From contig NC_057754.1 of assembly GCF_004010195.1 (NCBI RefSeq), forward strand, positions 10,015,562 to 10,079,561: a stretch of DNA of 64,000 nucleotides, read 5' to 3'. This document shows positions 1 through 64,000 of the stretch, piece after piece. Numbering within the stretch: the first letter of the stretch is position 1; every line of letters begins with the position of its first letter. Below the pieces are notes generated by a model. It was given only the letters and a program-made list of their open reading frames with translations. It searched no databases and was not told where the DNA came from. This stretch comes from Chiloscyllium plagiosum (Eukaryota). Position numbers and translations under genes: made by a program.

Positions 1-565
1 CCAGGATAGATATGTTATCCCAGTCGAAATGGTGTTTTTTTTCCTCCATGTGTAGGGCTATGAGGGAGAGAGGGTCGTGTCTTTTTGTGGCTAGCTGGTG
101 TTCGTGGCCAACTTTCTTCCTGTTTGTCCTACATAGTGTTTGTGGCAGTCCTTGCATGGAATTTTGTAGACGACATTGGTTTTGTCCATGGGTTGTACTG
201 GGTCTTTTAAGTTTGTTAGTTTTTGTTTGAGAGTGTTGGTGGTTTGTGTGCTACTAGGATTCCGAGGGGTCTTAGTAGTCCGGCTGACATTTCTGAAACT
301 TCTTTGATGTATGGTAAGGTGGTTAGGGTTTCTGGCTGTGTTTGGTCTGCTTGTCGTGGTTTGTTCTTGAGGAATCGTCTACAAAATTCCATGCAAGGAC
401 TGCTACAAACACTATGTAGGACAAACACAGGAGACAACAGCTTCGCTTCACTTGGAGGTCGCTACTGATGATGTTACCTAGCCAGGTAATGAAACGTCTG
501 GATAGCAAACCTACAGCTCACCGAGCAAACCTACACCCTAAACCTCAAACTGAGCTACAAACCTT
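1..565 (-). mobile_element. Penelope-like element (PLE) fragment: GIY-YIG endonuclease region plus inverted pLTR piece with hammerhead motif
   Basis: Minus strand reads TLPYIKEVSEM..RPLGILVAHKP, KIPCKDCHKHYVGQTGRKL and HHFDWDNISIL. 121-173 is an inverted copy of 375-427. Hammerhead core at 465-498. Confidence 0.85.
462..501 (+). ncRNA. Minimal type-I hammerhead ribozyme motif (PLE-associated)
   Basis: CTGATGA(465-471)-T-GTTACCT/agcc/AGGTAAT-GAAAC-GTC. ACGT palindrome at helix III; helix I is weak. Confidence 0.7.
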
Positions 566-574
566 CACAAACCT

Positions 575-3100
575 TGCATCCACCTCCTGCCTATAATGTG
601 ACAACCAGAATTGAGCACAATACTCCAAGTGTGACCTAACCAAAGTCTTATAAAGCTGCAACATGGCAACCTGACTTTTGTTCTCAATTCCCCAAGCAAT
701 AATGGCAGAAATACCATATGCTAATTTTATCATACTATCTACTTGCGAGCCACTTTCAGGGAGCTATGGACTTGAACTCTGTTCATCAGTACTGTGCAAG
801 GTCCTGCCATTAATAGAACATACAACAGTACAGCACAGTATAGGCCCTTCGGCCCTTGATGTTGTGCCAACCTTCTATCCTACTCTAAGATCAAACTAAC
901 CTACATACCCTTCATTTGACTATTATCCATATGCCTATCCAAGAGTCACTTAAATGTCCCTAAATCTGACTCTACTACCACTGCTGGCAGTGCATTCCAC
1001 ACACCCACCACTCCATGTAAACAATCTACCTCTGACATCTCCCCCAAACCTTCCTCCAATAAGCTTAAAATTACGCCCCCTTGTGATTTCCATTTCCCCC
1101 TGGGAAAAAGTCTCAGGCTGTCTACTCTATCTATGTCTCTCATCATCTTGTACACCTCTATCAAGTCACCTCTCATCCTTCTTCATTCTAATAGAGAAGC
1201 CCTAGCTCCCTCAACCTTTCTATGCCCTTCAATCCTGGCAGCATCCTGGTAAATCCTGTGCATCCATTCTAAAGCTTCCACATTACTGTATACTTTTCCT
1301 TAAAATTTGATTGCTCAAAGTGCCGCACCTCACACTTCCCCAGATTAATATTCATCTGCTATTTTCTGCCCATATTTATAACTCATCTGTATCCCTCTGT
1401 GTCCTTTGACAACCTTCTACACTATCCACAACTCCACTGATCTTTGTATGGTCTGCAAATTTACTAACCCATCTATCGACATTTTCATCCAAGTCATATA
1501 ATCCACAAACAGCACAGGTCCCAGTACAGTACAGATCCTTGCAGAACACTAGTCACAGGCCTCCAGCCAGAAAAAAACATCCTTCCACGACTACCCTCTG
1601 CCTTTTAAGGGCAAGCCAATTTTGAATCCACGCAGCCAAATCACCATGCATCTTAATTTTCTGAATAAACCTGCCTTATGGGACTTTGTCGAAAGCCTTA
1701 TTGAAATCCATGTAAGACAACTTCCACTGCTCTACCTTTACTTCCTCAAAAAAATTTAATCAAGTTCGTAAGACATGACCTGCCCTGCACAAAGCTATGC
1801 TGACCATGCCTAATTAGATTAGATTAGATTGGATTCCCTATAGTATGGAAACAGGCCCTTCAGCCTAACAAGTCCGCCCCGACCCTCCGAGTTAGGCTTT
1901 TTTATGCATTTAGATCCTATCCGTAAGAATTCTCTCCAATAGGTTCCCAACCACCGATGTGAGTCTCACAGCTCTGTAGTTGCCTCGATTATGTCTATTT
2001 CTTTTCTTGAACAGAGGAACATTCGCTACTCATCAGTCTTCTCTCCAGTGGCTAATGAGAATACAAAGATCTTGGAGAAAGTGAGGCCTGCAGATGCTGG
2101 ATTTCAGAGCCTGATGAAGGACTTATGCTCGAAACGCCCATTCTCCTGCTCCTTGAATGCTGCCTGACCAGCTGTGCTTTTCCAGCAGCACACTCTTTGA
2201 TACAAAGATCTTGGTCAAGGCCCCAACAATCTCTTGTCTTATCTACTCAAGTTGTTGAAAGAGACCATCGGACCCTGGCAGACATATCCGCCTCAATGTT
2301 CTGCAAGAGACTGAACACCACTTCTTTCTTGATCTCAAAATGCCCTCGCATATTAACATGCTCTGCACTAATCACACTATCCTCCATATCCTTCTGGGTG
2401 AATACCAACACAAAGTGCTCATTTAGGTTCTCATCTATATCTTCTGCCTCCAAACATAAATTCCCTCCTTTATCCTCGAGTGGTCCTACCTTCTCCCTAG
2501 TTATCCTTTTTTTTAAATATATGTATAGAATGCCTTGGGATTCTCTTTAACTCTACTTCCCAAGATGTCCCCTCTTTGCTCTCCAAATTCCCTGCTTGAG
2601 TCCTTTCCTGCTTTCTTTATATTCCTCACAGGCCTTACCTATTTTAACTTCCTAAACCTGACATATGTGCCTTTTTTTCCCTTTTGACTAAATCCACAAT
2701 GTCCCTTATGACCTTGCCATCCTTGTCCTTCCTTCTTGCTGGAACATGCCGGTCCTGAACTCTGATCAGCAGGCCTTTAAACAAATCCCAGACATCAACT
2801 GTGAACTTGCCCAATAATAGCTCCTCCCAATATTGGCATAATTTGCCCTCCCCCAGTTTAGTACCTTCCCTCAATGTACTGACTTATCCTTATTCATAGC
2901 TATCTTAAAACTGAAGGATTGTGATTGCTGTTTCCAAAGTGCTGTCTCACTGAAATGTCAGTCACCTGGCCTGGCTCATTAGCCAATACAAAGTACAGTA
3001 TGGCCCCTTTTCTGCTTGAACTGTCCATGCACTGTTTCAAGAAACCCTCTTAGATGCACTAGCAAATTCTGCCACATCTAAACCTCTTGCTCTAAGGGAG
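575..3100 (-). mobile_element. Decayed CR1 LINE ORF2 mosaic with nested CR1 3' end (~815-1260)
   Basis: Minus ORFs include LQLYKTLVRSHLEYCAQFW, MRGDLIEVYKMMR..VGVWNALP and LNEHFVLVFTQKD, all typical of CR1 RT or linker. Confidence 0.85.
2076..2199. mobile_element. Mini non-autonomous PLE with degenerate hammerhead and 15-bp TSD
   Basis: TSD ATACAAAGATCTTGG at 2061-2075 and 2200-2214. CTGATGAAGGACTTATGCTCGAAAC at 2111-2135. The two halves are in opposite orientation. Confidence 0.75.
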
Positions 3101-4149
3101 CACTATGTCAAGCTCCACCTACCACCATCCCTCTCTCTTCCTCTACACTTGTCATATTATATTTCAGTACTGGATGAGCAGAAAACTCCACCAATTAAAA
3201 ATTGGAATGATCTGAGCTATTCCATTCACTCACCACTTCAAATCTGGTCTCCTGAGCTAGAGCTTTTCCCCTTGTAGAAACTCTTTTAAGCTAAATCATA
3301 CTGTCCACAATACTAATGCCGCTTTTGACCCCAAGCTGATTTTGTAATCACATCATAACTCCACGGTGGCAACAGAGTAGGGCTCCTGAGTTGGAGCTCA
3401 ACCGCTTTTTTTTTTCTTCTTTGCTGGCTTTCTTTTTCCCTCTACTTACCTTCTGGAGGGAGCTTGGGCATGGAGGCAGCGGCTGGGGGCCCAGAACCGA
3501 GACTTTGGCATTTGGTCTTGAGGTGTTTGGTGTACCCGGGCAGAACTCTGTGGTCAGTGGCAATGTGGAAGGGGCTTGCGGTCTGGAGGAGCGCCAGAGG
3601 GGCACTCTGGCAGTCTGCATGAGGTAGTTCATGAGCACGGATAGTGCTCGGCGACAAGATGGCAGTGCCAGAGATCAAGTCTAGTACAGGTTGGAGGATC
3701 GAGCTCTTGTGAGGAACGCCCAGTGTGGAGCAACTGCAGGCTCATGGCTAAAGAAGGACTGCAAATTAGAATTTTTAACTTAATCATACCTGTACACTGA
3801 GAACAGTGTAGTCTTGAATTTTTACCTTATTTCTTTATGTTTCCAACTTTTTACCTAAACTCTTGTACATAAGTACCTTGTACCTATAAAACCTAAGTCT
3901 AATTCTAACTGATACCAGGTACTTCAATTTCCATAAAGTCACCCTTCTCCAGCTTAGTTGCTGCTGAAAGCCTCATCCAAGTCTTTGGACTTGATGGTAA
4001 CCAATACATTCCTGACCAGCCTCTCAACATACACTGCACCTTCACCTGAGATCATCCAAAACGATGCTGCCTGTGCACTTTCCAGGTTGCATTCTCCCAA
4101 ACTCCTGTGCTCACTGATCTACATTGTCTCCTGGTCAATAAGTTATTTA

Positions 4150-5060
4150 GGCTATTAGGCAGGTATAGCTGGCAATTAGGAAATCTATGTTAGCCTTTAT
4201 CGGAAGAGAATTTAATTGCAAGAATAATGAATTTGTGCATGAGTTCTGAAAACCTTGGGGTGACTGCACCTGAGTTAGTGTGTGCATTTTTGGCCCCATT
4301 AGCTCATGAAGGCTTTCATTGCCAGAGAGGGAGTGCAACTGAGACTCACCAGACTTACCTGGGATGGCAGCACTCTGCTATGAAGGAACATTATGGGAAA
4401 TGGGCTGATATTAAGAATCTTGGAATTTTACAGTAGAGGATGCCATTCAACCCATCATGTCTGCACCAATTCCTGAAAGAACTACCCAGTTAATCCCACT
4501 TTCCAGCCCCACCTCCATAGCCTAACTTCATTCCTTCAAATATATATCTAGCTTTCTTTTGAAACTGTCAATGGAATCCACCTCCAATCTCCCAGCCAAT
4601 GCATTACAAATCCTAATAATTGAGTAAAAACGTTTCTCCTGATCTCACTCATAGCAGTCTTGCTGACAATCTTGAAGTTGCAACCTACTTACTCTCATGG
4701 TTCAAAGAATTAGAGATGATCACTTTGAAACTGATAAATACTTAAGGAATAGATGAGGGATATGCAAGTAATTTTCTAAAATAGGAATCTGGAATTAGAG
4801 GACACAATTGAAACATAAGTGGGCAACCACCTTGGGATGGTGGTGAGGAAAAATTATTTTATTCAAATGGTTGTGAATCTTTGGAATTCTCTATCCCAGA
4901 GCTATGGAAGCTCAGTCATCTCATGTGTTTAAAATTGAGATTGACAAACTTGTTTTAAAAAAGAGGATGGAAAAGGATAGTGCTGGAAAAAGGCATTGAA
5001 GTGAACGATCAATGATTGAACAGGCTTAATAGAGCAGGCTTAATGGGCTAAATGGTTACC
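4150..5060. mobile_element. Old CR1 3' fragments on both strands
   Basis: Degenerate CR1 3' motifs, e.g. ggttgtgaatctttggaattctctatcccagag and cacctgagttagtgtgtgcatttttggcccc. Confidence 0.6.
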
Positions 5061-5746
5061 ACCTGCTCGGAGTATGGTTGAGATTTGATCAGGTTATTAG
5101 ACAGTGAATAGAGGTCTCCCAACTCTGAGAACAGAACCTCCTTAATGACGACTGATAGCTAACAACGAGCTGGGTGAGACAGCAATCAGTTTGTTTTCCT
5201 CATTTCCTGATTACACACGGTAGAAAATTTCTGATCAGAATCAGAAAGACAAACTTTTAAGCTGCCTCCAAGAATATACATCAAAACCTTTCTGGTAAAT
5301 ATGATTCATTCTCCTGACTGCAGATCATCTCACACAATTCTAAATTATTGGCATATCGCCAATACAGATGTTTGGATAGATTTTAACTTCCTTGTCTCTC
5401 TGTTCACTGCATCCTTCCTGGGAAAGTTGTCCCATTGATTCTGGACTTGGAATTCAATTTAATTTTGCCTTCCAAAACTCTTTGTGAAGCCTACTGTGGA
5501 TATATTTGTAATCCCTGTCACACTCTTCTACAATCCCCAGGCTCTCTTAAGCCCCTGCCTGTTTTCTCTCTTAGCAATCAAACATTTCCTGTAATATGTC
5601 AAGGTCACTGTATATTCCTGGCCTGATTTAATTAAGCACAGGTAAAAAGGTTCTTAAGACTGATAGTCCTCAAGACTATGATCTCCATCACTGCAATCCC
5701 ACTCCCTGAAAAAAGGGGCTCAAGCTCATTCATTATTTAAGAGTGG

Positions 5747-5752
5747 TTTATT
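5747..5752 (-). terminator. Candidate polyadenylation signal for ZNF-A
   Basis: TTTATT (AATAAA on the minus strand) about 1.15 kb downstream of the ZNF-A stop. Confidence 0.35.
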
Positions 5753-6174
5753 AGGAAGCAACAGTTTAATGTGAGAAGCTAAACACAACCCTTGACATGT
5801 GAGAATGGTTTTCTGGTCCTTGAGGACAAACAGATGGATGATGCAGAATGAGTGCTGGTCTCTCTGGTGAGTGGCAGTGTCTCCTCTGAATAATTTACAG
5901 GTGTGCGTCTGAATGTAAGTTTTGTGTTAAAGCCAGGTTGAATCGCTTTGAAACACTTTCCAACAGCCTGTCTTTAAACTTTTACGTATTTGGTTAGTCA
6001 TTAAGTCCAATTATATCAGAGTCAGAAATATCTTGTTTCAGGATCTGTGCTGGAGTCACATCTTGGACAAAGAGATCAAGCCTGTCCTGCATCTGACATA
6101 GTAATGTATGGATTTTGTTTCTTCACAACAGTGAGTGAGAGAGAGAGCGAGCGAGAGAGCGTGAGAGAGAGAGA

Positions 6175-6417
6175 GAATTTTCTACAACAATCAATACAGG
6201 TCAGAAGATTTTACGACTTCCAGGGAATTTGAAGTAACGGGGGAAGAGGGGGAGGGAGGAAGAAAGAGTGCGGGTGCGCTGGGGGAGGGAGGGTGAAAGA
6301 GAGTGCGGCATGCCAGACCGGGTTCTTGAGACAGAGAAAGAGAGAGAAAACTAGAAAGAGAGAATGAGACAGAGAGCGAATTTTCTACAACAATCAATAC
6401 AGGTCAGAAGATTTTAC
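6175..6417. repeat. ~160-bp G/purine-rich insert flanked by a perfect 40-bp direct repeat
   Basis: GAATTTTCTACAACAATCAATACAGGTCAGAAGATTTTAC at 6175-6214 and 6378-6417. The insert 6219-6379 recurs at 30448-30608. Confidence 0.85.
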
Positions 6418-6909
6418 CAACTTATTGGATGCTAATTTCTCAAAGTCCATTACTGGGATCAGACTTGTCTTCATGCCTGTGCTGATAGGATTTCTGTACC
6501 AGATGAGGAGAACATTTTGAGACTCTTGAATCTCCACCAAATTCCATTCCTCTTCATCTTGGTGGATACTGGAAGGACTACTGCGTGGAATGTGCAAGCC
6601 GGTCAGAATTACCAGTAAGGATTCATCAGCACATTCTCATTGGAAATGTTATCAGTGGAAGAGACACTGAATTGTAAAATATGCAAAGGTCAATTTAGGA
6701 CTAAAGCAAAAAGTTCAGAATTTTGTTATCAACTAATTTCTGGTGAACGTCCCTGAATGATGGTGAACAATCACAGGTAGTACTTTTGAAAGAGACCCTG
6801 CAGCCCTGAAAATTCAATCATACAGATCCAGAATATTAATCTCTAGTTCCAGTTACAGGGATTATTAACATTGGCAGTAACAAACAGCAAGTGTCAGAAT
6901 GAATGTGAT

Positions 6910-7878
6910 TCAGTCCTGAATGTGAGTAATAACAGAACCATATCCTTGCAGTCGCTCATGAACTCGTTGGTGTCTCCGCAGTCGGGATGAATCGATGAAT
7001 CTCTTTCCGCACTGAGAGCAGGTGAATGGTTTCTCCCCAGTATGAATTCGCTGGTGGACAATGAGGTAGTCGGACTGCTTGAACCTCTTGCCACAGTCAG
7101 CACAACTGAAAGGCCTCTCCTCGGTGTGACCTTGCTGGTGTCGCAGCAACGTAGCTGAACTAATGAATCCCTTCCCACACACAGAGCAAGTGAATGGCCT
7201 CTCCCCAGTGTGAACTCGCTGGTGTGTCACTAGCTGGGATGGCAGAGTAAATCCCTTCCCACACACTGAGCAGATGGATTGGCTCTCCCCAGTGTGAACC
7301 CGCTGGTGTGTTAGCAAGTGGGATTGCTGAGCGAATCCCTTCCCACACACAGAGCAGGGAAATGGTTTCTCCCCAGTGTGAAGTCGCTGGTGTGTCAGCA
7401 GGTGGCTTGACTGAGTGAATCCCTTCCCACATACAGAGCACGTGAATGGTCTCTCTCCGGTGTGAACTCGCTGGTGCATAACAAGGGTGCCTGAACGAGT
7501 GAACCTCTTTCCACAGTCCGTGCAGCTGAATGGCTTCTCCTCAGTGTGGATTTGCTGGTGTCTCAGTAAGGTGGTTGACTGACTAAATGCCTTCCCACAC
7601 ACAGAGCAGGCAAATGGTCTCTCCCCAGTGTGAACTCGCTGGTGTACAGTGAGTGCGCCTGAGTGCCTGAACCTCTTTCCACAGTAAGTGCAGCTGAAAG
7701 GCCTCTCCTCAGCATGCACTCGCTGGTGTGTCAGCAGGTTGGATGAATCAGTGAATCCCTTCCCACACACGGAGCAGGTGAACGGCCTCTCCCCAGTATG
7801 ACTGCGGCGATGTGTTTCCAGCTTTGATGGGGAAATGAATCCCTTTCCACAGTCGGCACATTTCCAAGGTTTCTCCAT
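6910..7878 (-). CDS. C2H2 zinc-finger protein ZNF-A, 322 aa, 11 tandem fingers, no effector domain
   Basis: Open ORF MEKPWKCADC... with 11 CxxC-x12-HxxxH units and TGERPF linkers. Candidate acceptor ccttttccag (minus) with the exon starting at 8177. Confidence 0.93.
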   Translation of the reverse strand: MEKPWKCADCGKGFISPSKLETHRRSHTGERPFTCSVCGKGFTDSSNLLTHQRVHAEERPFSCTYCGKRFRHSGALTVHQRVHTGERPFACSVCGKAFSQSTTLLRHQQIHTEEKPFSCTDCGKRFTRSGTLVMHQRVHTGERPFTCSVCGKGFTQSSHLLTHQRLHTGEKPFPCSVCGKGFAQQSHLLTHQRVHTGESQSICSVCGKGFTLPSQLVTHQRVHTGERPFTCSVCGKGFISSATLLRHQQGHTEERPFSCADCGKRFKQSDYLIVHQRIHTGEKPFTCSQCGKRFIDSSRLRRHQRVHERLQGYGSVITHIQD

Positions 7879-8892
7879 GCTATGGGTGTCCTGGTGTCTC
7901 TCCAGGTTGGATGATCAGTTGAAAGCTTGTCCACACACCAGTTTCTCAGCTACAAATCCAGTGATTTCGCTTTCAGGCTGCGTAACTGGTAAATGCTTTT
8001 CCTGCAATAAGTTCACTGGAACATTCTCACTCTGATCTGTGTTTTTCCAGTCACAATGATGTTAGAAATCTTTTCCCGCTGACAGATCAGATGTTGAACG
8101 GTAACGAGTATGTCCTGCTGACTCACTCAGACCTCAGATTCAAGTCTCCCATCATCTAATCCTCTTTCTTTAATACACTGGAAAAGGAGTCAGCATAAAG
8201 TCAGCAGTGAGTATAGGTTAGAAATTTAGAACAGAAATTTCAGTTTCTGTGGATTATTTTTTCTTTCTTGTTTCCCAAAGCTGTAAATCCCTATCCCAAT
8301 CGCTTCTCTCCTTCTGCTGAAATCCAAATAGTTTTGGGTTATTCTTTCTGAACTTTTTAACAAAATAATGTGCATCTACAGACAGCAATATGTTTGGAAA
8401 TTAACTTCAGTCAGTTATCATCACAAAACATTAATCTGATTCTCCTGAACTGACCATACAGAATAGCAGATGTTAGCCTCATAGTCGTATCTGACTGTGT
8501 GGAGAATTGTTTAAGGCACAAAAATAGGTCATTTAACCCATTTTGTCACTCTCTGAATGAGCATTCTGACATTGTGCTATTCTCCTGATTTTTCTCTATA
8601 ATCTTACATGTTGTTCCTATTCAAAAAAATGATCTAATGTCCTCGATTGAACCTGCCTAAATCTCAGTTCCATGCAATGTATTCCAGATCTAATCATAAG
8701 CTGTGCGAAGTTTCTAACACACAATTCGCTCGTTTGTACATTTGAAATCTGCGCTCTTGTTTGCGATGCTTTTATTAATGGGAACAGTTTCTCACTACCT
8801 AGCCATATCCTGCATGATTTTGAAAATTCCATTTAACCTCCTCTTAACTTTCTCTAACCTAACTTCATGACTGAAGTTGCTCACCACTTAAA

Positions 8893-9191
8893 TTAGATTA
8901 GATTACTTAGTGTGGAAACAGGGCCTTCGGCCCAACAAGTCCTCACCGCCCCGCCGAAGCGCAACCCACCCATACCCCTAACCTAACACGACGGGCAATT
9001 TAGCATGGCCAATTCACCTGACCCGCACATCTTTGTGACTGTGGGAGGAAACCAGAGCACCCGAAGGAAACCCACGCAGACACGGAGAGAATGTGCAAAC
9101 TCCACACAGTCAGTCGCGTGAGGCGGGAATTGAACCCGGGTCTCTGGCGCTGTGAGGCAGCAGTGCTAACCACTGTGCCACCATGCCGCCC
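8893..9191 (-). mobile_element. HE1-type tRNA-derived SINE, near full length
   Basis: Minus strand: GGGCGGCATGGTGGCACAGTGG (A box), GGGTTCAATTCCC (B box), conserved core, (TCTAA)n tail. Confidence 0.9.
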
Positions 9192-9539
9192 ACAAATGAA
9201 TGTGGTTTCATCAAACCTTTGTTCCCCCCTCCCACATAAACTAAGCTAAACCTGGAATCAGTCTCAAGGTCCATTCTGGTTCCTGATTCTCTTCCTGAAG
9301 CTCGACTATTTCAATGCAGTCCCCAAAGATCTTCCACATTCTTTCCCTCTGTAAACTTAAAGGTATCACAAACCTTGCTGTGGGTGAATTGCAGCAAGTC
9401 TCATTTAAGCCTGTCAGGCCCGTGCTCACTGACCCACACTAGATCTCAATCAAGCACGTGATGTTGAAATGCTCAACCTTACCATAAAATTCGCCCCAAC
9501 GGCCGCGCCCTGATACCTCCCCTTCTCACGGTTTCTGAA

Positions 9540-9745
9540 ATACCTAGGCTCCTCTAAATTCTGGCCTCTGACGCATTCTGAACTTGCATTGCTCCATCAT
9601 TGGTGATTTCACCTTCGGTTGCCTTGGTCCTCGGGGTCTGGAATTTCCTCCCTGTACCAAACTCTCCTCTTTAAAACCTACCTCTTTGTTCAAGCGTTTG
9701 ATCATCTGCCCTAATATCGCCTCATGTGGCTTTGCCACAATTTGT
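9540..9745 (+). mobile_element. L2-like LINE/SINE 3' fragment; related pieces at ~3930-4140, 25560-25740 and 31240-31830
   Basis: Recurrent motif ccttcggttgcc..tctggaatttcctcc..ctctttaaaacctacctctttg seen at several places in the window. Confidence 0.5.
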
Positions 9746-9899
9746 TTTACCTCAAAAGGCGGTGTAGAAGTAGAAGCCGTTGTTGCAGACTGCACCCCTG
9801 GCCTTCTGACTTACAACAACCCGTAGATCTCTGGTGGGGGGAATCAATCTCTTGTTTATTGTTCCTGCGGGTTCTTCATTCAGGAAGACCAGCACAAGG

Positions 9900-10335
9900 A
9901 AGATGTGGACCGCGCATGCGTTCTGCAGGAAAACCTAATCAACATGGCCGCGCACGCGCCGTGCGACCTGACCCTCCGGTGGCCGTTAATTCGGGGCCTC
10001 TTTTCCAAACAAAAGCTGCAGCTGGCTCCTGCATGGGCTAAACATCCGAACTGGGAGATTCTTACACAGGATTTCAGACCTACGCCATATATTTCTAAAA
10101 CTTCTCATTTTACTGAGCCTCTGGCTCCACTCACCAGACGGTTTTTTTTTGCCCTCCCTCCGCCAATTTCCTTCTCAGCACCAGTCCGCTTCGGTCCCGC
10201 ACTGCGCATGCTCGCCTCCAAACTACTGATTGATACCAGCTTCTACCCAATAGAGACTAGAAGCGTGGCCATACCCCCGCGCTACATTGGCTAGCCCCTT
10301 AACCAATCGATGCAAACTAGGGGCGGGACTACGCT
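9900..10335 (-). promoter_or_regulatory. CpG-rich promoter and non-coding exon 1 of ZNF-A
   Basis: High CpG density. NRF1-like GCGCATGC at 9912 and 10204, CCAAT boxes at ~10247, 10287(-) and 10303, GC box GGGGCGGG at ~10320, YY1-like AACATGGCCG at 9941, minus-strand donor GTGAGT at 10134-10129. Confidence 0.7.
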
Positions 10336-10364
10336 ATTATCGAAATGCATCAAAAATAACACTT

Positions 10365-11102
10365 TGATGCAGAGATGCTGGTGTTGGACAAAAATCACAC
10401 CACACCGGGTTGTACTGCAACAAGCTTATTTGAAACTGTAAGCTTTTGGAGCCCCGCTCCTTCCTAAGGCAGCTAGTCTTCCCACCCATCCCCAGCTCGC
10501 TTTCCAGTCCCATGTCCTCCCTTCTATTTCACCTGCCGACCCTTCCTTCCAGCTAGGATTGCAGATGCTGGAGATTAGAGTGGTGCTGGAAAAGCACAGC
10601 AGGTCAGGTAGCATTCGAGGAACAGGAAAATCGTCTTTTCGGGCAAAAGCCCTTCATTAGGAATGAGGGCAGGGAGCCTCCGGGGTGGAGAGATAAATGG
10701 GAGGTGGGTGGGGCTAGGGAGAAGTAGCCAAGAGTACAATAGGTGGATGGAGGTGATAGGTCAAAGAGGCGGGTGGAATAGAGGACTGAGAAGGAAGATT
10801 GGCAGGTAGGCCAGGTCATGAGGATGGTGCTGAACTGGAAGGTTGGAACTGGAGTAAGGGGGAATGTGGAAACTGGTGAAGTCCACATTGATGCCCTGGG
10901 GTTGAAGTGTTCCGAGGCGGAAGATGAGGCATCAGGTGGTGAGGGAGTGGTAGTGGAGGCGGCCCTGGACCTGCATGTCCTCTGCAGAGGGGAGGTGAAA
11001 TGTTGGGCCACGGGGTGGTGGGGTTGATTAGTTCGGGTGTCCTGGAGATGGTCCTTAAAGCGCTCTGCGAGAAGGCGTCCAGTCTCCCCCCTGTAGAGGA
11101 GA
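10365..11102 (-). mobile_element. PLE 3' fragments with GIY-YIG tail and degenerate hammerheads
   Basis: Minus strand LIFRLGTLQPQGINVDF-like tail at ~10880-10930. Degenerate hammerhead CTAATGAAGGGCTTTTGCCCGAAA at 10637-10660. Confidence 0.7.
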
Positions 11103-14100
11103 CAAGTTACAAATCACACACCAGCAGGTTATAGTCCAACAGGTTTAACTGGAAGCACTAGCTTTCGGAGCGCCGCTCCTTCATCAAATGATTGTGGAGG
11201 ATACAATTGTAAGACACAGAATTTATAGCAAAAGTTTACAGTGTGATGTAACTGAAATTATAAACTAAAAAATACCTTGATTGTTTAAGTCTCTCATCTG
11301 TGAGATGACAGACTTAATTCTAACAGATGAGAGATTGAAAAATACCTTGATTGTTTGTTAAATGTATAATTTCCAATTAAATCTGTTGGACTATAACCTG
11401 GTGATGTGTGATTTTTAACTTTAAAGATATGAGATTAACGTCTGTCTGTATCCCAATCTTGACTCAGACTGGTTCTATTTCTGAAGTAGAATTTACAAGA
11501 TATTACATGGATTGACTGCCTGTCGATATGTATTTTTTAAGCAAAATACAAATGTGTATGCGAATATAATTCTGCAAATATAAATTCATCCCCTAAACGT
11601 ATATGTGCTTGTGCATGTGAGAGAGAGTGTGTTTGTGTGTGTACAAGCTTGGCAAAGTATGTGTGAGTGTGTTATGGGAGAATAAGCCTGTGAGAGGGTG
11701 CATGCATTAGTGCGAGTGTGGAGAGTGTAAATGTGTGCATGTGGGAGGGGGTCTGCACGAATGTGAGAGTATGAAAGTGTGTGTGTGTGTTTCTGTCTGT
11801 GGGAGAGAGTGTATAATGAACTGGGGTCACATATAATGTGAGCGGTTGAGACCATCCTAATGGGTACCAAACCTGGCTAAGCGCATCTGCTCGACTACTT
11901 TGCGTTGTTGCCTGTCCCGATGTCTGCCTTGGAGGATGGTCACCTGAAGGTCTGAGGCTAAACGTCCCTGATCACTTAAGTGTCCCCCAACTGAGAGGGA
12001 ACACCAGTGTTTGGGAACTATTGTGCAATGTCCACTCAACTGATGTCGTAGTATCTTCTTGGTCTCATCCATACACCATACCTCGGGGCATCCTTGCCTG
12101 CAACGTACGAGATAGACAACATTGGCCAAGTCACATGAATACCTGCCGTGTAATGGTGGCATCTGTGTCCACACTGACACATCTTGCAGTGGTTGCCATG
12201 ATAGTGTTGTGGTTGAAGGCTGGGCAGTTTGCTGTGAACAATGATTTGTTTAAGGTTTGGTGATTTTTTTTAAAAGGTGAGAAGTGGAGTCGTAGGGAAG
12301 GTCTTGGTGAGGTGTTCATTCTCACGTGTTGCAGGCTGTGAATGAGACTTCAGGAATTCTTTCAAGATGTCAACAGTAATCCCAATGAGGCAACTGACAA
12401 ACTAGAACAGTCATCACAGAGATCTGCACAGGCGTGACCAAAGGAGGAGTCAATTTGGACCCCACCGCAGGGCCGCTGCCCTGGGCTTGACATGTATGCT
12501 CAAACATAGTCAGCAAATGTGTAAATGCCAGGTTCATCAGCTGCACCCACAAGCAGAGCAATACTTCAGCCAATCACATCGCAATGCCATCCATGCTGTT
12601 AAAACCAAATTACAACATTGTCATCAAATCAGCAGATAAAGGAGAAGCCATTGTCATTCAGAATAGAACAGCCTACTGCAAGGAAATGTACCGACAACTG
12701 AACAACCGGGAACAGTACAGCAACTACTGGCCAATCCGACCAATGAACACACCCATGAACTAAACACACTGATGAAGACTTCTGATCCAGTCCGACAGGA
12801 TTCCCTGCGTGCTTTCATCCCATGTACTTCTCATGTAGGGGACTTCTACTGCATTCCGAAGATGCACAAAGCCAACACACCAGGACATCCCATAACAGGA
12901 AACGGGACCATGTGTGAGGACTTCTCTGGCTATGTCGAAGGCATCTTGAAAACCCATTGTACAAGGGACCCCCAGCTTCTGTCGCGACACTACAGATTTC
13001 TTATAGAAACTCAGTACCCACGGACCAGTCGAACCCAGAACATTCCTCATCACAATGGATGTTTCAGCACTCTACACCAGCATCAGGACAACATCCTCAG
13101 TACTCAATACCAACAACTGCCAATCTCTAAGCACTGTCCTACAACTCATCCGCTTCATCCTTGGCCACAATGTTTTCACCTTTGACAACCAATAGAACAT
13201 AGAACAGTACAGCACAGAACAGGCCTTCAGCCCACGATGTACTTCATCCAGACACAAGGAACAGCCATGGGATCAAATTTGCACCCCAATGTCAACATTT
13301 TCATGCACAGGTTCGAACAAGACTTCTTTTCTGCACAGGACTTCCAATCAACACTATACATCAGCTAATTGACAACATTTTCTTCCTCTGAACCCATGGC
13401 AAGGAGTCACTGAAACAACTACACAGTGATATCGAGTTTCATCCCACTATCAGACTTACCACGGACAACTCTTTAGTATCTGTCTCATTCTTGGACACAT
13501 GCATCTCCATCAAGGATGGGCACCTGACTTAACCACAAACCCATGAATAATGTCACGATGCTACACTTCTCCAGCTTCCACATATCAAAACAGCCATCCC
13601 CTACAGACAAGCCTTATGCATACAGAGGATCTGTTCAAATGAGGAGAAACGTGACGGACGCCTGAAAGTGTTCAAGATGCCCTCATAAGAACAATGTACG
13701 ATTCTCAAGGCAGACATCGGGACAGGCAACAACGCAAAGTGACCGAGCAGAGGCTGATAGCCAGGTTCAGTACCCATTGGGATGGCCTCAACCGGTCACA
13801 TTACAAGTGACCCCAGTTCATTATACACTCACAGACAGAAACACACACACACACTTTCATACTCTCACACTCATGCAGACCCCCTCTCACATGCACATAT
13901 TTACACTCCCCATACTCACACTAATGAATGCACCCTCATCAATCACCAGTTCGAACATGCCAGAGTGAGAAACCATAATGAACTCCTCAGGAGCTGGGCA
14001 CAGGTTGCAACCGATAGGGTATCCTTTGTTGTCCAGTACATCCCGGGAGCCGAAAAACTGTACCATCTTCGCAGCCTGCAACACATTATCAATAAGGACG

Positions 14101-15067
14101 AACAACTTGCTAAGATCTTCCCTACACCTCCACTTCGCGCCTTTAAACAACCACCAAACTTTAAACAGATCATTTTTTGCAGCAAACTGCCCAGCCTTCA
14201 GGACAACATCGACCACAACATTGGACAGCCCCATCACAGCAACCACTGCAAGACATGCCAGATGGTCGATGCAGATACCACCATTACATGGGAGGACACC
14301 ATCCACCATGTACGAAGCAGGTACTCATGTGACTCAGCCAACATTGTCTACCACATATGATGCAGGCAAGGATGCCCCAAGGCATGGGACATTGGCGAGA
14401 CCAAGCAGACAACGTACAACAATCACTAGACAATGGTGTTACCTCCGAGTCGAGGAACACTTCAGTGGTCAGGGACATTCGGTCTAAAACCTTCAGGTGA
14501 GCATCCTCCAAGGCAGACTTCAGGACAGACAACTACGTAAAGTGATCAAGCAGAAGCTGATAGCCAAGTTCAGTACACTGAGGATGGCCTCAACTGGACC
14601 TTGGCAACAAGCATGTCACACTACAGGTGACCCCACTGCATTGTGTACGTACACACACACACGCACAGACCTTCTCTCATACACACACATATACATGCCC
14701 CACATTCACATCCACGCATGCACCCTCTCACAGGATTATACCCCATCATACACACACTTTACCAAACTTGCACATACTCTCTCACATGCACTCACACGTG
14801 CACACACAAATGCACACTCACTGTCTCTTTGTCCTACGTGCATGCGCACACACATTAAAGTTCATATTTGCAACATTATATTTGCATATACATTCTATTT
14901 TGCTCAAAAAATACTTAACCTACAGGCAGTCAATCCATGTAAGATCTTGTAAATTCCACTTTAGATATAGAACCACTCTGACTCAGGATTGGGACACAGA
15001 CTTTCACCTCACCCCTTTAATGCACTAACAAACCCATTCTAAAAGATGAAAGACTTAATCTAGTTCA

Positions 15068-15525
15068 AAGTTTGTGAGAAGATTTATAGCTCGGGTGCTC
15101 GTTGTTGTGGTTCTGTTCGCTGAGCTGGGAATTTGTGTTGCAGATGTTTCGTCCCCTGTTTTGGTGACATCCTCAGTGCTTGGGAGCCTCCTGTGAAGCG
15201 CTTCTGTGATCTTTCCTCTGGCATTTGTAGTGGTTTGAATCTGTCGCTTCCGGTTGTCAGTTCCAGCTGTCCTTTGCAGTGGTTGGTATATTGGGTCCAG
15301 GTCGATGTGCTTGTTGATTGAATCTGTGGATGAGTGCCATGCCTCTAGGAATTCCCTGGCTGTTCTCTGTTTGGCTTGTCCTATAATTCAAACCACTACA
15401 AATGCCGGAGGAAAGATCACAGAAGCGCTTCACAGAAGGCTCCCAAGCACTGAGGATGTCACCTAGACAGGGGACGAAACGTCTGCAACACAAATTCCCA
15501 GCTCGGCAAACAGAACCACGACAAC
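15068..15525. mobile_element. Second-family PLE end nested in the large PLE: inverted pLTRs around a GIY-YIG tail
   Basis: 15101-15240 and 15386-15525 are inverted copies. Between them the minus strand reads IGQAKQRTAREFLEAWHSSTDSINKHIDLDPIY. Confidence 0.85.
15447..15486 (+). ncRNA. Minimal type-I hammerhead ribozyme motif, intact core
   Basis: GCA-CTGAGGA-T-GTCaCCT/agac/AGGgGAC-GAAAC-GTC-TGC. Helix I GCA/TGC, palindromic ACGT helix III, GUC cleavage triplet. Confidence 0.8.
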
Positions 15526-16089
15526 TTAATTTGTCTTGTTCAACATATAATTTCAGCTGCATTACACTGTTCTTTTGCTATAAATTCTGTGTCTTAAGAT
15601 CCTGCTTCACAACCACCCAATGAAGAAGCAGCGCTTCGAAAGCTAGTGTCTCTAAATAAATTTGTTGGACTATAACCTGGTGTTGTGTGGTTTTTAACCC
15701 TAAAAGTTGACATCCCCACTTCCTGATGTTGCTGTGTCTGATCAGGATATGGACCAGTTAGGTGAAAGGTTCGGTCTGTCCTCAAGGCACAGTGGGGAAA
15801 GACCACAACCTAAGGTCATTATGCTGAAGTTAAATTCGATTATCAGACCATCTGCTGTCTCAAATATATGTCAATATAATCTTGTCCAACTAAATGCTCA
15901 GTTGCAAAGGTTCATTTGCTGGATATAGTCACGTTCCAATTTTTTTTATCCATGTGCTACTGTACAGAACCAAACTGCTTTAGTGACTATGTATGTATAC
16001 AACGATATTTTTTATGAAGGCGGCCAATTTTTAGTGTGTATGATGGGGTTGCCAACTATAGGGCTTTATAAGCATTAGAAACAATACTC

Positions 16090-16720
16090 AATATCACAGG
16101 TGCCAGCGTTCAGCCAAACCATTGCCAAAAATTGAATACATAAACAACTTGATACTGCATAGGCAATTGGCCCAGACAATGTTCCATCAACAGTATAACT
16201 GAACAGCACTGCTGCATAACTGGTGCACCGGAACCAAGGTGTGCAGTGCAAAACTGGCATCCACTAGGCAATATCGGTATACAGCCATGTCATATCCACA
16301 AAAAATACAAATCCAACTCTGCCAATTACTTTCAATAATTTACTCTCTGTCATCAGTAAGGTCATGGAAGGGGGCAACAACACTGCTATCAAGTAGTATT
16401 CACTCCACAATAACCAGCTCATTGATGTTGTTTGTGTTCGACCACGGCCACTTGGCTTTTGATATCATCATAGTATTAGTCAACATGGACAAAAGCACTG
16501 AACACCAGAGGGGAGAGGAGAGTGACCATCCTTGACATCACCGCAGTATTTGACTGGTAAGATATTAACAAGCTGTTCCAAAACTAGAGTCAATAGGAAT
16601 CAAAGGGGAATCAAATGCAGCCCAAATGCTTATGACTCTTCATAGTCAATCATCCCAAGCCCAGCACACCATGTACGTTTCTCAGCGTACTGTGCTCAGC
16701 CCAGCCTTGTGCAGCTGTAT
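16090..16720 (+). mobile_element. Decayed CR1/L2-group LINE fragment (same family as 52670-54900)
   Basis: ggcaattggcccagacaatgttccatc and ccttgacatcaccgcagtatttgac are homologous to the RT at 53-54 kb. Confidence 0.6.
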
Positions 16721-17689
16721 TGGAGATACTTCAGAGGAATTTACTAGATTGATTCCAGGGATGAGGGGTTTATCTTATAAAGAGAGTTTGAGCAATATAG
16801 GCCAATTCACTCTGGCATTTAGAAGAATGCGAAAGTGGATTGATGAAAGATTGACAGGTTTAGGGATGGAATATCAGAGTGGCAATGCCAGTATTGACTC
16901 CTTACAATCAGAGGATCTAAGGAGTTCACAATGAAAGGAAGACTAGTATCTCAGGGCAAGTAAGTAGAGACAATTGAGGTAGAGAGTAACACAGCCAAAT
17001 GTTCAAATATCACAGAGAGGGTGTGACTGGATATTACAAAGGGGTAAAAACAGAATTTCTTTTTCTGCAGAAACACAGAAGGTTTGGCAATATCTGTGGA
17101 GAGAAAGCAGAATCAACATTATGGCTTCTTCAAGATAGGAAGGGAGGAACATGGGCAAGACATCAGCTATCTCAAACAGTGACCAACTGGAAATGAGAGA
17201 TGGGGAGGGGCATGGCCAGATGTGAAATTATCACAGAGAGCGAGGGATTGGAGGTTAGGTGATCAGGAGGGATGAAGCCAAGGAGGGATTTGTCAACCAG
17301 GATGCAAATTTTCAAATTTGGACATGGTTCGGTCAGGAGACAATTTAGTCAGTGACGGCAGAGGTGAGGTTGAATAGGTTTTGGTACACAACGAGCAGAC
17401 TTTGAATAACCTCACATTTCTGGGTCAGGATGGATTGAGTATGAACTGGAATCAAATCTCAAGGTAATATAAAGCCCTTGAAAGATGAGCTATGATGGAC
17501 TGCCAACAGATGCTGTCATGTAGCTAGAAAGTTCCGGTGTTCGGTATGGTGTGGGAATGTGGCCAAGAACACATCTGCAATGACAGTGAGAGGTGTTCAA
17601 AAAGGAATGGAGGTGAGTATAGGCACAATGTGTTTCCTTTAGGGCAAAATGTTGTAGCACAAGCCCAGAGAACCTTGGATGTCTATGAA

Positions 17690-19610
17690 CGTTCAGGACT
17701 GGATAAAAAGAAAAATAGAGTACAAAAAATACAAAGGGTGCAAATCAACAGAGGTCATAGTACTGGGCTGTGAGTGCATTGAGGAGACAAACAGAGGGAA
17801 TGAGAACACTTGCAGGCAGGATTTGGAAGAATCCTAAGCTGTTCTGCAAATATCTCAAGAGGAAGATAATATCCATGGAAACAGTAGGGCCCATTAGCGA
17901 CCACAGGGTAAATCTGTGTATAGCCGCAGAGGACATCAGTGGTGTTAAATGAATACTTCACAACTGTTTTCACTCAGATACATGCAGGCACAGAATTTGA
18001 AAGGTTTGGCGATGAAGTTCTTGAGCAGATTGATATAGGGGAGTGAAGCGGTTGTGAAGGTTTTAGCAGATTTAAAAGTGAACAAATCCCCAGGTTCAGA
18101 CGAATTGTATTCCAGGCTGCTGTGGAAGACGAGGGAAGAAATCACAGGGGCTCTGGCTGCAGAGGGATGCCAGAGAACAGGAGGACAGATAATCTGATTC
18201 CCACCCTTCTTGAAAAGTTAAGATAAACCCCAGGAAAGTACAGACCAGTGAATCTCACATCATTTGTAGGGAAACTGTTGGATAAAATTCTGAAGGAGAG
18301 AATTTATCTTCAGTTAAAGAAGCAAGGTTGGATCAGAAAGAGCCAACATGGCTTTGTCAGAAGGTGGTCATGACTAACAAATCTGGTCAAATGTTTAGAA
18401 GAGATGCACAAGTGTATTGATGAAATTGATGTAGTTTGCATGGATTTCAACAAACCCTTTTTACAAGTTTCCATGTGGGAGACTGATAAAAAAAATTGGC
18501 AGCATGGCGGAAGACAGAAGGCTGTTAGTGTGACTACAGTCCAGTGTGCAATGGTATGCCATAGGAATCAGTATTGAGTTTGTTATTGTTCGTGATATAC
18601 GTCAACGATATGGATAATAATGTCGGGAGGATGACACAAAGATTTTGAGAAAGTCTTTGACAGTGAGGAAGAAGGTTTTGGGTTACAGGATTGGTCTGAT
18701 GGATAGATTAATGGCAGATGGCATTTAATCCAGATACATGTGGGGTGATGCACCTTGTAAGTAACATGACAATGGAGTACTCAACAAATGGCAGAACAAT
18801 AAGAAGCTCAGAGGTACAGAAGGATCTTGGGTGCTTGTCCATAAATTCCTGAAGATGGCAGCACAGATGAATAGGGTTGTTAAGGTCACTTGTGTTTACT
18901 AGTTGAGGCATAAGAGTAGGGAGGTTATGTTGGAGCTGCACAGAACTTTGGTTAGGACACAGCTGGCATACCTTGTGCAGTCTGGTGACCACACTATGGG
19001 AAGAATTGCACTGAAAAGGGTGCGGAGGAGATTCACCAAAATATTACTCAGGATGTAGCGTTCAGTTATGAAGAGAGGCTGGATAAGTTCAGGTTGTTTT
19101 CTTTGGAGCAGTGAAGGTTGAGGGGGAACCTCATTAAGGTTTACAAGAACGAAGGGAATACACACAGCAAACAGAAAGCAGCTGTCCCTTTCATCTAAAG
19201 GTCATTGATAAAGAGGGCATCATTTTAAGATGAAAGGCAGAACATTTAGATGAGATTTGAGGAAAATGTTTTCACCAAGAGCGTCGTAGGGACCTGGAAT
19301 ACACTGCTTCACAGGGTAGTTGAAGTGAGGTAAATCTCATGACCTTTCAAGTATTTGGATGAGCACTTGAAATGCCAAGTCTGTGGGCCCAGTGCCTAAA
19401 AGAAGGACTAGTAATAGATTAGTTGAGCTTTGGTAGTACAGGGAGAAAGTGAGGACTGCAGATGCTAGAGACCAGAGTTGAAAAATGTGGTGCTAGAAAA
19501 ACACAGCAGGCCAGGCAGCATCTGAGGAGCAGGAGAATCGACGTTTCGGGCATAAGCCCTTCTTCAGTACAGACTCAATAGTTTTTCTGCACTGTATGAT
19601 TCTCATCATG
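17690..19610 (+). mobile_element. Decayed CR1 LINE ORF2
   Basis: LAGRIWKNPKLFCKY, LNEYFTTVFT, DLKVNKSPGSDELYSRLL and YRPVNLTS motifs, running on to the CR1 3' end. Confidence 0.85.
19442..19567 (-). mobile_element. Mini PLE with intact hammerhead core and 7-bp TSD
   Basis: Minus strand CTGAAGA-A-GGGC/ttat/GCCC-GAAAC-GTC at 19567-19540. TSD AGTACAG at 19435-19441 and 19566-19572. Confidence 0.8.
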
Positions 19611-20663
19611 TACAGCAAAGGAGAAGATAATTAGGAAACAGAATTTTGAGTGGTAACTGAAGACATCAGCTTTTTCTTCCAATGGTTAGCAGGAGGAATT
19701 GCTGCTTATCCAGCTCTGGAACCAACAGTCTAATAATTGAACAATAGTAGAAAAATGGAGAGGTGGGACAGGGAGTGAGTAGGTAGAGATAGATGTGTGA
19801 AATCTAATGCAAGGCTTTGGATTATGCCACATAGTAGCATTGTATGGATAAGAAATAGGAGAGCCAAAGATAAATCCCTTCAATCATAAATTTTACAATA
19901 TAGGTGTCCATTTCAACCCACTGTGTCTGTACCAACTCCCAAAAGAGCTACCCAGCTAGTTCCATTTTCCAGCCCTATCTCTGTAGCCATCTAACTTCAT
20001 CCCTTTCAAACATATCCAGCTGTCTTTTGAAACTTCCTGTGGAATCCATCTCCACCACTCTCTCAGGCAGCACATTCAAAATCCTAACAACTCCAAGTAA
20101 AGAAATCTCTCCTCATCTCACTTCCTGCTGTCTTGCTGGCAATCTTGAATTGTGACCTCTCATTACTGACATATCACAGAGTGGAAGCAGAATGTCCTTT
20201 TTCAAACCGTCAAAATTGTTGATAATTTTGAAAACGTCAGTAAGGTCATGTCTTAATCTTCTCTGCTCCAAGGAGAATAAGACAAATTTCTCTAATCTTT
20301 CCTTGAATCTAAAATTCCTCATTCCTGGTATCATTCTAGTGTATTTCCTTTGCATTCTTCCCAGGATTTTAACATTGTTCATTAAATAAAGTGCCCTAGA
20401 ACCGAATACTCCAAATGTGGCCTGACCAATGATTTGTCGACCTGTAGCATCACGTCCTTTTTCTATACTCTTTCTCCTAATAATTAACCCAAAGATCCCA
20501 TATACCCTCTTAAAAGCTGTTTCAACTTGTTTGACCACCTTCAGAGAATTGTACACTTGAACCCTGACACTCCTGGATGACACTCAAAGTTGTATCATTT
20601 AACCTGCTTATCTCTCCATGTTTCTCCTTCCAGAATGCATTACCTCACATTTCTTTGCATTGA

Positions 20664-20974
20664 CCTATCTGGGCAAACATGACACTATTGTTAAAGTTCA
20701 CTTTAGAATGTAACTTTTTAAAAAAGTTTTGCAATTTACATATGAGAGAACTGAAACCAACATGGTCATTCGAAACGATGAGAGACTTCACAAACAATCC
20801 AGGTCTTTTTCAATATATAATTTCAGTTACATCACACTGTAATTTTTTGCTATAAATTCTGTGTCTTACAATCTTATTCTCCACAACCACCTGATGAAGG
20901 AGCAGCACTCCGAAAGCTAGTGCTTCCAAATAAACCTGTTGGACTATAACCTGGTGTGGTGTGATTTTTAACCC
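20664..20974 (+). mobile_element. PLE pLTR-derived insertion with intact hammerhead
   Basis: Homologous to the large PLE 3' end (15030-15700). TSD TGCATTGA at 20656-20663 and 20975-20982. Confidence 0.8.
20888..20922 (+). ncRNA. Minimal type-I hammerhead ribozyme motif
   Basis: CAC-CTGATGA-A-GGAG/cagca/CTCC-GAAA-GCTA-GTG. Helix I CAC/GTG, palindromic AGCT helix III, CUA triplet. Confidence 0.75.
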
Positions 20975-22321
20975 TGCATTGAAATTCATCTGCTAAGTAT
21001 CTACCCATTTGACTAATTTGTCAGGGTCCTGCTGAAGTCGCTCAGTATCATCCTCACAGTTCATTGTTTTTCCTCCCTGCAAGGTTAGAGATTTTGCCCT
21101 CGACACTCATCTCCAAGTCATTTAGAGATCAGAAAAAGCAAGGCTCCCAAACTGATCCATGTGGTACACCACTTTCAATTCATCTCTAGACTGAGAAATT
21201 CTTTCCTATACTTAAGATCTGTTTCCAATCATTTAGCCAACCTCTAATCCACGTTGCCAAAAAACTCATCAATCCCAAACATTTCTAATTCGCTAAGCAA
21301 CCTGTCAAGTGGCACCGTGTCAAATGCTTTCTGAAAGTCCAAATATTCATCATCTACAACCTGTCAAAGAACTCAACTAAATCAATCAGATATGACCTGC
21401 CCTTGACAAAGCTATGTTGACTCTTGTATTAACTTATTTTTCTCCAAGTGTATATTTATCCCTTAATTCAGGCTCCATCAGTTTGTGGACTATTGAAGTC
21501 AAGCTGACAGGTCTGTAGTTTCCTTTTCTTAAGACACAGCAACACATTTGCAATCCTCCTGTCCCCCGGGACTAATCCTGTGCTCAGAGGGCGCCTGTGG
21601 AATTTCTGTCAAGGGCTCCATTATTTGCCCCCTTATCTCTCTCAACAATCTAGAATGCATCCCATCCGGGCCAGCCTTGGGGGACACCAAGTTCTAAGCC
21701 TTCTGAAAGGAAAGGGTGGTGCAGAGATGGGGTGGTTGCTTTCAAGGATAGTGCGGTCAAGATTTGGTTTTTCACGGGATGGTGATGATGGTGGATTTAA
21801 ACTGAGTTCCATGATCAAGCAAGACTGCACAATATCAACTTATTTGGGGATGTAGGGAGAGTTTTGCTCAACAACTGAATGAGAAGGGTGGAGGGACTAG
21901 GAAGTTGGTCTCATAGAAGCATTGGAGGTTGTAGAGGAACTGGACACAGTTGAGAGCTCAGGGTTCAGAGGAGGAGGACAGTTTCAGGGAAAGGAAGTAC
22001 GTGGAAGAGGCAGCTGGTCAGATCATCTCAAAGTGAATGACAAAGAAGCTCCACAAACTCCCCACAAGATGGGGGCAACAGAAAAGGAGAACAGTTTGAA
22101 AGGAAAGGGCCAGGACCTTCAAAAGTTTTGACAGACTGTGTTTACCGAGCTGGAGTTGATTAATTTCAGTAGACACAGACTCAAATGGACATGGTTCAAA
22201 CATCAATTTAAAAAAGAATTCTGAATCAAACTGATTGGATAAATATTGAGGTAGCTCCATGGCAAGTAAAACCAGATTTTTGGCCGAGAGGTAAGTACAC
22301 AGTGAAATCCAAGCACAGTCG

Positions 22322-23527
22322 TTATTCATGGACCCGTTGATGACTCAGCAGATTGGATTTCACAGCAAATCTCTTTCCACAGTCAGAGCAGGCAAACGGC
22401 CTCTCTCCAGTGTGAACTCGCTGGTGTACAGTGAGTTGGGATGACCACTTGAACCCAGTCCCACAGTGAGAGCACCTGAATGGTCTCTCGTCAGTGTGAA
22501 CACGTTGATGGGACATCAAGCTCCCGGAGCTTTTATAGCACTTCCCACAGTCTGGGCATTGAAAAGGTCTCTCCTCTGTGTGAACTTGCTGGTGTTTCAG
22601 TAGGTTGGATTTCTGAGTGAATCCCTTCCCACACTCAGTGCAGGTGAACGGTCTCTCCCCAGTGTGAATCCGCTGGTGATCAATGAGGTCAGATGATCGC
22701 CTAAACCCAGTATCGCAACGAGAGCACCTGAAAGGTCTCTCATCAGTGTGAACACGCTGATGGGACATCAGGTCCCCAGAACTTCTGTAATGTTTCCCAC
22801 AGTCTGGGCATTTAAAAGGTCTTTCCTCACTATGAATATGTTGATGGGACATCAGTTCCTTGGAGCTTTTATAGCACTTCCCACAATCTAAACATCTGAA
22901 AGGTCTCTCATTAATGTGAACATGCTGGTGTGTCAGCAGATTGCATGACTGAGTGAATCTCTTCCCACACAAAAAGCAGCTGAACGGCCTGTTGTTGGTG
23001 TGAACTCGCTGGTGTGACGTGAGGTTCGATGAATCAGTGAATCCCTTCCCACAGACAGAGCAGGTGAAGGGCCTCTCCCCAGTGTGAAGCCGCTGATGTG
23101 TCATAAGGTGAGATGACCGAGAGAACCCCTTCCCACACTCCATGCAGGTGAACGGGGTCTCCCCAGTGTGAACTCGCTGGTGTGTAGCAAGTTGGGATGA
23201 CCACCTGAATCCAGCCCTACATTGAGAGCAACTGAAGGGTCTCTCATCAGTGTGAACACGTTGATGGGACACCAGATCCCTAGAGCTTTTAAAGCACTTG
23301 CTACAGTCTAAGCATTTAAAAGGTCTCTCCTCTGTGTGAATTTGCTGGTGCCTCAGCAGAGTGGATGATCGAGCGAATCCTTTCCCACACTGGGAACAGA
23401 TGAACGGCCTCTCCCCGCTGTGACTGTATTCATGTTCTGCCAGGGCCAATGATCTGCTGAAACCTTGTCCGCATGTACAACATGTGTACAGTTTCTCCCC
23501 TCTGTGAATGGCGCTTTTTCTTTCCAT
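22322..23527 (-). CDS. C2H2 zinc-finger protein ZNF-B, ~401 aa, 14 tandem fingers
   Basis: Open ORF from ATG 23527 ([16 protein letters not shown]) with 14 fingers. Acceptor tttcacag with the exon starting at 23636. In-frame TAA at 23545. Confidence 0.93.
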
Positions 23528-23699
23528 GTTCAAAATCCAATGTTATTCAGGCTACAATGAATTGGATGACTCAGTCAGATCTCGAAGCGATGTTTGGTTT
23601 AAGTTTCCTCACTGCAAATCGTCCCCTTCAAACACCCTGTGAAACTGGTTGAAAACAGAATAAAGGAAGTGAGAGAGAACCCAGACAAAAATGAGATTA

Positions 23700-25420
23700 T
23701 CTTCTACACCTCAAAGAATACACTCCCAACCTACTCAACCTCTCCTCAAAAAACAAAAATCACCACCCCCCAACCACATCCAGGGTCAAACTAGTGAACA
23801 TGCTCTGGACTGCCTCCGCTGCCAGTATATCTTTCTATTACAAGGGATGAAAACCATTCACAGTATTTCAAATGTGATCTGACGACTGTCTTGTACCATT
23901 TTAGCAAGAATTCCTTACTTTTATACCTCATTCACTTTGCGATAAAGGCCAACAGACCATTTTCCTTCTCTGCTACTCACTGAGCTTGGTGCTAAATTTT
24001 TGTGTTTCAAGGACAAAGAGACCCAAGTCCCTCACTGCTGTCTGCAGTGTTTTTCCCTATTTAAATAATATTCACCTCACCTATTTCTCCTGCCAATATG
24101 TATAAACCTCATATTTTCCCTACACATTACATTCCAACTGCCAGGACTTTTGTCCACACACTTAACCTAACTATATCCTTCTGTTGACCCTTAATATCAT
24201 CAACTTGCCTCACAATCTATTTTGAATCATTTGGCAACAAAAGAGAAGTACAGCACAGATCAGGCCTTTCGTCCCCTCCAAGCCAGTGCCCTAACTAAAC
24301 TAAAAAAAACCTTCTGCCCTTACTTGGTTTGCCTTCCTCTATTCCCTCCCTATTCATGTAACCATCCAGATGCCCCTTAAATGTCACCAACATGCCTGCT
24401 TTCAGTACCTCCTCTGGCAGTGCGTCTCAGGCTCCTACCACTCTTGGCGTGAAAGATTTCCCGAGCACATCTCCCTTAAGTTTTCCCTCTCTCACCTCAA
24501 CCTGTGCCCCCTTGTAATTGAAACTTCAACACTGGGAAAAAAAAGCCTCTATCTACCCTAATTTTGGAGATCTTTACCAGATCCCCTCTCAGCCGCCATC
24601 TTTTCAGTGAAAACATTCCTAGTCTTTTTAACCTTCCCTCACAGTCAATGCCTTCAACATCCTGGTGAACCTTGTCTGCATTTTCTCCAAAGCTTGTAAG
24701 TCCTTCTGGTACTGTGGTGACCAAAACTGCACACAATACTCCAAATGTGGCCTAACAAGGGTTTTATATAACTGCAACAGTACATTCCATAGATGTGCAG
24801 GTTAGATGGATTGGCCACGCTACATTGCCCATAGTGTCCAGAAATGTGTGCATTGCCAATGGGAAATGCAGGGTTACAAGAATATTGTAGAGGGGGGAAA
24901 TAACTGCATGTGATGCTCTTCAGAGGGTCGGTGTGGACCCGATGGGCTGAATGGTCTGTTTCCACACTGTAGGGATTCTATGATGATGATATTCACTTCC
25001 ATTATCCATTAGTAAATGTTGTCAATAATTGTGACCTCAGTATTGATTCCTACTACCCAGCTGCTCTACTAACAATTTAACATCATTAGAATGCCCCATT
25101 TATCCCAACTCTCTGTCTTTACTAGTTAGCCAATCCTCCATCCATGCTAATACGTAACAACAACAGCAAGCATTCTTATCTTAAGTAGTCTCATGTACAA
25201 TGCCTTAGAGTGGTTTTTGGAACTTCAAACATATTACATCTACAGGTTCCCCTTTGTATACCCTGCTCAGTACCACCTCAAAATTCTAATTGACAGGTCT
25301 GGAATGATTTCCCCTTTAGAAAGCCATGCTGACTCTGCTTCATTATATTATGTATTTCTAAAGGCTCTGTTATTCCAACATTGATAACTGATTCTTACAT
25401 CTTCTAATTGACAGAGCAGA
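23700..25420 (-). mobile_element. CR1 fragment mosaic with partial HE1 SINE (24790-24990, +)
   Basis: RLKRLGMFSLKRWRLRGDLVKISK on the minus strand; HE1 3' core on the plus strand. Confidence 0.7.
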
Positions 25421-26633
25421 TTGTGAAATTAAGTTGAATGTATCTGTTAGTTTGTGGTTCTGATACTTGGAAAAAAAACCTGCTGGGTTAGATTTTGGGT
25501 TTTCAAATCACTTTCTGACAGCCATAAGTCCCATTGTGGTCATCTTTGCTGAACATAGAAACCTTTCAGATAACTGCGCATGCTTTCATTTTCCTGGGCC
25601 CCAGGTTCTGGTGAAATTCCTCCAGAAACCTTTCAGCCCTCCCTCCCTTACTTTCCTATTTAAGATAACCCTTAAAAGTCTCCTTTTTGACCAAGTTTTT
25701 GGTCACTTTCCCAAGTACCTCGTAATGTGGCTCAATGTCCAAACAAAATGACTGTCACCAAGACAGAAATCAGCATCCCCTCATCACTGTTAACTTCTTA
25801 CTGAACAGCTTTGCTACAGGAACTGCAACAGGTCAAAAAAGTTAAACATCATCCAGATAACTGGGGCAGGTAACATAAGCTGCAGGTCTTTTTTATTGAA
25901 ACCCAATTCCAAAAAAATAAATTTTTAAAAATAGGTTTATGGAAAAGAGAAATATTTTTCCTATTTAGCAACCTGCAATCTGCTTTCCGAGGATGTCCCT
26001 CACTCGACAATTTCATATCCTACTAGAAACATCCTGTGGATGCTGTAAATCTGACAAAAGTAGTAAATACTGGGAATACTCAGCAGGTCAGGCAGCATCT
26101 GTGGAGACAGAAACAGAGTTTACCTTTCAGGTTGTGCAGATGAATTACAGGGAATAAAACTGGGGCAGTATTTGAGGATCAATATTAGCTCAGAAGCAGA
26201 AGTGTTCTCCTGAGCTGGATAAATAATTCCTGACCATGGGAAGGTGAAGCTGGGAAATCAGCAGCAATGGTACAATCAATGGAAACAACAACAAAATACC
26301 AAACATAGTTCAAATAAATCCATTATTAGAGGCAGGAGGAAGTCAGACAACAGCAGAAAGATGATCGGGGAGGGCAGAGGTGAAACAGAGCAATAAGTGG
26401 CCATCGATTCCGATCCACAGTAAATAAGCCACACCAGCCCCAGTGCTTAGGAATTAGAGGATTCCACAAAAAGATCAAAACTGCTGACGAATGCTCAAAA
26501 ACTCTCAACTCCCTACAATTTCAGTGTTTTCAAACATTCAGCTTGACCTGCAGCTGGAAAAATATCAGAAGCAGTGGAGTCAGAGAAAGAAAAGCTCTCA
26601 GCCTGCAAATTTTCTAAAATACCTGAGAAAGGA

Positions 26634-27405
26634 CATAGAGTCATAGAGATATACAGCATGGAAACAGACCCTTAGGTCCAACGTGTCCATGTTGACCAGA
26701 TATCCCAACCCAATCTCATCCCACCTGCCAGCACCCGGCCCATATCCCTCCAAACCCTTCCTATTCATCCAAATGCCTCTTAAATGTTGCAATTGTACCA
26801 GCCTCCACCAAATCCTCTGGCAGCTTATTCCATACACGTACCACCCTCTGCATGGAAAAGTTGCCACTTAGGTCTCTTTTATATCTTTTCCCTCTCACCC
26901 TAAACTTATGCCCTCTACTTCTGGACTCCCCAACCCCAGGGAAAAGACTTTGTCTATTTATCCTATCCATGCCCTCATTATTTTGTAAACCTCTATAAGG
27001 TCACCCCTCAGCCTCCAACACTCCAGGGAAAACAGCCCCATCCTGTTCAACCTCTCCCTATAGCTCAAATCCTCCAGCCCTGGCAACATCCTTGTAAATA
27101 TTTTCTGAACCCTTTCAAGTTTCACAACATCTTTCCGATATGAAGGAGACCAGAATTACATGCAATATTCCAACAGTGGCTTAACCAATGTCCTGTACAG
27201 CCGCAACATGACCTCCCAACTCCTGTACTCAATACTCTGACCAATAAAGGAAAGCATATCAAACGCCTTCTTCACTATCCTATCTATCTGCGACTCCACT
27301 TTCAAGGAGCTATGAACCTGCACTACAAGGTCTCTTTGCTCAATAACACTCCCTAGGACCTGACCATTAAGTGTATAAGTCCTGCTAAGATTTGCTTTCC
27401 CAAAA
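26634..27405 (-). mobile_element. Young 5'-truncated CR1 (HER1-like) 3' end
   Basis: MDRINRQSLFPGVGESRSRGHKF..RVVRVWNKLPE and tail (CTCTATGA)n. Highly similar to 29157-30087. Confidence 0.9.
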
Positions 27406-27930
27406 CATGATAAAGTTGAAGTTAAAAACTCAGCAGAGTTCCAAGGGATAGGAAGGAAAGGGAAGTTGAAGGGTCAGAATCAGAGCAGCTATGATTTTGT
27501 TAGATAGCAGAGCAGGCTCAGTAGCTCAAAAAGCCTAATTCCCCTATTTCTCACATTCCGAGGATTGTCCTGCATGCTCCCTTTAGGGCAGTGAGTGGCC
27601 ATTATGCCAACCTATCTCCAGCTTCACTGGGCAGAATGAAAATAAAAGCAATGGCTTGGCCGGAGGGAACCCTGAAGCTCCTCCCACTCGTGTCACTTCA
27701 CCAGGATGCTCACACGTGTTCCACTCTCCACTGAACCAAGGTGGTGCCTGTTGACTGGGGACTTGTTCAGGATAATAACTGCTGCATCACCCTGAACATA
27801 TGAGGAATTATGCCAACAACATTTTTAGGATTGACAGTTGAACTCTCAACATGTTTATGCAATGAAAAAGGTGGGTTTGCTCCGATGTGGAAAATTACTT
27901 AACTGATCCGTGAGACTGGAAAAGCATTGA

Positions 27931-28440
27931 GGGGCAGGATGGTGACTCAGTGCTTGGCACTGCTGTCTCACAGCACCAGGGACCCGGGTTTGATTCCAGC
28001 CTTGGGCATCTTGTGTGTGGAGTTTGCACACTCTCCCCATATCTGCTTGAGTTTCCTCCGGGTGTTCCAGTTTCCTCCCACAATCCAAAGATGTGCAGGT
28101 CAGGTGAATTGGCCAAGCTAAATTGCCCATAGTGATAGTTGCATTAGTCCAGGGTAAATATAAGGTGTGGACTCATTGGGCCAAATGGCCTGTTTCCATA
28201 CTGTAGGGAATCTAGTCGAAGTAGATTTCCTTCCATAGTCCAAAGGCGTGCAGGTTAAGTTGATTGGCCATGCTAAATTGCCAGGGATGTGTCCAGGGAT
28301 ATGTAGGCTAGGTTGATTAGCCATGGGAAATGTAGGGTTACAGGGATAGGGAGGTGAGTCTGGGTGGAATGCTCTTCAGAGTGTTGGTATGGACTTCATG
28401 GGCCAAATGGCCTGTTTCCACAGGGTAGGGATTCTCTGAT
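27931..28440 (+). mobile_element. HE1-type SINE followed by a second partial copy
   Basis: tRNA-like head GGTGACTCAGTG..GGGTTTGATTCCAG, HE1 core and gtagggaatcta tail. The core repeats from ~28225. Confidence 0.85.
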
Positions 28441-28459
28441 TATATGACTCAAGTGACTG

Positions 28460-28820
28460 CGTACTAGTGTGTGGGAAGAGCTCTAACCCATTACACAGCT
28501 TGTGTGAGTGTACTCCAGTGAACTGACTGCAAAGAGCTTTCACCAGTCACAGAGCATGAAAAGAAAATGCATTCACCATGGGGAAAACATATGCATGTCT
28601 GTGCAGATGAAGTCTAATTCAATGATCATCTACCCAGAAGAGTGAAAAGACATTATGGAGACACTGTGGAAATAACAGGACAATGGTAGGGATGGTGTAA
28701 TCACATCATGGACAGATCACTCCTCTGCTCCATGTGCAAGAAGGATTCAGTCAGACATCCAGCTGCTCTAAGTTTACAGGGATTGGATTCTGATGGTATG
28801 GCTGCTTTTCATCACACCTT
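28460..28820 (+). pseudogene. Decayed ZNF-A-type zinc-finger gene relic
   Basis: ccagtgaactgactgcaaagagctttcaccagtcac matches the ZNF-A leader. atggagacactgtggaaata resembles MEKPWKC, tgctccatgtgcaagaaggattcagtcag resembles a finger, and a ZNF-type 3' motif (gggattggattctg) follows. Confidence 0.6.
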
Positions 28821-29156
28821 CGTATTGTACTTCCCCACAGTAAAACATTTGACATGATATTAACAAACAAAATTGCAGGGCCACATAAACAGAAATTAAA
28901 GCAGATGAATAAAAGCCTACTTACAAAAAGTTAAATATTTAAGGATATCTCAGAGGGAGTGAAACAAGTAAAAGCAGAGTGCTTTAGGACACAACCAAGA
29001 GACTTCAGCACAGACTTAACAATGGAACAAAATAGGGTTGTGTGTCAAATTAGAAGGACAGATATTTTAGAGAGATGTAGGGTTGGATGAGTTCACAAAG
29101 GTAGGGAGGGCAAAGTACTATGTAGGAACTGAACACGTGGAGCCTCACCCTAATAT

Positions 29157-30087
29157 TTGAATGCGAGCATAAGAGGTACAGTTAGTAAGTTTGCAGATGA
29201 CACCAAAATTGGAGGTGTAGTGGACAGTGAAGAAGATTACCTCAGATTACAACAGGATCTTGACCAGATGAGCCCAGATGAGCCAATGGGAAGTGGCAGA
29301 TGGAGTTTAATTCAGATAAATGTGAGGTGCTGCATTTTGGGAAAGCAAATCTTAGCAGGACTTACACACTTAATGGTAAGGTCCTCGGGAATGTTGCTGA
29401 ACAAAGAGACCTTGGAGTGCAGGTTCATAGCTCCTTGAAAGTGGAGTCACAGGTAGATAGCATAGTGAAGGAGGCGTTTGGTCAGAGTATTGAGTACAGG
29501 AGTTGGGAGGTAATGTTGCGGCTGTACAGGACATTGGTTTGGCCACTGTTGGAATATTGCATACAATTCTGGTCTCCTTCCTATTGGAAAGATGTTGTGA
29601 AACTTGAAAGGGTTCAGAAAGGATTTATAAGGATGTTGCCAGGGTTGGAAGATTTGAGCTATAGGGAGAGGCTGAACAGGCTGGGGCTGTTTTCCCTGGA
29701 GCGTCGGAGGCTGAGGGGTGACCTTATAGAGGTTGACAAAATTATGAGAGGCATGGATAGGGTAAATAGGCAAAGTCTTTTCCCTGGGGTCAGCGAGTCC
29801 AGAAGTAGAGGGCATAAGTTTAGGGTGAGAGGGAAAAGATATAAAAGTGACCTATGGGGCAACTTTTTCACACAGAGGGTAGTACGTGTATGGAATGAGC
29901 TGCCAGAGGAAGTGGTGGAGACTGGTACAATTTCAACATTTAAGAGGCATTTGGATGGATATATGAATAGGAAGGGTTTGGAGGGAAAAGGGCCAGGTGC
30001 TGGCAGGTGGGACGAGATATCTGGTCGGGATGGATGGGTTGGACTGAAGGGTGTGCTTCCATGCTGTACATCTCTATGACTCTATGA
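29157..30087 (+). mobile_element. Young 5'-truncated CR1 LINE (RT C-terminus and tail)
   Basis: SKFADDTKIGG, then a 259-aa open stretch MEFNSDKCEVLHFG..RLYRTLVWPLLEYCIQFW. Tail ctctatgactctatga. Confidence 0.95.
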
Positions 30088-30420
30088 ATTCACCAATTGT
30101 AGTGAGTTGAAACCAAGTCCCACAGTGACAGCACCTGAACAGTCTGCCATTGACATAAATACATGTCTGGGGACATAAAGCCCCATCACTCATCACATTT
30201 CTCGCAGCTTGGGTTTTTACAAGGTCTTTCCAGTATGCACTCAGTGATGTGTCATCAGCTAGAATAATCGAGAGAATCCCTTCCCACATTCAGAGCGGGT
30301 GTGAATTGAATCCCTTTTCTCAATCTCCAAATTGCAATAGTTTCTCCCCAGTATAACTGTATTTCCATGTTCAAAATTCTGTCCTTCAAGGTTGTGATTA
30401 ATATCCGAAGGTGAAGTTAC
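30088..30420 (-). pseudogene. Decayed ZNF-B-type zinc-finger gene relic
   Basis: tttccatgttcaaaat is identical to the ZNF-B start context. RLFRCCHCGTWF resembles [16 protein letters not shown]. gaatcccttcccaca (CGKGF) is present. Confidence 0.7.
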
Positions 30421-30447
30421 CCAACTGCACATCCTCCTCTCTCATAA

Positions 30448-30712
30448 TCCAGGGAATTTGAAGTAACGGGGGAAGAGGGGGAGGGAGGAAGAAAGAGTGC
30501 GGGTGCGCTGGGGGAGGGAGGGTGAAAGAGAGTGCGGCATGCCAGACTGGGTTCTTGAGACAGAGAAAGAGAGAGAAAACTAGAAAGAGAGAATGAGACA
30601 GAGAGCGAGGGACAGAGAGAGAGCGAGCGAGAGAGAGAGAGAGAGAGAGAAATTGAGAGGAGAGCGAGAAAGAGAAATTGAGAAAGAAAGAAAGAGAATG
30701 AGAAAGAGACAA
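30448..30712. repeat. Second copy of the G-rich 160-bp unit plus (GA)n tract
   Basis: Near-identical to 6219-6379. Confidence 0.85.
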
Positions 30713-31894
30713 AGGCAGCTTGTACACTGGAGCTGAATTAATTTAGGAACATGTAGGGTGAGCACTGAACATGAAAGCTGCTGAATTGTCATAAGAATTT
30801 AACTGCATCACTGATGTCCTCTATGTAACGGAACCTACCACTCAGTGTAAAAAGCTCTAATTTCGATGAGAAAGGAGAAGGGAAGAGAAGTGCAAGAAAC
30901 AAAGACCGGAGAGGGATTTCTTTACTACACCTTGACCAAACTTTTAACAGAACCTCCTAAACTCCCAACCACTACCACGTAGAAATCGCAGGGCAACAGA
31001 TGAACGACAACACCATCCAAGTTCCTCCAAGTCTCAGTCAATCCTGACTCATCCGAGATCCAGGACTGAATTAGCAGAAATTTCCTCCATTCAACTGTCG
31101 GGAAGATAATAGCAGTGTCCCTAGACCTGGTCACAAATTCCACATCCACCCCATAGTTTCCAAGGAGAAGGTGAGTCTAACTCAGGCTGAATGTCATACT
31201 CTTCACAACCCTAGTAAAATATTTCACCCCATGATGTGTTTTCAACCAGAAGTCCTTATCGTCACCATCCTCATCATTTCCATCTCAGTAACATCACCCG
31301 ACTCCATCCTCATCTCAGCTCATCTCTGATGGAACTTTCATTCATTCCTTTGCTACCTTTAAGCTTAGCCAAACATAACACACTCCCAGTCTTGAACATT
31401 CAGCCGCCAGTATTCCCGAGCTCATCCATAACTCTGTTGTTATGTGCTTCCTTACACCAAATCTTCCTCACCCATCACATCTGTGCTCACTGACCATAAA
31501 AGCTCACATTTGCGAAGCACCAACATTTGAAGGTTTTCCTCCATTGTTGTGATGATGCCAAACTCTCTAATACTCTCCAGCCCCACAATGCTCCGAGATC
31601 TCTGCACTCAATTCAGCCTCTTGAACCTTCCTGAGATTCAAAGCATAAAAAAAAACTCTGGCCGATCTATACCAGTCAAAAACAATCATGTACCTCCACC
31701 ATAGATGGCTGTTCTTTCAGTTCATTGGACCCTAAGCTCCAGAACCTCCTCCTTAAAGCTTTCCACCTCAATTTCCTTTCAAATACTCACCATAACTTTG
31801 CCAACCAAATTTTCAGTCACCTGCCTTAATATGTTCTTGCACTCTGCTTTGCAGAGTTCCTGTGATATGCTATGCACATTATATTCAATTCGGA

Positions 31895-32310
31895 GTTATA
31901 AAAGGAGTCTGGATAACGTGAGACTTTGTTTCCCTAGAGAGTAGGAGGCTGAGGGGTGACCCTGAAGTGGTTTTAAAATCATGACAGGTATAGAGAAGGT
32001 GAATAGCCACGGTTTTTTCCTTAGAGTAGTGGATTTACAGGTTTCAGATGAGCAGGGAAAGATTTAAAAGAGGCCAGATGGGCAACCTTTTCATACAGAG
32101 GGTGGTGCCTTTATGGAATAAGCTTTCAGAGAAAGTGGTAGAGGGGAGTACAATTACAACATTTAAAAGTCATTTGGACAAGTTCATATTTAGGAACGGT
32201 TTAGAGGGATATGGGCCAAATGCAGGCAAATGGGACTAGTTCAGTTTAAGAAACTTGGTCGGCATGCAGACGCTGGGTCAAGTTAGTTTCTGAGATGTAT
32301 GACTCCATAA
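31895..32310 (+). mobile_element. CR1 3' fragment
   Basis: RERFKRGQMGNLFIQRVVPLWNKL..GLEGYGPNAGKWD. Confidence 0.85.
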
Positions 32311-32936
32311 TAGAAATGCAAATCAGTGTTGTTGACTTGGACATATATCACTGTTCACTTATCATCTTTGCGAAAATCCTCTACTTCATCACCCAACAAC
32401 ATTGTGGAACTTCACAAACTGCACCAATTCATGAAGATCAGAGACCAACTTCCCACAGCGGACTGTGGATAGGCAATAGCTGCTGGTAATGGTGGAGATG
32501 GAAAAAAAGTTGGCATTTCAATGTGTATAGAATGAATTATATGGAATAAATTACACAGAATATTGACCCAATACAAACCTGGAAGTGAAAGAGAAATGGA
32601 CAAAAATAGTTAAAAGAATTTTGTGGGCTGATAAAGTTGGGAAGCACAATGTGTGGGTGTTGAAAGTGGTGAAAACCATCCACGACAAAGCAGCCTGCTT
32701 GGTTGGCATCACATACACAATCATCCACTCTCTCCATCACTGATGTTCAGTAGCAGTATCTTCTACAAGGTGTACTGCAATTCAGGAACTTCCAAACCCT
32801 CCACAAAATCCTTTTAAAAGGACAAGGGTAGCAGATAAACAGGAACACAACTACCCACAAGTTCTTCTCCAAGCCACTCACCATCTCAACTGTTTGTTTT
32901 TTCTACTCACCATCTTGACTGATATTCCCTGATTAA

Positions 32937-33283
32937 CGGGCAGCACGGTGGCTTACTGGTTAGCACTGTTGCCTCACAGCGCCAGGGACATGGGTTCAAT
33001 TCCCAGCTCTGGTGACCGTCTGTGTGGAGTTTGCACATTCTCCCAGCATCCGCGTGGGTTTCCTCCGGGTGCTCTGGTTTCCTCCCTCAATCCAAAGATG
33101 TGCAGGTTAGCTGAATTGGCCATTCTAAAATGCCCATAACTGTTCAGGAATGTGTAACTTAGGTGCATTAGTCAGGGATAAATATAGGGTAAGGGGAATG
33201 GGTCTGGGTGGGTTACTCTTCAGAGAATCAGTGTGGACTTGTTGGGCTGAAGGGCCTGTTTCTGTACTGTAGGGATTCTATGA
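32937..33283 (+). mobile_element. HE1-type SINE, full length
   Basis: GGGCAGCACGGTGGC A-box head, GGGTTCAATTCCC B box, gtagggattctatg tail. Confidence 0.9.
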
Positions 33284-33482
33284 ACAACTATGGGTCTTCC
33301 TACAGAACAAGTGGTTCAAGAAGGTGGCATCATTCACACCTAATGAGTGAATCAAAACAAAATCCCATTTGGTTCTGTGTCAGCAGAAGGAACAGTGAAA
33401 GATAAAAGCCAGCGGAACATAACAAAAATACACTGATTGTTTGAAAGAAGAGACAACTGCAGAGGCATGATGATCAGGCGAG

Positions 33483-34483
33483 GCAAAAGTGAGAGAAAAG
33501 CAAATTACTTCAGATGCTGGAATCTGAAACCAAAAGAGAAAATGCTGGAAAATCTCAGCAGGTCTGGCAGCATCTGTAAGGAGAGAAAAGAGCTGACGTT
33601 TCGAGTCTAACTGACCCTTTGTCAAAAGCTCGAAACGTCAGCTCTTTTCTCTCCTTACAGATCTGAAAAATGTGTTGCTGGAAAAGCGCAGCAGGTCAGG
33701 CAGCATCCAAGGAGCAGGAGAATCAATGTTTCGGGCATAAGCCCTTCTTCAGGAATCTGACCTCAGGACCTGAAGAAGGGCTTATGCCAGAAACGTCAAT
33801 TCTCCTGCTCCTTGGATGCTGCTTGACCTGCTGCGCTTTTCCAGCAACACATTTTTCAGCTCTGATCTCNNNNNNNNNNNNNNNNNNNNNNNNNNNNNNN
33901 NNNNNNNNNNNNNNNNNNNNNNNNNNNNNNNNNNNNNNNNNNNNNNNNNNNCATCCAAGGAGCAGGAGAATCAATGTTTCGGGCATAAGCCCTTCTTCAG
34001 GAATCTGACCTCAGGAGAGGTCAAATTTTCCAGCATTTTCTCTTTTGGAGGCAAAAGTGAGGACTGCAGATGCTGGAAATCAGAGTCTAGATTAGAGTGG
34101 TGCTGGAAAAGCACGGCAGGTCATGCAGCCTGACCTGCTGTGCTTTTCCAGCGCCACTCTAATCTAGACTCTGATGGTCAGGCGAGGCAAGCCTGAAATG
34201 GAGCAGTGGAGTGTGCTGCGTGTAAATGCTGTTCTCTTGCAAAAAGGAGTTTCTGGACTCCATCCCTGTCAGCCCAGGACTATCTCTGAGTGTGTGTGTG
34301 TGTGTACTGGACCCTGGAATGGCCTACATTCCCCTGGAGCAGAGAGCGGCTTGGGACACAGGGAAGGGCCTGTGCCCGAAACGTCGAATCTCCTGTTCCC
34401 TGGATGCTGCCTGACCTGCTGTGCTGTTCCAGCAATAAAGTTTCAACTTTGATCTCCAGCATCTGCAGACCTCACTTTCTCCT
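33483..34483. mobile_element. Cluster of palindromic mini-PLEs with hammerhead-like motifs, spanning an assembly gap
   Basis: Inverted arms 33572-33605/33629-33662, ~33663-33753/33769-33859 and 34080-34123/34131-34174. Another copy at 34365-34483. Confidence 0.8.
33870..33951. other. Assembly gap (82 N)
   Basis: Run of N. 33952-34016 duplicates 33704-33768. Confidence 0.99.
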
Positions 34484-34489
34484 GGGACA

Positions 34490-35560
34490 CAGGGGACCCA
34501 GCCTCGGCCCCGCCCACCCCGCCGCACTGAACCAAGATGGCGCCTTATCAACTCGAACCTGCTCTCCGAGAAAATGGCTGCACGGTCTGGCTGAAACGTG
34601 GCACCGAAAGATACTTGTTTGGCGATTGAGACCTGACTGGTCATTTTCTGAAACTTACCCGCCAGCTTGGTATATCGCTTCAACCCTCCCGGAGTGCCCG
34701 TGCATAATCACTAATTAACGTCCACCTGCCGTGATCACTCACAATGCGCATGCTCCAACCCGCGACTCCCCTTGGTGACGAGACCAATAGGAAGCGGGGG
34801 GGGCGGTGCTTGAGGACACATAGGCCTCGCGGGGGCTGTGTTGTAGCACCAATAGGAAGCGGGGCTTGGTGCCCGGGAACCAATAGAAATCTGAGGCCGG
34901 TGCTGGATGACCAATAGAAAGCGGGGAGAGGTGCGGAAGGACCAATAGGAAGCGGCGTGTTTCCGGGGGAAACAATAGGAAACTGAGGATGGTGCTAGAT
35001 GACCAATAGGAAGCGTGTATCGATGCGGAAAGACCAATAGAAAGCGGGGGGCGGTGCTAGAGGTCCAATCGGAAGCTGGAGTTCCTGAAGGACTAATAAG
35101 AAACGGGGCCGGTGTTGTACGATCAATAGGAAGCGGGAGGGGCGGCGCTGGATGACCATTTGGGAGCTCCTGGTCCTCCAACCAATTAGTGACACTGAAG
35201 TGCGAGGAGTCATGAAGGATTCCAAGTGTTAACTGCGTTTCTTTCCACAAGCAGAGTCTCCCCAGCACTCTCTGTGTTTGCTTCAGATTTCCAGCATCTG
35301 CAGTATTTTACCATCGAGCGAGGGGCGGGACCGGGCTGTGACTGGAGCATGCGCAGTGCGGGCCCTGGATCCGGAACCTTGTCCCGGACCGAGTGGGAGG
35401 GGCTCTCTGTCTCCGCCCCCCCCCCACCACTTTTGCAGCATATTGAATGGGAAGCCCGTTTCCAAATCGTCAGTTCCAACCAAGCACCACGGCAAGGTCG
35501 AGTAGAGTCACTCCCTTCACTGGCACCTCCGTATCATCGGCCTTCCACCGTGCAAGGTAA
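34490..35560. promoter_or_regulatory. CpG-island bidirectional promoter with putative non-coding first exons for ZNF-B (-) and ZNF-C (+)
   Basis: Oppositely oriented NRF1-like sites at 34745-34755 and 35345-35357. YY1-like CAAGATGGCG at 34533. GC boxes. Donors GTAAGT (-, 34658) and AAG|GTAA (+, 35557). Confidence 0.72.
34780..35190 (+). repeat. ~31-bp minisatellite of CCAAT + GGAAG + GC-box-like units (~14 units)
   Basis: Perfect CCAAT at 34784, 34849, 34880, 34911, 34942, 35003, 35034, 35065 and 35182. Degenerate units at ~34817, 34972, 35093, 35123 and 35156. Confidence 0.9.
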
Positions 35561-35719
35561 AAGGTTTGTCTGTTGTGTTTGCAGGCTGAGATTTCACTGT
35601 CAATGGAAAAGCCCCGAGAGATTTATAATTCTACCCAGGGTAGCCCTGGAGGATGCATCCAGCTCTGGAGAAGTCAGCTCGCCAACGTCCCAGAGGACTG
35701 CAGAGTGACCATTGGTTAG

Positions 35720-36330
35720 AGATAAAAAAGAACTGCAAATGCTGGAATCCAAGGTAGACAGGTAGGAGGCTGGAAGAACACTGCAAGCCAGGTAGCATCA
35801 GTGGTGGAGAAGTCATATGTTTTGGGTGTAACCCTTCTACTGGACTGGGGGTGGATATAAGGGGAGCTGCAGATAAAGGTGGGGAGGAAATGAGGAGTCA
35901 GGTAGTGATAGGTGAACATAGGTAGACGGTATGACCTGATTGGTCGATGGAAGGAATGAATCCAGTATGGTGGCTTAAATAAAGTGTCGACCAGAGGAAT
36001 GTAAGAGAGGGGGAGGGACTGGGAAGGGAGGTTATTTGAAATTGGAGAGCGTAATGTTGAGTTCTCTGGGCTGTAGGTTGCCCAGGTGAAAGATGAGGCA
36101 TTGTTCCTCCAGTTTGTGGTCTCATTTGTTGTGGCAATGGAAGAGGCCATGGATGGTCATGTCGGAAAGGGAGTGGGAAGGGGAATTAAAATGGGCAGTG
36201 TCTGGGAGGTCAGGTAAGGGGAGGCCTGCGTGCCCAGCTGAGATGCTTGGCGAAATATGCTGAGTTTATGTTTGGAATCCCCGATGTAGAGAAGACCACA
36301 TCAGGAGCACCAGATACAGGGTGACAACAC
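35720..36330 (-). mobile_element. PLE 3' fragment (GIY-YIG tail and pLTR)
   Basis: Minus strand EEQCLIFHLGNLQPRELNI tail. Terminal motif related to the mini-PLEs. Confidence 0.7.
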
Positions 36331-36389
36331 TTCGGGCAAGGGGAGAGGTTGGGAAGGAGTGTCTGTCATGGTATTTCTTCTGGCAAAAT

Positions 36390-36990
36390 ATCTCTGCATT
36401 GAAATTCACCTGACCGATGTCTGCCCATTTGGCCAAATGTAAATACTGTAATAATAAATTTATGTAAATCAGAAAAAGCAAGGGGTTCCAACACCAATTC
36501 TTTGAGAACACCACTTTCAATTCATTTCCACTTATCCTGTGTTTTCTCCTTTTAGCCAACTTCTAATCGATGCTGCCAAGGACTGTGATCCAAAATGTGA
36601 TAACCAACCTGCCATGTGGCACCATGGCCAATGCTTTCTGAAAATCCAAATACACAATATTCCCAGCACTTTCCTGATCCCACTGCCTGTATCATCTCGT
36701 CAAAGAACTCAATTAAGTTTATTACCTTGCTAAAGCTATGTTGACTATTTTGTATTTTTCTCTAAGTGCATCCCATCTTATCCCATATTATGGCCTCCAT
36801 TAGGTTTCCCGCTGTTCGCATCAAGCTGACAAGTCTGTTTCCTGGATTATCCTTTGTCTCTTTCTTCAACAATGGTGTCACATTTGCAATTCTCCAGTCC
36901 CTGGGACTAATCTTGTGTTCAGACAGGTCTTGAAAATTTCTGTCAATGACTCTGCAATTTGCTCCCTTCCCTCTTGCAACAATTTGGATG
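36390..36990 (-). mobile_element. Old CR1 RT fragment
   Basis: Homologous to 20975-21660, e.g. KWADIGQVNFNAE and aatgctttctgaaaatccaaatac. Confidence 0.65.
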
Positions 36991-36994
36991 CATC

Positions 36995-38480
36995 ATCGAG
37001 TGAATTGAAGTCAGTTCAAATGAGAGGTAGTGAGATAGACTGATTTGGAATGTTTCAGAGTAAGTTGGAGTGATGAGTGGGTTGGTTTGCATTGGAGTGA
37101 GGTAGTGCAATTTGCAGTGAGTAAGAGTGACTTTGATTTTGAATTGGTGTGAGGTAGATTAAAGAAGAGTGAGTGGAGTAAGTGGGAGTGATGTAAAGCC
37201 ATTCACAGTGAATCAGAGTACGTTCGAATGTAGTAGAGAGAGCTGGAGTGCTGAAGGGTGAATTAAAATAATTTGCAATGTGTGGCAGCGAGGAAAGCTA
37301 TTTGGAGAGTGTCAGTGTAGGTAGGAGTTAAACAAAATCAGTAAAGTGAAGGAGAGTGAATTGCAATGAGGTAAGAGAGAGTTGAATTGAATGAGTGTGG
37401 TTGTAGTTCAGTTTGGAGTAATTGAGAATAATACATTTGCAGATGACACCAAAATAGATGGTGTCGTGGACAGTGAAGAAGATCATCTCAAAATACAATG
37501 ATACCTTGATCAGATGGGCCAACGGTCCAAGGAGTGGCAGACGGCAGTTTAATTTAGATAAATGTGAGGTGTTGCGTTTTGGTTGGGCAAACCAGGGCAG
37601 GACTTAAGCAGTAAATGTTAGAGCCCTGGAGAGTTTTGTTGAACAAAGAGACCTAGGGGTGTAGGTGCATAGGTCCTTGAAAGTGGACTCACAGGTAGAT
37701 ACTGTGGTGAAGAAAACATTTGGCACACTTGCCTTCATTGGTCAGAACATTGAGTATACAAGTTGGGATGTCATGTTGCATCTGTGCAGGTCATTGATGA
37801 GGCCACTTTTGGAATACTGCATACAGTTCTGGTCGCCCTTCTACAGGAAGGATGTTGTTAAACTTGAGAGGGTGCAGAAAAGATTTACAATGATGTTTCC
37901 AAGTTTAGAGGGTTTGAGCTATAAGGAGAGGCTGAATAGGCTGGGGCTGTTTTCTCCTGGAGCGTCATAGACTGAAGGGTGACCTTATAGAGAGTTATAA
38001 AATCATGAGGGGTATGGCTAGGGTGAATAGCCAAGGTCTTTTTCCTAGGCTAGGGGAGTAAGTAGAAGACATAGATTTAAGGTGAGAGAGGAAAGATTTA
38101 AAATGATCTGCATTTTCACACAGAGGGTTACGTGTGATTGGAACGAGCTGCCAGAAGTGTTGAGGGCTTGTATAATTATACCATTTAAATGGCTTCTGGA
38201 TAGGTGTATGAATAGGAAGGGTTTAGAGGGGTATAGGCGAAATGCTGGCAAATGGGACTAGGTCAGATTGGCGCAGATGAATTGGATTTAAGGGTCTGTT
38301 TCCATGCCTTATGACTCTACGATTTATGAGAGTGAATTGGAGTGAGTTGAAATGAGTGGGAGAGATGTGGAACAAATTCTTTTGTCAGAGTTAGTTGGAG
38401 TTTACCAGAATATTTTTGAGTGAATCCAGAGTGAGTAGGAGTAAGATGGGTTGAGTTGGAAAGATGTAGAGTGAAAAAGA
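36995..38480 (+). repeat. Degenerate (GAGTN/GAATT)n pentamer tract split by a CR1 insertion
   Basis: gagtg/gagtt/gaatt periodicity at 36995-37428 and 38325-38480. Confidence 0.6.
37430..38325 (+). mobile_element. 5'-truncated CR1 LINE
   Basis: FADDTKIDG; HRSLKVDSQVD..RPLLEYCIQFWSP; atgactctacg tail. Confidence 0.92.
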
Positions 38481-38924
38481 TTCATGTTACTTGGATTCCA
38501 AGGTTATGTTATGAATAGAGGCCTGTGTCTGTGTCAACTCTCTGTAGAACAATCCCAATTCTCTTTTACCCCTGTTGTCTGGTTAAAGCCTTGCAAGTCT
38601 ATTTCACTCAAATGCCTTTCCAATGTCCTTTTTTACGTTGTTGATCCTCTTTTGATACACCATGCATGTAGCCAGAGAGTACTGGGTATTGCCATTCATT
38701 CTATCAAAAATATTTTGTCTGTATCTCTGGCCTACGCCTTAAATCTTTCTCCCCCAGGTTTTGGACCATCACCCAATGGAAATACCTCTTTCTTGTCCTC
38801 TCCAATATAAACAAGTCAACGTGTTCACCTTTACCAAATCTCCGTTTGCTTCATGGAGAAGAAACTCAGACTCTCCAAACAAATATCATGTATGAATTTC
38901 TATTTTCCTGTTAGCTTTATGGAA

Positions 38925-39196
38925 TAGAATCCCAACAGTGTGGAAACATTTGGCCCAGCATTCCACACCGGCCCTCCAAACAGTAACCTTCCCACACCTA
39001 TACTCCTACAGTACTACTGTATATTTACCCCTGACTAATGCACCTAACCTACACATCCCTGAACACTATGTGCAATTTAGCATGGCCATTAGCTACACAT
39101 CTTTGGATTGTGGGAGGAAACCAGAGCACCCGTGGGGAACCCAGGTCCCTGGCGCTGTGAGACAGCAGTGTTAACAACTGAACCACCGTGCCACCC
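38925..39196 (-). mobile_element. HE1-type SINE, internally deleted
   Basis: Minus-strand tRNA-like head at 39196 and HE1 core. Confidence 0.8.
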
Positions 39197-39573
39197 TTCT
39201 CTAGAACATCTAGAAGCATGATAAGGCTATTCAGCCCCTTCAGTCTCCTCTGCCTTTGAATAGGATTATGGCTGATTGATGATGACCTACACAGTATGTC
39301 TTCCTTTTTAATCACGAGTTTTGCTACTTCTGCCCTAAGTATATTTAAAATAATTCCATAGACTCATGACCCTTTGAAAGACTAAATTGCTCCTCGGTTT
39401 TCTTAAAATGCAGACCCCATAGTTTTAAACTTAGTTGCCTAGTTCTATACACCCCCAAACAGGGGAAAACCAGCCTGCCACCTGAGATGGGTGGTTTGTC
39501 CATATGTGGCGCTTAGGCGTTTGGCACAGGATTCCCATTTCCTGGCTTGTCTTAGCATCTCTTGCCCGTAGAT

Positions 39574-39838
39574 GTTCAAAGTTTGTGAGAAGATTTTAGC
39601 TCGGGTGCTCGTTGTTGTGGTTCTGTTCGCCGAGCTGGGATTTTGTGTTGCAGACGTTTTGTCCCCTGTCTAGGTGATATCCTCAGTGCTTGGGAGCCTC
39701 CTATGAAGCTTCACAAACGTCTGCAACACAAATTCCCAGCTCGGCTGATGAAGCTTTTGTCCGAAAGGTCGATTTTCCTACTCCTCGGATGCTGCTTGAC
39801 CTGCTGTGCTTTTCCAGCACCACTCTAATCTAGACTTT
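39574..39838. mobile_element. Composite PLE pLTR fragments (two families) with degenerate hammerheads
   Basis: 39574-39710 matches 15063-15200. A short inverted piece at 39715-39744 is followed by a mini-PLE arm CTGATGAAGCTTTTGTCCGAAAGGTC. Confidence 0.75.
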
Positions 39839-39974
39839 GGCATGTAGGTGATGGTTTTCCTGTGCACCAGCTGCTCTTGCCTTCCTGGCCAGTGTGGGTT
39901 CTGTCAAATAGCAAGTTGAGTTTCACTGGAAGTCCATTACCTTTTCCCACTCCTCCACTAGAATCGTACAATTC

Positions 39975-40230
39975 CGACAGTGCAGAAAGAGGCTATTCAA
40001 CCCATCGAGTCCACAATGATTGTCCCATCCTATTCCTGTAATCTCATCTTTTACTATGGCCAATCCACCTAGGCTGTACATCTTTGGACTGTGGGAGGAG
40101 ACCGGAGCACCCGGAGGAAACGCACGCAAACAGGGGTAGAACGTGCAAACTCAACACAGTCGCCCAAGGCTGGAATCGAACTTGGAGCCCTGGTGCTGTG
40201 ACACAGCAGTGCTAACCACTGCGCCACCAT
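39975..40230 (-). mobile_element. HE1-type SINE
   Basis: Minus strand GGTGGCGCAGTGGTTAGCAC..AGTTCGATTCCAG head and core. Confidence 0.8.
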
Positions 40231-40473
40231 GCGTTTTCCTCTGTGGAGACCCGTCTCTTGTGTAATCCTGACGAAGGTTCCCTTCACTGAAGGTTGATAC
40301 TGGTTGGTTTTTATAACGAATGGCACTTTTCATCCCACTTTCTCATATTTTAAATCATTTTTGCAGAGAATTTAAAAGAGGATTTACAGAGAAGAAGCTC
40401 AAATCAAACATCAAATCAAGACCTGACAGAGACAGTCGACTCACCAGGAACTTAATATCGTTGCCCGTTGACC

Positions 40474-41451
40474 ATGGAAGGAAAAAGAACGGTTCATGGT
40501 GAAGAGAAATCGTATATGTTTCGGAGGGCAAAATTGTGGAAATGTGAAGACTGTGGGAAGGAATTCAATTACCCATCCGACCTGGAAACACATCGACGCA
40601 GTCACACGGGAGACAGGCCGTTCAGCTGCCCTGAGTGTGGGAAGGGATTCACGCAATCTTCTGACCTGCTGAGACACCAGCGCGTTCACACTGGGGAGAG
40701 GCCGTTCACCTGCACTGAGTGTGGGAAGGGATTTACTCAGTTATCAAACATGCTGATACACCAGCGAATTCACACGGGGGAGAAGCCATTCACCTGCCCT
40801 GAGTGTAGACAAGGCTTTACTCAGCTATCGACCCTGCTGAGACACCAGCGTGTTCACACTGGGGAGAGGCCCTTCACCTGCTCCAAGTGTGGGAAGGGAT
40901 TCACTGAGTCATCCCATCTGCTCAATCACCAGCGAATTCACAGTGGGGAGAGGCCATTCACCTGCTCCAAGTGTGGGAAGGGTTTCACTCGGTCATGCAC
41001 CCTGCTGAGACACCAGCGAGTTCACAACGGAGAGCGACCGTTCACTTGCTCCAAGTGTGGGAAGGGATTCACGACCTTGTGCACCCTGCTGAACCACCAG
41101 CGGGTCCACACTGGTGAGAGGCCTTTCACCTGCTCAGTATGCGGGAAAGCATTCAGTCAGTTGTCCAACATGCTAGCGCACCGGCGTGTTCACACTGGGG
41201 AGAGACCATTTGCCTGTCCGGAATGTGGGAAAGGGTTCAGTACCACATCCACCCTGATGAATCACCAGCGCGTTCACACTGGGGAGAAGCCATTCACCTG
41301 TCCGGAATGTGGGAAAGGATTCTCTCAGTCATCCAACATGCTGACACACCATCGCATTCACACAGGGGAAAAGCCATTTCCCTGTACCGTGTGTGAGAAG
41401 AGATTTGCTCATTTGTGTAACCTGCTGACTCACCAGCGAGTTCACCAGTAA
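40474..41451 (+). CDS. C2H2 zinc-finger protein ZNF-C, ~325 aa, 11 tandem fingers
   Basis: Strong Kozak accATGg at 40474 and 11 fingers. Acceptor tttttgcag with the exon starting at 40367. In-frame TAA at 40453. Confidence 0.93.
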
Positions 41452-41540
41452 ATACATGTGATTGGATTTTGCTGTTCATCTCATCCAGGCCGAAACTATG
41501 TTCGTTGGGCTCTGTTTCCATTGATGTAAACAAACACATT

Positions 41541-41546
41541 AATAAA
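41541..41546 (+). terminator. Polyadenylation signal of ZNF-C
   Basis: AATAAA 90 bp after the stop, followed by GT/T-rich sequence. Confidence 0.6.
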
Positions 41547-42224
41547 CGTGTGTTAATACGCTGGTTGTCAAATCTTTGTTTTACACACAGAATTCATTGT
41601 TCCTTTTTAATTTCTCCCACACAAATTGCTCCTCTTCAAGTGCTGGCCCTCTCCCCATCTCTTCTTTCCTCACCTCCAACATGTGGAGCTCATGAAGCTT
41701 TGTTGTGACTAAAATTGAAACAATCTAACTTGCTGCTTCCCTCCCTCTCTCAGTCAGCGTTGGGCCAACCTACTCCTGAAGGTCCCCCCGCACCGGTGTT
41801 TCTTCTCACTCCCTCTAGGCAGGGTTCTTGTTGTGGCTGGTAGCTGGGGATGATTAGGTGAAGTGTCTTCCACAGTCAGACCCCTAGTGAGGGGTGGGGA
41901 TGTTGATAGAGTAAATTTGAGGGCAGGGCCGGGAACAGTTGTGTCCAGTGTTGTATCTAAGCTACGCAGCTGTCTCTGGAAGCACAGACCTCAGATGTCT
42001 GTACAGTGGAAAAGATACTTTGTGGGAATGTTGGCTATTTGTACCTGAATTACATTTATATAGACTCATCCAACTCAGTGAGTAATCAGAACTCATTGAA
42101 TTATGATACAGTCTGTGTAGAATCTAAGAAATTGAGGAAAGAGGTTATTTGGCCCGTTGAGTTGTATTGACATTCTGATGGGTACCTCCCCTGTGAGAGT
42201 GTGGGTGGGCAAACCAGGAGCAGC

Positions 42225-43100
42225 ACCAGGCATAACTAAAAATGATCTGCCGTCCTGGTAAAGTGACAATGCAGGACTGCTTGCATGCCAAACCCGCAGA
42301 AGAATCAAGTGCCAGACAGAACTAAGCAAATCACACAACCAACAGATCAGATCTGAGCCCTGCAGTCCTGTCACAATCGCTTGTGAATGGTGGTAGACAA
42401 TTAACCAACTCACTGGAGGAGGAGGTTCCCCAGATATCCCTGTCCTCAATGGGAGAGCCCAGCGTATTTGGACAATAGACATGGCTGAAGCATTCACAAC
42501 GATCTTCGGTCGGAATTGTTAGGTTGATGATCCATCTCGGCCTCCTGTAGAGCTCCCAGCAGCACAACTGCTCGTCTTCAGCCAATCCAGTCCCCTCCAC
42601 TTGTTGGACACACTGGATACTGCAAAGGCTGTGGGCCCTCAACATTCTAGCATTAATATTGAAGACTTTGGCTGGAGAAAATGCCATATGCCTAGCCAAG
42701 CTGTTCCTGTACAATGGAAGATTGTCCAGGCACGTCCTGTACACAAAATGCAGGACAATTCCAACTTGGACGATTACCACCCCATCAATCTACTCTCGAT
42801 CAATGGTAAACTGATGGAAGGTGTTGTCACTGGTACCATCAAGCAGCACCTACTCAACAATAACCTGATTAACGACACCCAGTTTGGGTTCTGCCAGGGC
42901 CACTCAGCTCCTGACCTCAATACATTCTTGTTTCAAGCATAGACCAAAGAGCTGAATCCCAGATGTGAGTTGAGAGGGACAGCCCCTGACATCAAGGCCA
43001 AGTTTGACCGAATGCGGAACCAAGAACAGGAGCAAAACTGGAGTCAATGGGAATCGGGGGAACAACACTATCCCTCAGCTAGAATCGTACCTGGTGGCTG
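42225..43100 (+). mobile_element. CR1/L2-group LINE ORF2 fragment (same family as 52670-54900)
   Basis: LDTAKAVGP..WKIVQARPVHK..YHPINLLSI..QFGFCQGHSAPD. Confidence 0.8.
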
Positions 43101-45021
43101 GGAAAATAGAGTCATACAGCACAGAAACACACCATTCAGCCTACAATGTCAATGCTAACCCCCAAACTCAAAACTATACTAATCACATTTACCTGCAATT
43201 GGTGCATAGCCGACTATGCCCTGGCATTTTGAGTGCTCATCCAGATGCTTCTCGAATGTTGTCAGAGTACCTGCCTCCACCGTCCTCTCAAGTCGTGTAT
43301 TCCATATTTCTACCACCCCCTGGGTGAAAACCACTTTCCTCAGATCCCGCCTACAATGCATACACCCCACCTTAATCCTATGCCCTCTGGTCTTAGGCAT
43401 GTCTGCCATGAGGAAAAGATTCTCACATTTCTTTGTGTGCCTCTCATAATTTTGTATACCTCAATCCGATCTCCCTGCAGCCTCCTGTGCTCCAAGGAGA
43501 ACAAACCCAGACTACCCAATCTCTCCTCATAACTGAGACTTTTCATCCCAGGCAACATCTGGTGAATCTCCTCTGCATCATTTCCAGTGCAATCACATCC
43601 TTCCAACAGTGTGGTGACCCAGAACTGCACACTGTATTCAATCTGTGACCAAACTAATGTTCTGTAAAGTTACAACAGGACTTCCCTGCTCCTATATTCT
43701 ATGTCCCAGCCAATGAAGACAAGCATCCCTGTACCCCTCAGGGACTTGGGGATCCTTTCCATATCAGAATTTCCAAAATATATCCCCTCAAGCATGTCAG
43801 AATTAAATTCCATCTGCCACTGCTCTGCCCAATTTACCAGCAGATCAATATCAGACTATAGCCTGAGACCACCTCTTTGCTATCAGCAATATCACTAATT
43901 TTTGTGTCATCTGCAAACTTACTAATTTATATCTTCTACGTTCTCATCCGAGTTGATAACGTACATAGCAAACATTGAGGGTCCTAACACTGGTCCCAGG
44001 CTTCCAATCAAAATAAAAACAACTCTCCAGCATCACCCTTTCCAGTTTTCCAATTTACCATGGATCCCATGGGCTCTTACCTTTTCATGTGAGATCGTGT
44101 TAAAGGCCTTACTGATGTCCATGTAAACACATCAACTGCGCTCCCCTCATCAATATATTTCGTCAACCTTAAAACTCAAACTTAGTCAGGCAGGATCTCA
44201 CTCCAACAAATCTGTGCTGACTATCCCTCATCAATCCCTGCTGTTGATTGATCCTGTCTCAAAATGTTTTCCAAGAATTTCCCGATCACTGATGTCAGAC
44301 TAATTGGCGTGCAATATTCAAGCCTATCCCGGCTGCCTTTCTTGAAGAAAGGAACCACGTTAACTCTCTTCCTGTCATCTGGCACTTCACTTGTGGCCAG
44401 CGAAGTATTAAATATCTCAGCCAGAATCCCAGCAATCTCCTCTCTTGCCTCCCATCACTGCCTGGGGTATATCTCATCATATTATGCACTAATGCCCACT
44501 AAAACATCTGATGACGCTTCCTTATTAATCTTAGCATGCTGTAGAACATCACCGTCCTAACTGAAATCTCCAGCTACCATGTCTTTCTCCTTTGTGAATA
44601 CAGGTGAGAAATATGCAGTTAACACCTCACTCACGTCATCTGGCTCCAAACACAGATTGTCTCTTTGATCTCTTAATAGGCCCCACTCTTGGCCTGGTAA
44701 TCCTCTTCCAATTAATATACTTATAAAATGCCTCGGGGTTTTCCTTAATCTTATCTGCCAAAGATATTCTCTGGCTCCTCTTTGCTCTCCTAACTCCTTT
44801 TTTTAAGCATCCTCTACAATCTCTATACTCCTGAGGGCCTCCCCTGTTTTTAATGCTCTGCACTTAACATATGCTTTCTTCTTTCTTTATCAAAGTCTCA
44901 ATATCTGATCACATCCAGGGTTCCCTGGTCTTGCTGCCCATTGCCCTCACCTTTAGAGAAATATACTGATCCTGAACTCTCACCCTACTACTTTTAAAAA
45001 TCTCCCACTTCCCAAATGTAG

Positions 45022-45199
45022 CCATGATGTGGGGATGCTGGTGATGGACTGGGGTGAACAAAGTCAGACATCACACAATGCTAGGTTATAGTCCAATAGG
45101 TTTATTTGAAGTCGGGTGAAGGAGCAGCACTCTGAAAGTTTGTGATTTCGATTAAACCTGTTAGACTATAACCTGGTGTCATGTGACTTCTGACTTTTT
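45022..45199. mobile_element. Palindromic mini-PLE with 10-bp TSD
   Basis: TSD CCAAATGTAG at 45012-45021 and 45200-45209. Arms ~45061-45110/45146-45197 surround a degenerate hammerhead. Confidence 0.78.
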
Positions 45200-45597
45200 C
45201 CAAATGTAGACTTACCTGCAAGTAGCTGCTCCCAGTCAATTTTTATCAGATCCTGTCTAATGCTGTTGAAAATTGGCCTTCCCCTGTTTTAGATATTTAA
45301 CTTCTGCACTACCCTTATCCCTTTCCAAAATGACTTTGAAACTTACAGAGTTATGTTTACTATCCCAAAATACTCACCCGCTGACACTTCAACCACTTGA
45401 CCGGCTTCATCCCTAGGATTAGGTCTGGCACTGTCCCATCTAACCCAGAGAAGGCGCTTTAAAAATTCCACCCCGTCAATCATAGAGTCAGAAGAATTGT
45501 ACAGCATGGAAACAAACCCTTTGGTCCAACCTGTCCATGCCAATCAGATATCCTAAATTAATCTAGTCCTATTTGCCAGCATTTGGCCCATATCCCT

Positions 45598-46329
45598 TGT
45601 AAATATATGCCTTAGTACGAAGCATTCAGAAGCATTTAAATGATATATTTGTTTCAGTTACTTATAATACAATGCTATGCTTAACCATTAACTAACACAG
45701 TGGGTTGTGTAACCCTTGTGGGGACAAACAGACAGTGGAAAAGTACTGAGTACATCTGACTTGTAAAGATATGCTGATGTAACCACACAATAGGAATGAC
45801 TTTTAACAAAGAGCAGTGTGTACTGGCGGCCATGGTGGCGGTTGGGAGAGCGAGGCAGACAGCGGGGGTGTTGCCGCCCTGTGAGTGCAGATGCAGGACA
45901 TGTTGTAATCTGTGGTGTTAAAAAAAACAAGAACTATTTCGCGCCACCACCTGCAGAAGGAAGTCACATGGAGTCAGATATCCGGGAACGCGAAAAGGCG
46001 GAGAATGGAGTCAGGTCAACAGCCAATCAGAACACAACCACACCTCAATGCTTGCACAATGTTCTGTGATTACATGATGTGTTGTATTGTATAAAAGACT
46101 GGGTCAGGGGCAGGATAGGGGTCGGACTTCTTGAACTGACACACTTTGCTGTTTGTCAGGGATGGGAAGATCTAGACCCAGAGCTCTGTATACTTTATCC
46201 ACTCACTGCTTAAAATAAAGTAAGAATTTGAGACCGAATATCTTCTCCTATTGCTTCATTAAAAGAACACGCAGGACTCGGCTCACACATAAGGGAAAGT
46301 AAGCTGGTAGATTGAGCTAGAGTCCAACG
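45598..46329 (+). mobile_element. Solo LTR (~730 bp) with 4-bp TSD
   Basis: Ends TGTAA...CAACG. TSD CCCT at 45594-45597 and 46330-46333 restores the CR1 tail catatccct|ctaaaccc. CCAAT at 46023, TATAAAA at 46090, AATAAA at 46214. Confidence 0.8.
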
Positions 46330-47497
46330 CCCTCTAAACCCTTTCTATCCCATGAATCATTTACACTAAGACAATTACAGTTAATGTTAGCAAATTTGAA
46401 ATCCTCTACTACCATAACCCTATCTTCTCAAACGTCTCTGCGATCTGCCTGCATATCTGCTCCTCGATCTCCCTTTGACTGTTGGGAGGTCTGCAGTATA
46501 ATCCCACCAAAGTGATCTCCTTTCGTTTAGACTCTACCCAGATGGCCTCATTAGAAGAGGACATCCCCCATTATTGCAGCGATGGTCATCTTCATGAATA
46601 ATGCCCCCATCCTATCTTACATTCCCCTTCTTGCACCATCATGCCTGAAACATGACCTGAAATATTGAGCTCTTCCTTCAACCATGTCTCAGTGGTTGCA
46701 ACAATACCATATTCCCAAATGCTGACCCCACTCTGAGTTCATCCGCCTTACCAGTCAGGTTCCTTGCACTAAGGTACATAAAATTCGGCTTCCAGTCATC
46801 TTATATGCCTTATTATGCCCACTTTTCCTCCACTTTCTGGACTGTCACGGTATTCCTTCTATGTCTGATTGAACCTTATTCCCAATTTTACATTTAAACT
46901 TTCCCCAAGAACACAAGCATGGATATAGACCCAATTTCCGATTCAGGTACAACCCATGCATCTTGAACAGGTCCCACATACTCTAGTAATTGTCCCAATG
47001 ATCCAAAAATTTAAAGCCCCATGTCTCACACAATCCTTTTAGTCACGTGTTCATCTGATCTATCGTCCTATCCCTGTACTCAGTACTGTGTGGCACTGGA
47101 GATTACAACCCTTGTAGTCTACCTCTTTAAGTACTTCCTAACTGGCGAAATTGCTGTTGCAGGATCTCATTTCTTTTTTCACCTATATTGTTGGTATCAA
47201 CATGTACGATGACTGCTGGCTGTTCATCCTCCCCCTTCAGAATACCCTGCAGCTGCTGTGAGACATCCTTGACCCTGGTACCAGGGAGGCAACACACCAT
47301 TCGAGAGTCTTGCTTGTGGCCACAGGACCACCTATCAGCTTCCCTTACAATTGAGTCCCTTACTACTTAAAACACTCACTAAGACACTGATTTTTCCTCT
47401 CCTGCTGTGTGGCAGAGCCATCTGTGGTGCCACAAACTTAGCTGTTGCTGCTTTTCCCTGAGAGGCCATTCCTGCCAACAGTATCAAACATTGTTAT

Positions 47498-48240
47498 TGT
47501 TATGAAGTTGAAGGTGTGTACTGTACCTTTAAGAGAGAGTGATGGTGCTCTGAACTGAGAGATTACAAGCACCTGTGTATATGACGAGATGGCAGTCTCA
47601 GAGTGTACTGGAAAATTGAAAATATGTCACATTAGGTTGTGAAATGGACACCTGAGTTGGTTGCTGTTTTGACAACAATTCGAATGAGTTTAAAATATGC
47701 CCCAGGATACTAAAACCCAATCAAGTTTGAATTTATTGTTTTGCCAACATCAAACCAATGAGACAATCCGATGTTGCAAGTATAAAAATGCAGACATTTT
47801 GAAAATTGGAGAGACAGCAACTGTCTTCAAGAGAGACCCAAGAAAATAGGGAACATTATCAAAGGTACCTTTTCATATGAAACATACTCACAGTAAAAAG
47901 AAAAAAGATGACCAAGGGAGATCATCAGCTGGAAGACAGACATCAAAGATGATAGCGGCTGTGTGGTTTTAAAACTAAGTTGATATAATTTTAATAAGTG
48001 TCTTATTGGGACAGCATATTGTTGGACGCAGATAATAAGCAGTTCAGAGAAAGGGGGCTTAGAGTTGTGAATAGTTGTTGTTTAATGTTCACTTTTAGAG
48101 TTAAAGATAAATTGATATTTTCTTTAAATAGTGGAATTTGGGAGTTCTCTTTCACCTATATTTTAACAGATTACCAGGTGAGGTGAACTTTCTGGGTGTT
48201 TGGTTTAATTAACAGAAGGGTTCACCACTGTGTTGTAACA
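47498..48240 (+). mobile_element. Solo LTR (743 bp) with 5-bp TSD
   Basis: Ends TGTTA...TAACA. TSD GTTAT at 47493-47497 and 48241-48245. CCAAT at ~47755, TATAAAA at 47781. Confidence 0.85.
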
Positions 48241-48293
48241 GTTATCAATTCAAGAGGGGAAGGCCACAGGGGACTCCTGCACTGCCTGCCCAT

Positions 48294-49277
48294 TGTTATG
48301 GAGCAGGCTAGACCCCCTCAAAACATTTCAAGAAAGTAGCCCAGACCCTAACTTTGCTTGTGTTTTAAGCAGGTGTAGGGTGGATATTCCAGGAGGGATG
48401 CAGCTGGCCCAACCACTTAATTTGAAACAAAACAGAATTAATTTGCAAGATTGTTGAATGAAACACAAACAAAAGAGAACAGAAAATGGAATAACTTAAC
48501 CTATCCGAAAACCCAGCAGACTATTCCAACTTATTGATGCTGTTCCAAATTCCTGCAAAAATCCCCATTAACACGCTTTGGCATAAAAGGTAAAATCAAA
48601 CACAAGGTCTTCTCTGAAAGAGAGAAATGGCAGAAATATTCAGCATGGGACACCTTCTTCCATGGAGTTGTTTCTTGGATTTGCGGCCTCAAAATTGACT
48701 GACTGCTTTCAGTGAACAGCCAGACTGCTAAAGCCCAAACGGGGCGGCACGGTGACTCAGTGGTTAGCACTGCTGCCTCACAGCGCCAGGAACCCGAGTT
48801 CAATTCCCACCACGGGCAACTGTCTGTGTGGAGTTTGCACATTCTCCCCGTGTCTGCGTGGGTTTTCTCCGGATGCTCCGATTTCCTCCCACAGTCCAAA
48901 GATGTGCCGTTTAGGTGAATTGGCCATGCTAAATTGCCCGTAATGTTAGGTGTAGGGGAATGGGTATGGCTGGGTTGCTCTTCGGAGGGTCAGTGTGGAC
49001 CTGTTGGGACCAAGGGCCTGTTTCCATACTGTAGGGAATCTAACCAAACCAAACCAGAAAAAAAGCTGAGCTGGGAGAATTGGCCACTCCCCTTTCATTG
49101 TACAAGTGTTGTTTTTTAAAACTCAAAAGCCTTTTTCTGAAGCAGTATCTGTTAGCTATAATCAAAATGGCCCTAAAACCCACAAAACCTAGACTTTTAC
49201 GAATTGCTGCTTTTATGACCTCTCTGGAAAAAAAGCCAAGAACAGCATAACATTATTAAAGGAGCAGCATCATCACA
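48294..49277. mobile_element. Solo LTR with 4-bp TSD, containing an HE1 SINE
   Basis: Ends TGTTATG...CATCACA. TSD CCAT at 48290-48293 and 49278-49281. Confidence 0.8.
48741..49043 (+). mobile_element. HE1-type SINE, full length
   Basis: GGGGCGGCACGGTGACTCAGTGG head, GAGTTCAATTCCC B box, gtagggaatctaa tail. Confidence 0.9.
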
Positions 49278-49859
49278 CCATGCTGACTTGTCTTCCTGGT
49301 GGTCATCCAACACATTTCTGCCTATGCAACCCTTACTTGTGGTGTGACCAGCTCGTGAAACATGCTATTCATGATGTCCTCAGCATCACGGGTGCTGTGT
49401 AGTGAGTCTTTGCGTAGCTCCAGCTACTCCATGCAGTCAATTGGGAACTGCAGCTGTGCACACTTCCTGCATATGTGGGCCATCATAGATCCTGGAACTG
49501 TCCCTGTATTACTCACTCAGTCCCTGAAGCTGATTCCTAAGCAGTCAATGACCTCACTGCATCCCTGTAACATCACCCTGATCGTCTCTCTCCCTCGTGG
49601 AACAGTGGAAGCATCCATTGAAAGCAAGGCTGAGATGCAACTTTCTCATTTCCGAAAGACGCACATCAACAGATCCTGTCAATGAATACAACTGAACAGG
49701 ATTTCCAATTTTCCCTCCATCCATGTAGCCCATAATCTTTTTTATTGATTTATCGTTATCACACAGACCAAGATTCAGTGAAAAGTGTTGTTTTGCATTC
49801 TATGCAGGCCATACCATACAAAGTGCATCAGGGTAGCAGGACAGCGTGCAGAAAGAGAG

Positions 49860-50742
49860 AGATCAGAATTAATGGAGGGGATAGATTCTCAGGGGAGTAT
49901 AGCAGCAACCACCAGGCCTGTGGCACCACAACTGGCTCTGCTGTAGAGCAGGGTCTGACAAAGTCCAAGCGAGCAATAGTGAAAGGACACTCACTAGTTA
50001 GGGGTACAGGCAGGCGTTTCTGTGGCTGGGTACGAGACTCCAGGATGGTGCGTTGCCTCCCTGGTGCCAGGACATCGCTGAGTGGTTGCATGAAATTCTT
50101 GAGGGGAGGGCAAGCAGCCAGGGGTCATTGTGCACATTGGTACCAACGACATAGATAGAAAGAGGCATGAGGTCCTATGGAGTTAGTACAGGGAGTTTGA
50201 AAGAGGCTGAAAAGCAGATCTTTGAGGGTAGTAATCTCTGGGTTACCACCAATGACGTGTGCTAGTGAGGCAAGGAATAGAAAGTTAGGACAGCTGAATG
50301 CATGGCGAAGGAGCTGTTGCAGGGGACATGATTTCAAGGTTCTTGAATCTTTGGGACCTGTACAAGAGGGGCGGGTTGCACTTAAGCCAGAGGGGAAACA
50401 ATATCCTGGCAGGGAAGTTCACTAGTGCTACTTGGGAGAGTTTAAACTAGAGTGGCAGGGGGCTGGGAACCACAGCAGCAGGTCAGCAAATGGAGGGATT
50501 GAGCGAAAGGTAGATGTTTGGACCAATATGTCAGAAACAAAGGACAGGCAGAGACAAGTAAATGAACGTGATAATGCTAATGGGCTGAAGTGTGTTTATT
50601 TCAATGCAAGGAGTATTATAGCTAAGGCAGAGGAGCTTAGAGCCTGGACCAGTACATGGGACTAAGATGTTGTGGCCATTACAGAGACTTGGCTCAGAGA
50701 GGGACACGACTGGCTGCTCAATGTTCCAGGGTTTCATTGTTT
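49860..50742 (+). mobile_element. CR1 5' part: ORF1 SGNH-esterase region and start of the ORF2 endonuclease
   Basis: AIVKGHSLVRGTGRRFCG..DSRMVRCLPGAR; VIVHIGTNDI; LKCVYFNARSI..VVAITETWL. Confidence 0.85.
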
Positions 50743-51279
50743 TAGATTAGATTAGATTCCCTACAGTGTGGAAACAGGCCCTTCGGCCCAACTAGTCCAT
50801 ACCGACCCTCCGAAGAGTAACCCACCCAGACACATTCCGCCTAACAAATGCACCAGGTTAGATCATTGGTGATCATCACTCCCAGGAACTTGAAGCCCTC
50901 AACCATCTCCACCTCTCACACCACTGTTGCAACCAGGGGAGTGCCCTCCACTCTGCTTCATGAAGTCAATGGCCAGCTCCTTCAAGTTGATGGAGAGATT
51001 GTTGTCTTTAGACCATGCTGCTAAGCACTCAATATCTTTGCTGGATTCTCTATACTTTCCTGTATTTTTCCTTGTCTACTTGTGTGTACGTTTATGCGCA
51101 AGGGGATGTCTACAAGGCAGTTAGAATTTTAATTAAGAGTGCTGTGTCTGTAACTGTTTACCTGTGGTTAGTGCCTTTTTACTTTATTTCTTTCTAACTT
51201 TTGTGATGACCCCTGGGTTGATTACCACCGTGAGGCCCCAGTGAGTTGTGACATTGTTGGATCTTAAAACAACAATGAG

Positions 51280-51980
51280 ATAGAGGAAAGCTTAATGGCA
51301 TGGTGTAATGAGAACAATCTGCCCCTCAATGTCAGCAAAACTTCAGGAAATGGAGTGGAGGACACGCCTCTGTCTGTATCAATGGTGCCAAGGTGGAGCT
51401 GGTCGAGAGCTATATGTTCCTAGGAGTAAATATCACCTGATCCAATCAGGTTGACACTACCGTCAAGAAAATGGCTTTTCTTCCTCGGAAGGCTAAGGAG
51501 ATTTAGCATGTCCACATTGAGGCTTACCAATTTTTATGGATGCACCGCAGAAAGCATCCATAGAAAGTACCACACCTTGGTACGGCAACTGGTCTGCCCC
51601 CAAGACCGCAAGAAATTACAGAGTGTTTTGAAGGTAGCCCAGTCCATAGAGCCTGCCATCTGTTGACTCTGTCTATACTTCCCACTGCTTCGGGAACATA
51701 ATCAAAGAAACCTCCCCTCCCACCCTTATCTGTTCCACTGTTTTCCATCAGGTAGAAGATAAAAAACATTTCAAAATTTGTACCAACAGCTTCTTCCCCA
51801 CTGTTATTAGACTTTTGAAAGGAACTCTCATATATCAGAGTTCACCTTTCTCTGCACCTTCTCTGTAGCTGTAACACTATTTTCTGTGTTCTGTTCTATT
51901 ACCCTGATGTACTTATGTAGGGCACAATTTGTCTGGTTAGCACACAAACCAATACTTTTTAATGTATCTCGGTACATATA
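51280..51980 (+). mobile_element. Rex1/Babar LINE 3' fragment (an inverted piece lies at ~50836-51015)
   Basis: WCNENNLPLNVSKT; LFFLGRLRRF..LTNFYGCTAESI; QDRKKLQSV. Confidence 0.75.
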
Positions 51981-52103
51981 GTCATAGAGATGTACAGCAC
52001 GGAAACAGACCCTTCGGTCCAAATCATCCATGCTGACCAGATATCCTAACCTAATCTAGTCCTATTTGCCAGAACTTGGCCCTCTAAACCCTTCCGATTC
52101 ATA

Positions 52104-52371
52104 TTAGATTAGATTACTTACAGTGGGGAAACAGGCCCTTCGGCCCAACAAGTCCATACCGACCCGCCGAAGCGCAACCCACCCAGACCCATTCCCCTAC
52201 ATTTACCCCGAACACTACGGTTTGGATTGTGGGAGGAAACTGGAGCACCTGGAGGAAACCCACGCAGACACGGGGAGAATGTGCAAACTCCACACAGACA
52301 GTCCCCTGAGGCAGGAATTGAACCCGGGTCTCTGGCGCTGTGAGGCAGCAGTGCTAACCACTGTGCCGCCC
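52104..52371 (-). mobile_element. HE1-type SINE inserted in a CR1 tail fragment
   Basis: (TTAGA)n tail, core and tRNA-like head. Confidence 0.88.
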
Positions 52372-52664
52372 ACAGATACCCATCCAGATGCCTTTTAATG
52401 ACAATGGTACATCAAATCAAATTGTCCTACAGTAGTTACCTGCGATACTACCTGACCAACATCACTATTTGTGTGGTTAAAAATCTTTTGGGATCTTCCC
52501 AGTAACGTCCAAAGCCTGCTGACTGTCTTAACCTTCACTCCTGTGTTTTTTTTTCATCCCATACCTCAAAAAGTTCAGAATCGGTTGCAAAGAATACGCA
52601 ATGTTCCTTTTTTCCCATTCCTGTTAAACAGTCAGAATCCTGGAAATTTGCTTCAAAAAAATGT

Positions 52665-54900
52665 TTTTTCATATATTCATTTGTGGGACTTGGGCATCAC
52701 TGGCTGGCCAGCATTGATAGCCCATCCCTATTTGCCCTTCAGAAGGTGGTGGTGAACTGCCTTTTTGAATCGCTGCAGTCCACTTGCTGTGGGTTGACCC
52801 ACAATGCCGGTAGGGAGGGAATTCCAGGATTTTGACCCAATGACTGTGAAGGAACAGAAGTATATTTCCAAGCCAGGGTAGCGAATGGCTTGGAGGGGAA
52901 CTTGCAGGTGGTGGTGTTCCCAAGCACCTGCTGCCCTTCTCCTTCTAGATGGAAGTGTTTGTGGGTTTTGAAGGAGCTGTCTGAGAATCTTTGGTGAATT
53001 TCTGCAGTGCATCTTGTAGATGGTACATACTGCTGCTACTGAGCGCCAGTGGTGGAGGGATTGAATTTTTATAGATATGGTGCCAATAAAGTGGGTTGTT
53101 TTGTCCTGGATGGTGTCAAGCTTCTTGAGTGTTATTGGAGCTGCACCCATCCAGGCAGGTGGGGAGTATTCCACAACACTCCTGACATCTGCCTTGTAGA
53201 TGGTGCATAGACTTTGGGTGTCAGTTACTCACCGCAATATTCCTAGTCTCTGCTCTTGTAGCCACTGTGTTTATGAGGTGAGTCCAGTTGAGTTTCTGGT
53301 CAATGGTAACCCCAAGGATGTTGACAGTGGGGGACTCAGTGATGGTAGTACCATTGAATGTCAAGGGGCGGTGGTTAGAATGTCTCTTATTGGTGATGGC
53401 CATTGTCTGGCATTTGCATGGCGTGAGTGTTACGTGCCACTTGTCAGCCCAAGCCTGGATATTATCCAGATCTTGTTGCATTTGAGCACGGACTGCTTCA
53501 GTATCTGAGGAGTCGTGAATGGTGCTGAACACTGTGCAATCATCGGCGAACATCCCCACTTCTGACGTTATGACAGAGGGAAGGTCATTGATGAAGCAGC
53601 TGAAGATCGTTGGGCCTAGCACACTATCCTGAGGGTCTCCTGCAGAGATATCCTGGAGCTGAGATGACTGACCCTCCAAAACCACAACCATCTTCCTTTT
53701 TGCCAGGTATGACTCTAACCAGCAGCGTGTTTGTCCCGATAACCCATTGATTCCAGTTTTGCCAGGGCTCCTTGATGCCATACTTGGTCAAATGCAGCCT
53801 TGATGTCAAGGGCTGTCACTCTCACCTCACCTCTGGAATTCAGCTCTTTTGTCCTTGTCTGAACCAAGTGTAATGAGATCAGGAGCTGAGTGACCCTGGC
53901 AAAACTCAAACTGGGCGTCACTGAGCAGAGTGATGCTGAGCAGGTGCTGCTTGATAGGACTGTTGATGACCCCTTCCATCACTTTACTGATGATGGAGAG
54001 TAGACAGACTGGGCAGTAATTAGCCAGGTTGGATTTGTCCTGCTTTTTGTGTACAGGACATACCTGGGCAATTTTCCACATTGTTGGGTAGATGCCAGTG
54101 TTGTAACGGTACTGGAAGAGCTTGGCGAGGGGAGCGGCAAGTTCTGCAGCACACATCTTCAGTACTATTGCTGAAATGTTATCAGGACCCATTGCCTTTG
54201 GCCAGTGCCTCCAGCCATTCCTTGATATCACGTAGAGTGAATTGAATTGGCTGAAGACTGGAGGAGCCAGAGATGGATCATCTACTTGGCACTTCTGACT
54301 GAAGATTGCTGTGAATGCATCAGCCTTATTTTTTGCACTGATGTGCTGGGCTCCTCTATCATTGAGGATGGGGATATTTATGCAGCCTCCTCCTCCAGTG
54401 AGTTGTTTAATTGTCCACCACCATTCACGACTGGATGTGGATGGACTGCAGAGCTTAGATCTGATCCATTGGTTGTGAGATGGCTTAGCTCCATCGATCA
54501 CTTGCTGTTTATGCCGTTTAGCATGCAAGTCATCCTGTTTGGTAGCTTCACCAGGTTGACACCTCATTTTTAGTTATGCTGATGCTGATCCTGGACTCTC
54601 CATTGAACCAGGGTTGATCCCCTGGCTTGATGGTAGTGGTTGAGTGGGGGGATATGCCAGGCCATGATGTCGCAGATTGTGCTGGAGTATAGTTCTGCTG
54701 CCATTGATGGCCTACAGCATCTCATGGATGCCCAGATTTGAGCTGTTAGATTGGTTTGAAGTCTGTCCTATTTAGCACGGTGATAGTGCCACACAACACG
54801 GTGCAGATCATTCTCAATGTGAAGGTGGGACTTTGTCTCCACTAGGACAGTGCGGTGGTCACTGTTACCTATACTGTCGCGGACAGATGCTTCTAGTAAG
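52665..54900 (-). mobile_element. CR1/L2-group (Crack/Daphne-like) LINE ORF2 with 3' tail, frameshifted
   Basis: KAMGPDNISAIVLK, NYCPVCLLSIISKVME, ALDIKAAFDQVWH, GPTIFSCFINDL, MFADDC, MEYSPPAW. Confidence 0.9.
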
Positions 54901-55399
54901 GATGAGGTCAAGTAATGGAACAAAAACTCAGCGAAGTTGATGGCATCCTAACTTTCTCTCTCTCTTCAGGCTCTGTCACTTTCAGTACACATGTCTCTTT
55001 GTGTGCATCAATCCAGTTCAGATCGCTTTTTTTTATTAATACATTTCCAACTCTCATTAAAGATCATCCAGCTGGAAGATTATCACACCAGGAACACTCC
55101 GAGAATGGACTTCCTTTTAACTCGTGTTCATTAAGTTAGCTGAAGTCCTGCAGCAGACCATCATTTCCTGACTGGGAATTCATACCAGAACAATGCTGAA
55201 AGTGCCTAGAACCCTAATGATGAGAACATCAAAGTAACTCTCTACTAAAACTGAAAGCTGATTTATAAACCTAGGTGTTTCTCCCTCACTCTTTGTGTCC
55301 GTGAATTCATCTGTCTTACAGTATTATCACAGACACTCCCTTTTGTTATTTGCACAGAACTCAGAACTTTACAACCACAAAATGCAGCTTCAATAGCAT

Positions 55400-56290
55400 C
55401 GCTGGAGAGAGATATAGTGTTAGTGTTTTGGCTCGATGACCGTTTGTAAGAACAGGGAAAAGTGAGAGATTGAACCAGTTATCAAACAAATACAGAGATG
55501 GAAGAACGGGAGATGAGGAATGAACCAACAAGAAGCTTTGAGAGAAGGTGGAAGACGGCAGGGATTAATGAATAAAAATAAAGGATGGTGAAAGACAGAA
55601 GAAAATGTGAATGTTACAAATAAAGAAACAGAAACTGATCCATGTTCAATGGGAACTACATTAGATACTAAAGACTTCTTGGAGATTCTCTGATTGTTTC
55701 CTGAATTGTTTTGCTTGTTAATAATTAATCTGAAATTAACTAGTTCAAATTACAGCTCAGTCCTTCTGTTTTGGCCTTCCTTAAAGTGAAAGCCAAGCCC
55801 TGTGATCAAATGTCAGCCTCTAGCAGATTATGCTACTTAGTGCTGGGTGCTCATGTGCTGTTAGATTATTAATTAAGTGTCTTGTTCTTCATTACAATTT
55901 CTATTGTAGATGATGCCTTGATCTTCCTAAAATAGAGTGAAGGGCAGAAATGATTAAGTGATGGAAGAGTTGGTGGTGCAAATTTGGGCATGTTAAAAGG
56001 ATGGGTAAATGAACCAACATTGTGTCCAAATGAGAGGCAACTGGCAGAATGAAGAACAGATGCCATCTGAAAGTAAAACAAGGGGAAAATGAAACAAAAG
56101 TGGCAATGAAATGGGAAACAGAGTAGTGGTGGAAGTTTTGGTTTGAAATAGTTGAATCCAAGTTGAATCTGGATGGCTGTCGAGTGCTTACTAAAAAATG
56201 ACAAGTTGTTTCTCCTGTGAACGTTTGGTTCACCACAACAGCAGTTTAAACAGGCATTTGGGGACTTGAACAGTACGACGAGATTATGCA
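55400..56290 (-). mobile_element. Highly decayed PLE 3' fragments
   Basis: Weak similarity to the 35720-36330 PLE end (gtttgaaatagttgaatccaagttgaatctggatggctg). Confidence 0.4.
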
Positions 56291-56314
56291 AAATTCCGTG
56301 TCAGTATTGCTCAC

Positions 56315-56720
56315 ATACATGATCACGCAAGCCAACCTTCCATCCATTGACTCCATCTACACTTCTTGTTGCTGCAGAAAGGCAGCCAACATCATCAAAG
56401 ACCCCTCCCACCCGGGCTACACTCTCTTCCAACCGCTTCTGTCAGGTCCAAGATCCAAAAGCTTAAACACAGGCAACAAAAGGCTCAAAAACAGCTTCTT
56501 CCCTGCTGTTATTAGGCTGCAGAATAGGTGTCTCAAATTTCAAATCTGATGTTGACCTTGCTTCTGTGCACCTCCTGTGCTGCTGTACCTTTATATGCCT
56601 TATTCTGTTTCATTACCCTATGATCTGTGTGTCCTTGCATGTTATGATCTGCCTGTACTGCCCTTAAAATAAAACTTTTCACCACACTTAGGTACATGTC
56701 ACAATAACAACAAATCAAAT
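56315..56720 (+). mobile_element. Rex1/Babar LINE 3' end
   Basis: LPSIDSIYTSCCCRKAANIIKDPSHPGYTLFQPLLSG..RLKNSFFPAVIR. Confidence 0.8.
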
Positions 56721-56954
56721 GTATGGATATCTATTATAAATATATATGTGATGAGAAACTCCCCACCCCTGCAGTTGTATTAACAATGAATTTTAGCTCC
56801 ATGGTTTAGTGCAAGAAGCTGGAGTTAGCTCTCCTTGAAGCAAACAAGATTAAGGGCAGATCAGAGATTCATGTACAGAGTTAGGTCAGGCAGTAAAAGT
56901 AAAGCTGAATGTTTGAGTGGCAAGGATTTCAGATCTAAGGCAGGATGTGCAAGA

Positions 56955-58810
56955 TCAGAGTCATAGAGATCCACAGCAGAGACAAAGACCCTTCTTCCTA
57001 ATGCATCCATGCCAATCAAAACAATGACCTAACTACTCTAATCTCATCTTCCAGCACATGGCCCTTTGCATATTCCTTGCCATGACAAGTGCACGTCCAA
57101 ATACTTTTTAAAAAGAGTCATAGAGATGTACAGGACGGAAGCAGACTCTTCAGTCCAACTCGTCCATGCCAACCAGATATCTCAACCTAATCTGGTCCCA
57201 TTTGCCAGCACCTGGCCCATATCCCTCTAAATCCTTCCTATTCATATACCCATCCAGATGCCTCTTAAATGTTGCAATTGTACCAGCCTCCACCACGTCC
57301 TCTGGCAGCTCATTCCATAGACACACCACCAGCTGTGTGAAAAAGTTGCCCCTTAGGTCCCTTTTATATTTTTCCCTTCTCGCCCTAAATCTATGTCCTC
57401 TAGTTCTGGACTCCCCCACCCCAAGGAAAAGACCTTGTCTATTTGTCCTATCCATGCCCCTCATGTTTTTATAAACCTCTATAATTTTATGAAGATTTCT
57501 GCCTCTACCACCCTTACACACAGTGAATTCCAGATTCACACCATCCTCTGTGCGAAAAATCTTTCCTAACATCTCTTTCAAAACTTCTGCCCTCTAGTTG
57601 ACATCATTGCCCCCTCATCATTGATCCCTTCATCAAGGGGAAATGTTTCTTCCTGCCTAATTTGCCAATACCTCTCATAATTGTCTACATCTCAGTCATG
57701 TGCCCTCTCAATCTCCTCTGTTCCAAGGAAAATACCTCCAAGTTTTTCCAACCTCTATTCATAACTGAAACTCTCCAGTCCAAGCAACTTCCTGGAAAAT
57801 CTCCTCTGCACCCTGTGCGGTTCTATCACACCCCTCCTACATTGTGGATTCCATAATGCCACACAATACTTCAGCTGCGGCCTAATTACAGTTCCAAAAT
57901 AACCTCCCTTCTCCTAATCTCAATGATGAGGAGCTGCTGTTAATCTGGAGTGGACAAAGTTAAGACTCACACAACACCAGATTATAGTCCAACAGGTTTA
58001 TTTGGAAGTACTAGCTTTCAGAGTGCTGTCCCTTCGTTAGGTAGCTGGTACTTACAAATAAACCTTTGGACTATAACCCGGTGTTCATAGAGTCATAGAG
58101 ATGTACAGCACGGAAACAGACCCTTCGGTCCAACCCGTCCATGCCGACCAGATGTCCCAACCCAATCTAGTCCCACCTACCAGCACCCGGCCCTCTTTCC
58201 CCATACTTATGCCCTTGAGTTCTGGACTCCCCGACTCCAGGGAAAAGACTTTGCCTATTAACCCTATCCATGCCCCTCATAATTTTGTGAACCTCTATAA
58301 AGTCACCCCTCAGCCTCCGACGCTCTAGGGAAAACAGCCCCAACCTGTTCAGTCTCTCCCTATAGCTCAAATCCTCCAACCCTGGCAAATTCCTGATTTT
58401 TAACTTAATCTCAATGCTTCAGCCAGTAAGGGCAAGCATACCAATGCCATCTTTATTACTTCATTCACCTGTCCTGATACCATAAGAGGCCAGTGTATGT
58501 GCACACCAAGGTCCCTCTGATCCTGGTGCTTCCTTTACTGCTCATCCTTTACTTCCTTAGTCCTGCTCAAGTGCATCAGCTCACATTTATCCTGATTGAA
58601 TTCCATTTGCCACTGACCAGCCTGGGCTGTATCCTCCTATAATTTAAGGCTATCCACTATTTACCACCTACTGATTTTTGTATCATCTGCAAACTTACTG
58701 ATCAAACCTACCTACATTCAAGTCTAAATAATTTATTCAAACCACAAATAGTAAGCGTCACAATTTGGGCAAGTGTGGGACCCTACTGGATACAAGCTTC
58801 CAGTCAGGAT
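56955..58810 (-). mobile_element. Nested CR1 3' fragments (young copies at 57115-57485 and 58086-58388)
   Basis: GESRTRGHRF..RDLRGNFFTQ..WNELPE motifs and (TCATAGAG)n tails. Confidence 0.85.
57926..58405. mobile_element. Palindromic mini-PLE (11-bp TSD) later split by a CR1 insertion
   Basis: TSD TAATCTCAATG at 57915-57925 and 58406-58416. Arms ~57958-58010 and 58048-58085 plus 58392-58405. Confidence 0.75.
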
Positions 58811-59019
58811 CGCAAAAGAACTTTGTTCTGCTCCAAGTAGTGGCCAGGAATGTGCTCCCTATGAGAATGGTGGAAGTAGAAATGATCTAGGATTTCAAAT
58901 GGAAAGGTTGGGGAGGTACAGTAAACAAATCTTGCAGACTCCAGATGTCTGTGACGTAGCCAGTAATTGAGAAACATTGGCCCGAGTTTAGCCCTCACTT
59001 TCCTCTTTGATTATCAGCA

Positions 59020-59460
59020 ACCCTACCGCTCAGCGTCATTTGGGATGACTCTCAGTGAGTGTGTGATGGGGTGCAGGCAATTTAGAGGATCTCCTTGTGG
59101 GTCTGCTCCTGGCTTGGCCAGGCTGGCTATAACCAGGTGCAGGCAGCACACCTTGGATGGGGTCATCTCAGCTGAACTGCCTGCTCGTCTTCCTCAGGCG
59201 TCCTTGAAGAGGGAGCACTCGGTGTCCACCAATGCTCTCAATGCCTTTAGGGAGAGGAAGGCATCATGGAGTGCTTTATTTCTCCCTCCAATTCTATTTT
59301 GATTTAATCCTTTCCCTCCCCCATTCACTTTATTTTTCACGTAAGCAATCGGGTTTTCTTGCCTGGCCACGAGTGTTTTCCTGGTGGTGGAACTCTTAAA
59401 TAAAGTCTTGCACATGGTGTCTTCACTGAGTCCCTGCACCGACACACACACAACATGGTA
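59020..59460 (+). mobile_element. Tx1-clade LINE 3' end
   Basis: LLLGLARLAITRCRQ..NAFRER ORF2 C-terminus. The 3' UTR is shared with 62840-63412. Confidence 0.65.
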
Positions 59461-59629
59461 GTGTCACAGCAGTAGTGTGCAGATAATAAAAAGGAAAAGA
59501 AATGAAGTCTGGTACCTGGGATGCTGAGAATGTCAGCAGGAGACTGAGATGGATCACTCTCTCAACCTTTCTAGCTGACGATACTGACGAATACTTTAGT
59601 CACATCTTGTACACTGATATGCTGGGCTC

Positions 59630-60703
59630 TGTCAAAGTTTTATATTGACCCGAAACAAGGGTCAGAGAAGTAATTCCTTTTGTCCAAAACCGATCTTCTG
59701 TTTTACTTGTATCCAAGGGGAGAGACTATCTATACACATAAATTGTTATAAGCAATAACTCCAAGAAGTTATTCAAAATACAGTCTTTTTATAACAATCG
59801 TGGAAAATCTTCATGTGACTTATTCATTTTCATAACGTTGAAGAAAATCTCGAGAGGCAGACCTTGAGCATTAACCAGTTTATTACACAATGGGGCGACC
59901 CTCCATCATAACAGTGGCTTGGTAGGACTCAGAAGTGCAGCCAAGGTTACAGGATTATATAGGAAAAAGACAAGCACTGACTGTTAAGTACAAAGCTTCA
60001 GGGTGATTACAAGATGGCACTGAATCAGAGGTCAGCCCTCAGGGTCAGAACTAAGTAACGCTATACATTCCACAAGTGGACATAATTAACTGTTATCACC
60101 TTAGCATGCTATTTACAGAGCTCCATACCAAATTAAGAACAGATGTCCCTATTTAAATGAGCAACATTCCATGGCAATATATCGTAGAGAGAGAGAGACT
60201 AATTGACAGCCTAGACATCGCTTCAGCAGTTAAGCTACATGTATCTAGCAATACATCACAGTGGGAAAACAGCGAACAGGCAGGCTGAGGCACCTTTGAA
60301 CAGATAAACTACAATTTAGCATTACATCATGGTGAGAGAATAAACTAGGCTCCTGCTCAGTACTATTGCTCTGCAAAATGGTTCCTTTACCGGGAGGGCT
60401 GACATAGCCAAGAAAATGGCTTCCACAAATAGCAAGCACAGTTACAATAATGATCCAGACTGATAGTGAATGAATGAAACTACAGTTTTACAGCTACACA
60501 GGTCAGGGCGAGTTCAGGTCACAGAGCTACCTGTCCTTTCCCAGGGATTCTGGCTAAAAGGCCTAGACTCGCTGATTATGACCAAAAGGTTGACTGCTTT
60601 GTAATGGTTAACGCTTTCTGCTTCTAAATAAAACACCTTTGTTGATTGTAATAATAAATTTTAATCCTTCATGCTGGCTTCTTAAACTATTTATTTTTCC
60701 ACA
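59630..60703 (-). mobile_element. Solo LTR (~1.07 kb, possibly nested) with 4-bp TSD
   Basis: Ends TGT...ACA. TSD GCTC at 59626-59629 and 60704-60707. The rejoined flanks resemble 54335-54360. Minus-strand TATATAA at ~59960 and AATAAA at ~59880. Confidence 0.7.
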
Positions 60704-60739
60704 GCTCCTGTATCCATAACATCAGCAAAGGAATACAAT

Positions 60740-62630
60740 AAACAAAAGCAAAAGATGAAGTACAAAAGGAAACTAGCAGAAAGCCTAAGCATTAATACCA
60801 AAGTCTTCAGCAAGTATATATAAAAGCAAAGAAAATAGTGAAATCAAATGTCGACCCAAAAATGGCAAGTAACAATGGGGAAACTCAGCACAGTGGCACT
60901 CTTAACAATATTCTGTCTCTGTTTTCACAGTGGAAGATAATAACTTCTTCCCAAAAACTGCAGTCACTACAGAGGAACTTGTGAAATTACTATAACAAGG
61001 GACAAGGTATTAAGTAAACTGATGGGATTAAAGACAGGTAAGTCCTGGGCCCTGATGGCCTGCACTCCAGGGTATTAAAGGAGATAATGGATGCATTAGT
61101 TATGACATTCCAAAATTCCCTCGATTCTGGAAAAGTACCAGTGGCTTGGAAACATGCTAATGCGATACACTTATTCAGAAAAGGAGAAAGCCAAAAAGTG
61201 GGAAGTGACAAACCAATTAGTTTGACCTCAGTCGTGGGAAGTCACTGGAGTCAATCATAAAGTAGGAGTTGACTGAACACTTGGAAAAACAAAGCTCAAT
61301 TCATGGGTGTCAGCACGGTTTCATGAAGGGCACATCATGCTTGACAAATTTGCTAGAGTTATTCGAGTTGTAACCAGCAAAGTGAATAACAGCGATGTGA
61401 TATATCTGAACTTCCAGAAGGCATTTGACAAGAGGCCACATCAAAGACTGATCCAGAAGGTCAGATCTCAGGGTTGTTAAGGTAGAGCATTAGCTTGGAT
61501 AGAGGATTGGCCGATCGACAGAAAGCAGAGGTTCGAGATAAACGGGTCCTCCTCTGGATGGTGAGCTGTTAGTAGTGGGGTGCCGTAATGCTCAGTTCTT
61601 GAACCTCAACTATTTACAATCTATATAAATGATCTGCAAACTGGGAAAGAATGTAACGTAGGACAATTCAAAGACACTACGACAATAGGTGGGAAAGTCG
61701 GTTGTGATGAGGAGATAGAGTTTACAATGGATATCGCTAGGTTTGGAGAATGGGCCTGAATCTGGCAGTTTGAGTTGAATGTGGATAATTGCGAGGTTGT
61801 CCATTTTGGCCAGAAACATAAAACAGCAAATTGAAATGAGAAGCAGATTCAAAGTGTGTCAGTGCAGAGGGATCTGGATGTCTTTGTGCATGAATAAAGG
61901 TGCAGCATATAAGGAAGGCAAATAGAGTTTTGGCATTTATTACAAAAGGACTGGATTATTAAAGCAAACACATTTTGCTACAATTGTATAAGGCATTGGA
62001 GTAGTGTCCAGTTTTGTTCTCCTTACTTCAGGAAGAGTGTGGTGGCACCAAAGGCAGTTCAGAGGAGGTTTGCAAGATTGATTTCCGAAAATGAAAGGCT
62101 GTCCTCTGAGGAACAGTTGAATAGCTTGGGATTGTACCCACGGGAGTTGAGAAGAATGAGGGGAGATTTGATTGAGATATATAGAATCCTAAAGAGGTGT
62201 GATAAGGTGGAAATTGAACACAGGCTCCCCCTTGTGGGACAGTCTCAAACAAAGTTAAAAATCACACAACACCAGGTTATAGTCCAACAGGTTTAGTTGG
62301 AAGCACACTAGCTTTCGGAGCAACACTTCCAATTAAACCTGTTGGACTATAACCTGGTGTTGTGTAATTTTTATCTTTGTACACCCCAGTCCAACACCCG
62401 CATCTCCAAATCAGTCTCAAACAAGACATTATAGATTTCCAGTGAGAGGAGGTAGGTTCAAAACTGAGATGAGGGTTATAAATCTGTGAAATTCACTGCC
62501 ACAGAGTGGAAGCAGAATCAAACTACAGGTTCAAGAAAGAGATAGAGACGTTTGTGATGAAAAGCAGGATAAAGAGCTTTGGGGAGCAGGTCAGGGGAGT
62601 GTTGAGACCAGGCTAAGATCAACCATGATG
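60740..62630 (+). mobile_element. Decayed CR1 ORF2
   Basis: KSWALMA/GPDGLHSRVLKE region, YLNFQKAFDK, AVQRRFARLI..RMRGDLIEIYRILK. Confidence 0.85.
62253..62411. mobile_element. Palindromic mini-PLE with 13-bp TSD
   Basis: TSD CAGTCTCAAACAA at 62240-62252 and 62412-62424. ~50-bp inverted arms at 62251-62303/62326-62378. Confidence 0.85.
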
Positions 62631-62837
62631 ATGTTAAATGATGGGGTGGGCTGCCTACTGCCTTAGACAAGGGGGAATTCCGATGTTCCACTGAGAATGG
62701 GTACATTTATAAATCAACAAGCAGCAGGAAGAGGCCACTTGTAGTGTTTGGAACAAGGTGGCTCTTGTTGACTACAAGATCCTTGACTGGAGTTGTTAAC
62801 CTGGGCCACTCAGGAAGCTCTGACTCAGTACAAACAG

Positions 62838-63412
62838 GGCATGCTCGTGGAATATATTATTTCCCCATCCAGCTCCACTTTGATTTAATCCCTGCCCTCC
62901 CCTTCACTGTTTGATCACGCAGCAATGCTCTCTGAGAAGGGCACTGCTTGTCACTGGCCACCCTGGTGTTACCTTTCTTCCAGGTGGTGGAAGCTGAATA
63001 CAGATTTGTACACCTTGTGTCTTTCACTGTGTCTCACACCTGCACACACACAATACGGGTGCTGGGGAAAATATAACAACTACCGCAGTTAGGCAGTAAT
63101 GTGGGGGTAAAGAAAAAAAAGGGGGAAAAAAAACCAGGAGATTTAGAGTCTCCAAAAGAAAAAAAAAGGACATGCCAGTTGAGTGTATTATTTCCCTCTC
63201 CAACAACTCTACTTTGATTTAATCCCTGCCCTCCCCTTCACTGTTTGATCTTGCAGCATTGCCCTCTGAGAAGTGCACTGCTTGTCATTGCCACTCAGGT
63301 GTTTCCTTTCTTCCTGGTGGTGAAATACAAATAAAGATTTACACACTTGTTGTTTTTCACTGTGTCTGACACCTGTACACACGTGACATGGGTGCTGGGG
63401 AAAAATAAGCAC
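62838..63412 (+). mobile_element. Two tandem Tx1-type 3' ends
   Basis: actttgatttaatccctgccctccccttcactgtttgatc... at 62877 and 63211, each copy ending gggtgctggggaaaa. Related to 59270-59460. Confidence 0.65.
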
Positions 63413-64000
63413 AAGGAGCTGCTGCTGGGTGCCACGCCTTTTTTCCAGCGAGTAGAATAAAGGGAAGCCGCGGTCCAGGTTGTGGAGGAGCTGAATCCGT
63501 GACCTCACATACGTGCCCCGGGACCAGATGAGCTGCAGGGCTTCTTCCCTTCATACAACCTGTGCAGGGCCGGGTTCACGTTGGGCTGACTGAGACGTGA
63601 CTCCAGATTGAACACCTCCTTCTCCAACTCCTCGATTCTGGATTTCCGCTTCTTTGTCAACCCCATCACGTACTCTTGACAGAAAACGCAGACATGAGCC
63701 TTGCCCACATCCCACCATAGACTCAGGGAGGGGAAGCTTCCCCACCTCCGTCTCCAGAACTGACAAAATGAGTTCCGGAACAGCTTGTCCTCCAGCAGCA
63801 GGTTGTTAAAGTGCCAGTACGCGGACCTGAGCCGGGCGCTGAACGGAAGGAACTCCGCCCACACCAGGTGATGGTCCGTGCACGACACCTGCCGCATGGA
63901 GGTTGCCGGAAAGCAGGAGGAGTATGCCCACGAAACATGCAGGCGGTCGATTCTGGACACTCCGACCCCAGGCCTCACGAAGGTGAAGGCAATGTAGTTG
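63413..64000 (-). mobile_element. Tx1/L1-clade LINE ORF2 (end of APE endonuclease and linker), continues beyond the window
   Basis: SRIDRLHVS..TDHHLV..YWHFNNLLLED..WWDVGKAH..RSRIQ..FYSLEK. Confidence 0.85.

Follow-up and report, generated by a model that had tools for sequence, protein, structure and literature searches.

The analysed window, a stretch of 64,000 nucleotides of shark DNA, contains 21 sites with an intact, decayed or truncated minimal type-I hammerhead motif, which fall into six sequence families (A-F), five of them adjoining remnants of Penelope-like elements (PLEs). The element remnants, arms and stubs are:

2..452, minus strand: Poseidon-type RT-linker/GIY-YIG remnant that continues past the window edge (tblastn P0012/P0015, E 5e-37 and 2.7e-06)
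2076..2199, plus strand: family A stub with motif 2111, U16.1 changed, without helix I, with a short inverted tail and a perfect 15-bp target duplication
10555..11101, minus strand: family A copy with GIY-YIG end (11101-10869), 3' UTR and decayed motif 10660 (tblastn P0024, E 1e-13; phmmer)
11106..12342, minus strand: inverted 5'-truncated copy of the Neptune-type element that follows, with family C motif 11187 (U3.G8 mismatch) at its end
12500..15702, plus strand: decayed Neptune-type element with RT and GIY-YIG remnants (12500-14577), 3' UTR and family C pLTR with decayed motif 15617
15060..15387, minus strand: family B arm, the end of a Poseidon-type ORF (15387-15163, 88% to P0012) leading into motif 15176
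19442..19567, minus strand: family A stub that lacks helix I but keeps an intact core, helix II and palindrome; target duplication of 7 bp
33494..34047, no strand assigned: palindromic family E insertion with a 14-bp target duplication and nested family A arms 33752(-), 33770(+) and 34000(-)
34364..34482, plus strand: family A stub whose truncation point lies within the core, with a 12-bp target duplication
35715..36214, minus strand: family F, GIY-YIG end (36214-36038), then a heavily decayed motif at ~35842 (tblastn P0024, E 4e-17)
39593..39835, no strand assigned: family B arms 39686(-) with G12A and 39715(+), then family A copy 39745(+)
45022..45197, no strand assigned: family C palindromic stub, ~12-bp target duplication with 1 mismatch
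57945..58085, no strand assigned: family C palindromic stub, motif 58040(-) with G5A
62253..62411, no strand assigned: family C palindromic stub with a one-sided tail, perfect 13-bp target duplication, core 5' half absent

Families A, B, C, D and F lie in sense orientation and downstream of PLE endonuclease remnants, labelled GIY-YIG on the basis of motifs and weak TIGR01453 matches (E 0.015-0.035). The original prediction spoke of at least three PLE families; six sequence families were distinguished. The endonuclease ends 210 nt (family A) and 200 nt (family F) upstream of the motif, and the Poseidon-type ORF of family B terminates at motif 15176(-), in which a CpG change has broken the palindrome. 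The RT and endonuclease remnant 12500-14577, whose element is interrupted further downstream by the family B insertion, and the inverted copy 12342-11106 both end in family C motifs; the former matches P0003 over RT and endonuclease (tblastn), and P0003 gave an RVT_1 match at E 3e-10. An inverted piece of the remnant at the window edge, 371-451(+), leads into the family D motif (blastn 375-427 versus 121-173: 98%). For the endonuclease piece of family A, a word-based homologue search yielded 0 of 3 candidates, and phmmer later found 9 homologues. A C-x4-CxxC linker is present in P0003 and P0024, and a linker of the form CX2-5CxxC in the 14229 region; families B and D were classified as Poseidon-type because P0012 has no Zn-finger linker. 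All ORFs of these elements in the window are broken, and a Pfam scan of 11 window ORFs gave no useful match. Family E has no ORF remnant within the window and is probably a PLE as well, because it is similar to family A downstream of the motif. Together, these data support an assignment of the motifs to PLE pLTR minimal type-I hammerheads of Poseidon or Neptune type. Truncation of the 5' end, inverted pLTRs, tails and target duplications were all observed among the window copies, with target duplications of 7-15 bp at 6 insertions. On either side of an 82-N gap stand 65 identical bases that contain arms 33752(-) and 34000(-); the two arms may represent a single copy duplicated by the assembly.

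Four motifs are complete in core, palindrome and both helices:

462..501, plus strand: family D, helix I 3 bp, core 465-471, extra U, helix II 7 bp, ACGU palindrome; predicted cut between 498 and 499
15447..15486, plus strand: family B, helix I 3 bp, helix II 6 pairs and one A.G mismatch, ACGU palindrome, within the inverted arm 15386-15526; predicted cut between 15483 and 15484
20888..20922, plus strand: family C, helix I 3 bp, helix II 4 bp, AGCU palindrome, within a solo 3' fragment (~20690-20972); predicted cut between 20919 and 20920
33593..33627, minus strand: family E, truncated copy with the core variant U3-A8 instead of C3-G8, helix I 2 pairs, helix II 5 pairs

A strict descriptor of the minimal type-I hammerhead (CTGAnGA, one extra nucleotide, stem II, GAAA and NUH) gave 5 matches in the 64-kb window, versus a mean of 0.13 and a maximum of 1 in 30 dinucleotide shuffles. 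When at least 2 bp of helix I were demanded, 4 strict matches were obtained and none in 30/30 shuffles. Tolerating one mismatch raised the number to 16 (shuffle mean 4.0), or 9 if helix I was demanded as well (0.63 in shuffles). A chance origin of the motifs is excluded. The noted recurrence of the core was confirmed and lies far above chance; confirmed as well was the combination of a palindromic helix III (ACGT or AGCT) with one extra nucleotide after A9, present in 5/5 strict matches. The catalytic core CUGANGA/GAAA/UH in type I order was unchanged at 10/21 sites; 6 of these also kept the palindrome, and 4 both helices in addition (465+, 15450+, 20891+ and 33625-). The register of this census is approximate for three heavily decayed sites (10469, 45114 and 35842). 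None of the four complete motifs has a complete same-strand partner of its own family within the window. Positions 15.1-16.1 are palindromic without a loop 3, ACGU in families A, B, D and E and AGCU in C, and all 5 strict matches have the unpaired nucleotide between 9 and 10.1. The pair 10.1-11.1 is G-C in four families and G-U in the single D copy; helix I measures merely 2-4 bp.

Among the copies first listed as intact, 465(+), 15450(+) and 20891(+) are complete, whereas in 19567(-) only core and stem II are intact: the 5' truncation falls at the core, the bases upstream of it are part of the target duplication of 7 bp, and 0 pairs are left in helix I. The coordinates given for degenerate copies hold, but 34372 and 45115 lack CTGAnGA and are copies cut off inside the core 5' half, while 33770 and 39745 kept the core letters with a broken stem II, shortened in 39745(+). 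That list had overlooked the complete motif 33625(-), the arm 34000(-) and the degenerate or truncated 10469(-), 35842(-) and 62337(-). Standard annotation misses the motifs, as anticipated: 0 hammerheads were among the 9 Rfam matches at E<=1 in the window. Rfam miRNA-type matches at the palindromes 33567-33669 and 34084-34198 were dismissed as hairpin artefacts. Two pattern scans of metagenome contigs gave 0 matches.

In structure-anchored comparison across five families, 42/45 stem cells were paired versus 26.6 in shuffled controls, and 0/20000 shuffles reached this value, a count biased upward because the stems were drawn on the same sequences and the families A/E and B/D are related. Compensatory changes occurred at 15.2-16.2 (C-G/G-C) and at 3-8 (C-G/U-A), in agreement with the pairing of stems expected across families. 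Stem sequences have nothing in common between these families, which nevertheless retain the 11 catalytic positions, the 3-8 pair and the palindrome. Within families, non-CpG mismatches were 6/110 in the core versus 27/522 elsewhere (p=0.82; a small test with 11 copies and a total of 7 core mismatches). Since the core decays like the flanks, most copies are probably fossils. For A, B, C and D, the hammerhead fold without helix III was 1.4-4.3 kcal/mol less stable than the predicted minimum; for the E copy the difference was 13.9 kcal/mol. Minimum-energy folds of dimers, which do not model the core, did not yield the hammerhead dimer.

In one raw RNA run (X19), reads ran through the three predicted cuts and formed no pile-up of read ends there; the poly(A)-primed library is poorly suited to reveal cleavage. 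Run X20 contributed only 2 reads. Among the rows listed for the contig runs X1, X5 and X7, a type of data that does not reveal ends, no poly(A) end was present. Read depth in X19 was higher in the ribozyme sense than in antisense, ~190 versus 32 for family B and 1772 versus 427 for family C. Family C showed one further feature downstream of its complete motif:

20929..20968, plus strand: poly(A) signal of family C, AATAAA at 20929-20934, addition at ~20947-20949, GU-rich tract downstream

Loose ends of 720 and 958 reads (X19) marked the addition site at ~20947-20949, and loose ends of 52 reads the equivalent place at 15675. RNAs of family C are polyadenylated ~28-30 nt past the predicted cut, behind A(A/U)UAAA. 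Tentatively, and at rather low odds, the hammerhead and the working poly(A) signal of this family might form one switch of 60 nt: a cut 28-30 nt before the poly(A) site would detach the tail from the element RNA and from any host mRNA ending in a copy, and the 3' product of the cut could sometimes serve as template. The latter would explain why some family C arms start 4-5 nt past the cut. If true, a ribozyme that removes poly(A) tails would have spread across many loci.

The observations are best explained, at a probability of about 0.88, if the motifs are the pLTR ends of six PLE families, each with a minimal type-I hammerhead motif, and most of the window copies are likely dead 5'-truncated insertions whose motif decays neutrally. 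By analogy to known PLEs, tandem-array RNA of an active parent would be cleaved 3' of GUC or CUA once two motifs have paired via the 4-nt palindrome of helix III; this cleavage is expected to be weak and probably aided by the protein of the element. Reverse transcription would begin 50-110 nt past the 3' side of the motif and end early in many cases. The motif would consequently be copied more than any other part of the element and accumulate as short stubs; the density of motifs would therefore reflect the mechanics of insertion, not selection on each copy.

The short stubs with target duplications could instead be self-propagating non-autonomous elements, retrozyme- or SINE-like, that are copied from their own cut RNA. 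Many copies are indeed ~110-160 nt long and flanked by target duplications of their own, PLE pLTRs are the source of retrozymes (bioRxiv 10.64898/2026.07.22.740005, in the part examined), and three of the family C arms start 4-5 nt past the predicted cut. However, the 5' ends scatter from -143 to +21 around the cut; copies starting exactly at the cut were looked for and rejected, with 0/22 ends at +1. Head-to-tail motif arrays were absent from the 20 largest repeat families listed and from the census, longer A, B and C copies continue into ORF sequence, and a tRNA head is missing (0 tRNA genes). Such an origin is unlikely.

Still less probable is a large pool of working ribozymes among the dispersed copies, cutting host transcripts in trans or as heterodimers via the ACGU palindrome. 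Four complete motifs in 64 kb, the predominance of ribozyme-sense RNA from families B and C in X19 and an ACGU common to A, B, D and E would suit such a pool, but core conservation does not exceed that of the flanks, reads cross the cuts without pile-up, and helix I, which in a dimer forms between the partners, differs between families. Minimal hammerhead ribozymes (min-HHRs) were moreover inactive as monomers and weak as dimers in the examined part of PMC4209133. Of the very large numbers of ribozymes originally proposed, the copies are indeed very numerous; a working population is not supported, given 4/21 complete sites, the lack of complete same-strand partners, core decay at the rate of the flanks and read-through. 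A chance likeness, or a motif retained without catalysis as a hairpin for protein binding or RT pausing, can hardly be correct: helix I is short, the predicted minimum is a fold other than the catalytic one and Anolis ribozyme mutants still insert, but the shuffles exclude chance, catalytic positions, 3-8 pair and palindrome persist while stems differ between families, and Anolis core mutants abolish cleavage, which a double mutant partly restores (PMC11167929, in the part examined).

After the PLE reading preferred here, the motifs belong to a known kind. Min-HHRs in the pLTRs of metazoan PLEs were described by Cervera & de la Pena in 2014 (PMC4209133), and the examined part of that work already reports one additional nucleotide following A9, the palindromic helix III, the U3-A8 variant, high copy numbers and dimers that cleave weakly; all structural features listed in the original prediction were present there. 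The families in the window share with these min-HHRs type I order, lack of loop 3, palindromic 15.1-16.1, a single nucleotide separating 9 from 10.1, a G10.1-C11.1 pair, a short helix I, the U3-A8 variant, several families per genome and an occurrence mostly as solo copies or as pairs on opposite strands, spaced 100-700 bp; that study includes fish elements of the Poseidon and Neptune types. They differ in their origin from a shark, none being named in its text or supplementary data examined, in a helix II of only 4-5 bp in families A, C and E, and in the poly(A) signal of family C, which the text examined does not describe for any element. In the literature searched, covering few subscription papers and Repbase/Dfam entries, no description of shark PLE hammerheads or of a PLE poly(A) signal was found.

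Families B and D resemble the Poseidon element PAc of Anolis carolinensis with its pLTR hammerhead (Frangieh et al. 2024, PMC11167929, seen in part). Public data of PAc likewise held no RNA reads ending at the cut. Protein-assisted cleavage was demonstrated in vitro for PAc and was dispensable for insertion in vitro, whereas the families here are known from sequence and RNA reads. Inverted pLTRs and a tail of 30-40 bp were reported for Neptune/Nematis-type EN+ PLEs (Craig et al. 2021, PMC8557442, seen in part), and the window copies agree in the C-x4-CxxC linker (P0003, P0024), the inverted 5'-truncated copy in 11106-15702 and the one-sided tail at 62253-62411. Unlike those PLEs, all ORFs here are broken; the window elements may be of Neptune or of Nematis type. 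Non-LTR retrozymes carry type I hammerheads related to PLE pLTRs, with one chondrichthyan reported as carrier (PMC7229834; bioRxiv 10.64898/2026.07.22.740005, both in part). Retrozymes form head-to-tail arrays, whereas the window copies occur singly or inverted and continue into PLE ORFs; head-to-tail tandem hammerhead units were absent from the window. The small-stem-III hammerheads of Lunse, Weinberg and Breaker (RNA Biol; cited via PMC6765202, seen in part) are likewise PLE-associated with a palindromic stem III, and for these dimer cleavage is reported. The natural covariation (C3-G8/U3-A8, ACGU/AGCU) can be used for a better search model, Rfam missing every copy. The cellular role of PLE hammerheads becomes testable with the very many dated copies of the shark and the poly(A) site beside the family C motif, one handle being the histogram of 5' ends relative to the cut site. 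The motifs are real, of the kind described in 2014, and extend this published class to bamboo-shark-like genomes.

The window was searched with a descriptor in type I order: a 3-8 pair, UGA, A9, zero to two extra nucleotides, a stem II of at least 4 bp, GAAA, a paired 15.2-16.2 and UH. Five exact matches were obtained (465+, 15450+, 19567-, 20891+ and 33625-), whereas 30 dinucleotide shuffles averaged 0.13 and never exceeded 1; with a helix I of 2 bp demanded, four real matches stood against none. The original prediction of intact motifs thus held for 465+, 15450+ and 20891+, while 19567(-) has lost helix I to a truncation of its copy at the core, and 33625(-), which carries U3-A8, had been overlooked. 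Profile searches and a census extended the set to 21 sites that retain the core region wholly or in part: ten had an unchanged core, six of these also the palindrome of helix III, and four were complete. An 82-N gap separates the sites 33752 and 34000, which may represent a single duplicated copy. An Rfam search of the window gave no hammerhead match. Judged by sequence, the motifs work like, and belong to, the minimal hammerheads of Penelope-like elements (PLEs) in every testable feature; their cleavage is predicted.

Six sequence families (A to F) were separated, A with the stem GGGC/GCCC. Families B and D resemble each other at the motif, while A, E and F have the downstream sequence in common. 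Carrier elements were assigned as follows, the clade names (Poseidon- or Neptune-type) following the linker criterion in PMC8557442.

15387-15163(-): family B, Poseidon-type ORF end, 88 % to the database protein P0012, continuing into motif 15176(-)
15450(+): family B motif on the inverted arm of the 15176(-) ORF-end copy
Family D motif: preceded by part of a second Poseidon-type remnant in inverted orientation
12500-14577: family C, decayed ORF for RT plus endonuclease, C-x4-CxxC linker present; past the nested B insertion the element terminates in motif 15617(+)
12342-11106: inverted 5' copy of the family C element, terminating in motif 11187(-)
Families A and F: endonuclease ending about 200 nt upstream of the motif, matching the skate protein P0024 (E 1e-13 for A, 4e-17 for F)

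P0024 is itself related to the family C-type protein (E 5e-21). No ORF was found in the window for family E. Among 15 intervals searched, target duplications of 12-15 bp surrounded five, and one of 7 bp the 19567 stub. The stack at 10387-15702, composed of a C-like stub, a family A copy, an inverted Neptune-type element and a nested Poseidon-type palindrome, is consistent with PLEs inserting in or next to PLEs. At 33494-34047 a family E palindrome encloses family A arms; 65 identical bases flank both sides of the 82-N gap, which suggests an assembly duplicate. Old fragments akin to families A/E, with no recognisable core, lie at 26040-26131(-) and 17062-17132(-). Part of the family B ORF end is also carried by the annotated Chiloscyllium isoforms of MAP3K7 (P0013) and NT5DC1 (P0014), with 93-96 % over a 46-aa query; either exonisation or a gene-model artefact would account for it.

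As predicted, stem II varies between families yet pairs. Stems change while the fold is retained, with pairing in 42 of 45 cells, compared with 26.6 for shuffled 3' letters (0 of 20000 shuffles reached 42), a count biased because the stems were drawn on the same sequences and some families are kin. Compensatory pairs were C-G/G-C at 15.2-16.2 and C-G/U-A at 3-8. Within families, 11 copies without indels were compared, CpG counted apart: non-CpG mismatches were as frequent in the core (6/110) as elsewhere (27/522, p=0.82), and CpG sites outside the core gave 14/71. A fold retained between families, together with core decay like that elsewhere within them, argues that selection likely acted on parent elements rather than inserted copies.

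In X16, a contig run of unrecorded kind, 94,714 contigs aligned to 19400-21050 at 85 % likeness. Summed depth reached about 8.8 million at motif A and 7.0 million at the C end, whereas unique bins had about 39; these depths are not a copy number and indicate only very many copies.

RNA was represented by X19, one poly(A) single-cell run (raw reads, about 2 % read), which covered family A, B and C sequence. One family C feature was in use there.

20929-20968(+), also 15655-15695: poly(A) signal of the family C terminal repeat (pLTR), about 28-30 nt past the predicted cut

Among 6,957 aligned reads an A tract followed 20946 in 720 and 20949 in 958, 12-15 nt past AATAAA (20929-20934) and upstream of a GU-rich tract, where the DNA is not A-rich; the ends listed for a DNA-like run included no A-tract end at these positions. 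At the equivalent position 15675, 52 of 1,080 X19 reads had an A tract, and AATAAA or ATTAAA was present in 8 of 11 family C copies. The result comes from a single sample, and most reads possibly derive from few host genes; one junction at 20879 was common to 596 reads.

No position with many read starts or ends was found in X19 across families A, B and C, and at the family B predicted cut the depth passed smoothly from 185 to 163. A poly(A)-primed library would lose both the untailed 5' product and the 30-nt 3' product. For this reason the missing pile-up is compatible with cutting; X19 shows the presence of uncut RNA. In the Anolis element likewise no reads ended at the cut, according to PMC11167929. 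Reads of family C revealed, at 20919 and 15645, subfamilies with a GT insertion immediately 3' of the cut site, and others with CUU for CUA, extending the palindrome to AAGCUU.

The alignable starts of 22 copies lay between -143 and +21, counted from the predicted cut, none of them at +1. Three of ten family C copies, the short arms 62326(+), 11371(+) and 45111(-), started at +4, +5 and +4 (post hoc binomial p ~0.02), only a hint. Fold-back joints listed for X16 included 20912, 20925, 20927, 20928 and 20934.

Other window content comprised LINE remnants, numerous short repeats and C2H2 zinc-finger genes, the latter as a cluster with 84-nt repeats:

6910-7914(-), 22322-23542(-), 30225-30347 and 40456-41451(+): C2H2 zinc-finger gene cluster

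The nearest proteins were from Chiloscyllium, Hemiscyllium and Scyliorhinus, which marks the genome as carpet-shark-like. A 31-nt tandem repeat with CCAAT/ATTGG-like words (34819-35107), near a GC-rich stretch, is possibly a promoter.

According to PMC4209133, helix III forms when two motifs pair via the palindrome; monomers did not cleave and dimers cleaved weakly. The helix III energies calculated here were only -2.5 (ACGU) to -3.4 (AGCU) kcal/mol at 25 C. A dimer partner within one transcript cannot come from an inverted arm, which lies on the opposite strand. In Anolis, according to PMC11167929, cleavage required the element's protein and was dispensable for insertion in vitro, and reverse transcription initiates internally and sets the tail. 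By extension from both papers, the tandem transcript of the parent would be cleaved 3' of GUC or CUA; copying would initiate just 3' of the motif and stop early, leaving stubs and inverted arms.

No account of shark PLE hammerheads was found in the literature searched, with supplements partly covered; a 2026 preprint (bioRxiv 10.64898/2026.07.22.740005) covers one chondrichthyan. The 2014 paper (PMC4209133) already contains the extra nucleotide, the palindrome, G10.1-C11.1, U3-A8 and the family diversity, as well as pairs on opposite strands and copy numbers in the thousands per vertebrate genome.

What the first reader, a model, noticed from the sequence alone, without database searches (positions are those of the whole stretch)
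2061..62424. Tiny TSD-flanked, mostly self-inverted hammerhead mini-elements: a candidate non-autonomous PLE (retrozyme-like) system
Seen: 120-310-bp non-coding insertions with 7-15-bp TSDs at 2076-2199, 19442-19567, 20664-20974, 45022-45199, 57926-58405 and 62253-62411. Most consist of a pLTR end joined to its own reverse complement, and each has a different fold-back point close to the ribozyme. They share termini with the RT-encoding PLE at 11.1-15.7 kb or with the GIY-YIG tail at 10.6-11.1 kb. Inference: these are ribozyme-processed RNAs mobilised in trans by PLE RT/GIY-YIG. The copy-specific inversion points suggest fold-back or template switching during each insertion rather than a fixed MITE-like structure.
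Basis: partly seen in the sequence, partly recalled or inferred. Interest (0 to 1): 0.7.

Follow-up and report, generated by a model that had tools for sequence, protein, structure and literature searches.

The report
Stub insertions of shark Penelope retrotransposons
These are real but mostly ordinary stubs, the last 120-310 bases of Penelope-type jumping genes in a shark-like genome, four of six with a reversed second piece; many stop just ahead of the hammerhead motif, which likely marks where the copied RNA begins and not where the ribozyme cuts.

Summary
All six insertions and their 7-15-bp target-site duplications are real. Only 3 of 6 are self-complementary; one is a non-overlapping inversion and two are plain truncated copies. 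They are ends of Penelope-like elements (PLEs) in the published 'inverted copy plus one-sided tail' layout, and the same layout occurs here with arms up to kilobases long.

They are not retrozymes: none has tandem ribozymes, 1 of 6 has an intact core, and most arms run through the cut site. They are not MITEs: no fixed junction appears in genome-wide contigs.

Two details go beyond the papers I found:
(1) Arm geometry excludes fold-back on the first cDNA in 3 of 4 inverted copies and fits priming from both target strands.
(2) Many arms end just upstream of the hammerhead (9 of 22 in the window; a step in laid contigs and reads). That point lies 32 nt after a TATA box (family B) or at an initiator-like site (family A). 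RNA is polyadenylated at +27/+30. The stubs are likely run-off, 'strong-stop'-like cDNAs.

Empty sites were not tested. The scan noted the same pattern before on other pieces of this genome.

The parts
2061..2075 (.). TSD, left copy (15 bp; right copy 2200-2214)
2076..2109 (-). family A: the whole 34-nt tail, inverted; it ends where the body arm's 3' end lies in the RNA (non-overlapping, single-template twin-priming geometry)
2110..2199 (+). family A body arm, from -29 (start of hammerhead core) to RT start site 1 (~+62)
19442..19565 (-). family A plain 5'-truncated copy with tail, 5' end at -26/-28, not inverted; 7-bp TSD 19435-19441 / 19566-19572
20664..20974 (+). family B plain copy, -256 to site 1 (+55), no tail, not inverted; TATA box at 20851-20857 (-69), intact minimal hammerhead 20888-20922, AATAAA at +10; 8-bp TSD 20656-20663 / 20975-20982
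45022..45112 (-). family B left arm with tail, 5' end at about +3/+4
45115..45199 (+). family B right arm without tail, 5' end at -25; 10-bp TSD 45012-45021 / 45200-45209
57926..58047 (-). family B left arm with tail, 5' end at -36
58048..58405 (+). family B right arm, 5' end at -5..+1, interrupted by a LINE fragment at 58086-58394; 11-bp TSD 57915-57925 / 58406-58416
62253..62323 (-). family B left arm without tail, 5' end at about -12
62326..62411 (+). family B right arm with ~35-nt tail, 5' end at +4; 13-bp TSD 62240-62252 / 62412-62424
10555..11103 (-). family A long 5'-truncated copy (GIY-YIG-like C-terminus, hammerhead, part of tail); initiator-like motif with its A at 10664 (-32); no TSD found
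11104..15701 (.). decayed family B composite: minus-strand part 11104-12374 (with a small inversion at 11355-11422), head-to-head with a plus-strand RT + GIY-YIG part 12500-15701; no TSD found; arms only 67-79% alike
33495..34047 (.). family D inverted insertion flanked by a 14-bp direct repeat (read from the sequence), itself holding a family A inverted pair 33664-33869 (arm 5' ends -32 and -29; assembly gap follows)
34054..34174 (.). family A inverted pair (tail on left arm; 5' ends +27 and +19); ~17-bp TSD with one mismatch, left copy displaced to about 33471-33487 by the D insertion
39574..39839 (.). family C inverted pair joined at C +24 to a family A arm starting at -28 (chimeric insertion)

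Best explanation
The six stubs are 5'-incomplete insertions of the terminal repeat (pLTR) end of two Penelope-like element families, likely made when the element's RT/GIY-YIG protein nicked both target strands 7-15 bp apart and primed cDNA from one or both nicks at its two RNA start sites (site 1 and the end of the ~35-nt tail). One priming would give a plain copy (19442, 20664). Two would give head-to-head arms with the tail on one arm only: abutting if the second RT stops at the first (2076), overlapping if it displaces the first cDNA or uses a sister RNA (45022, 57926, 62253). The stubs are short because many cDNAs likely ran off a nearby RNA 5' end: mainly a predicted transcription start 3-8 nt upstream of the hammerhead core (B about -37, A -32), and for some B arms possibly the ribozyme cut (+1). 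Shown: TSDs, arm coordinates, one-sided tail, clustered 5' ends, TATA/initiator/AATAAA motifs, poly(A) at +27/+30. Taken from literature: two-strand nicking and extension, two internal RT starts. Inferred: double priming in vivo, the transcription start, run-off.
For: Layout matches the published PLE structure: inverted pLTR, 8-10-bp TSD, ~31-bp tail on one arm (PMC3846280; PMC8557442). Short single or opposite-strand hammerhead copies were already called truncated PLEs (PMC4209133). De novo PLE insertions in Chlamydomonas have a median of 128 bp (PMC9977147). A vertebrate PLE protein cleaves and extends both strands, starts RT at two sites bounding the tail, and does not need ribozyme cleavage (PMC11167929). 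In the window the same layout runs from 34-nt arms to arms reaching coding sequence (15060-15523; 11104-15701). 9 of 22 A+B arms end at -37..-22; P(any 16-nt window holds >=9) is 0.036 to 5e-5 for geometric nulls of mean 60 to 250 nt., family A: depth falls 4.0-4.8-fold between -26 and -35 in 4 of 4 runs, and -32 recurs as a joint (7 and 5 contigs)., family B: the top listed 5'-side loose end in DNA (495 and 496 contigs) follows B for nine more letters, to -37, then turns unrelated (agreement 0.4), while the RNA loose end there runs on in B. TATAAAT sits at -69, -69 and -67 in 3 of 3 long B copies (window frequency 0.0004 per position); an initiator-like motif has its A at -32 in the one long A copy (background 0.011). 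1259 of 5348 laid RNA reads carry poly(T) loose ends at B +27/+30, 12-15 nt after AATAAA.
Against: No 5'-end RNA data: the start site is predicted from motifs only, and one search listed no pile-up of molecule starts or ends. The depth step may partly reflect subfamilies whose upstream sequence differs from my diverged reference; no family A loose end at -28..-35 was among the top six shown per run. For B the RNA depth falls only about 2-fold across the core. Family A has no TATA box. Family C arms (-245, -98, -57) do not cluster. The 16-nt window was chosen after seeing the data, paired arms are not independent, and the end of the 10390 arm is approximate. In D. virilis the start lies about 120 nt upstream of the hammerhead with an intron between (PMC2377424; PMC4209133), so the geometry is not general. 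In 45022 the two arms are only 76% alike, no closer than to other copies, which does not help a same-template origin (33664: 94%, 62253: 94%, 34054: 95%). Empty sites are untested.
Confidence: 0.6

Rival explanations
1. Same truncated-PLE origin, but the pile-up at -22..-37 is an RT pause or drop-off caused by the hammerhead fold (or by a splice boundary at helix I), not an RNA 5' end.
For: Ends scatter over 15 nt and do not fall on one base. In D. virilis the intron ends at the 5' end of helix I (PMC4209133). Family A lacks a TATA box.
Against: An RT moving 3'->5' on the RNA would meet the hairpin at about -8, not after leaving it (inference). There is no AG acceptor before A -32 or B -37 in the long copies. 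The B boundary at -37 sits 32 nt after a TATA box conserved in 3 of 3 long copies.
Confidence: 0.18
2. A dedicated non-autonomous, SINE-like unit (about -32 to +98 in family A) with an internal promoter is transcribed from short copies and moved in trans by PLE proteins.
For: About four-fifths of family A depth is lost between -26 and -35. D. virilis Penelope has an internal promoter (PMC2377424). Non-autonomous PLEs exist in Chlamydomonas (PMC8557442). A-subfamily variants 19442, 33664 and 34364 occur here only as short copies.
Against: Short copies share their ends with coding copies. B stubs lack the upstream TATA box, so they would not be re-transcribed from it. No amplified short unit with its own fixed junction appeared among the 15 joints shown (145 not shown).
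Confidence: 0.12
3. Retrozyme-like system: hammerhead self-cleavage releases small linear or circular RNAs that PLE proteins reinsert.
For: 4 of 12 B arms start at -5..+5, and 57926's right arm can start exactly at +1. Animal retrozymes derive from pLTRs (bioRxiv 10.64898/2026.07.22.740005).
Against: Retrozymes are defined by tandem same-strand units each with a ribozyme; 0 of 6 elements have that. Only 1 of 6 has an intact core. 6 of 10 arms cross the cut site. Ribozyme cleavage was dispensable in vitro (PMC11167929).
Confidence: 0.05
4. Inversions arise by fold-back (self-priming) of the nascent cDNA or RNA, as the first reader and PMC3846280 proposed.
For: 57926 and 15060 fit (the tail arm reaches further 5'). 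Short palindromes lie at some junctions (57926, 39709).
Against: In 45022 and 62253 the tail-less arm reaches further 5' (-25, -12) than the tail arm (+4), and neither arm contains the other. In 2076 the arms do not overlap at all. Copying one's own cDNA cannot give these.
Confidence: 0.04
5. A MITE of a DNA transposon with terminal inverted repeats.
For: Three copies are near-perfect hairpins.
Against: TSDs vary from 7 to 15 bp with unrelated sequences, ends are asymmetric, junctions differ, and the best B inversion joint is in only 7 of 71,611 and 5 of 84,145 laid contigs.
Confidence: 0.01

Closest known systems
Canonical endonuclease-positive Penelope-like element insertions with inverted pLTR and one-sided tail (Adineta Pen2a, D. 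virilis Penelope; PMC3846280, PMC8557442, PMC2377424)
   Same: Head-to-head inverted 5'-truncated copies, 30-40-bp tail on one end only, variable TSD, minimal hammerhead in the pLTR, RT + GIY-YIG long copies nearby.
   Different: Here both arms can be under 100 bp with no ORF; 5' ends pile up at the hammerhead's upstream edge; family B has TATA, AATAAA and a used poly(A) site bracketing the hammerhead.
Poseidon of Anolis (PAc) in vitro (PMC11167929)
   Same: Two RT start sites bounding the tail; both target strands cut and extended; cleavage not required.
   Different: Different family (B has a CxxC between RT thumb and GIY-YIG, Neptune-like by the criterion in PMC3846280; no tree built). In the parts I read, that paper does not derive inverted stubs or a 5' pile-up.
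Non-LTR (animal) retrozymes (PMC7229834; bioRxiv 10.64898/2026.07.22.740005)
   Same: Type I hammerhead, pLTR-derived, non-coding, long TSDs.
   Different: No tandem units, minimal and mostly broken ribozymes, inverted and not head-to-tail, ends set by RT start sites.
L1 twin priming and retroviral minus-strand strong-stop DNA (both recalled, no call)
   Same: Works like twin priming (second target strand primes a second cDNA, giving an inverted 5' part; 2076 has that geometry) and like strong-stop DNA (internal priming downstream of the start, run-off at the cap).
   Different: No poly(A) priming and no tRNA primer; two defined internal start sites; arms can overlap.

Membership tests
EN+ Penelope-like element insertion | Ends shared with RT + GIY-YIG coding copies | tested here: met
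   P0003 (RVT_1) maps by tblastn to 12500-14577 and 11830-12374. For family A only a GIY-YIG-like reading was seen by eye; Pfam hit 0 of 8 window ORFs.
EN+ Penelope-like element insertion | Variable-length TSD | tested here: met
   7-15 bp in 6 of 6
EN+ Penelope-like element insertion | 30-40-bp tail on one end only | tested here: met
   4 of 4 named inverted copies
EN+ Penelope-like element insertion | Minimal type I hammerhead in the pLTR | tested here: met
   motif scan and alignments; Rfam reported no hammerhead; activity not testable
EN+ Penelope-like element insertion | Empty orthologous site with one TSD copy | not tested
Neptune clade | Cys-rich segment between RT and EN; RT phylogeny | tested here: inconclusive
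   CxxC seen in family B; no tree built
Non-LTR retrozyme | Two or more tandem same-strand units, each with a complete hammerhead | tested here: not met
   0 of 6
Non-LTR retrozyme | Unit ends at the ribozyme cut | tested here: not met
   6 of 10 arms cross the cut; main cluster at -37..-22; minor cluster at -5..+5
Non-LTR retrozyme | Small linear or circular RNAs | not testable with these tools
   only a poly(A) single-cell library had raw reads
MITE (DNA transposon) | Fixed TIRs, constant short TSD, amplified fixed structure | tested here: not met
Non-autonomous PLE family | Own clade of short copies amplifying from a short master | tested here: inconclusive
   too few copies; no amplified junction among the joints shown

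The most novel reading that the evidence does not exclude
Shark PLE pLTRs work like a compact U3-R-U5: start at about -37 (TATA at -69), hammerhead inside R, poly(A) at +27/+30, RT starts at +55 and +90. RT primed on the 5' pLTR runs off at the cap as a strong-stop-like cDNA. It then either jumps to another RNA (making long, tandem or chimeric copies) or is sealed in place, leaving a very large population of stubs. The inverted-plus-tail structure is then the footprint of a dimer priming both target strands. This would explain pLTR regeneration, for which PMC2377424 saw no obvious mechanism.
Probability: 0.3. Interest if true: 0.72.

Novelty: new member of a known kind. Interest (0 to 1): 0.4.

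Why it matters
As objects, the stubs are a known product of PLE insertion. Their value is as a natural record of how PLEs insert. Arm geometry argues against the published self-priming idea and ties the 2024 in vitro result (two strands, two start sites) to genomic structure. The coincidence of 5' ends with a predicted promoter, and the poly(A) site inside the pLTR, give a cheap test (5'RACE/CAGE, copy census) of how pLTRs and inverted repeats form, which is still open. Side effect: inverted family B stubs carry an AATAAA/ATTAAA-type signal on one or both strands, and family B ends are used as poly(A) sites in RNA, so they may end host transcripts.

Tried and rejected
Whole genome: none held, so no copy census and no empty-site test.

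Rfam: 9 matches, all below gathering score; 8 are miRNA or CRE models on the hairpins at 33.6 and 34.1 kb, rejected as chance; no hammerhead family hit.

Pfam: 0 of 8 window ORFs hit, because the frames are decayed.

Collection scans: the family B pattern gave 0 in metagenome and 0 in viral contigs. The family A pattern gave 4 + 3 matches limited to the pattern itself, in unrelated, apparently bacterial DNA; all 7 dropped.

Run search: no RNA holder listed; this is no evidence on expression. No RNA joint appeared among the 15 joints shown (145 hidden), but the library is poly(A)-selected and about 2% was read, so it says nothing on circles.

Monomer folding of six hammerhead regions did not give the ribozyme fold, as expected for dimer-type minimal motifs; uninformative.

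Supplement text of PMC11167929 had no hits. Its Fig. S1/S2, which I could not see, may already show a 5' pile-up. Supplements of the bioRxiv preprint were not looked at.

Literature searches for a twin-priming or strong-stop reading of PLE stubs, or for these shark families, found none in the listings; subscription papers are not covered.

Look-ups of earlier findings by place, by sequence and by a second word set gave nothing.

Considered and rejected: MITE, retrozyme membership, fold-back as the general cause, and 11.1-15.7 kb as the active donor.
Full report
Conventions and host. Positions are given relative to the predicted hammerhead cut (+1 = first base after the NUH triplet; the core starts at -28 in family A and -29 in family B). 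The cut site is placed by the standard hammerhead numbering (recalled) and was not measured. The host looks like a shark: the named protein relatives of the window's PLE frame come from Scyliorhinus, Heptranchias, Chiloscyllium and Hemiscyllium. No genome is held.

1. Observation. All six TSDs are exact: 15, 7, 8, 10, 11 and 13 bp. With 3 bp of slop, 13 of 1482 random pairs reach 7 bp; with 12 bp of slop, 26 of 397 do. So the two shortest are probable, not certain. Two elements belong to family A (2076, 19442) and four to family B (20664, 45022, 57926, 62253). Their ends match the longer PLE pieces at 10555-11103 and 11104-15701. Only three are palindromes (fold z -8.6, -5.8, -15.5; the others +0.6, -0.5, -0.3). 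2076 is an inversion with non-overlapping arms; 19442 and 20664 are plain. 57926 is 480 bp because a LINE piece sits in its right arm. Only 20664 keeps an intact minimal hammerhead. A wider search finds more PLE ends of at least six families, among them 34364-34482 (12-bp TSD) and 15060-15523 (7-bp TSD).

2. What they are. In all four named inverted copies one arm ends at an internal site (A about +62, B +55) and the other carries a further ~35 nt. This is the published PLE layout. An inverted, shorter pLTR, an 8-10-bp TSD and a 31-bp tail on one arm are described in PMC3846280 (parts 1-4 of 5 read). Inverted 5'-truncated copies with a tail at one end are described in PMC8557442 (passages) and PMC2377424 (abstract and three sections). 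Single and opposite-strand hammerheads 100-700 bp apart were already read as truncated PLEs (PMC4209133, parts 1-2 of 4), and new PLE insertions in Chlamydomonas have a median of 128 bp (PMC9977147, passages). In the window the layout is a continuum: the family C insertion at 15060 has arms ending at -245 (coding) and -98, and the '11.1-15.7 kb PLE' is a head-to-head pair joined at about 12374/12500. That element has many stops and frameshifts, no TSD and arms only 67-79% alike, so it is a relic and perhaps more than one event.

3. How the inversion forms. PMC11167929 (parts 1-2 of 4 read) shows a vertebrate PLE protein that cleaves and extends both target strands, starts at two RNA sites bounding the tail, and does not need ribozyme cleavage. 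Fold-back on a first cDNA requires one arm to lie within the other. That fails for 45022 (tail arm +4, tail-less arm -25), 62253 (+4 and -12) and 2076 (tail arm is the tail only, abutting the body arm's 3' end); it holds for 57926. Two primings on RNA, one per target strand, explain all four (inference). Arms within a copy are 94-95% alike in 33664, 34054 and 62253, 89% in 57926, but only 76% in 45022, so a single template per event is plausible but not shown. Laying contigs on 10520-11345 gave 160 joints, 15 shown. The best B inversion joint (+12 / -28, bounded by mismatches of my reference) is in 7 of 71,611 and 5 of 84,145 laid contigs at depths of 110 and 35, against millions for the repeat itself. 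No amplified fixed junction is seen, which rejects a MITE. Contigs drop rare forms, and in X12 some joints were not counted.

4. Why they are short. Of 22 A+B arms in the window, 9 end at -37..-22 and 4 (all B) at -5..+5. The chance of 9 in any 16-nt window is 0.036 to 5e-5, depending on the assumed mean length (window chosen after the fact). Family A depth falls between -26 and -35 by 4.6, 4.2 and 4.0-fold in three contig sets and from 451 to 94 in raw RNA reads; -32 recurs as a joint in 7 and 5 contigs (coordinates). For B, 495 and 496 contigs have a loose end at -28, forced by two private mismatches of the reference. Their consensus follows family B for nine more letters, to -37, and then becomes unrelated (agreement 0.4), whereas the RNA loose end at that place continues in B. 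A TATA box lies at -69, -69 and -67 in 3 of 3 long B copies, which predicts a start near -39..-37 (spacing recalled). The one long A copy has an initiator-type motif (consensus recalled) with its A at -32 but no TATA. In RNA, 726 + 533 of 5348 laid reads have poly(T) loose ends at B +30 and +27, 12-15 nt after AATAAA, with no genomic A-run there in the window's copies; how many loci give these reads is unknown. Together this reads as start (-37), hammerhead, poly(A) (+27/+30), RT starts (+55/+90), so that cDNA primed on a 5' pLTR runs off at the RNA's start.

Against this reading: no 5'-end data; no start or end pile-up listed; subfamily divergence upstream could cause part of the step; B RNA depth falls only about 2-fold; family C does not cluster; D. 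virilis starts further upstream with an intron between.

5. Comparison. It works like L1 twin priming plus strong-stop run-off (both recalled). It is a member of the endonuclease-positive PLE insertions on all features tested except the empty site, which is untested. It is not a non-LTR retrozyme: these need tandem units each with a ribozyme (bioRxiv 10.64898/2026.07.22.740005, parts 1-3 of 5; PMC7229834, passages), and 0 of 6 have them. 6 of the 10 arms of the named elements cross the cut site. The small B cluster at the cut leaves room for occasional cleaved templates. A short non-autonomous family A unit is not excluded.

6. Novelty. The architecture is known. Searches did not list a paper deriving the stubs from double priming or from run-off at a start site, but subscription papers and the supplementary figures of PMC11167929 were not seen. 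Three earlier AI notes on other pieces of this genome report the same stubs, one also the pile-up upstream of the hammerhead. I had recorded that pile-up before seeing them; they are unchecked and not counted as support. Verdict: new member of a known kind, interest 0.4; the U3-R-U5 / strong-stop reading has probability about 0.3 and would deserve about 0.7.

Noticed in passing
window 33471-34494: At least four PLE insertions of two families are nested or adjacent within 1 kb (D at the end of A, A inside D, another A), next to a GC-rich stretch with a YY1-like motif (recalled) near 34530. The 82-N gap at 33870-33951 is followed by a duplicated stretch (33952-34016 = 33704-33768, 100%), probably an assembly artefact of the hairpin.
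   Followed up: partly
window 10555-11104, 15060, 39745; joints 10572/11104, 10572/11125, 10664/11125: Different PLE families repeatedly adjoin or nest in each other's ends. A-B joints recur in 4-9 contigs per run, suggesting template jumps between families or targeting of pLTRs.
   Followed up: partly
window 11129-11132 (family B +27/+30): 1259 of 5348 laid RNA reads are polyadenylated inside the family B pLTR; B ends may serve as poly(A) sites of host or PLE transcripts.
   Followed up: partly
window 1-576: A further PLE family (F): coding sequence inverted at about 375 (121-173 vs 375-427, 98%), then a hammerhead at 465-498 and a terminal part related to family C.
   Followed up: no
window 6910-7914, 22322-23542, 40456-41451: Three C2H2 zinc-finger exons (open frames of 334, 406 and 331 aa): the window is a zinc-finger gene cluster.
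   Followed up: no
window 35716-36330, 26030-26132, 17059-17128, 35247-35310, 10365-10472: Older or more diverged PLE ends (family E with a GIY-YIG-like part; D-like and B-like remnants) found by nhmmer.
   Followed up: no
window 6127-6417 and 30448-30644: A 161-bp stretch is 99% identical between 6219-6379 and 30448-30608, beside low-complexity repeats; a young repeat or duplication.
   Followed up: no
window 13706-13937: A plus-strand copy of the GIY-YIG end (88% to 11694-11931, inverted) interrupts the RT-thumb region of the large family B relic.
   Followed up: no
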